Source: Chloroflexota bacterium (GTDB taxonomy: Bacteria > Chloroflexota > Anaerolineae > VGOG01). From it: DNA of 64,000 nt. Each line of letters starts with the position of its first letter. Position 1 is the first letter of the stretch. The notes beneath the pieces are model-generated. The model was given only the letters and a program-made list of their open reading frames with translations, searched no databases and was not told the DNA's origin. The stretch covers positions 1,595 to 65,594 of the forward strand of contig VGOG01000002.1 in NCBI GenBank assembly GCA_016875995.1. Direction: 5' to 3'. Below, piece after piece: positions 1 through 64,000 of this stretch. The position numbers were made by a program, and so were the translations under genes.

Positions 1-163
1 AGCCGCTGCCGTGGCCGAGCAGGAGGCGTAAATCTGGATTCCGGTCCAAAGCGGACCTGACTTCACGGGCGGCGCGACGGATAACGTCTTGATGGACAGT
101 CTCCTCTTGATTCTTATCGGTGATCAAGGAGCCGCCCAGTTTCAAGAAAACCAGTTCACTCAA
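1..163 (-). CDS. ipk: isopentenyl phosphate kinase (amino-acid-kinase superfamily), 5' part, runs off window edge
   Basis: Not in ORF track. TTG at 163 reads MSELVFLKLGGSLITDKNQEETVHQDVIRRAAREVRSALDRNPDLRLLLGHGSG; KLGGSxITDK and HGxG are IPK-type motifs. Confidence 0.8.
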   Translation of the reverse strand, partial: MSELVFLKLGGSLITDKNQEETVHQDVIRRAAREVRSALDRNPDLRLLLGHGSG

Positions 164-390
164 TCCTGACTTCCTCGCTCCCCTCCAGGCCCGTGCCTAT
201 CTCTGCCTCCTTGCCCAGGCCAACGACGCACCAGGCCAGGTTCGCCCTCAGGCCCGCCTCCTCGACCGCGGTAGCGACCTGGCCCATGTAGAAGTAGTGA
301 TCGGCGAAGCCCACCGTGCCTGAGCGGATTATCTCCGCGGCGGCCAGGGCTGTCCCCCAGCACACGTCCTCCTCCTGCAAAGCCGACTCA
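156..390 (-). pseudogene. internal fragment of MtaD/TrzA-like amidohydrolase (deaminase)
   Basis: AESALQEEDVCWGTALAAAEIIRSGTVGFADHYFYMGQVATAVEEAGLRA matches the middle of this family; the N-terminal HxH motif and C-terminal half are absent. Confidence 0.75.
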
Positions 391-496
391 GCATCTTGCT
401 CGAGATTAACCTCCCGTTGACGATTGACTTTGGCGTTTGGCATTGCGTCAGTAATTTTATCACAATTCGGCCCAAAAGAGAAGAAAACCCAGAACC

Positions 497-525
497 TTGA
501 CAAATTACTTAGTTTCACTTATAAT
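497..525 (+). promoter_or_regulatory. sigma70-type promoter
   Basis: TTGACA-17 nt-TATAAT, perfect consensus. Confidence 0.75.
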
Positions 526-709
526 ACTTCTAATTTTATTCTACTTTCATGTCCCCAAGGCGATGATGGCTTGAGGGGCGATGCCGCCACTTGATATGGG
601 CTATCACGATTTGGGGACTGTTTTAATAGCGGTCGGTTCTGACTTTCCCTGAAGGCAGTGTGCGATGGGAATTGTGGACGTGAAAGAAGGCAAGCGGGAG
701 AAATCGGAT

Positions 710-738
710 TTGTCTTTTTTCACTTTTGCTGTTATAAT
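710..738 (+). promoter_or_regulatory. sigma70-type promoter upstream of livK-like gene
   Basis: TTGTCT-17 nt-TATAAT with TG upstream of the -10. Confidence 0.65.
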
Positions 739-994
739 CCTCTAGAAGATCTCCCGGAAATGGGTAGTAGCCCAACCGCGTTGGGCGTCATCTGGCCTCA
801 AGCCTGCACTGAGCCTGGCGAAGTGACGGCTACCCGTCAGAAAGTCCCCCGTTTGACTTTCCGGGAAAGCTCTTCAGAAGAGGGGAGGTGATGAAGGCCT
901 TAGTTATGGTGTAACCAATCCATCCTGAGCTGGCTGCAGGATTGGGCTGCCTGTGGCTACTCGAAAATATCAAAGAACAAGGAGGAGAAAGGAA

Positions 995-2329
995 ATGAAG
1001 AAGTCACTTTTGTTAGCGGTTTTGGCCATCGGTTTGGTGGCAGCGGCTTGTGCCCCGCCCACGCCGGTGGTCGTCGAGAAGGAGGTTCCAGTCACCGTCG
1101 AGAAGGAAGTGGTCGTGGTCGTCACGCCTACACCGGAGCCCACGCCTGTTCCCCTTCCAGCCAAGGTGAAGATCGGCGTGGGAATCGATTTCACCGGTGC
1201 CTTGGCGGAGTTCGGCGCGGCCTTGAGGAATGGTTCAGACCTGGCGGCGAAGCACTTTGCGGAGGCGGGCTTCCCCATCGAGGTCAAGTACGCCGATACG
1301 GAGACCAGTGCCATGCCTGGGGTAGAGGCGGCCCGTACCCTGGTGGACGTGGAGAGGGTTCAGGCCCTCGTGGGATCGTTGGCCAGTGGTGTTACCATTC
1401 CCATAGCGGAGTCGGTCTGCATCCCCGGCCAGATCCCTCAGATCTCCCCTGCCTCCACCTCCCCTCTGCTCAGTGTACTGCCGGCCGATGAGGGGAAGGA
1501 CTTCCTCTTCCGAACCTGCCCCTCCGACGCCCTGCAGGGGGTGATCATGGGCAAGTTGGCCGCGGACCTTGGCTACAAGACGGTCGCGGTGCTGTACGTC
1601 AACAACGCCTACGGATTGGGGCTGGCGAAGCAGTTCCAGCAATCCTTCGAGTTCCGAGGAGGGAAGGTTACGGCGATGGTTCCTCACGACGAGGCGCCTG
1701 CGGCCACCTACGTGTCGGAACTGAGGAAGGCCGCCGAGGCTAAGCCTGAGGTTCTGGCAGCCATAAGCTACCCTGGCCATGCCACCGTCTACTTGAAGGA
1801 GGCCATAGAGGGGGGCTTTTTCACCAAATTCCTCTTCTGCGATGGCACCAAGTCCGTAGAGATGCCCGCGGCGGTGGGTCCGGAGCATCTGGCGGGATTC
1901 TTCGGCACCGTTGCTGCCCCCGCTATGGGGGATTCCTATAGCATATTCGTGGCTGAGTACATGGCGGTGTACGGCGCGCTTCCGCCTCTGCCCTACATAG
2001 ACGGCACCTACGATGCCGTCGCGGTAATTGGCCTGGCCGCAGCCGCGGCTGAGGCGAGAGGTTTGTCCATCACCGGGGTCAACATCCGCGACATGCTACG
2101 CGTGGTGGCGAATCCGCCGGGAGAAACGATCACCCCTGGGGCTGAGAGCATCAAGAAAGCCCTTGAACTCCTCAGGGAAGGGAAGGACATCAACTACGAG
2201 GGCGCTGCCGGATCGGTGGACTTTGATGAGAATGGCGATGTGGTAACTCCCATCATGGTCTGGAAGTACGTGGAGGAGCCACCATACGTAGTAACGGAGC
2301 GTGTGGAGATAGTCATCCCGCCCAAGTGA
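995..2329 (+). CDS. ABC transporter substrate-binding lipoprotein, Liv/BCAA family
   Basis: Lipobox AAAC, VEKEV/PT-rich linker, SPASTSP and FRTCPSD motifs, YEGAAGSVDFDENGD C-terminus; start chosen at ATG 995 after AAGGAGG. Confidence 0.9.
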   Translation: MKKSLLLAVLAIGLVAAACAPPTPVVVEKEVPVTVEKEVVVVVTPTPEPTPVPLPAKVKIGVGIDFTGALAEFGAALRNGSDLAAKHFAEAGFPIEVKYADTETSAMPGVEAARTLVDVERVQALVGSLASGVTIPIAESVCIPGQIPQISPASTSPLLSVLPADEGKDFLFRTCPSDALQGVIMGKLAADLGYKTVAVLYVNNAYGLGLAKQFQQSFEFRGGKVTAMVPHDEAPAATYVSELRKAAEAKPEVLAAISYPGHATVYLKEAIEGGFFTKFLFCDGTKSVEMPAAVGPEHLAGFFGTVAAPAMGDSYSIFVAEYMAVYGALPPLPYIDGTYDAVAVIGLAAAAAEARGLSITGVNIRDMLRVVANPPGETITPGAESIKKALELLREGKDINYEGAAGSVDFDENGDVVTPIMVWKYVEEPPYVVTERVEIVIPPK

Positions 2330-2344
2330 TCCAGGGGAGCGACA

Positions 2345-2388
2345 AAAAGAAGGCCGGCCACACAAGGTGGCCGGCCTTCTTTATTTTG
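2345..2388. terminator. bidirectional intrinsic terminator
   Basis: AAAAAGAAGGCCGGCCAC-loop-GTGGCCGGCCTTCTTTATTTT between convergent genes. Confidence 0.85.
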
Positions 2389-2397
2389 TTGGCAAAG

Positions 2398-2453
2398 TGC
2401 TCGTAGTAACCGCTTCAGCGGTCAGAAAGCCGCTAAAGCGGCCACTACGAGCA
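2398..2453. repeat. REP-like palindrome (GTAG...CTAC type)
   Basis: TGCTCGTAGT...ACTACGAGCA arms enclosing two CCGCT(TC/AA)AGCGG hairpins. Confidence 0.7.
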
Positions 2454-2455
2454 GT

Positions 2456-3421
2456 CTAAAACCTGGATACGTATCTTTCCTCGCCGATGATGCCCCTGGG
2501 CCTCCTCAAGAGGACGATCACCAGTACGAGGCCGATGAGGATAAAACGAATGTGGGGGGCGCGGGTTTCAAAGCCGGGGGGAACCACTTTGAGGATAAAA
2601 TAGGTGCTCCACGACCAGAGGGCCCAAACCAGGAAAGCCCCCAGGACCGCCCCCTTGTTGTTGCCAGTCCCCCCCACGGTGAGCATGGTCCAGATGATGA
2701 AGGTGCCGAACATAGGGGTGAAGAGACCTGGCTGGATGGCGGCCGAGAAATGGGCGTAAAGCGCTCCCGCTATCCCCATGATCATCGCCCCCACGACCAG
2801 GGATTGAAGCTTGAACAGGAACACGTCCTTCCCGTTGGCGCTGGCCATCACCTCGTCCTCCCTGATCGCCCGCAGCACTCTCCCCCAGGGAGAGCGAATC
2901 CCCTTCTCTACGGCGATGTAGATAAGCGCAAGAAAGGCGAGGACAATTGCCAGATAGAGGAAGTTGTAGTATTGGGGCGGAACCAGGCCGTGGAGGGGCT
3001 TAGGCAAACCAACCAGCCCCTCAGGGCCGTTGGCCAGCCAGGCCTCATTGTTGAAGAAGATGCGGATGGTCTCGGCGATGCCTATGGTGGAGATAGCCAG
3101 ATAGCCCGCCCTTAACCGCAGGGTGAGGAGACCTATCAACAGGGCCAGCAAGCCAGAGGCTATGGCCGCCCCCATCACTCCTACCAGGAACGGCTGATTC
3201 AAGCCAATTGCCTGAGTGACATAGTCAGCAAGCACTCCGGTGGGCTTGGGGGTGGTGATCAGCGCAGAGGTGTAAGCGCCGATAGCGAAAAAGCCGGCTA
3301 TGCCAAAGTTCAAAAGCCCCATGTAGCCCCAGTGGACGTTCAGTCCCAGGCTGAAGATGGCGTAGATGCCGGCCATGATGGCGAACGACGCCAGGAAGCT
3401 GAGAATCCCTCCGATTTCCAT
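2456..3421 (-). CDS. livM: BCAA-type ABC permease LivM
   Basis: GLLNFGIAGFFAIGAY, LRLRAGYLAI, SPWGRVLRAIREDE motifs; hydrophobic. Confidence 0.9.
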   Translation of the reverse strand: MEIGGILSFLASFAIMAGIYAIFSLGLNVHWGYMGLLNFGIAGFFAIGAYTSALITTPKPTGVLADYVTQAIGLNQPFLVGVMGAAIASGLLALLIGLLTLRLRAGYLAISTIGIAETIRIFFNNEAWLANGPEGLVGLPKPLHGLVPPQYYNFLYLAIVLAFLALIYIAVEKGIRSPWGRVLRAIREDEVMASANGKDVFLFKLQSLVVGAMIMGIAGALYAHFSAAIQPGLFTPMFGTFIIWTMLTVGGTGNNKGAVLGAFLVWALWSWSTYFILKVVPPGFETRAPHIRFILIGLVLVIVLLRRPRGIIGEERYVSRF

Positions 3422-3425
3422 TTAT

Positions 3426-4328
3426 CTACCTCCTTCCGAAAATCCCTTGCGGTCTGAACAGCAGGACGAGGACCATGATCATAAAGGCCACGGCTGGCTT
3501 GTAGGTGGGGAGCAACCAGGCTGTGGAGACCTGCTGAGCGATACCCATGACCAGCCCGCCCACCAGTGCGCCGGTGATGCTCCCCTGTCCTCCCAGGATA
3601 ACAGCGGCGAAGAGGGGGAGCAGGAAGATCCAACCCATCTCCGGGCGAAGCTGGGTCTGGATGCCGTAGAGGATGCCAGCAATGGCGATCAGCGTGCCAG
3701 CGATCGCCCAGACCCACACGGTCATCCGTTCCGTGCTTATACCCACCACGCGAGCCAACTCGGGGCTATCAGCTAAAGCCCGCAGGGCCTTGCCCATCTT
3801 CGTCTTTGCCAGGAATAGGTAGATCAAGGCCACCATGGTCCAGGCCACAACCAGGATGAATATCTCATCGGGCCTGACCTTGATCCCCAGGGGAAGGAAA
3901 AGCATACGACGCACGCCTGTAAAGTAGAAGTGAAAGTCGGGGCCCCAGAGGACGTATACCAGGCCGCGGAGGGCGAAAGCTATTCCTATGGAGGCAATGA
4001 AGCCAACAATGGATGTAGCCCCCCATTGCCTCAAGGGCCTGTAAACCCAGCGGTCAATCAGGATGGCCAGGCCGATGGACGCCAGGACGGCCGGTATAAC
4101 GGCCACCAGCAGCCCCCAACTGAAGGAAAAGGGCCCTACTTTTCCCTGGAGGAACCCCGCCCCGGAGAACAACGTTGCCACCAACAGGGCGACGTAGGCT
4201 CCCATGGTCATCTGGTCCCCGTGGGCGCAGTTAAATAGATCGAGAATGCTCCAGATCAAAGTAAGCCCTACGGTCCCCAGAGCGATGATGCTGCCCAGAA
4301 CGATCCCATAGACGATTAGCTCAGGCAT
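3426..4328 (-). CDS. livH: BCAA-type ABC permease LivH
   Basis: FNCAHGD, TKMGKALRALAD, FAAVILGG, RPQGIFG motifs. Confidence 0.9.
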   Translation of the reverse strand: MPELIVYGIVLGSIIALGTVGLTLIWSILDLFNCAHGDQMTMGAYVALLVATLFSGAGFLQGKVGPFSFSWGLLVAVIPAVLASIGLAILIDRWVYRPLRQWGATSIVGFIASIGIAFALRGLVYVLWGPDFHFYFTGVRRMLFLPLGIKVRPDEIFILVVAWTMVALIYLFLAKTKMGKALRALADSPELARVVGISTERMTVWVWAIAGTLIAIAGILYGIQTQLRPEMGWIFLLPLFAAVILGGQGSITGALVGGLVMGIAQQVSTAWLLPTYKPAVAFMIMVLVLLFRPQGIFGRR

Positions 4329-4331
4329 CTT

Positions 4332-5032
<701 letters not shown>

Positions 5033-5036
<4 letters not shown>

Positions 5037-5818
5037 GACCCTCCACCTCCCAGGTAAACTTCTAATACTTGTGGGTCGCAACTGATCTCCTCAGGGGAGC
5101 CTTCGCACAGCTTCCTGCCCCTGTCCATCACGATGATGGGGTCGCAGACATCCATCACCAGCTCCATCTCGTGTCCGATGAGGAAGACGGTCTTCCCTTC
5201 TTCGCTCACCAGCCGTCGGATGTGCTCCGCCAGCGTCCGCCTCTCGATAGGGTTCACTCCCGCTCCCGGCTCGTCGAACAGGATCAGCTCGGGATCGGCC
5301 ATCATGGTGCGGGCCAGCTCCAGGAGCCTCTTCTGACCCCCGGAGAGGTTGCTGGCGTATTCGTCCTTCAGGTGGAGCAATCCGACCGAGTCAAGGGCTT
5401 CCAGGGCCTTTTCCCTGATCTCGTTCTCCTGCCTCCTCACCAGTCGAGAGGTGAGCCAGGTCTTCCATATACGCTCCCCTTCCTGATCTGGAGGAACCAG
5501 CATCAGGTTCTCCAAGACCGTCATGAGCTTGAGCTCCCTGCTTATCTGAAACGTGCGGCAGAGGCCCTTCTGGAAGGTCTGGTGAAGGGAGAGGTTATCA
5601 ATCCTCTCACCTTTGAAGTAGATCTCCCCTGCATCCGCCTTATAGAGGCCGGAAATGACATTGAACAGGGTGGTCTTTCCTGCCCCGTTAGGCCCGATGA
5701 GGCCGGTGATGCGGTTGGGAGCCACATTGAGGGAGATGCCGTCAACAGCTTTTATGCCGCCAAAGTACTTGCGGATGTCACGTACAGAAAGAATGGGAGA
5801 ATCGTTGTTACCGCCCAA
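5033..5818 (-). CDS. livG: ABC ATP-binding protein LivG
   Basis: GPNGAGKTT, RTFQ, LSGGQKRLLELAR, DEPGAG, VYLG. Confidence 0.92.
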
Positions 5819-5883
5819 GGTGCACCTCCTTTCGATTGCGTCTTACTTAAACTCAAGCGCTGAATAGGGCTCAAACAGGGAAT

Positions 5884-5957
5884 ATTATACAGCAGTAGGC
5901 CGGATAAGTCAAATATTTTTTCCCAAAGTTGCATTTTGGTCCAGTATAGGTTATAAT
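5884..5957. promoter_or_regulatory. divergent sigma70 promoters (livG on -, trmI on +)
   Basis: Minus strand TTGACT-17-TATAAT (5912-5884); plus strand TTGCAT-17-TATAAT (5929-5957). Confidence 0.7.
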
Positions 5958-5991
5958 ATTAATAACCCTTCACGTGCCAGGAGGCGAGCCG

Positions 5992-6816
5992 GTGAACGTA
6001 GCCAGGGAAAAAGACCTGGTGTTCTTGATGAGCAAGGATAGGAAGAGCTTTATGGTACGCCTGGAGCCAGGCGCCCAGTTGCAAACTCACAGGGGAGTGA
6101 TAAGGCACGATGACCTCATCGGCCAACCGTTGGGTCGAGAGGTGCCGTCCCACCTGGGCTATCCCTTCCTCGTTCTACAACCCTCCACCCATGACTTGAT
6201 CCTGGACCTCAAACGCACTACTCAGATCATGTATCCCAAGGACATCGGCTACGTCCTGCTGAAGACGAACGTGGGGCCTGGCAGCAGGGTGGTGGAGGCC
6301 GGCACCGGCAGCGGTGGCCTCACTCTGGCCCTGGCCCGGGCGGTGATGCCCACGGGCCGGGTTTACTCCTACGAGGTGAGGCCCGACGTGTTGAATCTGG
6401 CCGCCAAAAACCTGGAGAAGTTGGGCCTGCGTTCCCTGGTGGAGCTGAAGGAGCGTGACATCCAGGAAGGGTTCGACGAGGTGGACGTTGATGCTCTCTT
6501 CCTCGACTTGCGAACCCCGTGGGAATATCTGGCCCAGGCCCACGCGGCTCTCAAGGGCGGCGGTTTCTTTGGCGCTACCTTGCCGACCACCAACCAGGTG
6601 GTGTGGCTGATCAGGGCCCTGCCGGAGCATGGCTTCTCCGCCGTCGAAGTCGAGGAGTTGCTACTGCGTCCCTACAAGGCGGTCTCGGCCCGCCTGCGGC
6701 CCATGGATCGGATGGTGGCTCACACCGGCTACTTGATTTTTGCCCGCAAGATAGAACGGGAGGCTGGCACTTTGGCTGCCGCTGAAGAAGGCAGCCTGTC
6801 AATAATAAGCAATTGA
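5992..6816 (+). CDS. trmI: tRNA (adenine-58-N1)-methyltransferase
   Basis: QIMYPKD, VEAGTGSG, FLDLRTPWE, MVAHTGYL motifs; GTG after AGGAGG. Confidence 0.92.
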   Translation: MNVAREKDLVFLMSKDRKSFMVRLEPGAQLQTHRGVIRHDDLIGQPLGREVPSHLGYPFLVLQPSTHDLILDLKRTTQIMYPKDIGYVLLKTNVGPGSRVVEAGTGSGGLTLALARAVMPTGRVYSYEVRPDVLNLAAKNLEKLGLRSLVELKERDIQEGFDEVDVDALFLDLRTPWEYLAQAHAALKGGGFFGATLPTTNQVVWLIRALPEHGFSAVEVEELLLRPYKAVSARLRPMDRMVAHTGYLIFARKIEREAGTLAAAEEGSLSIISN

Positions 6817-6843
6817 TCAACAGAAGAAGGAGAGTGAAACGGG

Positions 6844-7131
6844 ATGGGCAAGGTCAGACGGCTGGTGTTGGATGTTTTGAAGCCCCACGAGCCTACGATC
6901 ATTGAACTGGCGCAACATTTGAGCGTGCTCCCAGGAGTGGAGGCGGTCAACATCAGCATCTACGAGATTGACCGCCGGGTGGAGAACGCCAAGATCACCA
7001 TCGAGGGCAGCGATATCATCTACGAAAGCGTGATAAAGATGATCCAGGAGAACGGCGGCACGGTGCACTCCATTGACGAGGTGGTGGCGGGCAAGATGAT
7101 CATTGAGGATGCGGTGACACCGCAGGACTAA
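6844..7131 (+). CDS. DUF211 family protein
   Basis: RRLVLDVLKPHEP and VHSIDEVVAG signatures. Confidence 0.85.
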   Translation: MGKVRRLVLDVLKPHEPTIIELAQHLSVLPGVEAVNISIYEIDRRVENAKITIEGSDIIYESVIKMIQENGGTVHSIDEVVAGKMIIEDAVTPQD

Positions 7132-7170
7132 GAGCCTGTTTGATGCTTTTCGGATAGGTGCTGAGCGCAG

Positions 7171-7767
7171 ATGGGATTTTTAGCGCGCAAGCTAGACGAA
7201 CTCAGAGAATACGGCGCTATCGCCAGTGTGGGCGGGATCGCCCGGCGCTACTTGGCCATGAACGCCTTCGATGGGGTGCTGACCATCATCGGCGTCCTGA
7301 TGGGCAACTACGCCGCTCACGTGCGCGATCCGACCATTGTCATCGTCACGGGCACGTCCACCTGTATAGCCATGGGGGTTTCGGGGCTGTGGGGGGCTTA
7401 CCTGACGGAGGCCGCCGAGCGGAAGAGGGAACTGGATGACCTGGAGAGTCACACTTTGACCGATCTCAGCATGACAAAGATTGGTCTTGCCTCGCGGGTA
7501 GCAGTGATCGTCGTGGCCTTAGTGAATGCTCTGGCCCCGTTCCTCGCGGCGCTGGTGGTGCTATTGCCTTTCTTTTTCAGTAACCTCCTGGCCGACATCG
7601 TCCTCAGCTACTACGTCTCCCTGGGCATGGCCTTGGCGGTCCTCTTCGCCATAGGAGTTTTTCTGGGCAGCGTGTCCCAGGAGAGCCTGATCATCTCAGG
7701 CTTGAAAATGATAGGGGCGGGGCTGGTTTCCATCTTGTTGAGCTACTTTTTGGGTCGTGGATTCTGA
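7171..7767 (+). CDS. VIT1/CCC1-like membrane protein
   Basis: RRYLAMNAFDGVLT, GAYLTEAAER, about 5 TM segments. Confidence 0.75.
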   Translation: MGFLARKLDELREYGAIASVGGIARRYLAMNAFDGVLTIIGVLMGNYAAHVRDPTIVIVTGTSTCIAMGVSGLWGAYLTEAAERKRELDDLESHTLTDLSMTKIGLASRVAVIVVALVNALAPFLAALVVLLPFFFSNLLADIVLSYYVSLGMALAVLFAIGVFLGSVSQESLIISGLKMIGAGLVSILLSYFLGRGF

Positions 7768-7870
7768 AAGCATCCAGGTTGGTCTGCGAGTAAGGCCGAT
7801 ACCGAAAACAGCGCGAGGAACTCGAAAGCCTTGCATAAATCGGCTCCAGTGATTAGGAGAGCCCTTTCCT

Positions 7871-7940
7871 GCTATCGAGGGGCGTCTTCGCCCGAGAGCT
7901 TGCAAAGGCCCAGAACGGGGCGGGGACGCCCTCGAGAGCA
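7871..7940. repeat. REP-like palindrome (family D, AGGGGCGTC...GACGCCCT)
   Basis: Long imperfect hairpin between convergent genes; related copy at 37197-37254. Confidence 0.65.
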
Positions 7941-7941
7941 A

Positions 7942-10377
7942 TTATGCAAGGCTCTCGAACTCCAGTATCCTTTGCACCTCCATCGGGATCACCAGCACCA
8001 CTTCGTTCTCGTGTCCTCCTTCGAAGAGCAGGCCGTGTAGGCGCAGGCGGCCGATAGTTGTCTCTGGCTCATGGTAATACCAGTAGAAGTGATCCCCAAG
8101 GTCGTCCCCGTATTCTCGGCTGACCTCATCGTATGGTACCATCCCACCCCGGTCTAAGACGAAGCGCAACGCTTCCTGCTCCTCACTGGTGAGACCTCTC
8201 CACGCTCTTCCTACCACCTCAGCATCAGCCAGTGACTCGGCCAAGAGGGTGATTAGCTCAGCCTTTCTGATGGCTGCCGGCCGCCTGATATCCAGAGCAC
8301 TGGCCATAGCCACTAAGTCATCCTTGGTGTGGCGCGAAAGGCAGGACAGCAAGTCCGTGCCCTTTAGAGGTTTCTGTCGCTGTCTCTCCCTCCTATGCCG
8401 GACACGTTCCCGCCAGCTAGCGAACATTTCCTCGGAGCCTTTCACTGTCTGCACCATCCACAGACGCCGCCGGGTCTGTTCGTCCTCTGGCTCCATCCCC
8501 AAGATCATCTCCAAGCGTTGCTCAGCCGACTCGTAGTCTCCCTGGGCGATGAACAGTTCGGCGCTGACGCGGTTGTAGAAGAGGAGTTCCTGAGGATGGA
8601 AGGTCTTGAGTTCAGCTACGGGCTTCAAGAGCTCTTCGGCTTCCTCAAGCCTCCCCTGGGTGATACGGGTTGAGGCCAGATTGCAGCGGGCGAAAACGTA
8701 GTCTGGATCTACCTCTAGGGCCTTTTGGAGGAGCTTCTCTGCCTCTTCATGGCGACCTTGTTTGAGATAGACGACGCCCAGGTTTCCGTAGGCTTCCTTG
8801 GCGTTGGGCTCCAGGGTGATCATCTTTTGGTAGAGCTCTTCGGCCTCCTTGTCCTGGCCCGCCTGGAAAGCTGTTATCGCCTCGTCCAAAAGGGTCATTA
8901 CCTCATCGGTGTACTTCAGCTCTCGTTCCTCGGTGATGAGTTGGCGCCGCAGGAACACCTCCCGCCACTGGCCCTTCAGCCAGAGCCCCACCGGCTCGTC
9001 CTCGCTGAAGACCCCTAGCTCTAGCAGGACGGTAGCGGCCATTGCCCTCAGGTCGTCATCGCCCACCTGACTCAGAGCGAAGGCCCGCAGAGCAGCCACA
9101 GCTCGCTCGCTGCCCAACATCCGCAGGATGCCGATCGCCATCTCTTGCTCGTTCTCGCCGCCGTACCACAACATGTCGCTCAGAAGGTCGGCCACGTAGG
9201 GGTACTTGTCACCGAAGCCTCGAATCTTTGGCTCCATTCTTTCCTCCGGCACGGCAGGGGGGCCGAGGCCCTCGACGAAGTCTTCAAAGGCTTTTCTCGG
9301 TATCATGTCTTGCCCAGAGAAGTAAGGGAAGCGGTAGGCTGGAGCCAGCTTCTTGCCCCCTCGTCGTACAAAATCCATATCGTCTTTCAGGCGAAAGGCG
9401 GTGGGATCAAGGCGCAAGGCTTCTTCCCAGTGGGCCAAAGCCTCTCGCTCCTTGCCCAGGTTAGCCGCTGCTGTCCCCAGGAAGTGAAGCATGGTGACAT
9501 TCACTTCAACCCCTGCCTGCTGGGCCTTTTTCACGATGGTGTAGACCCCTCTATCCTCCTCCAGGGCAGCGTAGGCCTCGGCCATCTTGAAGTAGGAGTC
9601 GGCGTCCGTTGGTCCAATCTGTTCCAGGCGTTTCAGGTACGTTTGGGCCTCATCTCTCTCCCCGGATGCACTCAGGAAACGAGCCAGGTTGCTCAGGGCG
9701 TGCACGTTCTGGGGGTCAATGCGCTCCAACACTTCTTTTTCGCTGGCGATGGCCTGGTCCCACTGGCCCAGGGCGAAGTAGGCCAGGGCCAGGTTGTTGC
9801 GGGGCGGGGCCCAGTTTGGCACCAATCGAGCCGCCTCTTTTGAAGCCTTCGCTCCCTCGGCGAAATCCCCCAATTCGTTGGCCATCCGACCTTGCTCCAT
9901 GAGGTAGGATGCGTACTCCATCTTCCTGGGGGCGATGCCACAGATCGCTGCCACCTGCTCGATTCTTCTCGCTGAGTCGGCCATCACGGCCTGTACCTGC
10001 GTGGTGGCTTCTTCATTCAGTTCGTATCCGAGGCATTTGCGGAAGGTCAGCAAGGCGTGGGAGTGGAGGGCAAATCCATAGTAGGCCATCCCCAGGACCA
10101 GCAACACCTCTGGATCCTTGCCGGACAGTCTGGCGGCTATCTCCAGGTGCTGGATTGCCTCCAACAAGTCGCCCAAATCGCCGTAGACGAAGCTCAGCAG
10201 CATGCGGCAGTCCAGATCGCGGGGATACCGCTCCACCAACTCCTCCGCCAGCTCCAGTGCTTCCTCGAGTTTCCCTTCTTCCCAGAGAACGTGGCCCCTT
10301 TCCAGCTCCGCGGTCTTGGGATGGCGCGGCGGGAGGCGTTTTCTTCGTCGCCTGTCTTTGTCTTTTTTCTTAGCCAT
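7942..10377 (-). CDS. tetratricopeptide repeat protein with HEAT-like middle and small helical C-terminal domain
   Basis: Multiple TPR units (e.g. AYGNLGVVYLKQGRHEEAEKLLQKALEVDPD); basic N-terminus. Confidence 0.85.
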   Translation of the reverse strand: MAKKKDKDRRRRKRLPPRHPKTAELERGHVLWEEGKLEEALELAEELVERYPRDLDCRMLLSFVYGDLGDLLEAIQHLEIAARLSGKDPEVLLVLGMAYYGFALHSHALLTFRKCLGYELNEEATTQVQAVMADSARRIEQVAAICGIAPRKMEYASYLMEQGRMANELGDFAEGAKASKEAARLVPNWAPPRNNLALAYFALGQWDQAIASEKEVLERIDPQNVHALSNLARFLSASGERDEAQTYLKRLEQIGPTDADSYFKMAEAYAALEEDRGVYTIVKKAQQAGVEVNVTMLHFLGTAAANLGKEREALAHWEEALRLDPTAFRLKDDMDFVRRGGKKLAPAYRFPYFSGQDMIPRKAFEDFVEGLGPPAVPEERMEPKIRGFGDKYPYVADLLSDMLWYGGENEQEMAIGILRMLGSERAVAALRAFALSQVGDDDLRAMAATVLLELGVFSEDEPVGLWLKGQWREVFLRRQLITEERELKYTDEVMTLLDEAITAFQAGQDKEAEELYQKMITLEPNAKEAYGNLGVVYLKQGRHEEAEKLLQKALEVDPDYVFARCNLASTRITQGRLEEAEELLKPVAELKTFHPQELLFYNRVSAELFIAQGDYESAEQRLEMILGMEPEDEQTRRRLWMVQTVKGSEEMFASWRERVRHRRERQRQKPLKGTDLLSCLSRHTKDDLVAMASALDIRRPAAIRKAELITLLAESLADAEVVGRAWRGLTSEEQEALRFVLDRGGMVPYDEVSREYGDDLGDHFYWYYHEPETTIGRLRLHGLLFEGGHENEVVLVIPMEVQRILEFESLA

Positions 10378-10398
10378 AATCGTGGTTAACCTCCATTC

Positions 10399-10427
10399 CA
10401 GTAATCAGTAAGCTGTGATCAGTAATC
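10399..10427. repeat. 7-bp tandem array (CAGTAAT)
   Basis: CAGTAAT CAGTAAG CTGTGAT CAGTAAT. Confidence 0.6.
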
Positions 10428-10483
10428 TTTGCCACCCAAATTCGAAGTGTTGCATGTTGCACCTCCAAAGTTTGATTCTCGTA

Positions 10484-10518
10484 CAGACCCTGAGGTTCTC
10501 CAAGACCCTTAGGGTCTG
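10484..10518. repeat. REP-like palindrome containing the stop codon of the flavoprotein gene
   Basis: CAGACCCTGAGGTTCT-CCA-AGACCCTTAGGGTCTG. Confidence 0.7.
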
Positions 10519-11774
10519 GCCGCGGACCGGCCAGCCACCCAACCAGTGGAAAAGGCGGCTTGCAGATTGTAGCCGCCGGTGTCGGCGTCCACGTCCAGCA
10601 CCTCGCCGGCGAAGTAGAGACCCTCCACCAGGCGCGAAGCCATGGTACGCGGGTCAACTTCCCGCACGTCCACCCCGCCAGCGGTGATGATGGCCTCGGC
10701 GAAAGAGCGGTGCCCGGTCACCTCCAGGCGAAAGTCTTTCAGCCACGTCCGCAGCCACTGGCGTTCTTGGGATGTGATCTGGTGCGCCACTTTGTCCGCA
10801 GGGATGCCCATCAGGTCTATGCAGACCGGGATCAGCTTGCTGGGGAGCAACCCTTTGAGCAGGGTGCAAAACTGCTGCTTGCCGTGGGCGTCCAGGTCGC
10901 GGAGCAGTCGCGCGTCCAGCTTGCTCTCGTCGAGGGCTGGTTTGAGGTCAATGGACAGGATCACCCTCTGGCCCAGGCGCAGGGCGTCCACCACCTCCTT
11001 GCTCAGGGAGAGGATGATCGGCCCGGAGACGCCAAAGTGGGTGAAGAGCATCTCGCCGAAGGCCTCGGCCTGCTTTTTGCCATTTACCCACACCCGCACG
11101 GTCACGTTGCGCAGGCTCAGGCCCTGCAGCCTGGGGGCCACGTCGCCCGCCGTCTCCAGGGGAACCAGCGCTGGCCGAATGGGCACGATGGTATGCCCCA
11201 CCGCCTGGACCAGCCGATAGCCGTCCCCCGTTGACCCGGTGGCCGGGTAAGACGCCCCGCCCGTGGCCACGATCACCGCCTCAGCGCGATAGAAACCAGG
11301 TTTTTTGGGAAAAACCTGGTTTCTGGACACCTCCACCCCAACCACCCGCCCTTCCTCGACCAGCAACCGCTCCACTGGTGAGTGGGTGCGCAGGGTCACG
11401 CCGCGCTCGCCAACCCATTGCATCAACGCATCCACCACGTCCTGGGCCTGACCGCTGGCCGGGAAAACCCGTCCCCCTCGCTCGGTCACGGTGCGCACTC
11501 CCAGCCCTTCAAAAAACGCCACCAGGTCGGAGGTGAAGAACTGGGAAAAAGCCTGGCGAAGGAAACGACCGTTCGGCCCGAAGTGCGCGATAAACTCGGA
11601 CACGGGAGCCACGTTGGTCAGGTTGCAGCGCCCCTTGCCGGCGATGCGCAGCTTGCGCCCGGGGCGGTCCATCTTTTCCAGGAGCAGCGTTTCGGCGCCC
11701 ATTTGGGCGGCCTGCCCGGCAGCCATCAAGCCCGCTGCTCCTCCTCCGACCACGATCACCCGACGCCCTGTCAT
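10509..11774 (-). CDS. HI0933/BaiN family NAD(P)/FAD-dependent flavoprotein
   Basis: VVGGGAAG, GKGRCNLTN, ATGGASYPATGSTGDG, FTHFGVSGP, TGGYNLQAAFSTG; carries in-frame palindrome at 11291-11324. Confidence 0.92.
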   Translation of the reverse strand: MTGRRVIVVGGGAAGLMAAGQAAQMGAETLLLEKMDRPGRKLRIAGKGRCNLTNVAPVSEFIAHFGPNGRFLRQAFSQFFTSDLVAFFEGLGVRTVTERGGRVFPASGQAQDVVDALMQWVGERGVTLRTHSPVERLLVEEGRVVGVEVSRNQVFPKKPGFYRAEAVIVATGGASYPATGSTGDGYRLVQAVGHTIVPIRPALVPLETAGDVAPRLQGLSLRNVTVRVWVNGKKQAEAFGEMLFTHFGVSGPIILSLSKEVVDALRLGQRVILSIDLKPALDESKLDARLLRDLDAHGKQQFCTLLKGLLPSKLIPVCIDLMGIPADKVAHQITSQERQWLRTWLKDFRLEVTGHRSFAEAIITAGGVDVREVDPRTMASRLVEGLYFAGEVLDVDADTGGYNLQAAFSTGWVAGRSAARP

Positions 11775-11781
11775 ACATTCC

Positions 11782-12990
11782 CTATCCCCGCTTGTAGGCC
11801 ACCTGGCCGTCCACCAATACCAACTCGGCCACGGTGCGGTAGTCGAAGGGGTGTCCGCTGAACACGACAAGGTCGGCGTCCTTGCCCACCTCCAGGCTGC
11901 CCACCCGGTCGGCCACGCCGATGATCTCGGCGGGGTTGATGGTGATGGCTTTCAATGCCTCTTCTTCCGACATCCCCTCACGCACGGCCAGCGCGGCGTT
12001 GATGGTCAGGTATTTGACCGCCGACATCTCGTCGGTTTGGATGGCTATCTTGACGCCTGCTTTGGCCATCAGGCCGGGGTTCCTGGGCGTCATGTCCTTC
12101 AGCTCATACTTCTCGCGAGAGAAGAAGATTGGCCCGGCGGTGACGGGAATTCCCTTCTCGGCCAGGACGTCGCCGATTTTGTAGCCCTCGGTGGCGTGTT
12201 CCAGCGTCAGGTCCAGGTTGAACTCTTCGGCGATGCGAATTGCAGTGAGCATGTCGTCGGCGCGGTGGGCGTGGACGCGGGCCTTCATCTCGCGGCGCAG
12301 CACTTTGCCCAGAGCTTCCAATTGTAGATCGCGCTCCGGCTGTTTGGGCTCCTCCGCATCCTCGTCCTTCGCCTCGACCTTGGCCCGATAGTCAGCCAGG
12401 TCCGCTTCGTAGCGGCGCCACTTTTCCAGGTAGTTCTGGGCGTCCACCAGCGCGGTACGCAAGGTGGCCGCATTCCCCATCCGCGTGGAAGGCGCTTTCT
12501 TCTGCTCGCCGTAGACCCGCTTGGGATTCTCGCCCAGGGCCATTTTCATGCCCGCCGGCTCCAGCAGCACCATCTGCTCCACGCGCGGCTTGGGTACGGT
12601 CTTGAGGCACACCCACTGCCCGCCGATGAGGTTGCCGCTGCCGGGGCCGGTGAGCACCGTGGTCACGCCGGCGGCTACCAGTTCTTTGAATGCCGGGTCT
12701 TCGGGATGTACGGCGTCCAGCGCCCGCAGGTGCGGCGTGATGGGGTCGGTCATCTCGTTGCCGTCGGAGTGCTCCCAGCCGATGCCGTCGGGAAATAGCC
12801 CCACGTGGCAATGGGCGTCAATCAGGCCGGGCATCACCACCTTGCCCGTTGCGTCGTACACTTCAGCGCCCTCTGGGACTTCAACCTCCTCTCCCACAGC
12901 CACGATGCGCCCGTCCTCGACCAGCACCGTCCCGTGTTCCAACGTGCCCTGGGTGATGGTCATCACTTTGCCATTGGTAATGGCGATCAT
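11782..12990 (-). CDS. metal-dependent amidohydrolase
   Basis: PGLIDAHCH, KMALGENPKR, HAHRADD, GSLEVGKDADLV; start ATG 12990 after GAGGAGG. Confidence 0.9.
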   Translation of the reverse strand: MIAITNGKVMTITQGTLEHGTVLVEDGRIVAVGEEVEVPEGAEVYDATGKVVMPGLIDAHCHVGLFPDGIGWEHSDGNEMTDPITPHLRALDAVHPEDPAFKELVAAGVTTVLTGPGSGNLIGGQWVCLKTVPKPRVEQMVLLEPAGMKMALGENPKRVYGEQKKAPSTRMGNAATLRTALVDAQNYLEKWRRYEADLADYRAKVEAKDEDAEEPKQPERDLQLEALGKVLRREMKARVHAHRADDMLTAIRIAEEFNLDLTLEHATEGYKIGDVLAEKGIPVTAGPIFFSREKYELKDMTPRNPGLMAKAGVKIAIQTDEMSAVKYLTINAALAVREGMSEEEALKAITINPAEIIGVADRVGSLEVGKDADLVVFSGHPFDYRTVAELVLVDGQVAYKRG

Positions 12991-13020
12991 TTGATTATCC
13001 TCCTCGTTTTGTGAGTGTTG

Positions 13021-13053
13021 AGGTGCCAGGCACTTCCTAAGTGCCTGGCACCT
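13021..13053. repeat. REP-like palindrome
   Basis: AGGTGCCAGGCACTT-CCT-AAGTGCCTGGCACCT, perfect 15-bp arms. Confidence 0.75.
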
Positions 13054-13157
13054 TGAATTTGCGGTCTGGTTGTTTGATGACGTCTGTCCTACTGCGGCGG
13101 TATGTCGGCAACATTGGCTGGGCCAGGGAGGCTGATAACTGGTGTCGTATGGGTATC

Positions 13158-13529
13158 TCATGGGCCAGGCATCTCCATGCGAAAGCTGTGACGGACCAGA
13201 AGCCGCTCGGCGACGTCTTCGACCAGCGTTATCATCACAGGCGTACGCCCGAATTGCTGGCGTATGCGTTGGTGCAGTGCCTGGAAGTCGGAATCGTGAT
13301 CTACCACCTGGCCGTTGTGCATGGCGATGTATTGACCCAGGTACAGGGCCTTTATTTCGGCGTGTCGCTGACGGTAGATCTTACTTTCCTCGGAGATTTT
13401 GCGACGATCCAGTTCCCAAAGGTAACGACGGATGGCTTCGTTGAGTATTTCGCCCAAGTCGGCTTTGTGCTCCAGGGAGGCTTCTTTGACACGCTGATAC
13501 AATTCAGGTGCAACAGCTATCGTTGGCAT
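13158..13529 (-). CDS. RHH-like plus DUF5678-like small protein
   Basis: YLGQYIAMHNGQVVDHDSD motif; N-terminal ribbon-helix-helix-like segment; ATG 13529 after AGGAG. Confidence 0.7.
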   Translation of the reverse strand: MPTIAVAPELYQRVKEASLEHKADLGEILNEAIRRYLWELDRRKISEESKIYRQRHAEIKALYLGQYIAMHNGQVVDHDSDFQALHQRIRQQFGRTPVMITLVEDVAERLLVRHSFRMEMPGP

Positions 13530-13596
13530 ACTCCTACTCCTTTCTAGTAGTCCATCACATTGATTTTGATACTTGGGGCAACGGCCTTTCGGCAGC

Positions 13597-13655
13597 GGAG
13601 TCCTGAACTTGTTCGGGTTCATTGCGTGCCACACCCCCAACAAGTTGGGGACTCC
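13597..13655. repeat. REP-like palindrome
   Basis: GGAGTCCTGAACTTGTTCGGG...CCCCAACAAGTTGGGGACTCC. Confidence 0.65.
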
Positions 13656-13726
13656 GTCGCTTGGAAGTCGTAACTGCGAACTTATCACAATCAGCGTGAT
13701 GGGGTGCTAGTGCGTGGTCATCATTG

Positions 13727-14344
13727 TTATTCTTCTGTGATAGTGATCTTCTCTATCACGTCACCCACGGCGATGGACTTGACTACGTCCATACCCTCGG
13801 TCACGTGACCGAAGGCCGTGTACCCTCCGTCCAGGAAAGGCGTCGGGGCCAGGGTGATGTAGAACTGGCTGCCACTGGAGGCACGAGTAGGGTTCACCTC
13901 ATCGGCTCGCCGGGCCATGGCGATGGCCCCCTCGACGTGAGGCAACTGGATCTCCGCCGGTACGGTGTAGCCTGGGCCACCGCCCCCGGTGCCCGTCGGA
14001 TCGCCGCCCTGGATGACGAAGCCAGGCTCCACGCGGTGGAAGGTCAGGTTGTCGTAGAAGCCCTGTCTCGCCAGGAAGACGAAGTTATTGACGGTGAGCG
14101 GGGCGGCATTGGCGTCGAGCTGGACGACGATGTCGCCCTTGGCCGTGGAGATGGTGGCGACGTAGGTCTTGCTGGGGTCAATCTGCATCTCCGGCGGCTG
14201 GCTGTACATGTCGTTGCGGTCGGCTGGATTGGTCGGCATGGCCGGTTTGGCCGGTGTGCAGCTAAGAACCACCGCAGTCAGCAAGAGGACTGCAGCGATG
14301 CTGCCGAGCCGGTGCTTGTTAGTCTGTTTGCTTTTCTTGAACAT
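13727..14344 (-). CDS. cyclophilin-type peptidyl-prolyl isomerase, lipoprotein
   Basis: FHRVEPGFVIQGGDP, GSQFYI, YTAFG; lipobox VLSC. Confidence 0.93.
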   Translation of the reverse strand: MFKKSKQTNKHRLGSIAAVLLLTAVVLSCTPAKPAMPTNPADRNDMYSQPPEMQIDPSKTYVATISTAKGDIVVQLDANAAPLTVNNFVFLARQGFYDNLTFHRVEPGFVIQGGDPTGTGGGGPGYTVPAEIQLPHVEGAIAMARRADEVNPTRASSGSQFYITLAPTPFLDGGYTAFGHVTEGMDVVKSIAVGDVIEKITITEE

Positions 14345-14393
14345 AACATCTCCTTTCTCGATGGCTGTTCTAGTGGCATGTATTTGGGTCTAC

Positions 14394-15143
14394 CTACTTT
14401 TTCATCACGAACCATACCCGCCCACTATCTGGCTTGGGTTCGCTCATCTCTTCCAGGCTCCCCCAGCAGGCGAGTTCCTGGAAGCCTGCTTTCCTCAGGC
14501 ACTGCCTGATCTCTTCCAGGGTGTACCCACGTTCCCTATGCTCTTCGTCCATGCGACTCCACCTATTCCCCTCCCTCGCGAAACCCGTTATTCTCATTGT
14601 CGCCAGATTATTGGCGAAATCATAGCTTGTGCGGTGGATTTCAAACAACTCCGGGGTATCCTGTTGAACATAGCAAGGGTATCTCTGCCAGTTGACGGCC
14701 AGGCCGTAGATGGTGTTCATGTCGAAGACGAACAACCCTGTTTTCTTCAGCGCCCGGTACACGCCTGCAAAGGTATTTTGCAGATCCCAAAGCTCCAGGA
14801 GATAGTTCAGGCTGTCAAACCAGCAGGTCACCAGGTCGAAGCTCTCCTCAAAGGGCAGGGATCGCATGTCCTGAAGGAGAAGCTCTACCTTCACGTTCTC
14901 TCGTTCAGCCCGTGCTCTGGCAAGCTGCAGCATCTGGGGAGACAGATCAACACCTGTCACTTGAAACCCTCTCCTGGCCATGGCCACGGCGAACGTCCCT
15001 TCGCCGCAGGCGATGTCCAACATGGTCCGTGGTTTCGCCTCGAATCGTTCCAGTACCGCAGGCAGCAGCTCTGCCATCCTCTCGCTAAATTGAAGGTATG
15101 GCCCTTGGGCATAGAAGTAGGCGAATTCGTCATAGATGCTCAT
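14394..15143 (-). CDS. class I SAM-dependent methyltransferase
   Basis: LDIACGEG, GVDLSPQML, FDSLNYL, FVFDMNT. Confidence 0.9.
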   Translation of the reverse strand: MSIYDEFAYFYAQGPYLQFSERMAELLPAVLERFEAKPRTMLDIACGEGTFAVAMARRGFQVTGVDLSPQMLQLARARAERENVKVELLLQDMRSLPFEESFDLVTCWFDSLNYLLELWDLQNTFAGVYRALKKTGLFVFDMNTIYGLAVNWQRYPCYVQQDTPELFEIHRTSYDFANNLATMRITGFAREGNRWSRMDEEHRERGYTLEEIRQCLRKAGFQELACWGSLEEMSEPKPDSGRVWFVMKK

Positions 15144-16065
15144 CGGCAAACAGTACCTTTCTCAACTCCCTCAGCCTCTCCACCCCCTTCACCTCGTGAG
15201 GAAAGAGGGGAAGGATGATGATTTCCATGCTTGGTCCGTATTCGGCGGTCAACAGGTTGATGTACGGGGCTTGCATCTCTGCTCTGGCCCGATGGAACTC
15301 GCAGTCGGGGGTCTCGATGACGTTGTTGATGATCAGGTAGTGGATGGGAAGGCCGTATCTCTCGAATTCCCGGACCAGCCTCCTGGCCTGGTACACCCCC
15401 AGGGCCTCAGGGATGGTGACCAGGATGAATTCCGTGTTGTCCGGGTTCCTCATGAAGTCGGTCACCTCTCTGGCCAGAGCTTTCCAGTTGTCTATCAGCT
15501 CGAGGAAGGGGACCTTTTTGAGCTGGAAGGTATCGCGAACCTCGAAGTAGAACTTGGGGGCCATGCGCAGGTGCTGCAGGAATTTATACGGCAGGTCCAG
15601 GAGGCGCAAAGTGTCCCCCGCTGGGGCGGTGTCCCAGACGATGAGGTCGTAGCGCCCATCCCTGACCCGCTCCAGGATGTAGTCCAACACGAACTCTTCC
15701 TGGATGCCCGGCGCGATGGCGACGTAATCTATGACCTCGTCGTACTCCATGTCTATCAGAGAAGAAGCGGCCTCGTACACCTCCGGCCCGAACTTCTCCT
15801 TCCATCTCCTCATCACCTCGTCGGGGGATATCTCCAGCGCGTAGAGGTTTTCCACGTCGTTTACTGGCGTTTCCACTGCCCCGACCTCCATCTCGAAGAT
15901 GTCCGACAGGGAGGGGGTGAGGTCGCTGGAGATGATCAGCGTCCTTCTGCCCAGCGAGGCGTAGTGGAGGGCTGCCGTAGCCGAACAGGTTGTCTTGCCT
16001 ACTCCTCCCTTCCCTCCGAACATGAGGACGCGCTTGTTGGTGTGATCCAGTGCTGAAATTGACAT
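15130..16065 (-). CDS. ArsA/Get3 family ATPase (single domain)
   Basis: GKGGVGKTT, SLSD, DTAP.G..LRLL. Confidence 0.9.
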   Translation of the reverse strand: MSISALDHTNKRVLMFGGKGGVGKTTCSATAALHYASLGRRTLIISSDLTPSLSDIFEMEVGAVETPVNDVENLYALEISPDEVMRRWKEKFGPEVYEAASSLIDMEYDEVIDYVAIAPGIQEEFVLDYILERVRDGRYDLIVWDTAPAGDTLRLLDLPYKFLQHLRMAPKFYFEVRDTFQLKKVPFLELIDNWKALAREVTDFMRNPDNTEFILVTIPEALGVYQARRLVREFERYGLPIHYLIINNVIETPDCEFHRARAEMQAPYINLLTAEYGPSMEIIILPLFPHEVKGVERLRELRKVLFADEHL

Positions 16066-16218
16066 TTATTTCGCTAACTCCTCTCCGTTATCGTGGGTTA
16101 TAATTGACTGGGGAGTGCAGGCGCAAGCCTGCCAGGAGCGGACTTGCGTCCGCACTCCTCAATTAACTGGCTTTGGGCCTGATTTTACCATACATTGCCC
16201 CAAATCGCAATAAGCGCT

Positions 16219-16321
16219 CGTGATGCGTAATGCGTGAAACGTGACACGTTACGTGATGGTGACTCACGTTCCACGTCTTCACGTTTCACGTTTGACGTTT
16301 CACGTTTGACGTTTCACGCTT
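16219..16321. repeat. 7-bp inverted-tandem array (CGTGAAA then CACGTTT)
   Basis: About 5 forward units followed by about 8 reverse-complement units. Confidence 0.9.
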
Positions 16322-16371
16322 CGCCTTGCCCAATAGCTCAAAATGTGATACAATCCCTGATGGGAGGAGCC

Positions 16372-17316
16372 ATGGAAAGATTGGTCTTCATGGGCACGCC
16401 AGATTTTGCAGTGCCCGTGTTGAAGGCGCTGATCGGACGATACGAGATCGTGGGTGTGGTCGCCCGGCCCGACCAACGGGTGGGACGAGGTCACAGGGTA
16501 GAGCCCCCACCGGTAAAGATTGTGGCTATGGTCCACGATTTGCCAGTGCTGCAGCCGCCCCGCCTGCGCCAGCCCGAGGTGGTGGCCGAGCTTAGGGCCC
16601 TGGCGCCCGAGGTGATGGTGGTAGCAGCTTATGGCCAGATACTGCCGGCCGAGGTGCTGGCCATCCCCCCCAGGGGGTGCCTCAACGTCCACGCCTCGCT
16701 CCTGCCCAGGTACCGGGGAGCGGCCCCCATCGCCGCCGCCATCCTGGCCGGTGAGGAGGAAACTGGCGTAACCATTATGCTGATGGACGAGGGGATGGAC
16801 AGCGGGCCTATCCTGTCCCAAGCCACCTGTTCCATATCGCCCCAGGATACGCGGGAGTCGCTGACCGCTAAGTTGGCTCAGTTGGGGGCCGACCTGCTGA
16901 TGGATACTTTGCCCCGCTGGCTGGCCGGGGCCATCGAGCCTCAGCCTCAGGACCACCGCCAGGCCACCTACAGCCGCATCATTGCCAAGCAGGACGGCCT
17001 GATAGATTGGACTCAACCGGCGGTCGAGATCTGGCGGCGTTGCCGGGCTTACTATTCCTGGCCCGGCAGCTACACGTATTGGCGAGGCAAGGTACTCAAG
17101 GTGCTCAGAGCCCAGGCGTTGCCCCACTGGTCGGGCGGGGGGGAGCCAGGGCAGGTGATGGCTCTGGACGAGGGCCTGGCTGTTGCCACTGGAGAGGGAG
17201 CCCTGCTTCTGGATGAGGTACAGTTGGCGGGGAAAAGGGCCTTGGATGCCGAAGACTTCGCCAGAGGGCAGAGGGATTTCGTGGGCTCGGTGTTGGGTCG
17301 AGGAGGTTATAGATGA
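16372..17316 (+). CDS. fmt: methionyl-tRNA formyltransferase
   Basis: FMGTPDFA, VAAYGQIL, NVHASLLPRYRGAAP; ATG after GGAGGAG. Confidence 0.95.
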   Translation: MERLVFMGTPDFAVPVLKALIGRYEIVGVVARPDQRVGRGHRVEPPPVKIVAMVHDLPVLQPPRLRQPEVVAELRALAPEVMVVAAYGQILPAEVLAIPPRGCLNVHASLLPRYRGAAPIAAAILAGEEETGVTIMLMDEGMDSGPILSQATCSISPQDTRESLTAKLAQLGADLLMDTLPRWLAGAIEPQPQDHRQATYSRIIAKQDGLIDWTQPAVEIWRRCRAYYSWPGSYTYWRGKVLKVLRAQALPHWSGGGEPGQVMALDEGLAVATGEGALLLDEVQLAGKRALDAEDFARGQRDFVGSVLGRGGYR

Positions 17317-18662
17317 ACAGAAGAATCTGGATATTCGGTATATCACAATTCGCTCCCGCTGGATCGCCAGATCCAGCAGTCGGGCGGCGGATTTGGCAAT
17401 CCACCGCGAGCAACAAAACCTGGTTTCTGACGGCAGTGGTCTTGGCCTTGATGGTCACGATAGGCTGTGCTCTGGCCCTGTCCAGTCCAACGTGCGAGGG
17501 GCAAACTCCAAACCCTCTACCCCCTGCGGTTGAGGCCTGTGGGACCGCGCCTCCGACTTCGGGAGTGACCGAAACAGCCCCACCGTGCGATCCCAGGGGC
17601 GCGAGCGAGCTCTCCGAGAGGTCCACCATCACGCAGACAGATAAAACCGAGGGGGGAAGCAGGCTCATCTTTCCCTGGGTGATGGTGGGAAAACCCAGGC
17701 TGGTCGAAAGGGAGAAGATCTTTTTACCGCTGTTCACCAAATCAGGACTCTGTACTGATCGCGTCGTAAGGACTGGTGACAAGCTCACTTTCAACGGTCA
17801 GGAGATTCGGCTGATCGGCATGAACGTGGCTTATATCCTCGAAGAGTGGTTCCCGGATGACCAGTGGGAGGAGATACTCTCCTTCCTTTCCCAGTCCGGA
17901 AATACCGTCCGCATCCCCGTTTTTCCTAAGCATGCGCGGGACGGTGGGCTCGATCGGGTGGAACGGTTGATCCGCCTGGGTGGCGAGTACGGCCTGAAGT
18001 TCATCGTCGTCCTGGAGGGCTACATGGCGGCCGACTATCCCACCAAGAGCGAAGCCTGGTTTCATTCGGGATACAAGGTCGAGTACATGGATCACCTGAG
18101 AAGCGTAGTGACCAGGCTTAGAGACTATCCTGAGGTGGCGTTGTGGCAACTGATGGGGGAGCCCAGTTGCGCTCCTGAGGGAGGGTCGCGGTCTTGCTAC
18201 AACTCGCTGGTCGAATGGGCCAGGGTGGCCTCTGAGGAGATAAAGAAGCTCGATCCCTGCCGGCCCGTGGCCGTGGGGATGATCTCGGTTGGAGGGCCTC
18301 AGCCCCAGGGGGAGGAGGCCTGGCGCAAGATGCACACTTTCCCCTCGATTGATGCCGTGACCGTCCACATCTGGACCAACGTCTGGTACGAGCGGGAGCT
18401 GAGGATCGCCGACGAATTGGACTTGCCCGTTCTCTACACCGAGGTCTACCATCGGGCGTACAAAAAGAACGGTCGCCTTCTCTACGAAGGAATCCTGGAG
18501 GAAAGGGTGCCCATTATCGAGGAGTTCATGCAGCGATCCTTCGATGCAGGGGTGGACGGCATCATCCTCTGGCAGTATATTCACGAGGGCTATTGCGGGG
18601 AGCTGGATTACGACCAAAAGGATCCGGTTTGGAAAGTGTTGCAGTCTTTTTCAAAGGAGTAA
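17313..18662 (+). CDS. secreted/anchored glycoside hydrolase, GH5-like (mannanase/cellulase)
   Basis: Signal/TM segment, P/T-rich linker, GMN..Y, NTVRI, WQLMGEP, TVHIW, PVLYTE, GIILWQ. Confidence 0.7.
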   Translation: MNRRIWIFGISQFAPAGSPDPAVGRRIWQSTASNKTWFLTAVVLALMVTIGCALALSSPTCEGQTPNPLPPAVEACGTAPPTSGVTETAPPCDPRGASELSERSTITQTDKTEGGSRLIFPWVMVGKPRLVEREKIFLPLFTKSGLCTDRVVRTGDKLTFNGQEIRLIGMNVAYILEEWFPDDQWEEILSFLSQSGNTVRIPVFPKHARDGGLDRVERLIRLGGEYGLKFIVVLEGYMAADYPTKSEAWFHSGYKVEYMDHLRSVVTRLRDYPEVALWQLMGEPSCAPEGGSRSCYNSLVEWARVASEEIKKLDPCRPVAVGMISVGGPQPQGEEAWRKMHTFPSIDAVTVHIWTNVWYERELRIADELDLPVLYTEVYHRAYKKNGRLLYEGILEERVPIIEEFMQRSFDAGVDGIILWQYIHEGYCGELDYDQKDPVWKVLQSFSKE

Positions 18663-18673
18663 CGAGCAACTAC

Positions 18674-18728
18674 TCGATCTTCGATTGCCGATTGCCGATT
18701 TTCGATTGGGAAATCGAAAATCGGAAAT
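18674..18728. repeat. 7-bp inverted-tandem array (CGATTGC/CGATTTT then AAATCG)
   Basis: 5 forward and 2-3 reverse units; same unit family as 51068-51131. Confidence 0.85.
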
Positions 18729-18743
18729 TCTCTGGATAACCCC

Positions 18744-20156
18744 ATGGCGGATCTCGAACTGTGTACCCTCACCCTGGAGGAGCTCGCTCCCCTGCTGCGG
18801 GACGGGCAGGTCTCGCCCGTGGAAGTGATCCAGTCGTACCTGGTGCGCATTGACACCCTGAACGAGGCCCTCAATGCCTACATCACCGTGACGCGGGACC
18901 AGGCGCTGGCCGATGCGCGGCGTTATGAGGAGGAGATCCTGCGGGGGGACTACCGGGGGCCGCTGCACGGCGTCCCCGTGGCCCTCAAGGACCTCTACGA
19001 CACGGCTGGCGTGCGCACCACGGCGGCCTCGAAAATCTACGCCCAGCGCGTGCCCCAGGAGGACGCCACCAGCGTGGCCCGGCTGCGCGCTGCTGGTGCG
19101 GTGCTCATCGGCAAGACCAACCTGCACGAGTTCGCCTACGGAGTGACGGCGGATAGCTCGTTCTTCGGACCGACGCGCAATCCGTGGGACCCGGAACGGG
19201 TGGCCGGTGGCTCCAGCGGGGGCTCTGGGGCGGCTGTCGCTGCTGGACTCTGTGCGGTGGCCACCGGCTCCGACACGGGTGGCTCCATTCGTATCCCCGC
19301 CGCCCTGTGCGGCACCGTCGGGCTCAAGCCCACCTACGGCCGCATCAGTGGTCACGGCCTGTTGCCCCTCTCCTGGACGCTGGACCACCCCGGCCCGATG
19401 GCCCGCAGCGTGTACGGTGCGGCGGTCATGTTGTCGGCCATGGCCGGCTACGACCCCCGCGATCCCGCTTCGGTTGACGTGCCTGTTCCTGATTACACCG
19501 CTGGCCTGCGCCACGGCGTGGCGGGCTTGCGCATTGGTTTGGATCCCCAATGGGCGCTGTCGGGGATTCACGAAGATGTGCGGGCCGCTTTCCAGGGAGC
19601 CCTGGCGGTGCTCGAGGACCTGGGGGCTGAGATCGTGGAGGTGTCCGTGCCCCGCGTCGTCGAGGGCATGGAGGCGGCCCTGACCATCCTGATGGCCGAG
19701 GCCACTGCCATCCACGAGAAGTTTCTGCGCAGCCGCCCCGACGATTACCAGCCCGACGTTCGCGCCCGGTTGGAGAAGGGCCTGGCCATCCGGGGCATAG
19801 ACTACGGGCGCGCCCGGCGTACCGGCGAGCTGCTGCGCCGCGACCTCGCTGCCTTGTTCCAGAGAGTGGACCTTTTGGCCACGCCCATGTGCGGCATAAT
19901 CGCCCCGAAAATCGGGCAGCGGGAAGTGATCATTGACGGGGAGGCGGTTCCCGTGATGGCGCCCCTCACGCGCTACACCCGCGTCTTCAACCTGACGGGG
20001 CTGCCGGCCATTTCGGTGCCCTGTGCCTTCTCTCCTGAGGGGTTGCCCATTGGCCTGCAACTGGTGGGCCGCGCCTGGGACGAGGCCACCGTGCTGTGGG
20101 CGGCCTACGCCTACGAGACGGCGGCGGAGTGGACACAGCGCCGCCCGTCGCTGTAG
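18744..20156 (+). CDS. amidase-signature family protein (GatA-like)
   Basis: ALKDL, GGSSGGS, GSDTGGSIRIPAA; no gatC/gatB adjacent. Confidence 0.9.
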   Translation: MADLELCTLTLEELAPLLRDGQVSPVEVIQSYLVRIDTLNEALNAYITVTRDQALADARRYEEEILRGDYRGPLHGVPVALKDLYDTAGVRTTAASKIYAQRVPQEDATSVARLRAAGAVLIGKTNLHEFAYGVTADSSFFGPTRNPWDPERVAGGSSGGSGAAVAAGLCAVATGSDTGGSIRIPAALCGTVGLKPTYGRISGHGLLPLSWTLDHPGPMARSVYGAAVMLSAMAGYDPRDPASVDVPVPDYTAGLRHGVAGLRIGLDPQWALSGIHEDVRAAFQGALAVLEDLGAEIVEVSVPRVVEGMEAALTILMAEATAIHEKFLRSRPDDYQPDVRARLEKGLAIRGIDYGRARRTGELLRRDLAALFQRVDLLATPMCGIIAPKIGQREVIIDGEAVPVMAPLTRYTRVFNLTGLPAISVPCAFSPEGLPIGLQLVGRAWDEATVLWAAYAYETAAEWTQRRPSL

Positions 20157-20299
20157 AAATTCGGATAGGCTCTTATCATTGTCGAAAGCAGTGTTGGCCA
20201 TCAGGCGGCGCTTCTCGATCCAACCATGCTCGGCCGTCGCCTCGGCCCATTGGCCCAAAGCTAATCATTGATTGCAATTTACTCAGGTACAATTTCATC

Positions 20300-20382
20300 G
20301 TGAACATTGCTGTGCGCGATGCTTGTTACATCGCGTTGGCTGAGGGTCTGGAATGCTCGATGCTAATGGCAGACGAATTGTG
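20300..20382 (+). pseudogene. C-terminal fragment of PIN/VapC toxin
   Basis: IAVRDACYIALAEGLECSMLMADE resembles the PIN DAxYxALA...TAD motif; no N-terminus. Confidence 0.6.
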
Positions 20383-20411
20383 CACACGCTTTGGAAGTAT
20401 ATAGGGGGGAA

Positions 20412-22535
20412 ATGATGTCGTTAAGTACTCGTCAGTGTGCCATCCTCCGAATCCTTTTGGATATGGATAACCCGATAAGTATGTCGGAGATCGCATCCCA
20501 GCTAGAAATCACTCCTCGGATGGTGCGTTATGATTTTCGCGGAATCGAAAGATGGCTTCAGGCGAGGGATGTCCAATTAATAAAGAAGGCAAATTACGGG
20601 GTTTTCATTGAAGCCCCCAGAGAAGTCAGAATAGACCTTATCCGTGAATTAGAACATCTCGCTGGCTACCACCTCATTTTGTCCCCAACCGAACGATTGC
20701 ACATATTGATCCTTTCCCTACTAAAATGTGATCAACCGCTGCTTATCAAGCAACTCGAGCCTCGATTGGGCGTGTCGCGCCCCACTGTGCTGAGCGACAT
20801 GAATAAGGCTGAGAAATGGCTTGAGGAGCACAACCTATCTCTGATTAGGCGACCGCATTTTGGCTTCAAGACTGTTGGCAAGGAGGGTGATTGGCGGAAG
20901 GCTGTTGTGGACTTTCTCTTGGAAACCGTAGGGGAGATGCCTTTGCTGGTCTTGTGTAAGGGTTCCAAAGCAGCACTTCGGTCGCGAATGAAAGGCAAGG
21001 TTGGCCTTTTGCGTGTTTTGTCTGCATTTTTCGAGAATCTGGATCTAAGCTATTCCAAGAAGTTGGTTGACTCAATTGAGAGAATGCTGCACCTCCAATT
21101 TACCGATGACGCTTGTGTTTCGCTTGTGTTACATTTGGCGATTCTGATAGGGCGTGTTGGGCAAGGCAAAATCGTCGAGCTTCCGCCGCAGCATCTGAAG
21201 AGCTTGAGGGAGCAAAGAGAATTTCACGCGGCCAAGATAATCGCTGACCAAATTGAACAACGCTTTAACACTGTCCTACCCAAGTCGGAGGTCGCTTACA
21301 TTGCAATCCAGTTAGCGGGAGCCAAGATTAGGTGGACTGTTTCTGACATCATTGGAGAGAGAAGTGCGGAGGAGATTGAACCAGGGGTGCTAGAAATGGT
21401 TGATGGCATGCTTGCTGAGGCTTCTATTTACTTGCATCCGTATCTTAGAGTTGATCAGCAGTTAATCCGTAGCCTGGCCTTTCATCTGAAACCAGTTCTC
21501 AGTCGATTACGATTTGGCCTTCCGGTAAGAAACCCACTGCTTGAAGATGTAAAAAGGCAATATCCTTATATCTTCAAGGTTGCTCGAAGAAGCAGCGACA
21601 TTCTGGAAGAAAAAGTAAGCAGGAGGATACCAGAGGAAGAGATAGGCTACATTGCCATGCACCTTGGAGCGGCCATGGAGCGCCTTCGCCCATTCCCCGG
21701 GGTGAAGAGAAGGGTGCTGGTCATTTGTGGTGAGGGGGTCGCCACGGCATGGCTGCTGGTCTCTAAAATGCAAGCTGAATTTCCCGAGGTCGAAGTGGTG
21801 GAGGTAATGTCTACCTCGGAGGTGTCGAGAAGACATGTCTTTAGGGGCGATATAGATGCGATGATCTCCACAGTACCTGTGGAAATAGTGGGTATTCCCA
21901 TCATAGTGGTTAGCCCGCTGCTTGGTGCCAAGGACAAAGCTAGAATTAGGGAGGTTTTAAAGATAGGCGTTTCTACCTCGGAGCCGGCTGACAACGCTGG
22001 CGAGGCAGAAGAACCGTGCTTGGCTACTCTTATTACCACCGAGACAATAAGGCTCAGAGTAGCCGCCAATAACTGGCAGGAGGTAGTTGACAAGGCGGGG
22101 AGACTGCTACTTAATACCGGGGCGATAGAGGCAAGATATATAGAGGCGATGAAAAACATCATTGTGAAGTACGGTCCATATATAGTCATCTGGCCAGGGA
22201 TCGCCTTGCTCCACGCTCGTCCTGAGGATGGAGTCAAGCGATTGTGCATGAGTTTGGTGACCATGCAGAGCTCTGTCAAGTTTGGGCATCTGTATAATGA
22301 CCCCGTTGACCTAGTCATTGCTTTAGGAGCTGTGGATGATCGTTCTCACTTAAAAGCATTAGCACAGTTGGCTGAGATATTAGGGGATCAAGAAATGGTA
22401 AATGAAATCAAAAGCGCCTCCGCAAAAAAAGAGATATTGGAATTAGTCTCTGGTACTCCTCAGAAATCGAGTGTTATGCCTTCCAGAAAAGATGCCTGGT
22501 CTGACGTGGGAAATGGTAAATATTTGTCACAATAA
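20412..22535 (+). CDS. PRD-containing transcriptional regulator (MtlR/LicR-like: HTH-PRD-PRD-EIIB-EIIA)
   Basis: Two HTH segments, PRD motifs LVLHLAI and GYIAMHL, EIIB CGEGVATA, EIIA HARPEDG. Confidence 0.9.
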   Translation: MMSLSTRQCAILRILLDMDNPISMSEIASQLEITPRMVRYDFRGIERWLQARDVQLIKKANYGVFIEAPREVRIDLIRELEHLAGYHLILSPTERLHILILSLLKCDQPLLIKQLEPRLGVSRPTVLSDMNKAEKWLEEHNLSLIRRPHFGFKTVGKEGDWRKAVVDFLLETVGEMPLLVLCKGSKAALRSRMKGKVGLLRVLSAFFENLDLSYSKKLVDSIERMLHLQFTDDACVSLVLHLAILIGRVGQGKIVELPPQHLKSLREQREFHAAKIIADQIEQRFNTVLPKSEVAYIAIQLAGAKIRWTVSDIIGERSAEEIEPGVLEMVDGMLAEASIYLHPYLRVDQQLIRSLAFHLKPVLSRLRFGLPVRNPLLEDVKRQYPYIFKVARRSSDILEEKVSRRIPEEEIGYIAMHLGAAMERLRPFPGVKRRVLVICGEGVATAWLLVSKMQAEFPEVEVVEVMSTSEVSRRHVFRGDIDAMISTVPVEIVGIPIIVVSPLLGAKDKARIREVLKIGVSTSEPADNAGEAEEPCLATLITTETIRLRVAANNWQEVVDKAGRLLLNTGAIEARYIEAMKNIIVKYGPYIVIWPGIALLHARPEDGVKRLCMSLVTMQSSVKFGHLYNDPVDLVIALGAVDDRSHLKALAQLAEILGDQEMVNEIKSASAKKEILELVSGTPQKSSVMPSRKDAWSDVGNGKYLSQ

Positions 22536-22574
22536 CGGTGTGAAAAACGAGCACAATAAGTGCTTGGAAGGGTC

Positions 22575-22602
22575 TTGACAGCAAGGGATACGAGTGTATA
22601 AT
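22575..22602 (+). promoter_or_regulatory. sigma70 promoter of PTS operon
   Basis: TTGACA-16-TATAAT; inverted repeat TCACA-N7-TGTGA at about 22526-22542 upstream. Confidence 0.65.
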
Positions 22603-22619
22603 ATAAATTAGGAGGGATA

Positions 22620-22919
22620 ATGGCAAAAAAGAAGAGGATAGAAATTCTAACAGTGTGCGGTGTGGGGAGTGGAAGCAGCCTGATCCTTCGCATGTATACT
22701 GAGGATGTATTGGAGGAGTTGGGCCTTCGCTATAAGGTCTCGGCAGGTCAGGCAAGCGAGGCTCGCGGCACCAAGGCAGACATCGTTATGTGTGCCCCTG
22801 AATTCGCCGTCGTCTGTCAGGGCGGCAGCGCCGAGGTTGTGCCCATCAAGGGCTTCACAAACAAAGATGAGATCAGGGAAACCCTGACCGAGGTCCTAAA
22901 ACGGAAGGGCTTCATCTAA
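22620..22919 (+). CDS. PTS EIIB component, ascorbate/galactitol family
   Basis: P-loop VCGVGSGSSL. Confidence 0.9.
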   Translation: MAKKKRIEILTVCGVGSGSSLILRMYTEDVLEELGLRYKVSAGQASEARGTKADIVMCAPEFAVVCQGGSAEVVPIKGFTNKDEIRETLTEVLKRKGFI

Positions 22920-23057
22920 GGTTGACTGACTTCGGTCGCTGGTCTGTTAGTGGCTGGCCTGCAGTAGTTGTTGAGGAAAGGGGGTGGCGTATAAGAGCTT
23001 ACCGTGTCTGGTTTGTTATCCTTGAGCTAACAATATACAAAGAGGAGGCAAAAGCAA

Positions 23058-24350
23058 ATGGATATCCTTAGGTCTTTGATTGACTTGATAATGAAGGACA
23101 TCGTCGGCCAGCCAGCGCTACTGGTCGGGCTGATCGCTGCCGCCGGCTTGATCCTTCAGAGGAAGTCCTTCGCCACTATCCTTGCCGGAGGCGTTAAGAC
23201 CACAGTCGGCTACCTGATGATCGTCGGCGGCGCTGGCATGGTCGTTGGCGTCCTGGCAGCAACGCTTTCTCCCCTGATTCAGGAGGCATTTGGTCTTGTG
23301 GCACCAGCGGCCGAGCTCGGAGGTATGGGTCTCCCCAACTTCTTGGCGAATTGGGGCGGCTACGCCACGGTGGCCGTGGCCCTCGGTTTCGCCATCAACC
23401 TGACCTTGGCACGCATCACTCCCTTCAAGTACATCTACCTCACTGGCCACTTGATGATATTCTTCGCCGAGAATACCTTCATGGCGATACTCGTAGGCTG
23501 GCCCACTATCAGCCCAGGCCTGTTGATATTGATCACCGGCGTCATATGCGGGGTATATTGGACCCTTCAGCCGGCCTATATGATGAAGCTGATGAAGGGG
23601 GTAACGGGAACCGATGACCTGGCCTACGGGCACACCTCGTCATTCAACTGCTGGTTGGCGGCGAAGTTGGGCAGGTTTGTAGGGAAGCCGGAGGACAGCG
23701 CGGAGGACATCGAGTTGCCAGAGTCGCTCGAGTTCTTCAAGGACACCACTGTGTCCTTGGGCGTTGTGCTGGGGCTGCTGACGGTTATCGTGGCACTTGT
23801 GGCAGGGGCTACGGCGTCAGGTGAGCTAAGCGGTGGCAGGAACTACATCATCTGGGCCTTGGTGCAGGGCCTCACTTTCGGCGCAGGCATCGCGGTCATG
23901 CTCTACGGTGTGCGCATGATCATCGGCGAGCTCGTGCCTGCCTTCAGGGGTATCGCCAAGAGTCTGGTGCCTGGTGCTAAGCCCGCGCTGGATTGCCCCA
24001 TCGTCTTTCCCTACGCGCCAACGGCGGTTCTTCTTGGCTTCGTGGGCGCCTTCGTAGCCTTCCTGGTGTGCATGTTTGCATTCGGTGCACTCGGATGGGG
24101 CGTCATCATCCCGCCGATGATCATGCTCTTCTTCCCAGGCGGAGCAGGTGGCGTGTTTGGGAACAGCACCGGTGGGTGGAAGGGCGCTTTGCTGGGCGGA
24201 GCTATCTGCGGAGTCTTGCTGGCCTTTGGGCAGCTCATTGTTGGCAACGCCCTCATGCCAACGGTGCCCTACTACGCGAGCCTGGATGACCCGGACGTTC
24301 ACATCACGAACTGGATCTTTATTCAGATCTCGAAGCTAATCGGGTCATAG
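23058..24350 (+). CDS. PTS EIIC component, L-ascorbate (UlaA) family
   Basis: YIYLTGH, AYGHTS, GELVPAFRGI, PALDCPIVFPYAP. Confidence 0.9.
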   Translation: MDILRSLIDLIMKDIVGQPALLVGLIAAAGLILQRKSFATILAGGVKTTVGYLMIVGGAGMVVGVLAATLSPLIQEAFGLVAPAAELGGMGLPNFLANWGGYATVAVALGFAINLTLARITPFKYIYLTGHLMIFFAENTFMAILVGWPTISPGLLILITGVICGVYWTLQPAYMMKLMKGVTGTDDLAYGHTSSFNCWLAAKLGRFVGKPEDSAEDIELPESLEFFKDTTVSLGVVLGLLTVIVALVAGATASGELSGGRNYIIWALVQGLTFGAGIAVMLYGVRMIIGELVPAFRGIAKSLVPGAKPALDCPIVFPYAPTAVLLGFVGAFVAFLVCMFAFGALGWGVIIPPMIMLFFPGGAGGVFGNSTGGWKGALLGGAICGVLLAFGQLIVGNALMPTVPYYASLDDPDVHITNWIFIQISKLIGS

Positions 24351-24446
24351 TCCTGACATCGCATCTAGTGAACTGAGCTCGTAGTCTGAGTGAGCTATCG
24401 CACTTCGGAAGCGATAGCTCACTCACTCTGTAAGGAGGAAATACGC

Positions 24447-25193
24447 ATGAGCGCAGAGCAGTATATTTTGGAGATCAAGAAACTCATTGCGAAGGTCGAG
24501 GAAACGCAACTGGACAATATCCGGCGTGCCGCGGATCTGGTTGCTGACTCCATAATGAGAGACCGTTTGGTGCATATCTTTGGTGCTGGACATTCTCATT
24601 TCCTGGCTTATGAGTGCTTTGATCGAGCCGGCGGCCTCTTGAACATGCAGGCTATCCTCGACCACGGTTTAGACTTCGGGTCAGGCATGCGCCGGCAAGG
24701 TGGCTTTGAGCGATTTCCCGGGTACGCCAAGATCGTGATTCAAGACTACGATATTGGTCCTGATGATGTGATGATCGTGATTTCCAACTCGGGCAGAAAC
24801 CCCGCGCCAGTAGAGATGGCACTGGAGGGCAAGAAGAGGGGGGCCACAGTTATTGCCCTTACATCCTTGCCACACTCGATGAGCGTTTCCTCCAGTGATC
24901 CCTCTGGCAAGCGTCTCTTTGAGGTCGCGGACCTGGTGTTGGACAATGGCTGTGTGGCCGGGGATGCGTTGGTAAAGCTAGAAGGGCTGCCCCCGCGGGT
25001 GGGGCCTGGCTCTACGGTGATAGGTGCATTGATCCTCAACGCTATCGTGGTGCAGACGGCGAAGAACTTGCTGGACCGGGGAGAGGTGCCGCCGGTGCTT
25101 TTCAGTGGCAATCTCGAGGGTGCGCGGGAGTATAACGAGAAGGTACTAGGTGAGGCAATGGAGAAGCTCTGGCGGCAGATGAGGCATATGTGA
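24447..25193 (+). CDS. SIS-domain sugar-phosphate isomerase (UPF0309-like)
   Basis: FGAGHSH, RAGGL, SNSGRN, GKRLFEVAD, GDA. Confidence 0.85.
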   Translation: MSAEQYILEIKKLIAKVEETQLDNIRRAADLVADSIMRDRLVHIFGAGHSHFLAYECFDRAGGLLNMQAILDHGLDFGSGMRRQGGFERFPGYAKIVIQDYDIGPDDVMIVISNSGRNPAPVEMALEGKKRGATVIALTSLPHSMSVSSSDPSGKRLFEVADLVLDNGCVAGDALVKLEGLPPRVGPGSTVIGALILNAIVVQTAKNLLDRGEVPPVLFSGNLEGAREYNEKVLGEAMEKLWRQMRHM

Positions 25194-25210
25194 GATGTTA
25201 GGAGGAGTTC

Positions 25211-25693
25211 ATGCAAGAGCGAGAGGTAGAAGGATCAGCGTTGTCAAAGACGCTAACTGAGGAAACGATAGCGCTGGGATTGAGTGTACGAGACTGGCAG
25301 GAAGCCGTGCACGAGGCCGGAAAGCTATTGGTGAAAGCCGGGATGGTAGAGCCGCGTTATATTGAAGCCATGGTTCAGATGGTTAAGGATATCGGGCCCT
25401 ATATCGTGATTGCCCCCGGCGTTGCTTTGCCGCACGCTCGACCAGAGGATGGTGTAAAAAAAGCCTGTATGAGCTTAGTGACCTTGAGCCCCCCGGTAAA
25501 CTTCGGGAACGAGCATAATGATCCCGTTAAACTGGTGGTCGCGTTTGGAACTACCGATAACAAAGCTCACATTGAGGCCCTCACTGAGCTGGCAAGACTG
25601 CTCGGTGATTCGACCAAGCTGGAAGGTCTAGCGCGTGCTTCGTCGCCCGAGGAGATTCTGAAGCTGATTGGTAGCATACAGGAAAGCAACTGA
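25211..25693 (+). CDS. PTS EIIA component (Mtl/Fru/UlaC-like)
   Basis: GPYIVIAPGVALPHARPEDGV. Confidence 0.92.
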   Translation: MQEREVEGSALSKTLTEETIALGLSVRDWQEAVHEAGKLLVKAGMVEPRYIEAMVQMVKDIGPYIVIAPGVALPHARPEDGVKKACMSLVTLSPPVNFGNEHNDPVKLVVAFGTTDNKAHIEALTELARLLGDSTKLEGLARASSPEEILKLIGSIQESN

Positions 25694-25707
25694 AGGAGGT
25701 GTAGATA

Positions 25708-26898
25708 ATGAGTTTCGAAGGGCTTGCCATCAAGACACACAGAGTCATCACCCCTCTGCAAGACCTACGAGACGCAATGGTCTTAATTGAGGGGGAGAAG
25801 ATTGCGGCTGTTGGCCAACAGGATAATATCCCCATACCAGATGGCGCCGAGGTGATAGATGTAGGTGAGAAGATAGTGGCGCCGGGCTTCATTGACTTGC
25901 ACCATCACGGTGCAATGGGAGCGTATGCCACCGAGGGTGCGGAGGCTGTGAAGAAGATCGGCCAGTATCTGGTCAAAACCGGTACCACGAGTTGGCTGCC
26001 GACAGTTCATATCGCTCATATCTTCGAAGGCATGAAGGGTATATTAACTGCCAAGCAGGAAGGAACTGGTGGTGCCGATGTAATTGGCATCCACATGGAA
26101 GGACCTTTTCTAGCTCCGAAGCGCATACCAGGACAAGAGGCTGTTGACCGGGGTTTGCTGAAACCGTCTACTAAGAAGTTTATGCAGTTCGTAGAGGCAG
26201 CCGAGGGCCATCTTAGGCTGATGGGGATTTCCCCGGAGTTGGATGGGGCGCTGGAACTCATCCGCGAGATGCGGCGCGTCGGTGTGGTGCCAGCAGTGGC
26301 CCACACCAAGGCTACCTATGAGCAATTCATGAGGGCTGTGGAAGCAGGCGCTAGACACATTACTCACACCTACAATGTCATGACCGGGATGCATCATCGA
26401 AGGCCGGGGGTGGTAGGGGGAGTGCTCACCTGCGACCAGGTCACGGCGGAGTTAATTGCCGACGGCTATCACGTATCTCCTGTGGCCATGGACGTCCTGA
26501 TACGCTGCAAAGGTGTTGACAAGGTGGCCCTCATAAGTGACAACGTCCCCCTGGCTGGGATGCCTGATGGGGTCTACGAGATGTTCGGTCGAACGGTAGT
26601 CAAGAAGGATGGCATCAGTCGGTTGGAGGGTTCCACCCCAGGGATGGATGGGACAATGGCTGGGAGCGAGTGGCCCTTGAACCACAACATCTATAACTTG
26701 ATTGGCCTGGTAGGGATATCCCTTCCTAGTGCCATCAGGATGGCCACTTTGACCCCAGCCACGATAATCGGCGCCGACAGCTACAAGGGCAGCATAGAGC
26801 CCGGGAAGGATGCTGATCTGGTTGTGATTGATGAGGAGATGCAGATACACCTGACAATGGTTAAGGGCGAGGTTGTCTTCAGGGCTGGTATAGGTTAA
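25708..26898 (+). CDS. nagA: N-acetylglucosamine-6-phosphate deacetylase family
   Basis: PGFIDLHHHG, HMEGPF, THTYNVM, IADGYHV, GSIEPGKDADLV. Confidence 0.9.
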   Translation: MSFEGLAIKTHRVITPLQDLRDAMVLIEGEKIAAVGQQDNIPIPDGAEVIDVGEKIVAPGFIDLHHHGAMGAYATEGAEAVKKIGQYLVKTGTTSWLPTVHIAHIFEGMKGILTAKQEGTGGADVIGIHMEGPFLAPKRIPGQEAVDRGLLKPSTKKFMQFVEAAEGHLRLMGISPELDGALELIREMRRVGVVPAVAHTKATYEQFMRAVEAGARHITHTYNVMTGMHHRRPGVVGGVLTCDQVTAELIADGYHVSPVAMDVLIRCKGVDKVALISDNVPLAGMPDGVYEMFGRTVVKKDGISRLEGSTPGMDGTMAGSEWPLNHNIYNLIGLVGISLPSAIRMATLTPATIIGADSYKGSIEPGKDADLVVIDEEMQIHLTMVKGEVVFRAGIG

Positions 26899-27051
26899 GA
26901 CTATTCCGAACGCAAAGCGCTAGCTGGCAGTCAGCATTTGTGACTTGGTTGGTACCAACCAGTGAGAATAATCAGCACCTCTGTGCATGGAGCAGCATTT
27001 CGATAGGCAGTGAGTAGAGTGTCCGGTAGTAAGGAGGTGGGTCTTTTGTCC

Positions 27052-27681
27052 ATGTCTATATCGTCCATACTGAAGGATGTGCATTGGCTGGGGCACGCCG
27101 GCTTCATGATCACAGGGAGGCGGGTGATTTACATTGATCCCTACCAGTTGGGGTTCCCCGATGTGGGGGACATCATCCTTATTACTCACGATCATCCTCA
27201 TCACTGTTCTCCTGCTGACGTCAAGTGGCTGCGCAAGGGGGCAACCGTCATCGTGGCCCCGGAGGCATGCGCGGCCAAGTTCAAGGGCGACGTTAGAACA
27301 GTGAAACCAGGTGATATTCTGACCATAAAAGAGGTCACCATCGAGGTGGTGCCGGCCTATAACCTGGACAAGCAGTTTCATCCCAAGGAGGCAGGCGGCG
27401 TCGGTTACATAGTTACGACAGCTGAGGGTATCCGTGTCTATCATGCTGGCGACACCGATCTTATTCCAGAGCTAGATCAAGTGGAGGCAGATGTGGCGTT
27501 GTTGCCTATCGGGGGCGAGTATACGATGGATGCTGTCGAGGCAGCCCAAGCAGCCAACAAGATCAAGCCGAAAGTGGCGATACCCATGCATTGGGGCACA
27601 ACTGTGGGGTCGCGCCAAGATGCCGAGAAATTCCGTGATCTTTGCGAGGTTGAAGTGAAGATCCTGAAACCGGAAAGGTGA
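27052..27681 (+). CDS. MBL-fold metallo-hydrolase (UlaG/UPF0173-like)
   Basis: WLGHAG, THDHPHH, YHAGDT, IPMHWG. Confidence 0.9.
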   Translation: MSISSILKDVHWLGHAGFMITGRRVIYIDPYQLGFPDVGDIILITHDHPHHCSPADVKWLRKGATVIVAPEACAAKFKGDVRTVKPGDILTIKEVTIEVVPAYNLDKQFHPKEAGGVGYIVTTAEGIRVYHAGDTDLIPELDQVEADVALLPIGGEYTMDAVEAAQAANKIKPKVAIPMHWGTTVGSRQDAEKFRDLCEVEVKILKPER

Positions 27682-27687
27682 TCTTCG

Positions 27688-28734
27688 ATGAAGAGCATGT
27701 CTCAGCTACGGGCAGAGATACATGAACAACCCCAGGTGCTTGCCAGGCTCATTGACGAAGAAGGGGAGAGAATTGGGGGTATTGCCAAAGAGATCGGTCG
27801 CCGCGGTGTCCGATACATCGTCATCGCCGCGCGGGGCACGTCGGACAATGCCGCCCGCTATGGGCAGTATCTTTTTGGCGCGTACAACCGCCTGCCGGTG
27901 GGTCTGGCCACACCATCCCTGTTCAGCATCTACAACCAGCCGCCTCGCCTGGAAGACGGCCTTATCATTGGCATCTCTCAGTCCGGGCAGTCGCCCGACA
28001 TTGTGGCGGTACTGGAAGAGGGACAACGGCAGGGTGTCCTGACATTAGCCATCACCAACGACCCCGACTCCTCGCTGGCCGCACAAGCTGATTACGTGAT
28101 CCCCCTGCACGCTGGCCAGGAACGGGCGGTGGCTGCCACCAAGACCTACACGGCGCAGTTGGCCGCCTTGGCTCTGCTTTCCTGCACCCTGGGAGACGAT
28201 CCCGACCGCCTGGAGGCGTTGCGACGCGTCCCCTTGGCTGTGGAGCGCGTGTTGGAAAGTGAGGAACGGATTGCGAGCGCCGTGGAGCGCTACCGCTACA
28301 TGGAGACGTGCGTCGTCATAGGCCGAGGCTACAATTATGCCACCGCCTTTGAGATCGCCCTCAAACTCAAAGAGCTCAACTACCTCATCGCCGAGCCCTA
28401 CTCCCCGGCCGATTTCATGCACGGCCCCATCGCTGTGGTTGGTAGCGGCTTCCCGGCGCTGATTGTCGCCCCCAGCGGCAAGATGTTCGACACGATGCGC
28501 CATTTCACCCTGGAGCTCAAGTCGCGCGGCGCTGAACTTCTCATCATCTCCGATCGTCAAGACCTGTTGGTCGAGGCCGTCACGCCGTTGCCATTGCCGG
28601 AGGGCGTGCAGGAGTGGCTTTCGCCCATTGTGGCGGTCATCCCCGGCCAGCTTTTCGCCCACCATCTGACCCTCGCCAAAGGCTACGACCCCGACCACCC
28701 TCAAGGCTTGCACAAAGTTACCTTGACGCGATAG
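27688..28734 (+). CDS. double-SIS protein, GlmS-C/AgaS-like sugar-amine-phosphate deaminase/isomerase
   Basis: EIHEQP, ARGTSDNA, SQSGQSPD, AVAATKTY, LKLKE, GLHKVT; no glutaminase domain. Confidence 0.88.
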   Translation: MKSMSQLRAEIHEQPQVLARLIDEEGERIGGIAKEIGRRGVRYIVIAARGTSDNAARYGQYLFGAYNRLPVGLATPSLFSIYNQPPRLEDGLIIGISQSGQSPDIVAVLEEGQRQGVLTLAITNDPDSSLAAQADYVIPLHAGQERAVAATKTYTAQLAALALLSCTLGDDPDRLEALRRVPLAVERVLESEERIASAVERYRYMETCVVIGRGYNYATAFEIALKLKELNYLIAEPYSPADFMHGPIAVVGSGFPALIVAPSGKMFDTMRHFTLELKSRGAELLIISDRQDLLVEAVTPLPLPEGVQEWLSPIVAVIPGQLFAHHLTLAKGYDPDHPQGLHKVTLTR

Positions 28735-28861
28735 GAACATTTCTGTCTCTTGAGGAGAGAGGACGCCTGAGAAGATGTCTCAGGCGTCTCGCATTTTGGT
28801 TGATTGTTAGGCCATCTCGTGATATATTAATGACAACTTTGTGGAGATAGGTGAAAGGCGT

Positions 28862-29134
28862 ATGCGGGAGGTTACCCTAACCATTCGTAACAAGGTAGGT
28901 TTGCACGCTCGTCCGGCGGCTCTCTTCGTTCAGACGGCCGGCGAATTTAAGTCGAAGGTATCAGCGGTCAAGGATGGGCGTGAGGTCAATGCCAAAAGCA
29001 TCCTCTCCGTGCTAACCCTGGGAGCCGAGCAGGGCGCGGTGGTGACCGTAAGAGCCGAGGGGGCGGATGAGGTGGAGGCAGTTGAGGCTCTGAAAGAGCT
29101 GGTGGAGAACAACTTCGGCGAGGAGGAGGTATGA
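28862..29134 (+). CDS. ptsH: phosphocarrier protein HPr
   Basis: GLHARPAA, NAKSIL. Confidence 0.93.
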   Translation: MREVTLTIRNKVGLHARPAALFVQTAGEFKSKVSAVKDGREVNAKSILSVLTLGAEQGAVVTVRAEGADEVEAVEALKELVENNFGEEEV

Positions 29135-29845
29135 TAACGCTCAAGGGGATCGCCGCCTGGACGGGGGTCGTGGTGGGAAGGGCCTACGTCTACCGGCCCG
29201 TTGAGCTGGCTATTGAGCGATGGAGGGTGAAGGACACTGAGGCGGAGTTGTTCCGCCTCCGGAAGGCCTTGGAGGAATCCAAGGAGCAGCTCTGCAAGAT
29301 TCACGTCAAGGCCCAGGCTGAGGTGGGGGAGGACACGGCCCGCATCTTCGAGGCGCACCTCTTGATCCTCGACGACCCTGCCCTTCTGGAGGAAGTGAGA
29401 GACAAGATCGAGAAGGAGCACCTCAACGCCGGGGCAGCCTTGTCCGAGACCATTGAGGGCTACGCTGCTATCTTCGAGGCCATGGAGGACGAGTACATGC
29501 GCGCTCGCGCCGCCGACGTCAGGGATGTCGGGCGGCGGGTGCTGCGCAACCTGGGGTGGTGGCGCGGAGCCGCTGGCCGAGCTCTCCTCTCCGGTCATCG
29601 TCGTCGCTCGCGATCTGACCCCCTCCGACACGGCGCAGATGAACAAGGAGATGGTGCTTGGTTTCTGCACTGCCATGGGCGGCACCACCTCCCACACAGC
29701 CATCATGGCTCGCATCCTGGGCATCCCCGCTGTTGTCGGGCTGGGTGACGTCGCCCTATCTATCAGGAGCGGCGACATAATGATCATTGATGGTAGTGAA
29801 GGAGTTGTCACGGTCGCTCCCGATGAAGAGACGATAGAGAGCTAC
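29131..29845 (+). pseudogene. ptsI: PTS enzyme I, frameshifted and truncated
   Basis: EI N-domain continues in a different frame after about 29554 (DLTPSDTAQ, TSHTAIMAR) and homology stops at PDEETIESY; PEP-binding barrel missing. Confidence 0.9.
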
Positions 29846-29911
29846 GCCTTGCAAAAAGGTCTCCAAAAATCCGTGCAATACTTTTTGCAACCGCCTGGTG
29901 GATTTTTGCAT

Positions 29912-29940
29912 TTGACAAATATTTTTCATTATGCTATAAT
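29912..29940 (+). promoter_or_regulatory. sigma70 promoter of glycerol operon
   Basis: TTGACA-17-TATAAT with extended -10 TG; inverted repeat TTGCAAAAAG...CTTTTTGCAA at 29849-29890. Confidence 0.85.
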
Positions 29941-30318
29941 ATACGTCATTCCTTCAGCCGCCCTCAACCTTGATTGAATCAGGAGACAAGGACGTGCTTA
30001 TCCTCATTGTTCGCTGTCCCGATTTGCGGGTTTCCCCTTTCAATTCAAAGAGTGTACTTGCGGTTATTTGACACCACGGTAGCTTCTTTGCTGACCCTGC
30101 CTTGGTGTTTTTTATTAGCAACTGCTGGCCCTGTCCGAGATTCTGTAAGAGGGCGGGCGATCACAGGGGTCAGCGGTGATGGCTGCCATCGGCAGGCCGA
30201 GGGTGGCCGAAAAACGCGAGAGGGGGTGATGGCCAAAAACAGGTGAGTGGGATCGAGTGAGCGTTCGTAAGTAGTTTGCTTAAACACAATAAAGTTATTT
30301 TGAAAGGAGAGCACAAAG

Positions 30319-31110
30319 ATGAAAAAGAATGGTTTGATGGGCGAACTCGTCGCCGAAGCGTTCGGGACGTTTATCCTGATCCTTCTGGGAGACGGTGTCG
30401 TCGCCAACGTTGGCTTGGCTCCCCGCCTGGCTGCACCAGCCTATGCCTGGACGACGATAACTTTCGGCTGGGCCTTCGCGGTGGTTGTGGCTGTGTACGT
30501 TGCCGGTGGCGTCACCGGCGCGCACATCAACCCGGCGGTCACGCTGGCTGGCGCGGTGAAGCGCGGCTTCCCCTGGGCCAAGGTCATCCCTTATTGGATC
30601 GCGCAGGTAGTCGGTGCTTTCCTGGGTGCGTTCGGCGTGTTCCTGTGCTACCGGGACGGTCTGGTGGCGGCTGGCATGCCCAACGTCTGGTGCACCGGAC
30701 CAGGCTCTATCTTCGGTCAGGCTTTCTGGGGTGGTACTGGAGGGTCGGCCATTGGGACGTACTCACTGCTCACTTGCTTCATCTGCGAGATCTTCGGTAC
30801 GGCTATGCTGATCTGGGGCGTCTACGCAGTCGTCGATACCAAGAATGTGGGCCCCGGCGTCAACCTTTGGCCGCTCCTGGTAGGTTTCGTAGTTCTGGCG
30901 GTCGGCCTTTCCTTGGGTGGTCCCAGCGGCTACGCCATCAACCCCGCCCGTGACTTCGGCCCGCGCCTCTTCGGTCTTCTGGTAGGTACCGCTGGTCTCT
31001 TTACTGGTCTCTACTGGCTGGTGGCACCTATACTTGGGACTCTCATCGGCGGTGTCCTTGGCGCCTTTACCTACGACTGGTTCATTACCCCCTACCTGCC
31101 TGAGAAATAA
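30319..31110 (+). CDS. glpF: glycerol uptake facilitator (aquaglyceroporin)
   Basis: GAHINPAVT and YAINPARDFGPR. Confidence 0.95.
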   Translation: MKKNGLMGELVAEAFGTFILILLGDGVVANVGLAPRLAAPAYAWTTITFGWAFAVVVAVYVAGGVTGAHINPAVTLAGAVKRGFPWAKVIPYWIAQVVGAFLGAFGVFLCYRDGLVAAGMPNVWCTGPGSIFGQAFWGGTGGSAIGTYSLLTCFICEIFGTAMLIWGVYAVVDTKNVGPGVNLWPLLVGFVVLAVGLSLGGPSGYAINPARDFGPRLFGLLVGTAGLFTGLYWLVAPILGTLIGGVLGAFTYDWFITPYLPEK

Positions 31111-31335
31111 ACGGTTGGGTCAACAGGCTAATCTCAGTAGATCACAATTCCACCGATGTGAGGCAGTTGTATTGCCGAACGGAGACTCGGAGTGCAATTC
31201 CTCGCCATCAATTGTGATGTACTGAATCTAGACAAGCCTACATCTAGGTTGGCAGGGTTGTCAACAGGAGGGGAGCGAGGGGTAACCCTTTCCTCCCCTC
31301 CCTACTTTGCTTTAGAAGTGAAGGGAGGCAGGAAC

Positions 31336-32409
<1,074 letters not shown>

Positions 32410-32494
32410 GCAAGTGGCAAGTAGCAAGTGGCAAGTAGCAAGTGGCAAGTGGCAGGCAGTAACCATCTGCTACTTGTTACCTGCTTACTTGCTA
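32410..32494. repeat. 7-bp inverted-tandem array (GCAAGTR then TACTTGC-like)
   Basis: 6 forward units directly after the dhaK stop, then about 4 degenerate reverse units. Confidence 0.9.
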
Positions 32495-32520
32495 TTTGAG
32501 GGAGGAAATGCTCTTCAAAC

Positions 32521-33162
32521 ATGGTAACTAAGAGTCAAGTCCTGAAGTGGCTTGAGGCGACGGCTGCGGTGCTCGAGGAGAACAGGCAGTATCTCACCGA
32601 GTTGGACTCACCCATCGGCGATGCCGATCACGGCATCAACATGGATCGAGGGTTCAAGAAGGTGACGAGCAAGCTGCCTGGTGTGGAGGATAAGGACATC
32701 GGCACCATTCTCAAGACGGCGGGGATGGCCCTCGTCACCAGTGTCGGTGGGGCCGGAGGCCCGCTATATGGCACCCTCCTCATGGATGCGGGGAAGGCTG
32801 TGGCGGGCAAGGAGGAACTCTCCGATGATGACCTGGTCGCCTTCCTTGACGCCGGCTTAAAAGGGGTGATCAAGATAGGGAAAACCAACCTGGAAGACAA
32901 AACCATGGTGGATGCCCTCTACCCCGCCCTGGAGGCTCTCAAGGAGGCCGTCGCCAATGGCAAGGATACGGTAGAAGCCCTCCACCTGATGACGGATGCT
33001 GCTCAAGAGGGGATGAAGGCTACCATTCCTATGCTGGCCAGGAAGGGTCGCGCCAGCTACGTGGGAGAGCGTAGCATCGGCCACCAGGACCCAGGGGCAA
33101 CCTCTTCCTACTTGATCCTGAAGACGTTGACGGAGACCATTGAGGCCAACACATCAGCCTAG
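32521..33162 (+). CDS. dhaL: dihydroxyacetone kinase subunit L
   Basis: IGDADHG, GPLYG, DKTMVD, GRASY, HQDPGA. Confidence 0.95.
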   Translation: MVTKSQVLKWLEATAAVLEENRQYLTELDSPIGDADHGINMDRGFKKVTSKLPGVEDKDIGTILKTAGMALVTSVGGAGGPLYGTLLMDAGKAVAGKEELSDDDLVAFLDAGLKGVIKIGKTNLEDKTMVDALYPALEALKEAVANGKDTVEALHLMTDAAQEGMKATIPMLARKGRASYVGERSIGHQDPGATSSYLILKTLTETIEANTSA

Positions 33163-33306
33163 CGCGTCCGAGTTGTCCTCCACGTGGCTATACAGACAAT
33201 CGTGGGTTTTTGCGTTAGGGACTTTGAGAGGGGGTGATAAACGGGAAAAGTGCAGGACCGAATCATTTCGTAACCCAAATATCACAAACATTAAGGAGGA
33301 AATACC

Positions 33307-34830
33307 ATGGCAAAGAAATACGCAGCGGCAGTAGACCAGGGAACCACTGGGACCAGGTTCATGATCTTCACCCAGAAGGGCGAGCCACTGCCCTGGACGT
33401 ACGAGGAGCACGAGCAGATCTACCCTCAGCCTGGTTGGGTGGAGCACGACCCGATGGAGATCTGGAAGAAGACCCAGAAGGTGATCAAGGACACCTTGAA
33501 CAAGAGCGGCGTTGATCCCAAGGAGATCGCCGGCATCGGGGTGACCAACCAGCGGGAGACGACCATCGTCTGGGACCCCAAGACGGGCAAGCCCTACTAC
33601 AACGCCATCGTCTGGCAGTGCACCCGCACCCGCGACATCTGCCAGAAGCTCATTGACGACGGCATGGAGCCCTACGTCAAGGAGAGCACTGGCCTGGTCA
33701 GCGCCACCTACTTCTCCGGGCCCAAGATCAAGTGGATCCTGGACAACGTCCCTGGCGTGCGGGAGAAGGCCGAGAAGGGCCAGGCGCTCTTCGGCAACAT
33801 TGATACCTGGGAGATCTGGTGGCTGACCGGCGGCCCGGACGGCGGGGCGCACGTCACCGATTACAGCAACGGCTCCCGCACCATGCTCATGAACCTCAAG
33901 ACCCTGGACTGGGACCAGAAGATCCTCGACTATCTGGGCATCCCGCGCCAGATGCTGCCGGAGGTCAGGCCCTCCAGTGACAAGAAGATCTGGGGCTATA
34001 CCCCCAAGAGCGGACCCCTTGGGGCGGAGATACCGGTCTGCGGCGACCTGGGCGACCAGCAGGGCGCATTGGTGGGCCAGACCAGCTTCGGCGTGGGCGA
34101 GGCCAAGAACACCTACGGCACCGGTTGCTTCATGCTGCTCAACACCGGCAGCGAGATCGTCCCCTCGCCGAGCGGGCTGCTGACCACGGCGGCCTACGGT
34201 GTGGAGGAGGGCAAATGCATCTATGCCCTGGAGGGCTCCATCGCCATCACCGGGGCGGCCATCCAGTGGCTGCGGGACAACCTGCAAATAATCGAGAACG
34301 CCGCGCAGACGGAGCCGATTGCCGAGGAGGTGGGGGATGCCGGCGGCATCTACTTCGTGCCTGCTTTCTCCGGGCTCTTCGCCCCTTATTGGGACATGTA
34401 CGCCCGCGGCGCCATCGTCGGTCTGACCCGCTACGTCCGCAAGGAACACCTGGTGCATGCCACCCTGGAGTCCATCTGCTACCAGACCAAGGACGTTCTG
34501 GAGGCCATGAAGAAGGACTCCGGCGTGGAGCTCACCGCGCTCAAGGTGGACGGTGGGGCGGTGAAGAACAACTACCTGATGCAGCTCCAGGCCGACATCC
34601 TGGGCGTGGAAGTGGTGCGGCCCACGGTGGAAGAGACCACCACTCTGGGTGCCTCCTACATGGCTGGCCTGGCCACTGGCCTCTGGGAGAACCTGGAGGA
34701 CCTGCGGGCCAACTGGGGCATTGATCGGGTCTTCAAGCCCCAGTGGAGCGACGGGCAGCGAGCCGAGGGCTACAAAGGCTGGACAAAAGCTGTCGCTCGC
34801 ACCCGCGACTGGGTCGAGAAAGGCAGCTAA
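33307..34830 (+). CDS. glpK: glycerol kinase
   Basis: [43 protein letters not shown]. Confidence 0.97.
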
Positions 34831-34978
34831 CCGACGACCCCGGCTTTGACCGCGAGCCCACTCCATCGGGTGGGTTTAGATCAAGTGGCAGTTCCTGGCC
34901 TCGGTCTGCCGTCTGCAACCCAGCCCTGCATCTTGGCCCAAAAGGCCGAGCATCCTGAGCCGGGTGATGATCGCTGAG

Positions 34979-35014
34979 AAAAAGGGAAGGCCTCCACCAG
35001 GGGCCTTCCCTTCT
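34979..35014 (+). terminator. intrinsic terminator after glpK
   Basis: AAGGGAAGGCC-loop-GGCCTTCCCTTCTT. Confidence 0.75.
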
Positions 35015-35042
35015 TAGCTTCTCTGGTGCCAGGGTAGTCCAA

Positions 35043-35273
35043 ATGAGACAAGAATTCTGGATCAAGTACGAGTTGGAAGACGGTTTGACTGACTGGGAAG
35101 GTCCTTATCGTTCGGAGTTGATGGCTGGCATGGTGGCTGTTGATTTTCTGACCCATGTCCCGGAAGCGGCCACGGTCACAACCTACCTCAAGCTCGCTGA
35201 CGAGAAAAAAGGAACGGTGGAGGAGGTTCGTTTGTTGACCAGACGGAGGGATACAGTGCGAGGCATCAGGTAG
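35043..35273 (+). CDS. hypothetical small protein
   Basis: 76-aa ORF filling the gap on the operon strand; no motif recognised. Confidence 0.5.
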   Translation: MRQEFWIKYELEDGLTDWEGPYRSELMAGMVAVDFLTHVPEAATVTTYLKLADEKKGTVEEVRLLTRRRDTVRGIR

Positions 35274-35324
35274 GAGTAAGGCCTGCCCTTACCCGACCTG
35301 ATCGAAAGGTTATGGAGAGGTAAA

Positions 35325-36116
35325 ATGCACATCGTCGTTTGCCTGAAGCAGATCATTGACCCAGAAATCGCCCCTGGCGAGTTCCAGATCGATCCGGTCC
35401 GTAAAGAGCAAATTCGAGGGAAGCACGCCCTGGTTATCAGCACCTTTGACGAGAACGCCCTCGAGGTGGCCGTGCAGGTCAAGGAAAAAACGGACGGAAA
35501 GGTTACCGCTTTGACCATCGCTGGAGAGGAAGCGGTCGAAGCCTTGCACACAGCCCTGGCCCTGGGCGCGGACGAAGCGATCCTCCTCTCCGATCCCGCC
35601 TTCTCTGACGCCGACTCCTTTGCCAAAACTCGCATCCTGGCCGCAGCCCTGCAAAAGCTCGGCCAGTTCGATGCCGTGCTGTGCGGCAGGCAGGCAGGGG
35701 ACGTAGAGCTGGGTGTCACCGGGCCGTTCCTGGCGGAAGAGCTCGGCCTGCCCTGTATCGCTTTGGTGGCCAACATTGAGTCCGACAGCGACAGAGCACA
35801 CCTGAGACGACCAGTGGAGAACGGGTATGAGATCCTGGAAGCCCCGTTACCTTTCGTGGCTACTGTCACCAACGATGAAAGCAATGTGCCGCGCCTGCCC
35901 ACCGTCAGGGCGATCAGGAAGGCGGTAAGGACACCGGTCCCTGTCTGGACGGCTGAGGAGATAGGGATAGACGTCGAGCCAGAGGCGGCCAAAATCGAGC
36001 TGCAGGAGCTATTTGTCCCCAAGCGAGAGGTGCGATGCGAATTCGTTGAGGGCGAATCCGGCCAGGAGAAGGGGGAGAACCTGGCTCTACGGCTCAGGGA
36101 ACTGACGCTCATTTAA
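35325..36116 (+). CDS. etfB: electron transfer flavoprotein beta subunit
   Basis: VCLKQ, FDENALE, LALGADEA, CGRQAGD, N.PRLP. Confidence 0.93.
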   Translation: MHIVVCLKQIIDPEIAPGEFQIDPVRKEQIRGKHALVISTFDENALEVAVQVKEKTDGKVTALTIAGEEAVEALHTALALGADEAILLSDPAFSDADSFAKTRILAAALQKLGQFDAVLCGRQAGDVELGVTGPFLAEELGLPCIALVANIESDSDRAHLRRPVENGYEILEAPLPFVATVTNDESNVPRLPTVRAIRKAVRTPVPVWTAEEIGIDVEPEAAKIELQELFVPKREVRCEFVEGESGQEKGENLALRLRELTLI

Positions 36117-36128
36117 TGAGGGGGTAGG

Positions 36129-37184
36129 ATGACAGGGATATTGGCATTTTCTTTAGCTTCGGCTGAGGGGCTTCCTCGCTCAGCTCTGGAGCTGGTGGCG
36201 GCGGCTGAGCAGTTGCGGGAAGAACTGGGAGATGGGATCGTCCAGGTCGCGCTTCTGGGGCCAGATGCGGCAAGCTACGCTGAGACGCTGATCCACCACG
36301 GGGCTGATGAGGTCCTGGTCGCCAGCAGCCCCGAGTTGCAAAGCTATAAGACAGAGCTTATACTGGCGGTGCTGGAGACAGCTATCGAGCAGGTATCTCC
36401 CGCTGTGATTCTCTTCCCAGCCGACACGGTGGGGGGGGAAGTCGCCCCCAGACTCGCCTACCGGCTGGGGGTTGGGATCGTCACCGATTGCGTGGGGTTT
36501 GAAGTAGAGCCCCCCCCCTCATCCCCCCCAAAGTTGGGGGGGAAAGAGGGGGGGCAAAGTTTGGGGGGAGAGAGGGGGGGCGGGTGCATCCGCTGGCTTC
36601 GCCCGGTGTACGGCGGCAAGGCCATGGCCTATATGGTGGCCAAAGGCCCGCTGCAGATAGCGACCTTCCGCCAGCGGGCGTTTGAGCCTTTGCCGGAGGA
36701 TACCTCGCGCCAGGGGAAGGTACAGGCTTTGCAGGTTGAACTGGAACCTGCGCTGGCTCAGGTGTCGCTGGTGGAGGAGGTGCGAGAGGAGGTCGAGGGG
36801 ATCAGCCTGGACGAGGCCGAGATCGTCATCGGTGGGGGAAGAGGCATGGGAGGGCCGGAGTCATTCTCTGAGCTGGAGACCCTGGCGGAGATTTTGCGAG
36901 GCGCTGTGGGCTCCTCGCGCCCCCCTGCGGATTCGGGATGGGTGCCCCACGCCAAGCTCATCGGCCAGACGGGGAAGATCCTGAGCCCCAGTCTGTACAT
37001 CGCCATAGGCATCTCCGGCGCTCCCCAACACATGGCAGGCATCTCTGCGGCCAGGACCATCGTGGCCATCAACAAGGACGAGGACGCGCCCATCTTTAAG
37101 GTGGCCCACCTGGGCGTGGTGGATGACTGGCGACAGGTCATCCCGGCGCTGATCCGAGCCTGCCGCGAGTTGGTGGGCGATTGA
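36129..37184 (+). CDS. etfA: electron transfer flavoprotein alpha subunit
   Basis: RPVYGG, GGGRG, IGQTGK, GISGAPQH, AINKD; in-frame palindrome insert at 36509-36581. Confidence 0.93.
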   Translation: MTGILAFSLASAEGLPRSALELVAAAEQLREELGDGIVQVALLGPDAASYAETLIHHGADEVLVASSPELQSYKTELILAVLETAIEQVSPAVILFPADTVGGEVAPRLAYRLGVGIVTDCVGFEVEPPPSSPPKLGGKEGGQSLGGERGGGCIRWLRPVYGGKAMAYMVAKGPLQIATFRQRAFEPLPEDTSRQGKVQALQVELEPALAQVSLVEEVREEVEGISLDEAEIVIGGGRGMGGPESFSELETLAEILRGAVGSSRPPADSGWVPHAKLIGQTGKILSPSLYIAIGISGAPQHMAGISAARTIVAINKDEDAPIFKVAHLGVVDDWRQVIPALIRACRELVGD

Positions 37185-37276
37185 ACGAAACCGAACCTGC
37201 TGCCAAGGGGCGTCCCCGCCACAAAGTCAGGGCGAGGACACCCCTCCACAGCAGAGTAGTTGGTGGGCGATTGAAC
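37168..37276. mobile_element. palindromic element flanked by 19-bp direct repeat
   Basis: AGTTGGTGGGCGATTGAAC at 37168-37186 and 37258-37276 around hairpin CTGCTG..AGGGGCGTCCCCGCC...GGCGAGGACACCCCT..CAGCAG. Confidence 0.75.
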
Positions 37277-37295
37277 AAAAGACAGGAGGAAAACG

Positions 37296-38462
37296 ATGAA
37301 ACTAGAGACACAAGTGGTGGTGATCGGTGGGGGGGCGACCGGCACGGCCGTGTTGCGCGACCTGACGATGCGGGGCTTGAAAGCCATGTTGTTCGAGCGA
37401 GGCAACCTCTCCGAAGGTACAAGTGGCAATTTCCACGGCCTGCTGCACAGCGGCGGTCGCTACGCGGTGAAAGACAAGCCCGCCGCCGTGGAGTGCATCG
37501 AAGAGAACGACATCCTGCGTCGCATCGCCCCGCAAGCGATTGAGGACACAGGTGGCTTCTTCGTCACGCTCGATGACGACGACGAAGCATTTCTGCCCAT
37601 TTTCCTGAAGGGCTGCGCTGAGGTGGGCATCCCAACCGAGCTGCTCTCCGGCGACGAGGCCCGCCGCCTGGAGCCAGCCCTCTCGCCCCAGGTCCGACAT
37701 GCGGTCACAGTGCCCGACGCCAGCATTGATGGCTGGGACCTGTGCACGGGCGCTGTGGCTTCGGCCAAGGAGTACGGCGCGCGCACCTTCCTCTACACCC
37801 CTGTGGTGGAGATCCTGCGCCAGGGCGACCGGGTGGTCGGCATCAAAGCGGTAGACCAGAGCACTGGCGACGAGTACATCGTCCACGCCGATTACGTGGT
37901 TAGCGCCACCGGCCCCTGGGCGGGTAAGACCGCCAGACTGGCCGGCATTGAAGTCCCGATGGTCCCTAATAAAGGCACCATGGTCGTCCTGGATAGCCGC
38001 CCTGTGAAGCGGGTCATTAACCGCTGCCGCAAGCCCACCGATGGCGACATCATCGTCCCCGTGGGCACCACCATCGTGCTGGGCACTACCTCCGTGAATA
38101 TCGAGGACCCTGACGAGTTCTCCATCGAGGAATGGGAAGTGGACCTGATGCTGGATGAAGGCATCAAGATGGTGCCCATGATCGAGGACATGCGCCTGCA
38201 ACGTTGCTTTGTTGCCGTCCGTCCTCTGTACGAGCCTCCGGTAGAGGCGGAGGAGGAAGCGGAGGAAGGAAGAGAAGTCAGCCGGGCGTTCTACGTTCTC
38301 GACCACGAGCAATTGGATGGCGTGGGCGGCTTCGTCACCATCACCGGCGGCAAGCTGACCACCTCCCGCTTAATGGCCGAAAAGGTGGTTGATCTGGTCT
38401 GCGCCAGGATGGGGATTGATGTGCCCTGCCGCACCCATCTGGAGCCACTGCCCACGGGATAG
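37296..38462 (+). CDS. glpA: FAD-dependent glycerol-3-phosphate dehydrogenase, GlpA-like (short form)
   Basis: IGGGATG, HGLLHSGGRY, INRCRKP.DGDI, ITGGKLTT.RLMAE. Confidence 0.88.
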   Translation: MKLETQVVVIGGGATGTAVLRDLTMRGLKAMLFERGNLSEGTSGNFHGLLHSGGRYAVKDKPAAVECIEENDILRRIAPQAIEDTGGFFVTLDDDDEAFLPIFLKGCAEVGIPTELLSGDEARRLEPALSPQVRHAVTVPDASIDGWDLCTGAVASAKEYGARTFLYTPVVEILRQGDRVVGIKAVDQSTGDEYIVHADYVVSATGPWAGKTARLAGIEVPMVPNKGTMVVLDSRPVKRVINRCRKPTDGDIIVPVGTTIVLGTTSVNIEDPDEFSIEEWEVDLMLDEGIKMVPMIEDMRLQRCFVAVRPLYEPPVEAEEEAEEGREVSRAFYVLDHEQLDGVGGFVTITGGKLTTSRLMAEKVVDLVCARMGIDVPCRTHLEPLPTG

Positions 38463-38477
38463 AGATCCCCGCCTCGG

Positions 38478-38542
38478 CCCACCATCCCCCCAAAAGCCTG
38501 CCCTGAGCCCTGTCGAAGGGTTGGGGGGGAAAGAGGGGGGGC
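38478..38542. repeat. family A palindrome with nested family C element
   Basis: CATCCCCCCAA[AA GCCTGCCCTGAGCCCTGTCGAAGGG]TTGGGGGGGAAAGAGGGGGG. Confidence 0.8.
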
Positions 38543-38565
38543 TTTCACCGTGTCAGGATGAATCA

Positions 38566-38853
38566 ATGGCCAAAAGCAAGAAACGACGCGATAAGAAGCG
38601 GCCTTCCAAGCAGGGTCAACAAGCCGCGCCCAGCGCCAAGGATCAGGAGGTGCGAATTCGCTCATTTGATCGGATTCCGCTCTGGGGTTGGATCTTGATT
38701 TTCCTCTTGCCCCTAATCGCTAGCGAGTTCATGTTCTACAGGATGGGCCGATGGCCCAGCGTGATTATCTTCCCGTTGGCCTGGATCGGATTCTGGGCCG
38801 CCATGATGCACCGATCCGGGTGGCGGATCCTGAAGAAGCGGAAGGATGAATGA
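38566..38853 (+). CDS. small membrane protein
   Basis: Basic N-terminus then two hydrophobic segments. Confidence 0.7.
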   Translation: MAKSKKRRDKKRPSKQGQQAAPSAKDQEVRIRSFDRIPLWGWILIFLLPLIASEFMFYRMGRWPSVIIFPLAWIGFWAAMMHRSGWRILKKRKDE

Positions 38854-39027
38854 TCGGCTGGCCGTCGCTTCTCGTGCTAACGTGCGGCCATCTTTACCAA
38901 AACCCGATAAGGGGATCACCAAGGGTTAAGGCTGGGGGTGAATAGTAAACACTCCCAGCCTTTATGTTTCGTGGAGGTAAGGTGAAGAATTGGGCGTGGA
39001 GCGAGCCGGGGATAGCCGGATCGCCGA

Positions 39028-39056
39028 TTGCAATTTGCGGCTTATTCGGGTATAAT
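39028..39056 (+). promoter_or_regulatory. sigma70 promoter
   Basis: TTGCAA-17-TATAAT. Confidence 0.65.
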
Positions 39057-39094
39057 GTCAGGAAGAAGTGATCCCGTCGCATGATGAAGCACAA

Positions 39095-39730
39095 ATGGAA
39101 GCTGGCATGGAGGGGAAGCGGCCCCAATTCCAAGAGGGGCTCGATGCCTTCGCTGCCCGTCACGAGCTGACGGACTGGGAGGGCTGGTTCAGCCCCTACG
39201 ACGCAGAGACATACGACCAGGTCTTGCAAAACATCGGCGAAGACGATGTCGTCATGGAGATCGGCGCCGGCGACCTGCGTCTGGCCCTGCGACTGGCGGA
39301 GCGGGCCCGAAGGGTTTACGCCGTGGAGGTCAATCCTCTCCTGGTCGGCGCGGCCCTGCAGGCCATCGGCTTTGACCTGCCACGCAACTTGCTGGTCGTC
39401 TGCGCCAACGCTCTGGACATCTCTTTTCCCAATGACATCACTGTAGCCGTGCTTCTCATGCGCCATTGCCAGCACTTTGGGCGATACGAGGACAAACTGC
39501 GGGCCGCTGGCTGCCGGCGGTTGCTGACCAACGCCCGCTGGAAAAGCGGGATGGAGAGCATTGACCTCACCCGTCCTGGTGTCCCCTTCGCTGAGGTGAG
39601 CGAGGGCTGGTACGCCTGCCGCTGTGGGGCGGTGGGCTACGTGGGTCGGGGCGAGCGGTCGGATGCACCACCCGTGGAGGTGATTGGCTGTCCCGCCTGC
39701 CAATCACGTTTTACGTTTGACGTTTCGTAA
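39095..39730 (+). CDS. SAM-dependent methyltransferase with Cys-rich C-terminus
   Basis: MEIGAGD, YAVEVNP; CRCG and CPAC pairs; start uncertain (39068/39095/39107). Confidence 0.75.
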   Translation: MEAGMEGKRPQFQEGLDAFAARHELTDWEGWFSPYDAETYDQVLQNIGEDDVVMEIGAGDLRLALRLAERARRVYAVEVNPLLVGAALQAIGFDLPRNLLVVCANALDISFPNDITVAVLLMRHCQHFGRYEDKLRAAGCRRLLTNARWKSGMESIDLTRPGVPFAEVSEGWYACRCGAVGYVGRGERSDAPPVEVIGCPACQSRFTFDVS

Positions 39731-39850
39731 TTGCTCAGCCCGTGTCATTGCGAGGAGCGTTTTTTTGCGACGAAGCAATCTCCTCTTTGTGGCACGGGGA
39801 TTGCTTCGCTTTGCTCGCAATGACAGCCTGAGTAGTCACGACGTTTCACG
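39704..39850. repeat. 7-bp array (CACGTTT) interrupted by nested palindromic elements
   Basis: Array, then CGTAATTGCTCAG [TGTCATTGCGAG..GAAGCAATC...GATTGCTTCG..CTCGCAATGACA] CTGAGTAGTCACG, then array resumes. Confidence 0.85.
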
Positions 39851-39872
39851 TATAAAGAAAGGAGTTGACAGA

Positions 39873-40412
39873 ATGAGACTAAAAGGCAAGAAAGTGGCTA
39901 TTCTGGTGGAGGATGGCTTCGAGGACCTGGAGTTCTGGGTGCCTGTGATGCGCCTGCAGGAGGAGGGAGCCGAGGTGACGGTGGTGGGCACGGGCAGCCA
40001 GCCCAGGTTCACGGGCAAGCATTGCCTGGAGGCTATCCCCGACGTAACCGCCGACCAGGTCACGCCGCGAGACTTCGACGCCCTGGTCGTTCCCGGCGGG
40101 TGGGCGCCGGACAAGCTGCGCCGTTACGACTCGGTGCTCGAACTGGTGCGGGGGATGCACGAGCGAGGCAAGATCATCGGCGTCATCTGTCACGGCGGCC
40201 TGGTGCCCATCTCGGCGGGCATCGTCCGCGGGCGCAGGGCGACGGGCTCCACCGGCATCAAAGATGACCTGATCAACGCCGGGGCAGAGTGGGTGGATGA
40301 GGCGGCCTTCAGGGAGGGCAACCTGGTTTGGGGGCGGGTGGTGGCGGACATCCCCGCCTTCTGCCGCGAGCTGGTAGCGGCCATCGAGACGAGCCAGGAG
40401 GGATTGTGGTAG
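39873..40412 (+). CDS. PfpI/DJ-1 family protein (protease/glyoxalase III-like)
   Basis: FEDLE, VPGGWAPDKLRR, ICHG. Confidence 0.92.
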   Translation: MRLKGKKVAILVEDGFEDLEFWVPVMRLQEEGAEVTVVGTGSQPRFTGKHCLEAIPDVTADQVTPRDFDALVVPGGWAPDKLRRYDSVLELVRGMHERGKIIGVICHGGLVPISAGIVRGRRATGSTGIKDDLINAGAEWVDEAAFREGNLVWGRVVADIPAFCRELVAAIETSQEGLW

Positions 40413-42958
40413 GAATCGTCATCGTCGCCCACAGTGCGAAACTGGCCGAAGGCGTGAGAGACCTGGCCGAGTAGATGGGGCAGGGGCGGGTGGCCATCGC
40501 CGCCGCTGGCGGCCTGGACGATGCGACCATCGGCACCAACCTGGAGCGCATCCTGGAGGCCATCGAAGCCGTCTACCAACCGGCCGGGGTGCTGGTGCTG
40601 ATGGACCTGGGAAGCGCGGTGATGAGCACCGAGATGGCCGTCGGGATGTTGCCGCCCGACCAGCAGTCCATGGTGCTGCTGAGCGAAGCGCCGCTGGTGG
40701 AGGGGGCTATCGCCGCCACGGTGGAGGCCTCTATCGGCAAGTCCCTGGCCGAGGTTGACGCCGCAGCTCGCGCCGTGGTGCGCACACCCAAGGTCGCCGG
40801 AGCCACCCCCCTCACCGAGGCGGTGCCACGTCCTGAGCTGGTCGAAGGGCCTCCATCCAACGAGATCACCCTCAACATCGTCAACGAGGTCGGGCTGCAC
40901 GCCCGGCCCGCCGCCCTGTTCGTTCAGACCGCTGGCCGCTTCCAGTCGGCCATCACGGTGCGCAATCTGACCCGAGACACCGCTGCCGTTGATGCCAAGA
41001 GCATGTTCGGCGTGCTGAGCATCGGCGCCCAACTGAACCACCAGATCGCCGTCGCCGCCGAGGGGCCTGACGCAGACGAGGCCCTGGCGACCATCGGCCA
41101 GTTGGTGGAGAGTGGATTCGGAGAAATGGAGGGGGTCCCAATTCCAACGGTGGCTCCCGCGTCCCCTGCTATCTTGCCTCCCCGTCCCCTCGCTCCCCTG
41201 GCTCCTTTGCCCCCTTGCTCCTCTGCTCCTCTGCTCCCTTGCACCCTGACTGGCATCACCGCTTCGACCGGCATCGCCGTTGGGCCAGCGTACATCTACC
41301 GCCCGGAGGTCTTGACTGTCGAGCGCCGGACGGTGGATGACCCGGCGGCCGAGTGGTCCCACTTCACCCAGGCAGTCGAGCAGGCCAAGGCCGAGATCGG
41401 CGCCATCCGCTCCCAGGCCGCCGCCGAGGTGGGCAAGGCCGAGGCGGAGATCTTCACCGCTCACCAGTTGTTCCTGGAGGACCCCGCCCTGCTGGATCGG
41501 GTGCGGGGGCAGATCGAGGGAGAGAGGAGTAACGCTGAGGCAGCTCTGGCCGATGCGGTGGCAGGCTACGCCGAGCTCCTGCGGGGCATGGAGGGGGAGA
41601 TCTTCCGTCAGCGAGCGGCCGACGTCGAGGACGTGGGCCGGCGGGTGCTGCGCATCTTGCTGGGCATGGGTGAGACCTCCCTGGTCGAGCTGCCGAAGCC
41701 GGTGGTGGTAGTGGCTCACGACCTCACCCCCTCCGACACCGCCCAAATGGACAAAGAGCGTGCCCTGGGCTTTTGCACCGCCATTGGCGGCGAAACCTCC
41801 CACACCGCCATCCTGGCCCGCAGCCTGGGCCTGCCGGCGGTGGTCGGTCTGGGGGAGGGCGCGTTGAGCATTCCCGACGGGACACCCTTGATCATTGATG
41901 GTGACCAGGGCCTGGTGATCGTCAACCCGGATGAGAGCACCCTGGCTGATTACCGCGCCCGCCAGGAGGCGTTGCTGGCCCAGGAGGTGGCCGCCAGGCG
42001 CGCCGCTCAACGCCCCGCTCAGACCCTTGACGGGCAGCGGGTGGAGGTAGTGGCCAACATCGGCGACGTGAATTCGGCCAGGATAGCCCTGGAGTACGGG
42101 GCCGAGGGGGTGGGGCTGCTGCGCACTGAGTTCCTCTACCTGGATCGCGCCACCATGCCTGGCGAGGAGGAGCAGTACGCTGCCTATCGCGCCATCGCCG
42201 ACCTGATGGGGAAGCGTCCCCTCATCGTCCGCACTTTTGACATCGGGGGCGACAAGCAGTTGCCTTATCTCGACATCGGCGATGAGCTCAACCCTTTCCT
42301 GGGATGGCGGGCTATCCGGCTTTCCCTGGATCAGGTTGATCTCTTCCGAACGCAGCTCAGGGCCATCCTCCGGGCGGGCCACGACCGCAACGTCAAGATC
42401 ATGTTCCCCATGATCGCCGACGTGGGGGAGGTGCGTCGGGCCAGGGACGTCCTGGCCGAGGTCAGGGCCGAATTGGAAGCCGAGGGAGTTCCTTTTGCTT
42501 CCGGGGTTGAGGTGGGCATCATGGTGGAAGTGCCGGCGGCGGCCTTGGCGGCCGACGTACTGGCCCAAGAGGTGGACTTCTTCAGTATCGGCACCAACGA
42601 CTTGATCCAGTACACCATGGCCTGCGACCGCACCAACGAGAAGGTCGCTTATCTTTATCAGCCGTTGCACCCGGCCGTTTTGCGGTTGATCAAGCGGGTG
42701 ATCGAGGCCGCTCACGCGGCTGGCAAGTGGGTGGGCATGTGTGGGGAGATGGCTGGCCAGCCCGAGGCCATCCCCATCCTGTTGGGCCTGGGGCTGGACG
42801 AGTTCAGCATGAGCGCGGCGGCCATTCCCAGAGCCAAGGCGCTGATGGCGGCGATCACACTCGATAAGGCGCGAGAAATGGCTGCCGAGGCGCTCAACAT
42901 GTCCACCGCAGACCAGGTGCGAAGCTATGCCCAGGAGGTCATAAACTCGTTGAGTTGA
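40406..42958 (+). CDS. DhaM(EIIA)-HPr-enzyme I multiphosphoryl transfer fusion, interrupted by in-frame TAG at 40472-40474
   Basis: GTG 40406 reads MVGIVIVAHSAKLAEGVRDLAE*MGQ; then DLGSA (DhaM), GLHARPAA (HPr), TSHTAILAR, GLLRTEF, SIGTNDL, GMCGE (EI). Confidence 0.9.
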
Positions 42959-42959
42959 T

Positions 42960-42988
42960 TTGCCAAATTCATAGGTATTTGCTATAAT
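42960..42988 (+). promoter_or_regulatory. sigma70 promoter of tRNA
   Basis: TTGCCA-17-TATAAT, extended -10, 8 nt before tRNA. Confidence 0.8.
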
Positions 42989-42996
42989 TAGACTGG

Positions 42997-43073
42997 CGGG
43001 GCGTAGCGCAGCCAGGTAGCGCACTTGAATGGGGTTCAAGTGGTCGCCGGTTCAAATCCGGCCGCCCCGACCA
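42997..43073 (+). tRNA. tRNA-Pro(GGG)
   Basis: Cloverleaf: acceptor CGGGGCG/CGCCCCG, anticodon arm CTTGA-ATGGGGT-TCAAG, T-loop TTCAAAT, encoded CCA. Confidence 0.97.
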
Positions 43074-43180
43074 TAAGGATATGGCAACAGCCTTCTTTAG
43101 GCTACTAGCCATCAGGTTGAATGGCCGATGGCCTCCACGCTGTCGGCCATTGTTCGTATTAGCTTAAGGTCGAGCTAGAT

Positions 43181-44680
43181 ATGGACGACGTGGTCTATAA
43201 ATGCGGTGACCTGACCGAGGAGGACATCGCATTTCTACAAAAAATCGAAAACGATATGCCCATCGTGGCCGATGTCAGCCGTGGCGACTTGTTGATTTAT
43301 TGTCTGATCTCCCCCAACCGCGCGGCAGTAGTGGCTCAGGCTAAGCCTCACTCCATTGCTCCGATTCATCCGAAGCCCATCATCGGGCGGACGATAACGG
43401 CGGCGGAAGAACCCCTTGTTCTCCAGGCCCTGGATCGGGGACGCTCGTTGCAGGGAAACAGAACGCTGATCCCCGATGGGGCTCCGGTGCAGCAGGAGGT
43501 TCGCCCCATCCGCAACGAGGAAGGGAAGGTGTTGGGTGCTCTGAGCATCGAGACCAACCTCATCGAGCACGAGCGGCATCGCCGGCGGAGTAAGGTCTTC
43601 CAGCAGGCCTTGAAACAACTACAGGAGATGCTGCTGCGGGGGGAGATAGAGGGGGGTGGACAGCTTTCTCCCTTCGGCGAGCACGACGGCATCATGGTCG
43701 TGGATAATCAGGGATGGATCCGCTACGCCAGTGGCATCGCTACCAATCTCTATCGCCGGGTGGGCCACCTGGATAGCCTGGTGGGGAAACGCACCTCTGA
43801 GTTGGAGACCGAGGACGCGGTCCTGGTGGTCAGGGCTTTGCGGGAGAAGCGTTGCCTCGAAGAGGAGACCAAGGAAGGACATCGCGACTGGATCAAGAAG
43901 GCTATTCCTCTGACCTCCAGCGGAGAGGTGCTGGGTTTGCGCCGTTTCCTGGGTTTGCCTCTGCCCAAACCCCGCCTGGATGGGGTGCTGTTAACGGTGC
44001 ACGACGAGACCGAGGCACGGCGTAAGGAGCGAGAGCTCAAGGTCAAGTCGGCCATGATCCGTGAGATTCATCACCGGGTGAAGAACAACTTGCAGGTCAT
44101 CGCCTCTCTGCTGCGTATGCAGGGCAGGCGCAGCGAGTCCGATGAGGTGAGGCGATCCCTGGACGACAGCGTGAGACGCATCCTCAGCGTGGCTGTGGTG
44201 CACGAGTTCCTCTCGCAGCAGGAAGCGAGGTTCATTAACATCAAAGAGGTGAGCCAGCGCATCATCAAACACACCCAGCAGGGGATTTTGCTTCCGGATA
44301 AGCGGATCCGCCTGACCTTACGCGGGCCTGGCATTTATCTGCCTGCTCAACAGGCGACGACTTGCGCTCTGGTCATCAACGAGCTATTGCAGAATGCGGT
44401 GGAGCATGGATACGAACGCAAGCCTGGTGGCACCATCTCGGTCAGCTTCCAGGACGATGGCGACCAGGTGACCATCGCCGTGGTGGACGACGGGCAGGGT
44501 TTGCCGGACGATTTCAGTCTGGAACAGGCCGACAGCCTGGGCCTGCAGATCGTCCAGACTTTGGTGCGGGACGATCTCAAGGGGCAATTCGAGCTGAGGG
44601 AAGGGGACGGGGTGTCGGCCATCGTTACCTTCCCCAAACAAACGTTAGGAGGTGAGGGACCTTGGAGCGAACTAGAGTGA
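43181..44680 (+). CDS. cytoplasmic sensor histidine kinase, PdtaS/EutW-like (HisKA_2)
   Basis: IVADVSRGDLLI N-terminal domain, PAS-like region, REIHHRVKNNLQ, NELLQNA, DDGQG, SLGLQIV. Confidence 0.92.
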   Translation: MDDVVYKCGDLTEEDIAFLQKIENDMPIVADVSRGDLLIYCLISPNRAAVVAQAKPHSIAPIHPKPIIGRTITAAEEPLVLQALDRGRSLQGNRTLIPDGAPVQQEVRPIRNEEGKVLGALSIETNLIEHERHRRRSKVFQQALKQLQEMLLRGEIEGGGQLSPFGEHDGIMVVDNQGWIRYASGIATNLYRRVGHLDSLVGKRTSELETEDAVLVVRALREKRCLEEETKEGHRDWIKKAIPLTSSGEVLGLRRFLGLPLPKPRLDGVLLTVHDETEARRKERELKVKSAMIREIHHRVKNNLQVIASLLRMQGRRSESDEVRRSLDDSVRRILSVAVVHEFLSQQEARFINIKEVSQRIIKHTQQGILLPDKRIRLTLRGPGIYLPAQQATTCALVINELLQNAVEHGYERKPGGTISVSFQDDGDQVTIAVVDDGQGLPDDFSLEQADSLGLQIVQTLVRDDLKGQFELREGDGVSAIVTFPKQTLGGEGPWSELE

Positions 44681-45252
44681 TCATTGCCGACGATGAATCC
44701 ATCATCCGCATGGACCTCAGGGAGATGTTGACTAGCCTGGGTTATCTGGTCATCGGCGAGGTGGGGGATGGCCGCAGTGCGGTGAATCTGGCTCGGGAAC
44801 TGAGGCCTGACGTGGTGATCATGGACATCAAGATGCCAGACATGGATGGCATTGACGCCGCCAAAATCCTGACCGAGGAGAGGATCGCCCCTGTCTTGCT
44901 GCTAACCGCCTACAGCCAACAAGAGCTCATCGAGCGGGCCAAGGAGGCAGGAGTGGTAGGCTACATCGTGAAGCCCTTCCGGGAGTCCGACTTGGCGCCA
45001 GCTATCGAGGTGGCAGTGGCCCGCTTTGCCGAGTTCCGTGCCCTGGAAAAAGAGGTGGGCGACCTCAAGCTGGCCTTAGAGACCAGGAAGCTGGTGGATC
45101 GGGCCAAAGGCATCTTGATGGATACCCAGGGCGTAACCGAGGCCGAGGCCTTCCGCAAGATCCAGAAGATGAGCATGAACACCCGTAAGCCCATGAAGGA
45201 GGTTGCGGAAGCGATCATTTTGGCTCACCAAGCATCAATAGCCAATATCTAA
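44662..45252 (+). CDS. ANTAR-domain response regulator, PdtaR/EutV-like
   Basis: IADDE, MDIKMP, KP; ANTAR RKLVDRAKGILM...EAEAF...SM. Confidence 0.95.
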   Translation: MERTRVIIADDESIIRMDLREMLTSLGYLVIGEVGDGRSAVNLARELRPDVVIMDIKMPDMDGIDAAKILTEERIAPVLLLTAYSQQELIERAKEAGVVGYIVKPFRESDLAPAIEVAVARFAEFRALEKEVGDLKLALETRKLVDRAKGILMDTQGVTEAEAFRKIQKMSMNTRKPMKEVAEAIILAHQASIANI

Positions 45253-45276
45253 TAGCCAATAACCAGCGAGGGGACG

Positions 45277-46020
45277 ATGAAAACCTCTGAACGAATCAGC
45301 ACTTGGATCGGGGAAAAGGTCGAGGAGGCAGGAGCCGAGGGCGTGGTGTTGGGGATCAGCGGCGGGGTTGATTCGGCGGTGGTGGCTGTCCTGGCCAAAA
45401 AGGGGTTGGGCGATGGGGTGTTGGGGTTGATCATGCCTTGCCACAGCGACCCGACCGACGTCGAGCACGCCCGACGCCTGGCTGCCGAGTTCGACATCCA
45501 GACCGAGTACGTGGACTTGACCCCTGTCTTCGACCGCCTTCTGGAGGCTCTGCCCCCTGGGGACAGGGTGGCGGCTGGCAATCTGAAAGCCCGTCTGCGG
45601 ATGGCCGTGTGGTACTACTTCGCCAACAGCCGCAATTACCTGGTTGCTGGCGCGGGGAATAAGAGTGAACTCAAAGCTGGTTATTTCACGAAGTTTGGCG
45701 ACGGCGGCGTTGACATCTTGCCCCTGGGTGACCTGCTTAAGACGCAGGTGCGGGAGCTAGCCCGCGAGCTGGGCATCCCTGAGGAGGTCATCGCCAAGCC
45801 CCCCAGCGCGGGCCTGTGGGAAGGGCAGACGGACGAGGGGGAGATGGGCATCACCTACGAGGAATTGGACAGGGTTCTCATAGCTATCGAGTCCGGTAAT
45901 ACCGCTGAGTGCAATCAGGAGGCTTTGGCCCGCGTGAGGGCCATGATGGCTGCCTCTCAGCACAAGAGGGATCCGATACCGATATGGAGCAAGGGAGCAG
46001 AGGAGCAGGGGGGCATTTGA
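45277..46020 (+). CDS. nadE: NH3-dependent NAD+ synthetase
   Basis: SGGVDSA, NLKARLRM, NKSE, FTKFGDG, PSAGLWEGQTDE. Confidence 0.95.
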   Translation: MKTSERISTWIGEKVEEAGAEGVVLGISGGVDSAVVAVLAKKGLGDGVLGLIMPCHSDPTDVEHARRLAAEFDIQTEYVDLTPVFDRLLEALPPGDRVAAGNLKARLRMAVWYYFANSRNYLVAGAGNKSELKAGYFTKFGDGGVDILPLGDLLKTQVRELARELGIPEEVIAKPPSAGLWEGQTDEGEMGITYEELDRVLIAIESGNTAECNQEALARVRAMMAASQHKRDPIPIWSKGAEEQGGI

Positions 46021-46065
46021 ACTTTGAGATCTGCCGGGACAATGTCAATAAACAGCAATGAGCCG

Positions 46066-46093
46066 AGGCTGCCTCATTGAGGTGGCCTCTTTT
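46066..46093 (+). terminator. terminator/attenuator hairpin in glnA leader
   Basis: GAGGCTGCCTC-ATT-GAGGTGGCCTC followed by TTTT. Confidence 0.65.
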
Positions 46094-46118
46094 AGTTAAG
46101 AAAGGGGGATACAAACAA

Positions 46119-47456
46119 ATGGATAAGCAGGAGCTTCTGGAGAGGGTCAAAGCCGACGGTGTGAAGTTTGTGAGTCTGCAGTTCACTGACATCCTGGGCA
46201 CGATCAAGAATGTCACTATCCCGGCAGGTCGCCTGGAGGAGATCATGGAGAAGGGGGTCTGGTTCGACGGCTCCTCCATCGAGGGCTTTGCCCGCATCTA
46301 CGAGAGCGATATGGTTCTGATGCCCGATGTCAACACCTATCGCCTTCTCCCCTGGGAACCCCAGACCAGAAAAGTAGCCCGCATCATCTGCGACGTCCAT
46401 CGGCCCGATGGTGAGCCTTTCGAAGGTGACCCTCGTCACATCCTCAAACGGGCCATTGGGGCGGCGATGGACAGGGGCTATCTCTATAACACAGGTCCCG
46501 AGTTGGAGTTCTTCCTGTTCAAGATGGACGCCGAACCCCACATCCGGCCCGTTCCCCACGATGTGGGCAGCTACTTCGATTTCTCGCCTCGGGACCTGGC
46601 TTCTCAGGTGCGGGGGGACATCACCCTGGCCTTGGAAAGCGTGGGGATGGAAGTGGAGATGGAGCATCACGAGGTGGCGACGGGCCAGCACGAGATTGAC
46701 ATTCGCTATGCCGATGCCCTGACCAGCGCCGATAACGTCATGACCCTGCGCTACACTGTTAAAGCCGTTTCGCAGACCTTCGGTCTGTATGCCACCTTCA
46801 TGCCCAAGCCCATCTTCGGCATCAACGGTTCGGGCATGCACACCCATCAGAGCCTGTACAACACGTCCGATGGGGAAAACGCCTTCTTTGACCCCAGCGA
46901 TAAGTACAAGCTCTCCAGGACGGCTTATGCGTTCATGGCCGGCCAGATAGAGCATGCCCGAGCCCTGGCCGCCATCGTAGCTCCTACTGTCAACTCTTAC
47001 AAGCGCCTGACACCCGGCTACGAGGCTCCGGTCTACGTCTGCTGGGGGCAGATCAACCGCTCAGCCCTGATCCGCATTCCAAGATACTCGCCTGGCCGCG
47101 AGCAGTCCACTCGCCTGGAGCTACGTTGCCCCGACCCTGGCTGCAACCCTTACCTGGCCTTCGCCGCCATGCTGTGGGCGGGCCTGGATGGCATCGAGCG
47201 AGAGCTAGAACCACCTCCCCCAGTAGAGGAGAACGTATACGATTTCGACGATGCCAGGCTGCGAGAGCTTGACATCGCCACTTTGCCAGGTACTCTGAAA
47301 GAGGCGATTGATGAACTGGAGAAAGACGAGGTCTTACAACAGGCATTAGGAGAGCACGCCTATCAGGCCTTTGTGCGGGCCAAGAAGGCCGAGTGGGACG
47401 AGTACCGCATCCAGGTGACTGATTGGGAGATCAATCGCTACCTGGAGACGTTATGA
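46119..47456 (+). CDS. glnA: glutamine synthetase type I (alpha-like)
   Basis: FDGSSIEGF, GPELEFF, HHEVATGQHEI, FMPKP, NGSGMH, NSYKRL, NRSALIR. Confidence 0.96.
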   Translation: MDKQELLERVKADGVKFVSLQFTDILGTIKNVTIPAGRLEEIMEKGVWFDGSSIEGFARIYESDMVLMPDVNTYRLLPWEPQTRKVARIICDVHRPDGEPFEGDPRHILKRAIGAAMDRGYLYNTGPELEFFLFKMDAEPHIRPVPHDVGSYFDFSPRDLASQVRGDITLALESVGMEVEMEHHEVATGQHEIDIRYADALTSADNVMTLRYTVKAVSQTFGLYATFMPKPIFGINGSGMHTHQSLYNTSDGENAFFDPSDKYKLSRTAYAFMAGQIEHARALAAIVAPTVNSYKRLTPGYEAPVYVCWGQINRSALIRIPRYSPGREQSTRLELRCPDPGCNPYLAFAAMLWAGLDGIERELEPPPPVEENVYDFDDARLRELDIATLPGTLKEAIDELEKDEVLQQALGEHAYQAFVRAKKAEWDEYRIQVTDWEINRYLETL

Positions 47457-47531
47457 GTCAGTGATCAGGGATCAGTAAATCAGGGATCAGGAATCAGCTC
47501 CCCCGATTCCCTGATCACTGATTACCGATTA
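47457..47531. repeat. 7-bp inverted-tandem array (TCAGGGA-like then CTGATCA-like)
   Basis: About 6 forward and 4 reverse units between convergent stop codons. Confidence 0.85.
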
Positions 47532-47891
47532 CCCCTCAACAGAAGGCGGGAGTGTTTCAGTGAATTCCCTGCGCAAATACTGGACAGTGGCCCTGGTGTT
47601 TTCCTCGATGGCCAGAGCCAGGTAGATGGCTTCGCCGAGGGCGTAGATAAGCAAGAAGTAGAAGCCCGCCCCCAGCACGAGCCCCAGGGCGCCGAAGATC
47701 CCCCCAGCGATCCCCATTAGAGGGGTATAGGGTCGTGGAAAAATCCTGGGTGTCCTTAGCACCTGCGTTTCCCCCCAGATGCCAGCAGCCAGAACCCCCA
47801 GGGCAGCCAGGAGGCCGATGACCAGGACGATCCAGGCCAAAACCTTGTAGATAGTGCCGATGAGCCGCAGAACCGTGAACTTTTGCTTCAT
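47529..47891 (-). CDS. small membrane protein
   Basis: Two TM segments, C-terminal LAIEENTR. Confidence 0.8.
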   Translation of the reverse strand: MKQKFTVLRLIGTIYKVLAWIVLVIGLLAALGVLAAGIWGETQVLRTPRIFPRPYTPLMGIAGGIFGALGLVLGAGFYFLLIYALGEAIYLALAIEENTRATVQYLRREFTETLPPSVEG

Positions 47892-47988
47892 GGTTTTCTC
47901 CTTTCCTAGTTCCTCGTTGACTTGTTACTCGCGTTGCCTCATTGCTTGGTCAAGTATATCACATAATCCATCCGAAGGCAAGGTTGCT

Positions 47989-48017
47989 TTGACAGCTTTT
48001 CTAAATCAAGTTATAAT
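47989..48017 (+). promoter_or_regulatory. sigma70 promoter of glycosylation operon
   Basis: TTGACA-17-TATAAT. Confidence 0.85.
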
Positions 48018-48063
48018 TCAGTTCACCGCCTGACGTTATCCCAACCACCGGAGCGCTCTTGCT

Positions 48064-48753
48064 ATGAATAAACTTCTACTGTCGGTGATCATGCCCGTCT
48101 ATAACGAACAAGAAACCCTGGCGGAGATCCTGGCCAGGGTCAGAGCCGTTGACCTGGAGAAGGAGATCGTGGTCGTTGACGATGGCTCCACCGATGGCAC
48201 GCGGGACGTATTGAGAGAAGAGGAGAAAAAGGGTGATCTCAAGGTCTTCTATCACCAGGTCAACAAGGGCAAGGGGGCCGCAGTGCGCACGGGGCTCGAG
48301 CACGCCTCTGGTAGTTTCATCATCATCCAGGACGCCGACCTGGAATACGACCCCTGCGATTACCCCAAACTGCTCCAGCCCATTCTCGAAGGTCAGGCCG
48401 AGGTGGTCTACGGCTCACGCTTCCTGGTGTTCAGGGAGACCATGTTCTTTTTGCAAGCCTTGGGCAACAAGTTTTTGACGCTGCTAACCAATCTCCTCTA
48501 CGGCACCGCCTTGAGCGACATGGAGACCTGCTACAAAGCCTTCAGGGCCGAGGTTATCAAGTCCATCCCTTTGCGTTCGCGCCGCTTTGAGTTTGAACCT
48601 GAGATCACGGCCAAGCTGCTGAAAAGAGGCTACCGCATCCACGAAGTGCCCATCTCTTACCAGGGGCGGGAATATCACGAGGGCAAGAAGCTGACCTGGC
48701 GGGACGGCGTCACGGCGCTGTGGACGTTGATCAAGTATCGGTTCGTTGATTGA
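48064..48753 (+). CDS. GT2 glycosyltransferase, DPM1-like polyprenol-phosphate glycosyltransferase
   Basis: PVYNE, VDDGSTDGT, GKGAA, QDADLEY, DMETCYK. Confidence 0.93.
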   Translation: MNKLLLSVIMPVYNEQETLAEILARVRAVDLEKEIVVVDDGSTDGTRDVLREEEKKGDLKVFYHQVNKGKGAAVRTGLEHASGSFIIIQDADLEYDPCDYPKLLQPILEGQAEVVYGSRFLVFRETMFFLQALGNKFLTLLTNLLYGTALSDMETCYKAFRAEVIKSIPLRSRRFEFEPEITAKLLKRGYRIHEVPISYQGREYHEGKKLTWRDGVTALWTLIKYRFVD

Positions 48754-48760
48754 TCGTTTC

Positions 48761-50326
48761 ATGAAGGGAGTGATGGTTTGGGTTAGCCGTCGTTGGGCGG
48801 TGTTGAGCCTGGCGTTGCTGGTGCTCGTAGGAGCAGCTTTTCGACTTGCCCCTATCGGCGCGAACCGCTTCCATCAGGATGAGGCCCTTTACAGCTTCTG
48901 GGCCCTGCAAGTAGCCAGCGGGCGCGACCCGATCTTGAACCACTCCCCGGTTGATAAACCCCCCCTTTACATCTATACCCTGGCCCTCTGCTTCAAACTC
49001 TTTGGCCCCTCGGAGGTGGCCGCTCGTCTGCCCGGCGAGGTGGGCAGCGTGGCCAGTATCGCTCTTGTCTACTATTTGGCTTCTCGACTCTACGGACGAT
49101 CTGTGGCTTTGCTGGCGGCAGTCCTGATGGCGCTCTCGCCCTTCAATGTCCTCTTTGCTCCCACGGCCTTCACCGATCCGCTGATGGTGGCCTGGATTTT
49201 GGCCGCCCTCTGTTTTGCGGCCAGCGGAAGTTTAGGGTGGTCTGGGCTCATGCTGGGGTTGGCGGCGGCCACCAAGCAGCAGGGCCTTCTCTTTGCGCCT
49301 CTGATCATCATTATCGGCACCCGTTTCCTCACCTCATCTTTCTTGCTCCCCTGCTCCTCTGCTCCCCTGCACCTCCGCACCTCCACTCTGTTGAGGGAGG
49401 GGCTCTTTTTCACCCTGGGCTTCCTGGCCGTGATGGCTCCCGTGGCCTGGTGGGATTCCCTGCGCTGGCGGTTGCAGCCCAGCTATCTCGAGCAGAGCCT
49501 CATCAGCTACGGCGGCCTGACCCTGGTAGACCCGGCTCAGTTGGTTGAGCGACTTGGAGACTGGGCTGAGATCCTGCACTACATAACCGCCTCACCTGGG
49601 CTCAATATCCTGTTGCCGGGTGGCTTGCCTTGCCTCATCCTCTACGATCTCGCCCCCCCTCTTTCCCCCCCAAATTGGGGGGGAGGAAGGGGGGGAGAGC
49701 CAGCGACTTTCTTCGATGTCGTCTTGTCGACTTTCGTCACTCTTTTCCTGCTGGGCCATTGGGTGTTCAGCTTCAATGTCTGGGATCGCTATCTCCTGGG
49801 CCTGGTTCCTCTTTTGCTGATCCTGCTGGCTAGGGTCTTATGGCTGGCGAGCGGGGCATTGACCCATCTCCTATCGCTTCGACTGCTATCCTTTCGAGCG
49901 TTCTTGGCTGTCGTCTTGTTGGTAGCCACATTAGCCGGGCCAGCCTTGGTTGCGGCGCGGAGCGGATACCCCATCGGTGGAGATCACGGGGCCTACGACG
50001 GCATCGAAGCCGTAGCCGACTATTTCCGAGATCGTGTGCCCGCTGGGTCTATCCTCTATCATCATTGGCTGGGCTGGCATTACTCCTTTTACATGTTCGA
50101 CTTCCCCCTGGTTCTCCGCTGGTATCCTTCGCCTGAGGAGCTGGCTGAGGATGCAAGCCAGGTGGATAACGCCTGGCGCTATATCGTCTTCCCCAATGGG
50201 AAGTTGACCGCAGAGGTAAAGGATGCTCTGGCCGAGGCAGGGTTGACGCTCCGCCGTGTCTATTGGACTTACCGACGTGACGGCAGCATCTCCTTTACTG
50301 TTTACCGCATCGAGGCTCGGAAGTGA
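48761..50326 (+). CDS. GT-C membrane glycosyltransferase (ArnT/PMT family)
   Basis: HQDEALY, DKPPL, ATKQ, RY motifs; many TM segments; two in-frame repeat inserts. Confidence 0.85.
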   Translation: MKGVMVWVSRRWAVLSLALLVLVGAAFRLAPIGANRFHQDEALYSFWALQVASGRDPILNHSPVDKPPLYIYTLALCFKLFGPSEVAARLPGEVGSVASIALVYYLASRLYGRSVALLAAVLMALSPFNVLFAPTAFTDPLMVAWILAALCFAASGSLGWSGLMLGLAAATKQQGLLFAPLIIIIGTRFLTSSFLLPCSSAPLHLRTSTLLREGLFFTLGFLAVMAPVAWWDSLRWRLQPSYLEQSLISYGGLTLVDPAQLVERLGDWAEILHYITASPGLNILLPGGLPCLILYDLAPPLSPPNWGGGRGGEPATFFDVVLSTFVTLFLLGHWVFSFNVWDRYLLGLVPLLLILLARVLWLASGALTHLLSLRLLSFRAFLAVVLLVATLAGPALVAARSGYPIGGDHGAYDGIEAVADYFRDRVPAGSILYHHWLGWHYSFYMFDFPLVLRWYPSPEELAEDASQVDNAWRYIVFPNGKLTAEVKDALAEAGLTLRRVYWTYRRDGSISFTVYRIEARK

Positions 50327-53300
50327 GAGATTTTACGTTTCACGTTTCACGTTTCACGTTTCGAGTTGCTAGAGACCTCTGTGCTTTGGCCACTTTGCTC
50401 GCCTTAACACTGGCCTTCTTCTGGAAGATCATCTTCACCAATCTCATCCTGGTGGGGTTGGACATCTTCACCTATTTTTATCCCTACAAGGCTTACGCTG
50501 CTGAAATCATACGCCAGGGCCGCCTGCCCCTGTGGAATCCGTATCTCTTCATGGGCGTGCCGTTTCTGGCCAATGCCCAGACAGCACTTTTTTATCCCCT
50601 GAACTTTCCCCTGTACTGGCTGCCTGTGCCCAGGATGGTGAGCTATTCCATCGTGTTGCACGTCTTCCTGGCCGGCCTTTTTGCTTACCTCTATGCTCGC
50701 CTCTCGCTGGGATTGGGAAGATGGGGGGCCTGGCTGGCGGCAGTGGTTTTCGCCTTCAGCGGTTTCGTCGGTGCCCAGGTGGAGCACGTCAATCAGTTGA
50801 ACTGCTCCGTCTGGCTGCCGTTGCTGTTCTTGCTCTTCGATTTGGCTTGTGGAAAACCCTGGCGAGGCATACGCCCCTCCCTCCCAGGGAGGGGCAGGGG
50901 GAGGGTGGATCCCACCCCCACCCCAACCCTCCCCCTGCGAGGGGGAGGGAGTGAACAATCAGAGTGGCGGCATGTTTTGCTGGCCGGCTTGGTGGTGGGA
51001 CTCCAGTTCACGGCTGGCCACACGCAGTCGTCGTACATCTCCTTGTTTGCTCTAGGGGTCTACGCAACGATTTTCGATTTTCGATTGGCGATTTCTGAAT
51101 CGAAAATCGGCAATCGGCAATCGAAAATCGGGTTGTTGGTTTACCTCTTGATTGTAATCATCGGCCTGGCTCTGGCGGCGGTGCAGTTGTTGCCGACCCT
51201 GGAACTCTCGCGGCTCTCGGTGCGAAGTGGCGGGTTATCGTACCGTGAGGCGGCCTCTTTCTCTCTCAAGCCGCGCTTGTTGCTCCTTTCCCTGCTGCCG
51301 ACCTTCGGCGGCGAGGAGGTCTTCAGCGAGTACGTCGCCTATCTGGGCATCGTTGCTCTGGCCCTGGCCCTGGTCGGCGCCCTGTTCCAGCGACGCCATC
51401 CCGCTCGCCCTTTCCTCGTCTTCCTGACTGCCCTGGGCCTGTTCCTGGGCCTGGGTGGCTACAATCCCGTTTACTTCGTCCTGTACAAGCTGGTGCCAGG
51501 CTTTGGCCTCTTCCGAGCGCCGGCTCGATGGTTGTATCTATACACCTTCGGCGGGGCCATGCTGGCGGGGCTGGGGGCGGAGTTTCTAGGCTATCCCCTG
51601 TCTGCCAAAGCAGAGATGGTCGGTTGGCCCCCCCTCTTTCCCCCCCAATTTGGGGGGGAGGAAGGGGGGAGGCTCTGGCCCTGGGTTCGTCGTCGCCTGC
51701 TGATCGCCGTCGGCATATTAGCCGCCCCCGTGCTTCTCCTCTCCCCTTTCCTTGACTTCCCCACCCGGCCCACGCTCTTGGCTTGGCTGGTGCTGGCTTC
51801 ACTGGCCTCGGCCTTGCTGTGGTTGTGCTGCCGGATGCTTCCGTCGGGGGTAGGGACTCCCCCCTCCCTCGAAGGGAGGGGCAGGGGGAGGGTGGATCCG
51901 CAATATTGCTCAGGGCAGGCTCAGGTGGCACGCCCAGTTTGTTGCCTGGTGATCGCCCTGATCGTCGTCGGGGAACTCTTCGCCGCCAGCCGCGGCCTGG
52001 CCTACAACCATCCCACCGCCCCGGAAGCTTACTCCTCTCTGCGCACCGCCCCGGCTCACCTCCTGGCTGTTGGGCAGCCAACGGATCGCGTCCTCAGCAT
52101 CTCAGGCCTGACTTTCGACCCCGGCGACCTGGGAGAGATACGGCAGATTTTCGAGGATCAACTGACTCCCCACGCCATCTACGACTACGTGGTGGTCACT
52201 AAGCTGAAGGAGATCATGGCTCCCAACCTGCCCCTGGTTTACAAAATACCCAGCGTGGATGGCTACGACGGCGGAGTGCTCCCCCTCAAGCGCTACGTCG
52301 AACTACAACGCCTGTTTCTGTCCGAGCCTTCGCCCGATGGCCGCTTGCGGGAGCAGTTGAAGGAGATACCATCATCACGGATTCTGAACCTGCTTGGCGT
52401 CAGGTACATTATCATAGACAAGGTTTATGATATCTGGGTGGATGACGTCTACTACGACCTGAGTCACGAGGCCGTTCTAGGCCCTGGGGTGGCTTCTCAG
52501 GTGGACGTGACGGAACTGCCGGACTTCGCCGCTACCTCGTTGGGCCTGGTATCCCACCTGGAGGGGGCGCATGATCTGCCCAACGGGGTGCCCGTGGCTC
52601 AGGTGACGATCACCGACGAGCGGGGAGCGATCCAAGGCCATCTCCTGCGGGCTGGCATCGAGACAGCGGAGGGCGAATATGCTGGGGCTCGGCATGACCA
52701 GGCCAGGGTCTGCCGTCACTGGCCCAGCAACCTTCAGGGAAATGACTACCTGGCTCGCCTGGAGCTTGGCGAGGCCCTGATCCCACGACAGATTCTGATC
52801 GAGTATCTTGCTCCGGTTGGGCGGCTGCACCTGCGGGGTCTCAGCCTGATTGACGATAGGACAGACACTTTTGTGCCCGTGGTTGTTTCCACCGGGGGGC
52901 GCTTGCGGTTGGTGCACAGCGGCGACGTGAAGATCTACGAGAATCTGGACAGCCTGCCGCGGGCCTTCGTCGTTCATCGAGCGCGAGTCCTGGACGATGA
53001 AGCGGCCATTGCGGCCATGAAAGACCTCTCCTTCCGACCTGAGGAGGAGGTCATCCTGGCGCCGGGCGGGGAGGCAATGAACGGGCAACCAGGTGGAGGC
53101 CAGGTAGAGGTCCTGTCTTATGAGCCAGAGCGCGTCGTGATTTCCGCTAATCTGGCTGCGGAGGGCTATCTGGTCCTGACCGATGCCTATTATCCTGGCT
53201 GGCACGCGCTGACCGACGGTCTGGAGATGCCCATCCATCGGGCGAACCTTCTCTTCCGGGCGTTGTACCTGCCGGCAGGTCAGCATAGAGTAGAATTCAT

Positions 53301-53400
53301 TTATGATCCCCTCTCCTTCAAGCTTGGGACTGCAATCAGCTTGACGGCGCTGTTGGGCCTGGTGGCTGGCATCGCTTGGTGGTCCAGAAGGCGGTTGTAG
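50323..53400 (+). CDS. YfhO-family membrane glycosyltransferase
   Basis: LPLWNPY..MG.PF, FYP, GH.Q, FRAPAR, GYDG, LPRAF, TDAYYPGW, PAGQH.V...Y.P; five in-frame repeat inserts. Confidence 0.88.
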   Translation: MRDFTFHVSRFTFRVARDLCALATLLALTLAFFWKIIFTNLILVGLDIFTYFYPYKAYAAEIIRQGRLPLWNPYLFMGVPFLANAQTALFYPLNFPLYWLPVPRMVSYSIVLHVFLAGLFAYLYARLSLGLGRWGAWLAAVVFAFSGFVGAQVEHVNQLNCSVWLPLLFLLFDLACGKPWRGIRPSLPGRGRGRVDPTPTPTLPLRGGGSEQSEWRHVLLAGLVVGLQFTAGHTQSSYISLFALGVYATIFDFRLAISESKIGNRQSKIGLLVYLLIVIIGLALAAVQLLPTLELSRLSVRSGGLSYREAASFSLKPRLLLLSLLPTFGGEEVFSEYVAYLGIVALALALVGALFQRRHPARPFLVFLTALGLFLGLGGYNPVYFVLYKLVPGFGLFRAPARWLYLYTFGGAMLAGLGAEFLGYPLSAKAEMVGWPPLFPPQFGGEEGGRLWPWVRRRLLIAVGILAAPVLLLSPFLDFPTRPTLLAWLVLASLASALLWLCCRMLPSGVGTPPSLEGRGRGRVDPQYCSGQAQVARPVCCLVIALIVVGELFAASRGLAYNHPTAPEAYSSLRTAPAHLLAVGQPTDRVLSISGLTFDPGDLGEIRQIFEDQLTPHAIYDYVVVTKLKEIMAPNLPLVYKIPSVDGYDGGVLPLKRYVELQRLFLSEPSPDGRLREQLKEIPSSRILNLLGVRYIIIDKVYDIWVDDVYYDLSHEAVLGPGVASQVDVTELPDFAATSLGLVSHLEGAHDLPNGVPVAQVTITDERGAIQGHLLRAGIETAEGEYAGARHDQARVCRHWPSNLQGNDYLARLELGEALIPRQILIEYLAPVGRLHLRGLSLIDDRTDTFVPVVVSTGGRLRLVHSGDVKIYENLDSLPRAFVVHRARVLDDEAAIAAMKDLSFRPEEEVILAPGGEAMNGQPGGGQVEVLSYEPERVVISANLAAEGYLVLTDAYYPGWHALTDGLEMPIHRANLLFRALYLPAGQHRVEFIYDPLSFKLGTAISLTALLGLVAGIAWWSRRRL

Positions 53401-53530
53401 ATTCACTGAATGACAATTGAATCCCTATGACACTAAAGTAATTACCACTGGACGAATGAGAAGAGATGGTGTATAATTGTGAGTGATGTGTGGGTTTATG
53501 CATAACTACATTGAAAAAGGAGGTCTGGTG

Positions 53531-54139
53531 ATGAACACATTTAATCGCGTGGTGGGGGTCTTGCTCCTCTTGGCGACCATAATTGTTATGACCGTGGTGC
53601 TGGTCGTGCCTCGGCCGACGATCAGGGTCGTGCAGCAGTGGCTGTGGAACCTGGATGCGAACCTGGCGCTGATCTCTCCGCCCATCTTGCTGGTAATGGG
53701 TGTCGTCTTGGCCCTATTGGTGGGCGTCATCTGCGCCGTGTTGCTCTGGCTCGAGCTCAGGCGGCGGCGTCCCCGGGCCATCAGGGTGCAGAGCATCAGC
53801 GGCGGCCAGGCGGAGTTGGCCGTGGATTCCGTTGCCAGTCGGTTGGAGCGCAACATCGGCCAGCTCGATGGCGTTGTCTCCGTCAGGCCGAACGTCTGGG
53901 GCAGGAGGGGCGGCATCGAGGTAGAGCTCGACCTGGAGACCAGCCCGGAAGTTAGCGTCCCGACCAAGACCGAGGAGGTCTGCCAGGTGACCAGGGAGGC
54001 CATTGAGGACCAGATGGGGCTGAAGCTGCGCAAGGTCAGGGTCAACATCAAGCATGCCCCCTACCCCGTGGGGCAGCCGATAGTCCCCAAGCCTACCTCC
54101 TATCCCCCAGAGCCGCCGACGGCCTACGAGGAAGTCTAG
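53531..54139 (+). CDS. alkaline-shock membrane anchor AmaP-like protein
   Basis: Two N-terminal TM helices then Asp23-like domain. Confidence 0.75.
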   Translation: MNTFNRVVGVLLLLATIIVMTVVLVVPRPTIRVVQQWLWNLDANLALISPPILLVMGVVLALLVGVICAVLLWLELRRRRPRAIRVQSISGGQAELAVDSVASRLERNIGQLDGVVSVRPNVWGRRGGIEVELDLETSPEVSVPTKTEEVCQVTREAIEDQMGLKLRKVRVNIKHAPYPVGQPIVPKPTSYPPEPPTAYEEV

Positions 54140-54664
54140 TTGGAAGTTAAGTCCCTGGTCGAAAGCCTGCTCTTCGTGGCTGATGAGCCAGTGCCCATTG
54201 GGCGTTTGGCAGCCGCCATTGACGTCAATCAGGAGAAGGTTGAGGAGGCGCTACGAGTATTGAGTGAGGAGTACGAGCAGCGGGGGTTGCGTCTCCAGTG
54301 CAAAGGAGGGCAGGTGCAACTGGTCACCGCTCCCGAGGCAGCCCCTCACATCGAGCGCTTCCTCGATTTGGAGCTGAATAGCAGGCTCTCTGCTCCGGCG
54401 TTGGAGACCCTGGCCATCGTCGCTTACCAGCAGCCTGCCACTCGCGCCCAGATCGAGGCCATACGGGGCGTCAATTGTGACAGTGTGTTGCGCACCCTGG
54501 TCAGCAAGGGCCTGGTCGAGGAGGTGGGGCGCTTGCCCCAGGCTGGCCGCCCCATCATCTACGGCACCACTTTTGAGTTCTTGCAGTACTTTGGCCTGCA
54601 GGACCTGGCCGAGCTGCCGCCGCTGGAGGGGGAGGCAACGGATGGCGAGCGGATGAGCGGATGA
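54140..54664 (+). CDS. scpB: SMC-Scp complex subunit ScpB
   Basis: ESLLF, ALETLAIVAYQQP.TR..IEAIRGV, GRPIIYGTT..FL..FGL. Confidence 0.95.
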   Translation: MEVKSLVESLLFVADEPVPIGRLAAAIDVNQEKVEEALRVLSEEYEQRGLRLQCKGGQVQLVTAPEAAPHIERFLDLELNSRLSAPALETLAIVAYQQPATRAQIEAIRGVNCDSVLRTLVSKGLVEEVGRLPQAGRPIIYGTTFEFLQYFGLQDLAELPPLEGEATDGERMSG

Positions 54665-54690
54665 GGCGCAAGACCAGGGTCGTTTGTCCA

Positions 54691-55506
54691 ATGGAACGCC
54701 TGCAAAAAGTCCTGGCCCACGCCGGGGTCGCCTCGCGGCGGAAGTGCGAGGGGTTGATCTTGCAGGGACGGGTGCGGGTCAATGGCCAGATAGTAACCCA
54801 ACCTGGCACCAGGGTGGATCCCGACCGGGATACCATCGAGGTGGACGGTCAGGCCATCACTTTGGAGGAGAAGGTCTACGTCCTCCTCCACAAGCCACGG
54901 GGCTACCTGAGCGACACCCTGGATTTCCGGGGCCGCCCTTCGGCACTGGGTCTGGTTCCCGATGGAGAGCGACTCTATGCGGCGGGCCGCCTGGACGCCA
55001 GAAGCGAGGGGCTGCTGCTCCTCACCAACGACGGGGAGCTGGCCCACCGCCTCACCCATCCCCGCCATGAGCACCAAAAGGAGTACCTCGCTCTCGTGGA
55101 GGGGGAACCCACGGAGGCAACGCTGCGAAAAATGCGGCAGGGTGTGGAGCAGGATGACGAGACCCTGCGGGCCAATGTTGTCCAGAAAATGGAGCAGTTG
55201 GGCCCGCAGGCCCGCATCCACGGCTGGGAGGAGGCCCCCAGGGGCATGGCCTGGCTGCGCATTATCTTACACGAGGGCAAGAAGCGCCACATCCGGCGGA
55301 TGTGCGCCGCCCTGGGCTACCCGGTGCGGCGGCTGATCCGCACTCGCATCGGGCCGTTGGAGCTGGGGGACTTGCTGGTGGGGAAATGGCGATATCTGAC
55401 AAAGGGGGAGGTTAAGCGGTTGTGGTCAGCTCAACCCTGGAACGGGAGGAAGCCCATCCAGGTGAAGTCCTCGTCGAAAGCAAAGACCTCGCTGTCTGGG
55501 TGCTGA
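54691..55506 (+). CDS. rluB: rRNA pseudouridine synthase RluB/RsuA family
   Basis: ERLQKVLA S4 domain, GRLD, LLTNDG, EGKKRHIRRM. Confidence 0.92.
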   Translation: MERLQKVLAHAGVASRRKCEGLILQGRVRVNGQIVTQPGTRVDPDRDTIEVDGQAITLEEKVYVLLHKPRGYLSDTLDFRGRPSALGLVPDGERLYAAGRLDARSEGLLLLTNDGELAHRLTHPRHEHQKEYLALVEGEPTEATLRKMRQGVEQDDETLRANVVQKMEQLGPQARIHGWEEAPRGMAWLRIILHEGKKRHIRRMCAALGYPVRRLIRTRIGPLELGDLLVGKWRYLTKGEVKRLWSAQPWNGRKPIQVKSSSKAKTSLSGC

Positions 55507-55850
55507 CGTAGCCAGGTGAAGCTGGTACAATCCACGAAGGAGAAGTTCTGGTCCGCGTATTTCTTGAAGATTTCCCAGGCCGCTTGGTCTAGCGCTACAT
55601 CAGCATAGATGACCTGGAGCTCGCCGCCTGCGATTAGTTTTCGAGTCCCGTCGCCGAACTTCACCGCTGCCTGGTGACCAAGCTTACGCCGTATGCGTGT
55701 GTAAGCCTCCGCCAGAACATAATTGGTTGTGACCTGTGGGAGTCGGCTATCGAGCAAGCGCTGTAGCAGGTCCAGGGCGTCTTCGTTGAACTGGTCAGCT
55801 TGATCCGTACAAGCGATGAACGCACTGGTATCAACAAATATGCTTCGCAT
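55431..55850 (-). CDS. vapC: PIN-domain toxin VapC
   Basis: FVDTSAF, VLAE, SFVDCTSF, FAFDEDF. Confidence 0.93.
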   Translation of the reverse strand: MRSIFVDTSAFIACTDQADQFNEDALDLLQRLLDSRLPQVTTNYVLAEAYTRIRRKLGHQAAVKFGDGTRKLIAGGELQVIYADVALDQAAWEIFKKYADQNFSFVDCTSFTWLRQHPDSEVFAFDEDFTWMGFLPFQG

Positions 55851-56083
55851 CAGTCCTCGTCGTAGATGTCACGATCGTGATGAATCGAGCCATCAGTAAT
55901 TCCGCTGTAGCCAAGGTTGACGATATCCCACCAAACGCTTTGCTTGGCCGACCGTTGGACGATATACTCTTTCACCGCTTCGCGGATCACCTCAGCCATT
56001 GTCTTATGCTGAGCCTCGGCCAAGCGCTTGACTTGCTCGCTTTGTTCTTCGGTTAGATAAATCTGAGTCCGCGTCATAGCCAT
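55850..56083 (-). CDS. CopG/RHH antitoxin
   Basis: TRTQIYL...MAEVIREAV, SIHHD; stop overlaps vapC start (TGATG). Confidence 0.88.
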   Translation of the reverse strand: MAMTRTQIYLTEEQSEQVKRLAEAQHKTMAEVIREAVKEYIVQRSAKQSVWWDIVNLGYSGITDGSIHHDRDIYDED

Positions 56084-56115
56084 CGCCACATCTCCTGAAC
56101 GCTGTATACATCACT

Positions 56116-56144
56116 ATTTTAGCACAGATGCTGTATAATGTCAA
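56116..56144 (-). promoter_or_regulatory. TA operon promoter overlapping cmk start
   Basis: Minus strand TTGACA-17-TAAAAT; repeated GCTGTATA at 56101 and 56130. Confidence 0.7.
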
Positions 56145-57484
56145 AACCTTCCACCATCGCCATTGATGGGACAGTTGCCTCAGGGAAGAGCACCATTGGG
56201 GCGTTGTTGGCTGAGCGCCTGGGTTACACCTACTTGGATACAGGCGCCATGTACCGAGCTGTCACCTGGGTGGCTCTTGAGCAAGGGATTAACATCGCCG
56301 ACGAGGAGGCCATCACCGCCCTGGCCGAAAGCGTCGTCATCAACATCAGCCGGCCCACGGTGGACGATGGACGGCAGTACACCGTCTACGCCGATGGGGA
56401 AGACGTAACCTGGGAGATCCGGCGGCCGGAGGTGGACGCCAACGTCTCGCCTGTCTCCGCCTACCCCGGCGTGCGCAGGGCTCTCACCGAGCAGCAGCGG
56501 CGCATGGGGCGGCGGGGCCGCATCGTGATGGTGGGGCGGGACATCGGCACGGTGGTTCTCCCTGAGGCGGATCTCAAAATCTACCTCGATGCTACCGTTG
56601 AGGAGAGAGCTCACCGTCGTCATCGGGAGATTCTGGACCGGGGAGAGGAAGCTGATTACGAGCAGGTTCTGGCCTCCATGCGCCGGCGGGACAGGATTGA
56701 TAGCCAGCGAGAGGCGGCTCCCCTTCGCCCGGCCGGCGACGCGGTCATCATTGATACCACGGGGCTGAGCATCGCTGAGGTGTTGGCCAAGGTGGAGGAG
56801 TTAGCCCAAAGTCCAAAATCCAAAGTCCAAAGTTCAAACGGGAGAGGACGAGCGGTATTCCGACGCCTTGCTCGTTCTCTTCTGCGGTTGCTTTTCAGGC
56901 TTTTGACGCGCCTGGAGGTCAGGGGCTCGGAGAACGTGCCTGCGGGCGGGCCGCTGCTGGTAGCCTTTAATCACCTGGCACATCTTGATGCCCCCTTGGT
57001 GCTAGCTTTTCTGCCCCGGCCTGCAGAGGGCATAGCCCTGGATGATCTCTACCGCGTTCCCATCACGGGGCAGTTGCTGCGGCTCTACGGCGCTATCCCC
57101 GTGCACCGTGACCAGTTCGACCGCCAGGTCATCCGGCGAGCTCAGCAGGTGCTGGCCGAGGGCAAGGTGCTGGCCCTGGCCCCTGAGGCCCGGATGAGCC
57201 TGAGCGGTGCTCTGGAGCGAGCGCGGCAGGGTGTTGCTTACTTGTCACTACGCAGCAACGCGCCGATCTTGCCCGTCGCCCTAACCGGCACGGAGAAGGT
57301 CTACGCTGACTGGAAGCGGTTGCGGCGCCCGCGGCTGACCCTTACCTTCGGCCAGCCTATCACCCCACCGCCTCCGGCCAGTACGTCCCAGGCGCGGCGT
57401 CAACAGGTGGCCGACCTCACCGCTGAGATCATGCGTCGCATCGCTGACATGCTGCCGCCGGAGTATCGAGGAGCATATAGCTGA
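56138..57484 (+). CDS. cmk: cytidylate kinase fused to lysophospholipid acyltransferase (Cmk-PlsC)
   Basis: IAIDG..ASGKST, DTGAMYRA, GRDIGT, RRD..D; then NHLAHLD (HX4D) and PEAR; linker is a 7-bp array. Confidence 0.92.
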   Translation: MSKPSTIAIDGTVASGKSTIGALLAERLGYTYLDTGAMYRAVTWVALEQGINIADEEAITALAESVVINISRPTVDDGRQYTVYADGEDVTWEIRRPEVDANVSPVSAYPGVRRALTEQQRRMGRRGRIVMVGRDIGTVVLPEADLKIYLDATVEERAHRRHREILDRGEEADYEQVLASMRRRDRIDSQREAAPLRPAGDAVIIDTTGLSIAEVLAKVEELAQSPKSKVQSSNGRGRAVFRRLARSLLRLLFRLLTRLEVRGSENVPAGGPLLVAFNHLAHLDAPLVLAFLPRPAEGIALDDLYRVPITGQLLRLYGAIPVHRDQFDRQVIRRAQQVLAEGKVLALAPEARMSLSGALERARQGVAYLSLRSNAPILPVALTGTEKVYADWKRLRRPRLTLTFGQPITPPPPASTSQARRQQVADLTAEIMRRIADMLPPEYRGAYS

Positions 57485-57493
57485 AGGGGGTAG

Positions 57494-58255
57494 ATGATGC
57501 GCCGAGAGGATTTTGCAACAGGGCAGGAGTTAGCCGACCATATCATCAGCCTCGAACGAGATTACACAGCTCGAATCTTCCACGTGCTTTACAGCAATGC
57601 TGGCAACCTCCAAGCTTGGTACAACGAGGCTAACAAGGTGACTGAGGCCTGGGCTGGCAAGATGGTCATCAGCCCACGAGAGCCATCGGCGCCTTGGGAG
57701 CAGGTAGGGGAAATCGTAATCACCGGGCTCCTGAACCGCAGCTTTCCGGAATGGTTTCCCACTGGCCTTCCTATCGGCTCAGAGACGCGTCTGAGTTCGC
57801 CCGAGGCGGTGATCCATATTGACGTCAAAACCCACAAAGAGGGGGATCCTGATCTCGACAGAACGCAAGATGTCCGACCGGAGCAAATCAGCAGCGATGA
57901 GCAGGAAAGCTATGTAGAAGACGAGCGAGGGCAGCTTGGGGATTGCTCACCCAAATTGCCCCCGTACTACGTATTCGGCCCCAACTTGCTCAAAGTGACC
58001 ATCACTGCTTTTGTTATTTGTGTCTATCAGTTCGATGAGTCCAGTGCCTATCAGTATCTGACCCGTGTACAATTATTTACCGTACCGAATGGTGTCCTCC
58101 GTGCAGTTCACGATTATCGGGATGTATTTCGGGCCGGAAAAGACGGACGTGCTGGTCATCGCTACCGAGTCAATCTTCCGGCGCTGACGGCCCACGAATC
58201 GTGGCGGTGGCGGGAGATCCGCTACGAGGCCCAGGGGTTTGTGGTCACTCGGTGA
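57494..58255 (+). CDS. putative type II restriction endonuclease, BglI-like PD-(D/E)xK
   Basis: VGE...PIGSE...AVIHIDVKT...VPNG...AGK pattern recalled from the BglI-like family; convergent with an MTase. Confidence 0.6.
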   Translation: MMRREDFATGQELADHIISLERDYTARIFHVLYSNAGNLQAWYNEANKVTEAWAGKMVISPREPSAPWEQVGEIVITGLLNRSFPEWFPTGLPIGSETRLSSPEAVIHIDVKTHKEGDPDLDRTQDVRPEQISSDEQESYVEDERGQLGDCSPKLPPYYVFGPNLLKVTITAFVICVYQFDESSAYQYLTRVQLFTVPNGVLRAVHDYRDVFRAGKDGRAGHRYRVNLPALTAHESWRWREIRYEAQGFVVTR

Positions 58256-58261
58256 CTGACC

Positions 58262-60181
58262 TTAACGGCCTTCGATAACATGGCGAGCCAGGGCTACGAT
58301 GCGTTCTTGTTCAGCCTGGATCAGCCGGTCCAGTTCTTTGATCCGCTCTCGAAGGACGACGAATTCTGCCCCTATCCGGGCGTGATCCTCCGGCAAGGGA
58401 ATCTGCAACTGGCGCAAGTCTTTCTCGGCGATGCGCCCCGACATCTCGCCTGTGGAATAGATGGTCATCAGTTCAAGGAACTCCGGCGAGCGGAGGATCT
58501 CCACCACGTAGTTCGGGTCAACTCCCTCCCGGAGGCGGAGCACCGAAAACTCCGGAATCGCCAGGGCGCCGTCGAGTTCGGGCGGCACGATCACAATGGC
58601 ACCTCGATAGGCCCGTCGTCGGCTGATCAGGATGTCGCCAGCGCGCAACATTTTGAGCGAGGTATAATTGCTGTCACGGCCCTTGATGCGCTTTGGGGTG
58701 ATAGTTAGGGTCGTTGGATCTACGCAACTCGTCTCAACCAGACTGATTTCCACATCGGGGGAGTGATTAGGGTTAACCCTCTCGGTGTGGAAGCTGCCAA
58801 TGGCCGATAGTTTAACCAACCGATATTTTGGATTGTGGCGAAACAGGCTGATGATGGCCCGATGCTCAGGCAGGTAGAATTTGGCGTCAATGCGGTCTTG
58901 GATGTCGCTGATGGACACCATATAGCGTGGTTGCCGGGCTTTGAACTCGTCGAGAGTAATGTCGAAGTCGTTTTGGTCATCAGGTCGGCCGGTGGAGGTG
59001 AACCCAATGTGCTCCACCCGCTTCATGTAGATATTGTAGCTGGGGGGTGGGGGTTCCATTTTGCGAACAAATAGCAGGCTACCGCGAACACTCGTACCCG
59101 AAGGGATAAAGGCCCAGTCAGGCAGTTCGATGATGGCGAGGATTTGGGTATGCTGGCGGATGTAATCCCGGACGTGGGCTAGGTTGCGATTGCTGAAGAT
59201 GCCTTGGGGGATGACGATGCCAGCCACGCCTCCCGGACGCAAAAGGCGGATAATCCGTTCAATAAATAGCACCTCCCGCGTGACGGACACAACTTGGCCA
59301 CGGCCGTTTTGTCCAAGCTGGAACTTGGCCAGCACACTGGGGTCTTTCTCATAGCCCGCAAAAGGGGGATTGGCGAAGATCACGTCTATCGTTCCTTCCC
59401 TGATCAGAGAGAGCAAGTGTTCGTTACCGGTTTCCTCGGCTTTTAGGGCGTTAACGGTGAAGATATTGGCGTAGTCCAGGCCATGCATCAGCAGATTCAG
59501 CCTGGCAACGCGAGCTGTGCGCTCGTTGATCTCGGTGCCGATGAGGCATCGCCGGCTGTACGCCTGCAATCTGTGAGCTACTGCGTCCTGGGACAAGGGG
59601 GGCTGGTAAGCTTTGAGCTGCTCCCGGATGAGTTTGGCGCACATGATGAGAAAGCCGCCGGAGCCGCAGGCCGGATCGTACACCACCATATTCTCGTCAA
59701 TGCCGATCATTTGGACCGTGAACTCGACGATGTTGCGGTGGGTGAAGAACTGGCCCAGTTCCCCCCGGAAGGTGTTGCCGACGATATTCTCGTACATGGT
59801 GCCCTTGACATCGGCCCCGTCCACAGCCGAGGTGGTCTGGAGCAGGCTATAGTTTTGGAGTTGACGGAAAACTTCATAGATGGCCAGGTCGTCGGCAACG
59901 ATGGCCTGGTCAGAGAAGATAGCATCAAAGCCTGGGGTCTGGTTAGCCTGGTCGAATAACCAACGCACCCGGCCCGCGAGTTGCTCACCAGGCTCTCCAC
60001 GACGAATCGCTGTCCTGGCCCCGACCATTGTCGTCTCATCGTAGAGTTTGACGAAGAGTAGCTTACTGAGTTCATCGAAAGCCTGGGCCGGGTCAAAGCC
60101 GTGGCGTTCCCAGAGGATGTTATGGCATCGTTGTACCACTTTTTGTAGCTCGTATTCGCTGGCAAATTTGGTGGTAGCCAT
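58262..60181 (-). CDS. N6-adenine DNA methyltransferase (HsdM-like) fused to a single target-recognition domain
   Basis: AFDELSKLLFVKLYDE, GQFFT, DPACGSGGFL, ANPPF; C-terminal GDILIS...EFSVLR...QIPLP plus coiled coil. Confidence 0.9.
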   Translation of the reverse strand: MATTKFASEYELQKVVQRCHNILWERHGFDPAQAFDELSKLLFVKLYDETTMVGARTAIRRGEPGEQLAGRVRWLFDQANQTPGFDAIFSDQAIVADDLAIYEVFRQLQNYSLLQTTSAVDGADVKGTMYENIVGNTFRGELGQFFTHRNIVEFTVQMIGIDENMVVYDPACGSGGFLIMCAKLIREQLKAYQPPLSQDAVAHRLQAYSRRCLIGTEINERTARVARLNLLMHGLDYANIFTVNALKAEETGNEHLLSLIREGTIDVIFANPPFAGYEKDPSVLAKFQLGQNGRGQVVSVTREVLFIERIIRLLRPGGVAGIVIPQGIFSNRNLAHVRDYIRQHTQILAIIELPDWAFIPSGTSVRGSLLFVRKMEPPPPSYNIYMKRVEHIGFTSTGRPDDQNDFDITLDEFKARQPRYMVSISDIQDRIDAKFYLPEHRAIISLFRHNPKYRLVKLSAIGSFHTERVNPNHSPDVEISLVETSCVDPTTLTITPKRIKGRDSNYTSLKMLRAGDILISRRRAYRGAIVIVPPELDGALAIPEFSVLRLREGVDPNYVVEILRSPEFLELMTIYSTGEMSGRIAEKDLRQLQIPLPEDHARIGAEFVVLRERIKELDRLIQAEQERIVALARHVIEGR

Positions 60182-60231
60182 GCTGGGTCTTCTCCTGTGT
60201 TTACCGCTATCGTTGATCTCTAAGCAGCCGT

Positions 60232-60260
60232 ATTTTAGCCTTAATGGCTAAATTTGTCAA
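60232..60260 (-). promoter_or_regulatory. MTase promoter containing an interrupted palindrome
   Basis: Minus strand TTGACA-17-TAAAAT; TTTAGCC-TTAAT-GGCTAAA at 60234-60252. Confidence 0.75.
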
Positions 60261-60287
60261 GAGCTGTTTCCTGGCGGAAAGTTCAAG

Positions 60288-61007
60288 ATGTGGACTCGAC
60301 ATTTTTGTAACTCTGTGCTGCGGATCTTGTTCAAGATCTTGCTCAAGGTAGAGATCGTCGGGTTGGAGAACGTGCCCCCCGAGGGGCCGCTGATCCTCAT
60401 GATCACCCACACCAACTTCCTCGACCCGGTACTGGCCGGTGGGTTGATGCCTCGGGAGGTGGTGATGATGTCCAAAGCGGAGAACTTCTGGCATCCCATC
60501 CTGGGCATCCTCGTCCGGCTCTACGGCGCCTTTCCCGTCCGCCGCGGCGAGGTGGACCTGCGGGCCATCCGTCGCTCGCTGGAGGTGCTGGCCAACGGCG
60601 AGGTGTTGCTCATGGCTCCCGAAGGCACCAGGAGCGGCCACGGGCGGCTGCAGAAGGGCCACGATGGCATGACTTACATCGCTTTACGCGCCGATGCTCC
60701 CATCTTACCCATGGCTATCATCGGGGGAGAGCGCTTCTGGGCCCATCTACCAAAGCTGCACCGCACTCCCATCAAAATCATCGTCGGCCAGGTCTTTCGC
60801 TTCTCCCCTGAACTGGAGCGGGTCGGGCGGGCAACCATGAGCAAGATGACCGAAGAGGCCATGTATCAGTTGGCCTCCCTGCTGCCGCCTGAGCGGTGGG
60901 GTTTCTACAGCGATCTCAACTCGGCCACGGAAGAGCATCTCGTTTTTCCGCCAGGCAGCTCCAGCAATTTGCCCAAGGGAGGTAACCGTTGGCCAGAGGT
61001 GGGGTGA
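60288..61007 (+). CDS. plsC: 1-acyl-glycerol-3-phosphate acyltransferase
   Basis: HTNFLD (HX4D), FPVRRG, PEGTRS. Confidence 0.9.
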   Translation: MWTRHFCNSVLRILFKILLKVEIVGLENVPPEGPLILMITHTNFLDPVLAGGLMPREVVMMSKAENFWHPILGILVRLYGAFPVRRGEVDLRAIRRSLEVLANGEVLLMAPEGTRSGHGRLQKGHDGMTYIALRADAPILPMAIIGGERFWAHLPKLHRTPIKIIVGQVFRFSPELERVGRATMSKMTEEAMYQLASLLPPERWGFYSDLNSATEEHLVFPPGSSSNLPKGGNRWPEVG

Positions 61008-62362
61008 TCACGCAGGTACATTCAGGGAGCATCGCGGCGGAGCTGGGCCTGCGGCCCGACGATGTGCTCCTCTCCATCAACGGCCATCTCCTGCGCGACG
61101 TGATTGATTACCGCTTCTACGGAGCTGAGGAGGAGCTGGAGTTGGTCGTGGAGTGGGACGGGGAGCGGATGGTCTACCAGGTGGAGCGGGACTACGGCCA
61201 GGAATTGGGCCTCCAGTTCGCCGCGCCGACCTTCGATGGCCTGCGCCTGTGCAACAATCGCTGCGAGTTCTGCTTCTTCGAGGGACTGCCGCCGGGGATG
61301 CGCCGCTCTCTCTACATAAAAGACGACGATTATCGCTATTCCTTCCTCTTTGGCAATTACATAACTCTAACCAACCTCACCGAGGACGACTGGGATCGCC
61401 TGGCCGAGCAGCGCCTCAGCCCCCTCTACGTCTCCGTCCACGCCACCGACCTGGCCTTGCGTCGCCGCATCCTGGGCAATCCCGTCGCCCCCGACGTAAC
61501 CGAGCAGTTGGAGCGGCTGGGGAGTCTGGGTATCCAGATTCACGCCCAGATCGTCCTCATCCCTGGCCTCAACGATGTCGAGCAGTTCAACTGCTCGACA
61601 TCGCATCTGGCCCGCACCGTAGCCGACCTGGCCGCCCTCTATCCGACGGTGCAGTCTATCGCCGTCGTCCCCCTGGGCCTGACCAGGTACCATCGCTGCC
61701 CTTTTCGCCTCTATACCCCTGAGGAGGCGGGGCCGATCGTCGCTCAGATCTCGGCCTGGCAGCAGGAGTACCGACGTCGGCATGGCCTCAATCTGGTTTA
61801 TGCCTCCGATGAGTGGTATCTGCTGGCTGGCCTGGAGGTGCCTGCGGCCGAAGAGTACGATGGCTTTCCTCAACTGGAGAATGGGGTGGGGTTGACGAGG
61901 ATGCTCCTGGATGAGAGGGTACAGGTCCCAGGTCGCAGGTCGCAGGTCACAGGTCGCAGGTCGCAGGTCGCAGGGCGCAAGTCGCAAGTTGTGAAGTTCA
62001 CCCTGGTTTGCGGGACGTTGATTGCACCGCTGCTGGAAAAGTTAGCTGAAGAATGGGCCAGGTTGATGGGAGTGGAGGTCGAGGTCGTGCCGGCGGAGAA
62101 TCGCTTCTTCGGGCCGACGGTGACTGTCTCTGGGCTACTCACGGGGCGGGACGTGATCGAGGCTTTGCGGGGGCGTGACCTGGGCCAGGCCGTGTTCCTC
62201 CCACGGGCCATGTTCGACGCCGCAGGGGAGCTGACTCTCGACGATATGAGTCCAGCGGCGATAGGGGAGAGGCTGGGGGTCAGGGTCGAGGTGGCGGGGA
62301 CGATGGGGGAGGTAGTCGAGTTTTGTGTGTTTGGTGAAGGTGATTTGGAGGTGAATCTATGA
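60989..62362 (+). CDS. PDZ plus DUF512 Fe-S (radical-SAM-like) protein
   Basis: PDZ-like N-terminus, CNNRCEFC, KDDDYR.SF, ITLTN, QLENGVG, VSGLLTG.D; two in-frame repeat inserts. Confidence 0.9.
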   Translation: MARGGVITQVHSGSIAAELGLRPDDVLLSINGHLLRDVIDYRFYGAEEELELVVEWDGERMVYQVERDYGQELGLQFAAPTFDGLRLCNNRCEFCFFEGLPPGMRRSLYIKDDDYRYSFLFGNYITLTNLTEDDWDRLAEQRLSPLYVSVHATDLALRRRILGNPVAPDVTEQLERLGSLGIQIHAQIVLIPGLNDVEQFNCSTSHLARTVADLAALYPTVQSIAVVPLGLTRYHRCPFRLYTPEEAGPIVAQISAWQQEYRRRHGLNLVYASDEWYLLAGLEVPAAEEYDGFPQLENGVGLTRMLLDERVQVPGRRSQVTGRRSQVAGRKSQVVKFTLVCGTLIAPLLEKLAEEWARLMGVEVEVVPAENRFFGPTVTVSGLLTGRDVIEALRGRDLGQAVFLPRAMFDAAGELTLDDMSPAAIGERLGVRVEVAGTMGEVVEFCVFGEGDLEVNL

Positions 62363-63537
62363 GCGAGATCAGGATGGAAGAACGGGGCCGCTTGACCCTG
62401 CCGGCCGACTACGTGGCCCGTCGCGGGCTTGAGGCGGGGACCTGGCTGGTCTTCGAGCCCATGGAAGACGGCCTGGCATTGCGCTTCGCCCGCCCCGATG
62501 CTCGCCGGGCCTACATCGAGGTGACAGCCCGTTGCAACTTGAACTGCGCTATGTGTGTGCGCCAGGTGTGGCGTGACGCCCCCGATGAGATGCACTGGGA
62601 GACGTTCCAGACCGTAATCGAGGGATTGCGGGCCTTTCCCGACTTGCGACGGATCACCTTTGGCGGTTTCGGCGAGCCGCTGGCCCATCCCCGCTTCCCA
62701 GAGATGCTGGCCCTGGCGGCGGAGTTGGAGGTGGGGATGACCCTGACCACCAACGGTCTGCTGCTGGATGAGACGATGGCCGAGAGGCTGTTGGATGCCC
62801 ATCTGGATACTGTGGTCATCTCCCTGGACACGGTGCACGTCCAGGCCTACCAGCAGGCCCGGCTTGCAGATGGGGTAGACCAGGTGTTGGACAACCTGCG
62901 TCGGCTGCGGGAGATGGGCCGGGCGCAGGGGCGGGTGCCGCCACGGGTGGGTCTGGAGTTCGTGGTCATGCGCAGCAGCCTGGAGTGGGTGGAGCAACTG
63001 CCGGGGCTGGCTCAACAATTGGGGGCTTCCTTCGTCATCCTCTCGAACCTGCTGCCCCACACACCGGAACTGGCGGCCGAAATCCTGTACGACCGGCAGG
63101 AGCCGCTGCCGCTCTCTGGCGGCTGGGCGCTGAAGGTCGGCGACTGGTTGTTGTGGGGGATGGTCAAGGCCCCACGCATGAAGTGGGGGGCCTGGCGACG
63201 CTGTCGTTTCATCGAGGAGCGAGCCCTGGTTGTCGGTTGGGACGGCGGGGTAAGCCCTTGCTACGCGCTGATGCATTCGTATCCTTACTACATTTATGGC
63301 CGGCGCAAAGAGGTCAGCCGCTACGTGTTGGGGAACGTGCGGGAGCAGCCCCTGGCCGACATCTGGAGTTCGGAAGAGTACGTCCGCTTCCGGGCCAAAG
63401 TGCGGGAGATGCGCTTCCCTTCGTGCGTGGATTGTGGCATGGCCTGCACCTTCGCCGAGGACAACGAGGACTGCTGGGGCAACGTGCCCTCGTGCGCCGA
63501 TTGCCTGTGGGCGCAGGACATCGTGAAATGTCCATGA
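62359..63537 (+). CDS. tungsten-cofactor oxidoreductase radical SAM maturase with N-terminal AbrB-like domain
   Basis: CNLNCAMC, GFGEPL, SPASM-like CRF...CYALMHSY...FPSCVDC...CWGN.PSCADCLWA...CP; adjacent to AOR. Confidence 0.85.
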   Translation: MSEIRMEERGRLTLPADYVARRGLEAGTWLVFEPMEDGLALRFARPDARRAYIEVTARCNLNCAMCVRQVWRDAPDEMHWETFQTVIEGLRAFPDLRRITFGGFGEPLAHPRFPEMLALAAELEVGMTLTTNGLLLDETMAERLLDAHLDTVVISLDTVHVQAYQQARLADGVDQVLDNLRRLREMGRAQGRVPPRVGLEFVVMRSSLEWVEQLPGLAQQLGASFVILSNLLPHTPELAAEILYDRQEPLPLSGGWALKVGDWLLWGMVKAPRMKWGAWRRCRFIEERALVVGWDGGVSPCYALMHSYPYYIYGRRKEVSRYVLGNVREQPLADIWSSEEYVRFRAKVREMRFPSCVDCGMACTFAEDNEDCWGNVPSCADCLWAQDIVKCP

Positions 63538-63645
63538 CGACGTAGCCAATTTCAGTACATCACAATTACGAAGCAGAGCGGGCTCCCATGCCCGCGTTTC
63601 GGCGGCGTGGGAGCCGCCTCTGTTGGCAGATCGTGACTACTGAAT

Positions 63646-63674
63646 TTGCACAATTACGGGAGTTAGTGTATAAT
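63646..63674 (+). promoter_or_regulatory. sigma70 promoter of AOR
   Basis: TTGCAC-17-TATAAT. Confidence 0.75.
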
Positions 63675-63701
63675 AATTTTGAAACATTGGTATAAGGGGC
63701 T

Positions 63702-63795
63702 ATCTCCGAGCTATGGCTGCTACGGGGAGACCTATGCATCATAGCCGGTAGGGTACAGCGGGAAACGGCTGTGCCTCCCAGTGTGGAAAGGAGAT
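63702..63795 (+). ncRNA. Moco/Tuco riboswitch
   Basis: CTCCGAG...AGGGT...GGAAAC...GCCTCCC...GGAAAGGAG hallmark; P1 ATCTCC/GGAGAT; upstream of AOR. Confidence 0.88.
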
Positions 63796-63838
63796 CCCGC
63801 GTCTGGCAGACAAGGCCAGAGCAAGATCTCCTTTTTTT
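63790..63838 (+). terminator. riboswitch expression-platform terminator
   Basis: GGAGATC..TCTGGC-loop-GCCAGA..GATCTCC then TTTTTTT. Confidence 0.8.
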
Positions 63839-63871
63839 CGTCAGGGCCGGAAAGGAGGTGGTGTGGAGCCA

Positions 63872-63931
63872 AGGTATTCAAAGTTTGGAGTTTAGAGTTT
63901 GAAGTTTAAAATTTGAAGGAGGTATTCAAAG
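63872..63931. repeat. 7-bp array (TTTGAAG) flanked by 12-bp direct repeat
   Basis: AGGTATTCAAAG at 63872-63883 and 63920-63931 around TTTGGAG TTTAGAG TTTGAAG TTTAAAA TTTGAAG. Confidence 0.85.
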
Positions 63932-64000
63932 ATGAGCAAGATCCTACGGGTCAATATGACCAACCTCACCGCCAAGTACGAGGATGTACCGGAGAAGTAC
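63932..64000 (+). CDS. aor: aldehyde:ferredoxin oxidoreductase, 5' end
   Basis: MSKILRVNMTNLTAKYEDVPEKY resembles the AOR N-terminus; GGAGG RBS; riboswitch and maturase context. Confidence 0.8.
   Translation, partial: MSKILRVNMTNLTAKYEDVPEKY

Follow-up and report, generated by a model that had tools for sequence, protein, structure and literature searches.

The window, by which we mean the whole stretch of 64,000 nucleotides analysed here, carries tandem arrays of 7- and 8-base units drawn from a dense array population that is typical of this Anaerolineae family. The evidence leans slightly towards a history in which the arrays were seeded with or without cassettes encoding a PF05635 four-helix-bundle protein, the cassettes being built like the ORF-bearing intervening sequences (IVS) of 23S rRNA, and then drifted in place. 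The 7-base repeats are a known but unexplained kind of bacterial repeat, found here in a new lineage.

Heptamer and octamer arrays in the window and in the genome

Tandem Repeats Finder (TRF) on the window, together with direct reading of the sequence, recovered all 12 period-7 arrays listed in the initial annotation, and also the octamer arrays (41162-41246, 45986-46015 and 49344-49384) that its list had missed. The loci are as follows.

10399..10427, unstranded: CAGTAAT x4.1, single arm, between the stop of an HI0933-like gene (10509, minus) and the start of a TPR gene (10377, minus)
16219..16322, unstranded: hairpin pair (CGTGAWR)n then (CACGTTT)n, AAACGTG family, in the divergent spacer of an arsA-like gene and fmt
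18674..18735, unstranded: hairpin pair CGATTGC then GAAATCG, between a stop at 18662 and an amidase start at 18744
32409..32493, unstranded: hairpin pair (GGCAAGT)x6.6 then (ACTTGCT)n, between the stop of dhaK and the start of dhaL
39704..39725, unstranded: CACGTTT x2.9, single arm, upstream of a DJ-1/PfpI gene
41162..41246, plus strand: octamer TCCCCTGC x10.5, in-frame linker between HPr and enzyme-I of a PTS fusion protein, Pfam domains on both sides in one ORF
45236..45265, unstranded: CAATAGC x4.3, between the pdtaR stop and the nadE start
45986..46015, unstranded: octamer GGAGCAGG x3.8, making up the tail at the C-terminus of nadE and its stop
47458..47533, unstranded: hairpin pair (TCAGGGA)n then (TCCCTGA)n, directly 3' of the glnA stop
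49344..49384, plus strand: octamer TGCTCCCC array within a PMT_2 glycosyltransferase ORF
50331..50362, unstranded: TTTCACG x4.6, at a stop/start junction
51068..51130, plus strand: hairpin pair (CGATTTT)n then (AAAATCG)n, in-frame read-through within a YfhO-like membrane-protein ORF
56806..56838, plus strand: CCAAAGT x4.7, in place of the ATGA stop/start overlap of cmk and plsC, giving an in-frame fusion
61922..61986, plus strand: CAGGTCG x9.3, in frame within a DUF512 radical-SAM gene, encoding QV(A/T)GRRS repeats
63882..63918, unstranded: AGTTTRR x5, between a Moco riboswitch aptamer (63692-63809) and the SD/start codon at 63932

The earlier statement that most arrays lie at stop/start junctions stands for 9 of the 12 heptamer loci, which are at gene junctions or in a 5' leader, but not for the 61922 and 51068 arrays, which lie within coding sequences, or for the 56806 array, which lies within a fused ORF at a former stop/start junction. 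Five of the 12 (16219, 18674, 32409, 47458 and 51068) flip orientation midway and are predicted to form hairpins, as had been claimed. Their folding energies are -43.8 kcal/mol (z -4.3 against shuffles) at 16219, -20.6 (z -1.95) at 18674, -41.1 (z -4.2) at 32409, -31.0 (z -4.8) at 47458 and -30.9 (z -6.3) at 51068, whereas comparable hairpins were absent from the four single-arm window arrays folded. The loops of the window hairpins are a few bases without trace of a gene, and no U-tract was found 3' of the hairpins that were read.

TRF was also run on the whole MAG (4.29 Mb). At a score of at least 40, the genome contains 709 period-7 and 300 period-8 arrays, against 13, 32 and 37 arrays of periods 6, 9 and 10, while a third-order Markov simulation of the same size gave 1 period-7 and 0 period-8 arrays at the same score. 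Chance origin of the arrays is thus excluded. Head-to-tail 7-base units at many dispersed sites are in strong excess over adjacent periods, and since 8-base units are likewise in excess (300 vs 0), the period is not only 7. After merging, the genome has 1,172 arrays of 7- or 8-base units, about one per 3.7 kb, covering 1% of its length. The units fall into 127 canonical heptamer and 81 octamer families; the commonest heptamer families, AAACGTG (75 arrays, the largest), AAGGGAC and AATATCC, account for 172 arrays together. The mode of the copy number is 4 units, and a GGG or CCC triplet is present in the unit of 308 of the 1,172 arrays (26%). Single arms make up about 69% of arrays. Among adjacent array pairs, 182 are inverted vs 29 direct, and the gaps between pairs are bimodal, with 157 at 30 nt or less and 14 at 301-700 nt.

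By our own crude gene calls, 608 of the 1,172 arrays (about 52%) are intergenic or at a gene boundary, vs 187 (16%) expected at random. Junctions of co-directional and of convergent genes are enriched in arrays, and those of divergent genes are depleted: of the single arrays, 84% fall between co-directional genes and 5.5% between divergent genes, which make up 7.4% of junctions. Other arrays sit in frame within gene linkers and loops. Taken together, the sharp period preference, the 127 heptamer families, the predominance of inverted pairs and the junction enrichment bear out the view that these are not ordinary chance microsatellites.

It is conceivable, though quite improbable, that the arrays are kept mainly for a function of their own, as RNA hairpins in termination, processing or stability or as G-quadruplexes, and that the period reflects that function. 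The five window hairpins are far stabler than shuffles, divergent junctions are depleted in arrays, the TTTCACG array at 50331 is nearly unchanged (5 units) in L002 and L012, and the peak at 4 units recurs in the accessible part of PMC4692102. Against this, single arms, which do not fold, are the majority, arrays are also housed in coding loops, and the hairpins lack the U-tract. Moreover, the site after the glnA stop (47458) varies among near relatives, with a related hairpin in L003, an octamer array in L002 and L006, and no array in L001, L007 and L009. With G or C triplets in only 26% of the units, G-quadruplex formation is excluded as a general explanation.

Assembly artefact is also excluded, as independent MAGs have arrays at matching sites and contigs from all four public runs cross the 56806 and 61922 arrays gap-free. 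These contigs show no indel at the two arrays, although rare variants are lost in contigs. At 50331-50362 and 51098-51130 the Logan contigs break in all four runs. One single-contig joint that goes back 48 (61989>61942, run X6) is too weak to be interpreted. Contig breaks of this MAG show no association with arrays: an array lies within 100 nt of 23 of 828 contig ends vs about 29 expected.

PF05635 cassettes and their repeat arms

The initial annotation had mentioned similar arrays flanking small mobile four-helix-bundle genes and had seen no such gene in the window. Indeed, PF05635 had no match in the window at E <= 0.01 and no PF05635 ORF lies between arms there; the nearest match (C2:69583-69843) lies in a cassette (C2:69393-69957) 3.8 kb beyond the window end. 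The genome contains 12 PF05635 matches, 10 of them above the family cut-off, and 7/8-base arrays flank 8 of the 11 PF05635 loci examined. The link also holds in relatives: when the best PF05635 gene of each of 20 Anaerolineae genomes was inspected, 17 were enclosed by period-7/8 arrays, 2 had such arrays on a single side, and 1 had only a 10-mer array. The cassette arms in G000 and in 17 of the 20 relatives' cassettes are inverted 7/8-base arrays that, like the five window hairpins, are complementary and able to pair, and some cassettes have direct arms in the order A-gene-A or A-gene-A-B. Every cassette read is located within a protein gene or between two, none in a 23S rRNA helix, and the window contains no rRNA. 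A PDB sequence search with one four-helix-bundle protein (C162) gave no match at E <= 0.01.

The arms share their units with the gene-less arrays. Arm units of the resident cassettes are also common without a gene, with 34 arrays of AATACGC, 21 of AAATCAGC and 45 of AGCAGGGG. The arm-unit family was common to all four pairs of four-helix-bundle genes with 70-89% identity in unrelated flanks, and was not shared in either of the two pairs with 63-68% identity. It appears, by a narrow balance of probability, that the window arrays and the cassette arms are one genome-wide 7/8-base repeat material.

Co-occurrence across 40 relatives, one of the checks proposed at the outset, points the same way. 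Arrays were found in 18 of 32 PF05635-positive and in 0 of 8 PF05635-free genomes (Spearman rho 0.64; Fisher p 0.004 for 40 genomes and 0.02 for 27 genomes of separate families, statistics that ignore kinship), in samples of 14-40 kb per genome that amount to 270 kb over the 8 PF05635-free relatives. The sampled DNA of the other 14 of the 32 positive relatives contained no array. Other suggested cargo fared differently: one of five GIY-YIG genes had a single adjacent array, and one of two DUF559 genes was flanked, but by G-rich hairpin repeats and not by 7/8-base arrays.

A conventional transposase, with the arrays as MITE- or REP-like elements (for example of the RAYT/Y1 kind), is a most improbable source. 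The arrays are dispersed, intergenic and often palindromic, and the genome has two Y1_Tnp matches. However, neither Y1_Tnp gene lies within 300 nt of an array, contrary to the suggestion of RAYT cargo, the flanks of 23 CCAAAGT-family arrays are not conserved and have no common element ends, and an insertion between cmk and plsC (see below) made no target-site duplication. The flank, target-site-duplication and Y1_Tnp tests therefore contradict this reading.

Our literature search, which covered openly available papers, found none that ties PF05635 to heptamer repeats and none that treats heptamer repeats of Chloroflexota.

Alleles at orthologous sites and the proposed history

Comparison of orthologous loci, as had been recommended, gave alleles of four kinds: empty, with an array only, with a cassette remnant and with the full cassette. 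At the aminotransferase|GlcD-like junction, G000 has a complete cassette, G007 retains three TGCGTAG units together with the SD and the opening codons of the four-helix-bundle gene, an AAACGTG hairpin occupies the site in G004, and G003, G005 and G010 are without an array. The G007 remnant is the one locus at which cargo loss was seen. The unit at this junction resembles the native last codons of the array-free relatives, a sequence resemblance that could reflect local templating instead of import. Between cmk and plsC, the array is absent in 8 genomes, and the CCAAAGT array of G000, G009, G012 and G003 replaces 9 nt with no target-site duplication; no CCAAAGT template was found in the empty allele. 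In the loop that holds the window's 51068 array, L012 and L013 have unrelated inserts of 216 and 225 nt.

Other arrays occupy one position in different genera, with drift of their unit and copy number. In the DUF512 loop the unit passes through the series TTTCGGG, CAGGTTT, CAGGTCA and CAGGTCG in 4, 7 or 9 copies, with the frame kept in all 14 genomes, and the pdtaR|nadE site has 2-8 units of drifting CAGTRAT/CAATAGC in ten related loci. Copy number thus changes in place between relatives at both sites, and these two histories are explicable by slippage alone. The claim that the arrays are products or scars of one period-specific mechanism stands in so far as they form one genome-wide population. 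It does not stand in two respects: period 8 behaves alike, so the mechanism is not specific to period 7, and several arrays are old at their site and drift in place, so that a generating mechanism covers their seeding at most.

We propose the following history. An array, with or without cargo, would be laid down at a permissive site, which may be the junction of two genes, the linker between two domains or a loop on the protein surface, by a non-homologous event in place of a few bases, as the alleles show. The cargo may then be deleted to leave hairpins or single arms, as in the one documented case. The array would stay as a locus-specific microsatellite in which whole units are gained or lost and units are homogenised, a course documented at two loci, and it is because of such whole-unit changes and homogenisation that the period would be kept despite drift of the sequence. 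Within genes, selection would retain only the versions that preserve the frame; at junctions, arrays often provide stop codons, Shine-Dalgarno-like purine runs or new C-termini. Paired arms in RNA may serve as hairpins that act in processing, termination or stability, each four-helix-bundle protein may recognise its own repeat unit, and direct or inverted arms would permit recombination-based movement between arrays of the same unit.

A rather unlikely alternative is that the arrays are primary, a bias of host replication or repair yielding 7-8-base duplications that expand by slippage, with cassettes only landing in arrays that already exist, for instance through homologous recombination between same-unit arrays. 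The in-place changes of copy number and unit at old sites would be expected, as would the 23 same-unit arrays without conserved flanks, the resemblance to native codons at the aminotransferase|GlcD-like junction, and cassettes with direct arms, which circle excision and re-integration require. Numbers point the same way, with about 1,170 arrays to about 10 cassettes in the genome, roughly 100 to 1. On the other hand, the cmk|plsC array arose without a template in the empty allele, arm units co-vary with the four-helix-bundle protein across unrelated contexts, none of the 8 sampled PF05635-free genomes has an array, and a preference for 7-8-base units is not a property of any known slippage process.

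For the cassette history we count the period excess, the placement, the inverted pairing, the PF05635 flanking, the shared units, the gene-arm co-variation, the alleles, the changes in place and the co-occurrence; against it we count the small number of cassettes, the 69% of single arms, the gene-free loops of the window hairpins, the sufficiency of slippage at DUF512 and pdtaR, the single case of cargo loss, the resemblance to native codons at the aminotransferase|GlcD-like junction, the small samples, disregard of kinship and 14 array-free positive genomes in the co-occurrence test, and the fact that the commonest heptamer families AAACGTG, AAGGGAC and AATATCC have no cognate cassette in an assembly that is 95% complete. 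On this evidence we consider the cassette history a little more probable than an even chance. As a tentative extension, which we regard as somewhat unlikely, bacterial 7/8-base repeats might be the footprint of a widespread transposase-less mobile unit made of a four-helix-bundle protein and specifically recognised arms. If so, gene and arms would travel together and decay to gene-less hairpins and single arms, the unit would move or flip via recombination between same-unit arrays, and host genes would be remodelled by it, as in the fusion of cmk with plsC, the new C-termini and the peptide repeats added in frame to enzymes. This genome family offers a clean allele series at single orthologous sites and a measurable co-variation of the PF05635 protein with the adjacent repeat units, which together allow a test of whether this protein binds repeats of its own kind. 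The arrays also alter proteins directly, by gene fusion and in-frame repeat peptides, and so bear on annotation and on the origin of new linkers and tails.

Relation to known repeats and elements

To our knowledge, an excess of heptamers has been on record for cyanobacteria since 1990 and for many bacterial genomes since 2007, with neither origin nor function given. The STRR (short tandemly repeated repetitive) heptanucleotides of heterocystous cyanobacteria reportedly received their name and original description in 1990, and serve as a fingerprinting target in published work. Like STRR, the arrays here comprise several heptamer units per genome and are tandem, dispersed and mostly intergenic. 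Unlike STRR, they occur in a non-cyanobacterial host with far more unit families, and they are distinguished by octamers, by documented series of alleles and by their association with cassettes. HIP1 is rare (61 copies) and the closest glnA loci are in Anaerolineae/Chloroflexota MAGs, which excludes a cyanobacterial origin as STRR proper.

Avd is the accessory four-helix-bundle protein of diversity-generating retroelements. On contig C309 of the genome studied here, an Avd-like gene, a weak PF05635 match, lies 3' of a reverse transcriptase; unlike the array-flanked genes, which have no adjacent reverse transcriptase, this locus is without 7/8-base arrays. With REP/BIME (RAYT) elements and MITEs, the arrays share that they are short, abundant, often palindromic intergenic repeats, but they are without conserved ends, target-site duplication or an adjacent transposase, and their internal structure is that of a microsatellite.

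The initial annotation had taken the arrays for the best candidate for an undescribed system. As far as the accessible part of Rehm et al. (2015, PMC4692102) goes, this does not hold: heptameric simple-sequence repeats are already published as being in excess, as forming convergent inverted pairs and as favouring about four units. That part describes GGGAATC of Xanthomonas and GGGGA(C/T)T of Nostoc, cites three heptanucleotides of Calothrix PCC 7601 and a 2007 survey reporting heptamer excess in many genomes, and proposes that GGGNATC repeats form G-quadruplex DNA or RNA (PMC4692102). Judged by the same text, the arrays here are alike in having tandem 7-nt units repeated 2 to about 25 times, most often about 4 times, with hundreds of sites and tens of convergent inverted pairs in each genome, and in their over-representation outside genes and between aligned ORFs with rarity between divergent ones; the local GGGATCA family (window 47458) is close to GGGNATC. 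They differ in that 127 heptamer and 81 octamer families take the place of a single GGGNATC-type consensus, G-tracts are possible in only 26% of arrays, octamers are just as characteristic, many arrays lie within genes and keep the frame, and the host is neither a cyanobacterium nor a xanthomonad but, from the closest glnA loci, a member of the Chloroflexota. The accessible text of PMC4692102 ties the heptamers to no protein-coding cassette.

The ORF-bearing IVS of 23S rRNA, for example in Coxiella burnetii, encode an S23p/PF05635 protein (PMC4990558). IVS lie in a 23S rRNA helix and are excised by RNase III; the cassettes here lie in or between protein-coding genes with arms of tandem 7/8-base units, and the window itself holds gene-less arms only. 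As in ORF-bearing IVS, a small PF05635 gene sits within complementary arms, a long stem is possible, and the whole is a selfish-looking insert of about 0.4-0.6 kb.

Heptamer and octamer arrays in the window and the genome

All 12 heptamer arrays named in the initial annotation were found in the window with their units by TRF and direct reading, and five of them (16219, 18674, 32409, 47458 and 51068) indeed turn to the reverse-complement unit midway. These five loci were predicted to fold as hairpins of two adjacent inverted arms at -20.6 to -43.8 kcal/mol (z -1.95 to -6.3 versus dinucleotide shuffles), and the folding computation gave no comparable hairpin for the single-arm arrays. The placement at gene junctions holds for most of the listed loci, as 9 of the 12 lie at junctions or in a 5' leader, but not for those at 61922 and 51068, which are intragenic. 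The features that bear on placement and gene association, including three octamer arrays missed in the initial annotation, are as follows.

41162-41246: missed octamer array, truly intragenic, in a PTS fusion protein (HPr/enzyme-I linker)
45986-46015: missed octamer array, from TRF on the window
49344-49384: missed octamer array, from TRF on the window
51068: complete and truly intragenic hairpin that is translated as part of a loop in a YfhO-like membrane protein
61922: truly intragenic heptamer array in a radical-SAM protein, within its DUF512 domain
C2:69393-69957 (C2 is the contig holding the window): nearest PF05635 cassette, 3.8 kb beyond the window end, with (TGCGTAG)x9 upstream and (ATACGCA)x7.7 downstream

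Two relatives have different inserts at the same loop of the YfhO-like protein. The gene content of the window consists of ordinary housekeeping and transport genes. A probable restriction-modification pair occupies 57494-60181, where genes for a BglI-like restriction endonuclease and an N6-adenine DNA methylase adjoin on opposite strands. Downstream of a Moco/tungsten riboswitch aptamer (70.8 bits), in the region 63692-63932, a heptamer array (63882-63918) leads directly into the SD and the start codon at 63932; the array thus takes the position of the expression platform.

Across the assembly (4.29 Mb in 414 contigs, GC 0.596), TRF at a score of at least 40 returned 709 period-7 and 300 period-8 arrays, with 2, 13, 32 and 37 arrays at the neighbouring periods 5, 6, 9 and 10, respectively. 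Because a simulated sequence of equal size (third-order Markov) contained one period-7 and no period-8 array, the excess is real and very large. It stands for period 7, but two periods are involved, as period 8 is also in excess. There are 127 canonical unit families among the heptamer arrays, of which AAACGTG (75), AAGGGAC (51) and AATATCC (46) are the largest, and 81 families among the octamer arrays; copy number per array peaks at 4 and reaches 24. A merged set at a score of at least 36 contains 1,172 arrays, or 1.07% of the genome. By our own crude gene prediction (3,824 ORFs, 88% coding), 608 of these fall between genes or across a gene end (187 expected at random) and 380 lie within called ORFs (789 expected), the latter being an upper bound because stop-free arrays extend ORFs. 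Most single arrays are found between co-directional genes, with a mild depletion between divergent ones. Where neighbouring arrays have one unit in common, 182 pairs are inverted and 29 direct, and the inverted pairs show a bimodal distribution of gap lengths (157 at 30 nt or less, 14 at 301-700 nt). In contigs of four public runs, in which rare variants are lost, no length variation within the population could be seen at the arrays at 56806 and 61922.

Other repeats were also noted. One such element, about 24 nt long and with the core TTCGACAAGCTCAGGACAGG, is distinct from the arrays and has 46 genome copies at up to 3 mismatches, many on a 24.5-kb contig (C33). Some copies are within coding sequence, as in a four-helix-bundle gene and in paralogous ABC ATPase genes, where they adjoin the P-loop; in the window, the PTS gene has one weak copy in the linker between its EIIA and HPr domains (40827-40846), and related inserts break up arrays at two loci (L096 and L125). 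The ETF-alpha ORF contains a G-rich 26-nt repeat (36529-36581; TRF score 92), and G/C-rich hairpin repeats that resemble this repeat flank a DUF559 gene elsewhere in the genome (C235:5000-5717). These G-rich repeats are a second class, separate from the 7/8-base arrays.

Cassettes with PF05635 four-helix-bundle genes

The initial annotation linked such arrays to small mobile four-helix-bundle genes and saw no such gene in the window. Both points were borne out: the genome has 12 PF05635 matches (10 over the family cut-off), none of them in the window, and 7/8-base arrays flank 8 of the 11 loci examined. Genes of this family occur among the inverted pairs with gaps of 301-700 nt. A weak match on contig C309 is the Avd of a diversity-generating retroelement, downstream of a reverse transcriptase and devoid of arrays; the order at C309:2300-3550 is reverse transcriptase C-terminus, Avd-like gene and, in an FGE-sulfatase-like frame, a repeat rich in Asn codons. 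Several PF05635 genes are damaged, with one stop codon, one frameshift and one small insertion. The units that form the arms of resident cassettes are frequent without a gene as well (AATACGC in 34 arrays, AAATCAGC in 21 and AGCAGGGG in 45), and the three commonest heptamer families have no cassette in the assembly.

At C2:69500-71440, the four-helix-bundle ORF lacks a stop codon and continues through its downstream arm into a GlcD-like gene as one 645-codon open frame; the ATG of the GlcD-like gene found in relatives is missing. Judged from the translation, two cassettes and an empty octamer hairpin appear to interrupt an NAD-dependent epimerase-like gene at C33:13860-15400, of which four colinear parts remain, and coding stretches between these parts seem to be lost. 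The gene upstream of the cassette on contig C162 (1863-3194 of locus L088) has about seven in-frame KSANL repeats encoded by the arm octamer of that cassette, and its C-terminus is also encoded by that arm.

We searched 40 other Anaerolineae genomes for PF05635 and sampled arrays in 14-40 kb of each; some sampled contigs were known from gene hits, and stretches away from those hits were chosen. Arrays were found in 18 of the 32 PF05635-positive genomes versus none of the 8 PF05635-free genomes (270 kb in total), again in keeping with this link. With small samples and kin that are not independent, Fisher p was 0.004 for all 40 genomes and 0.02 for 27 genomes of separate families, and gene density correlated with array density (Spearman rho 0.64). 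For 20 genomes, the surroundings of the top PF05635 gene were inspected: 7/8-period arrays bordered it both upstream and downstream in 17 genomes and on a single side in two, and in the remaining one there was only a 10-mer array. Arm layouts were A-gene-B, A-gene-A-B, B-A-gene-A and A-gene-A. Within each of the four gene pairs with 70-89% identity in unrelated flanks, both members had the same arm-unit family, and the members differed in both pairs at 63-68%. The arm unit varies together with the protein, which suggests that the four-helix-bundle protein would recognise its repeat specifically. In sets with homologous flanks (three and two genomes), cassettes were inherited with their arms across genera.

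Alleles at orthologous loci and origin of the arrays

The nearest glnA loci in public genomes belong to Anaerolineae/Chloroflexota MAGs. Near-relative loci (about 90% GlnA identity) carry up to 2.7 period-7 arrays per 10 kb, and the Bacillota loci retrieved with the same query had none. Orthologous loci yielded the empty, array-only and array-plus-cargo alleles anticipated in the initial annotation, and these, together with a remnant allele, all occur at the junction of an aminotransferase gene and the GlcD-like gene. The source genome has a full cassette; G007 has three TGCGTAG units, the Shine-Dalgarno region and the first four-helix-bundle codons, followed by the downstream gene, and so has a cassette remnant; G004 has an AAACGTG hairpin without a gene; and G003, G005 and G010 have no array. 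The final codons of the array-free alleles are similar to units in the other alleles, and could be relics or reflect local templating.

Between cmk and plsC, the genes abut without an array in 8 genomes, and a CCAAAGT array is found in the source genome, G009, G012 and G003. The array stands in place of 9 nt; the stop and the start are gone, and the two genes are joined in one reading frame. Of these genomes, G012 with the array and G005 without it are assigned to one genus. Conventional transposition is contradicted by these 9 replaced nucleotides and by the lack of common flanks among 23 loci of one unit family. At the glnA 3' end, a hairpin of one unit family is present in the window and one related locus, an octamer array in two others, and no array in three. 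The DUF512 loop has 7-periodic sequence at the same place in all 13 family genomes (clear in 11, degenerate in 2), with the unit series TTTCGGG, CAGGTTT, CAGGTCA and CAGGTCG, in 4, 7 or 9 copies and always in frame. Between pdtaR and nadE, ten loci have 2-8 copies of a drifting unit that provides the stop codon, and the TTTCACG array at 50331 is nearly unchanged in two relatives' loci.

The window arrays and the cassette arms are one population. At least one solo array derives from a decayed cassette, new arrays arise where the empty allele has no template, and an established array behaves as a microsatellite of constant period with drifting unit and copy number. Taken together, these four points favour a reading, towards which we lean, that arrays would be seeded by cassettes or their hairpins and would then evolve in place for a long time. 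The main alternative, that arrays arise independently and are exploited by cassettes as landing pads, seems to us rather unlikely. Function as RNA hairpins or G-quadruplexes may hold in addition to seeding by cassettes; as a primary cause, however, it leaves the single arms, the coding arrays and the turnover unexplained, and G or C runs occur in only 26% of units.

Comparison with known repeats

We found no published work on such repeats in Chloroflexota and no paper connecting PF05635 genes with them. The cyanobacterial octamer HIP1 is rare in the source genome. The STRR heptamers of cyanobacteria were described before the heptamers of Xanthomonas and Nostoc. PMC4990558 deals with the Coxiella IVS. 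In Xanthomonas and Nostoc, according to PMC4692102, heptamers are in excess, lie between genes, prefer four units per array and form inverted pairs that converge.
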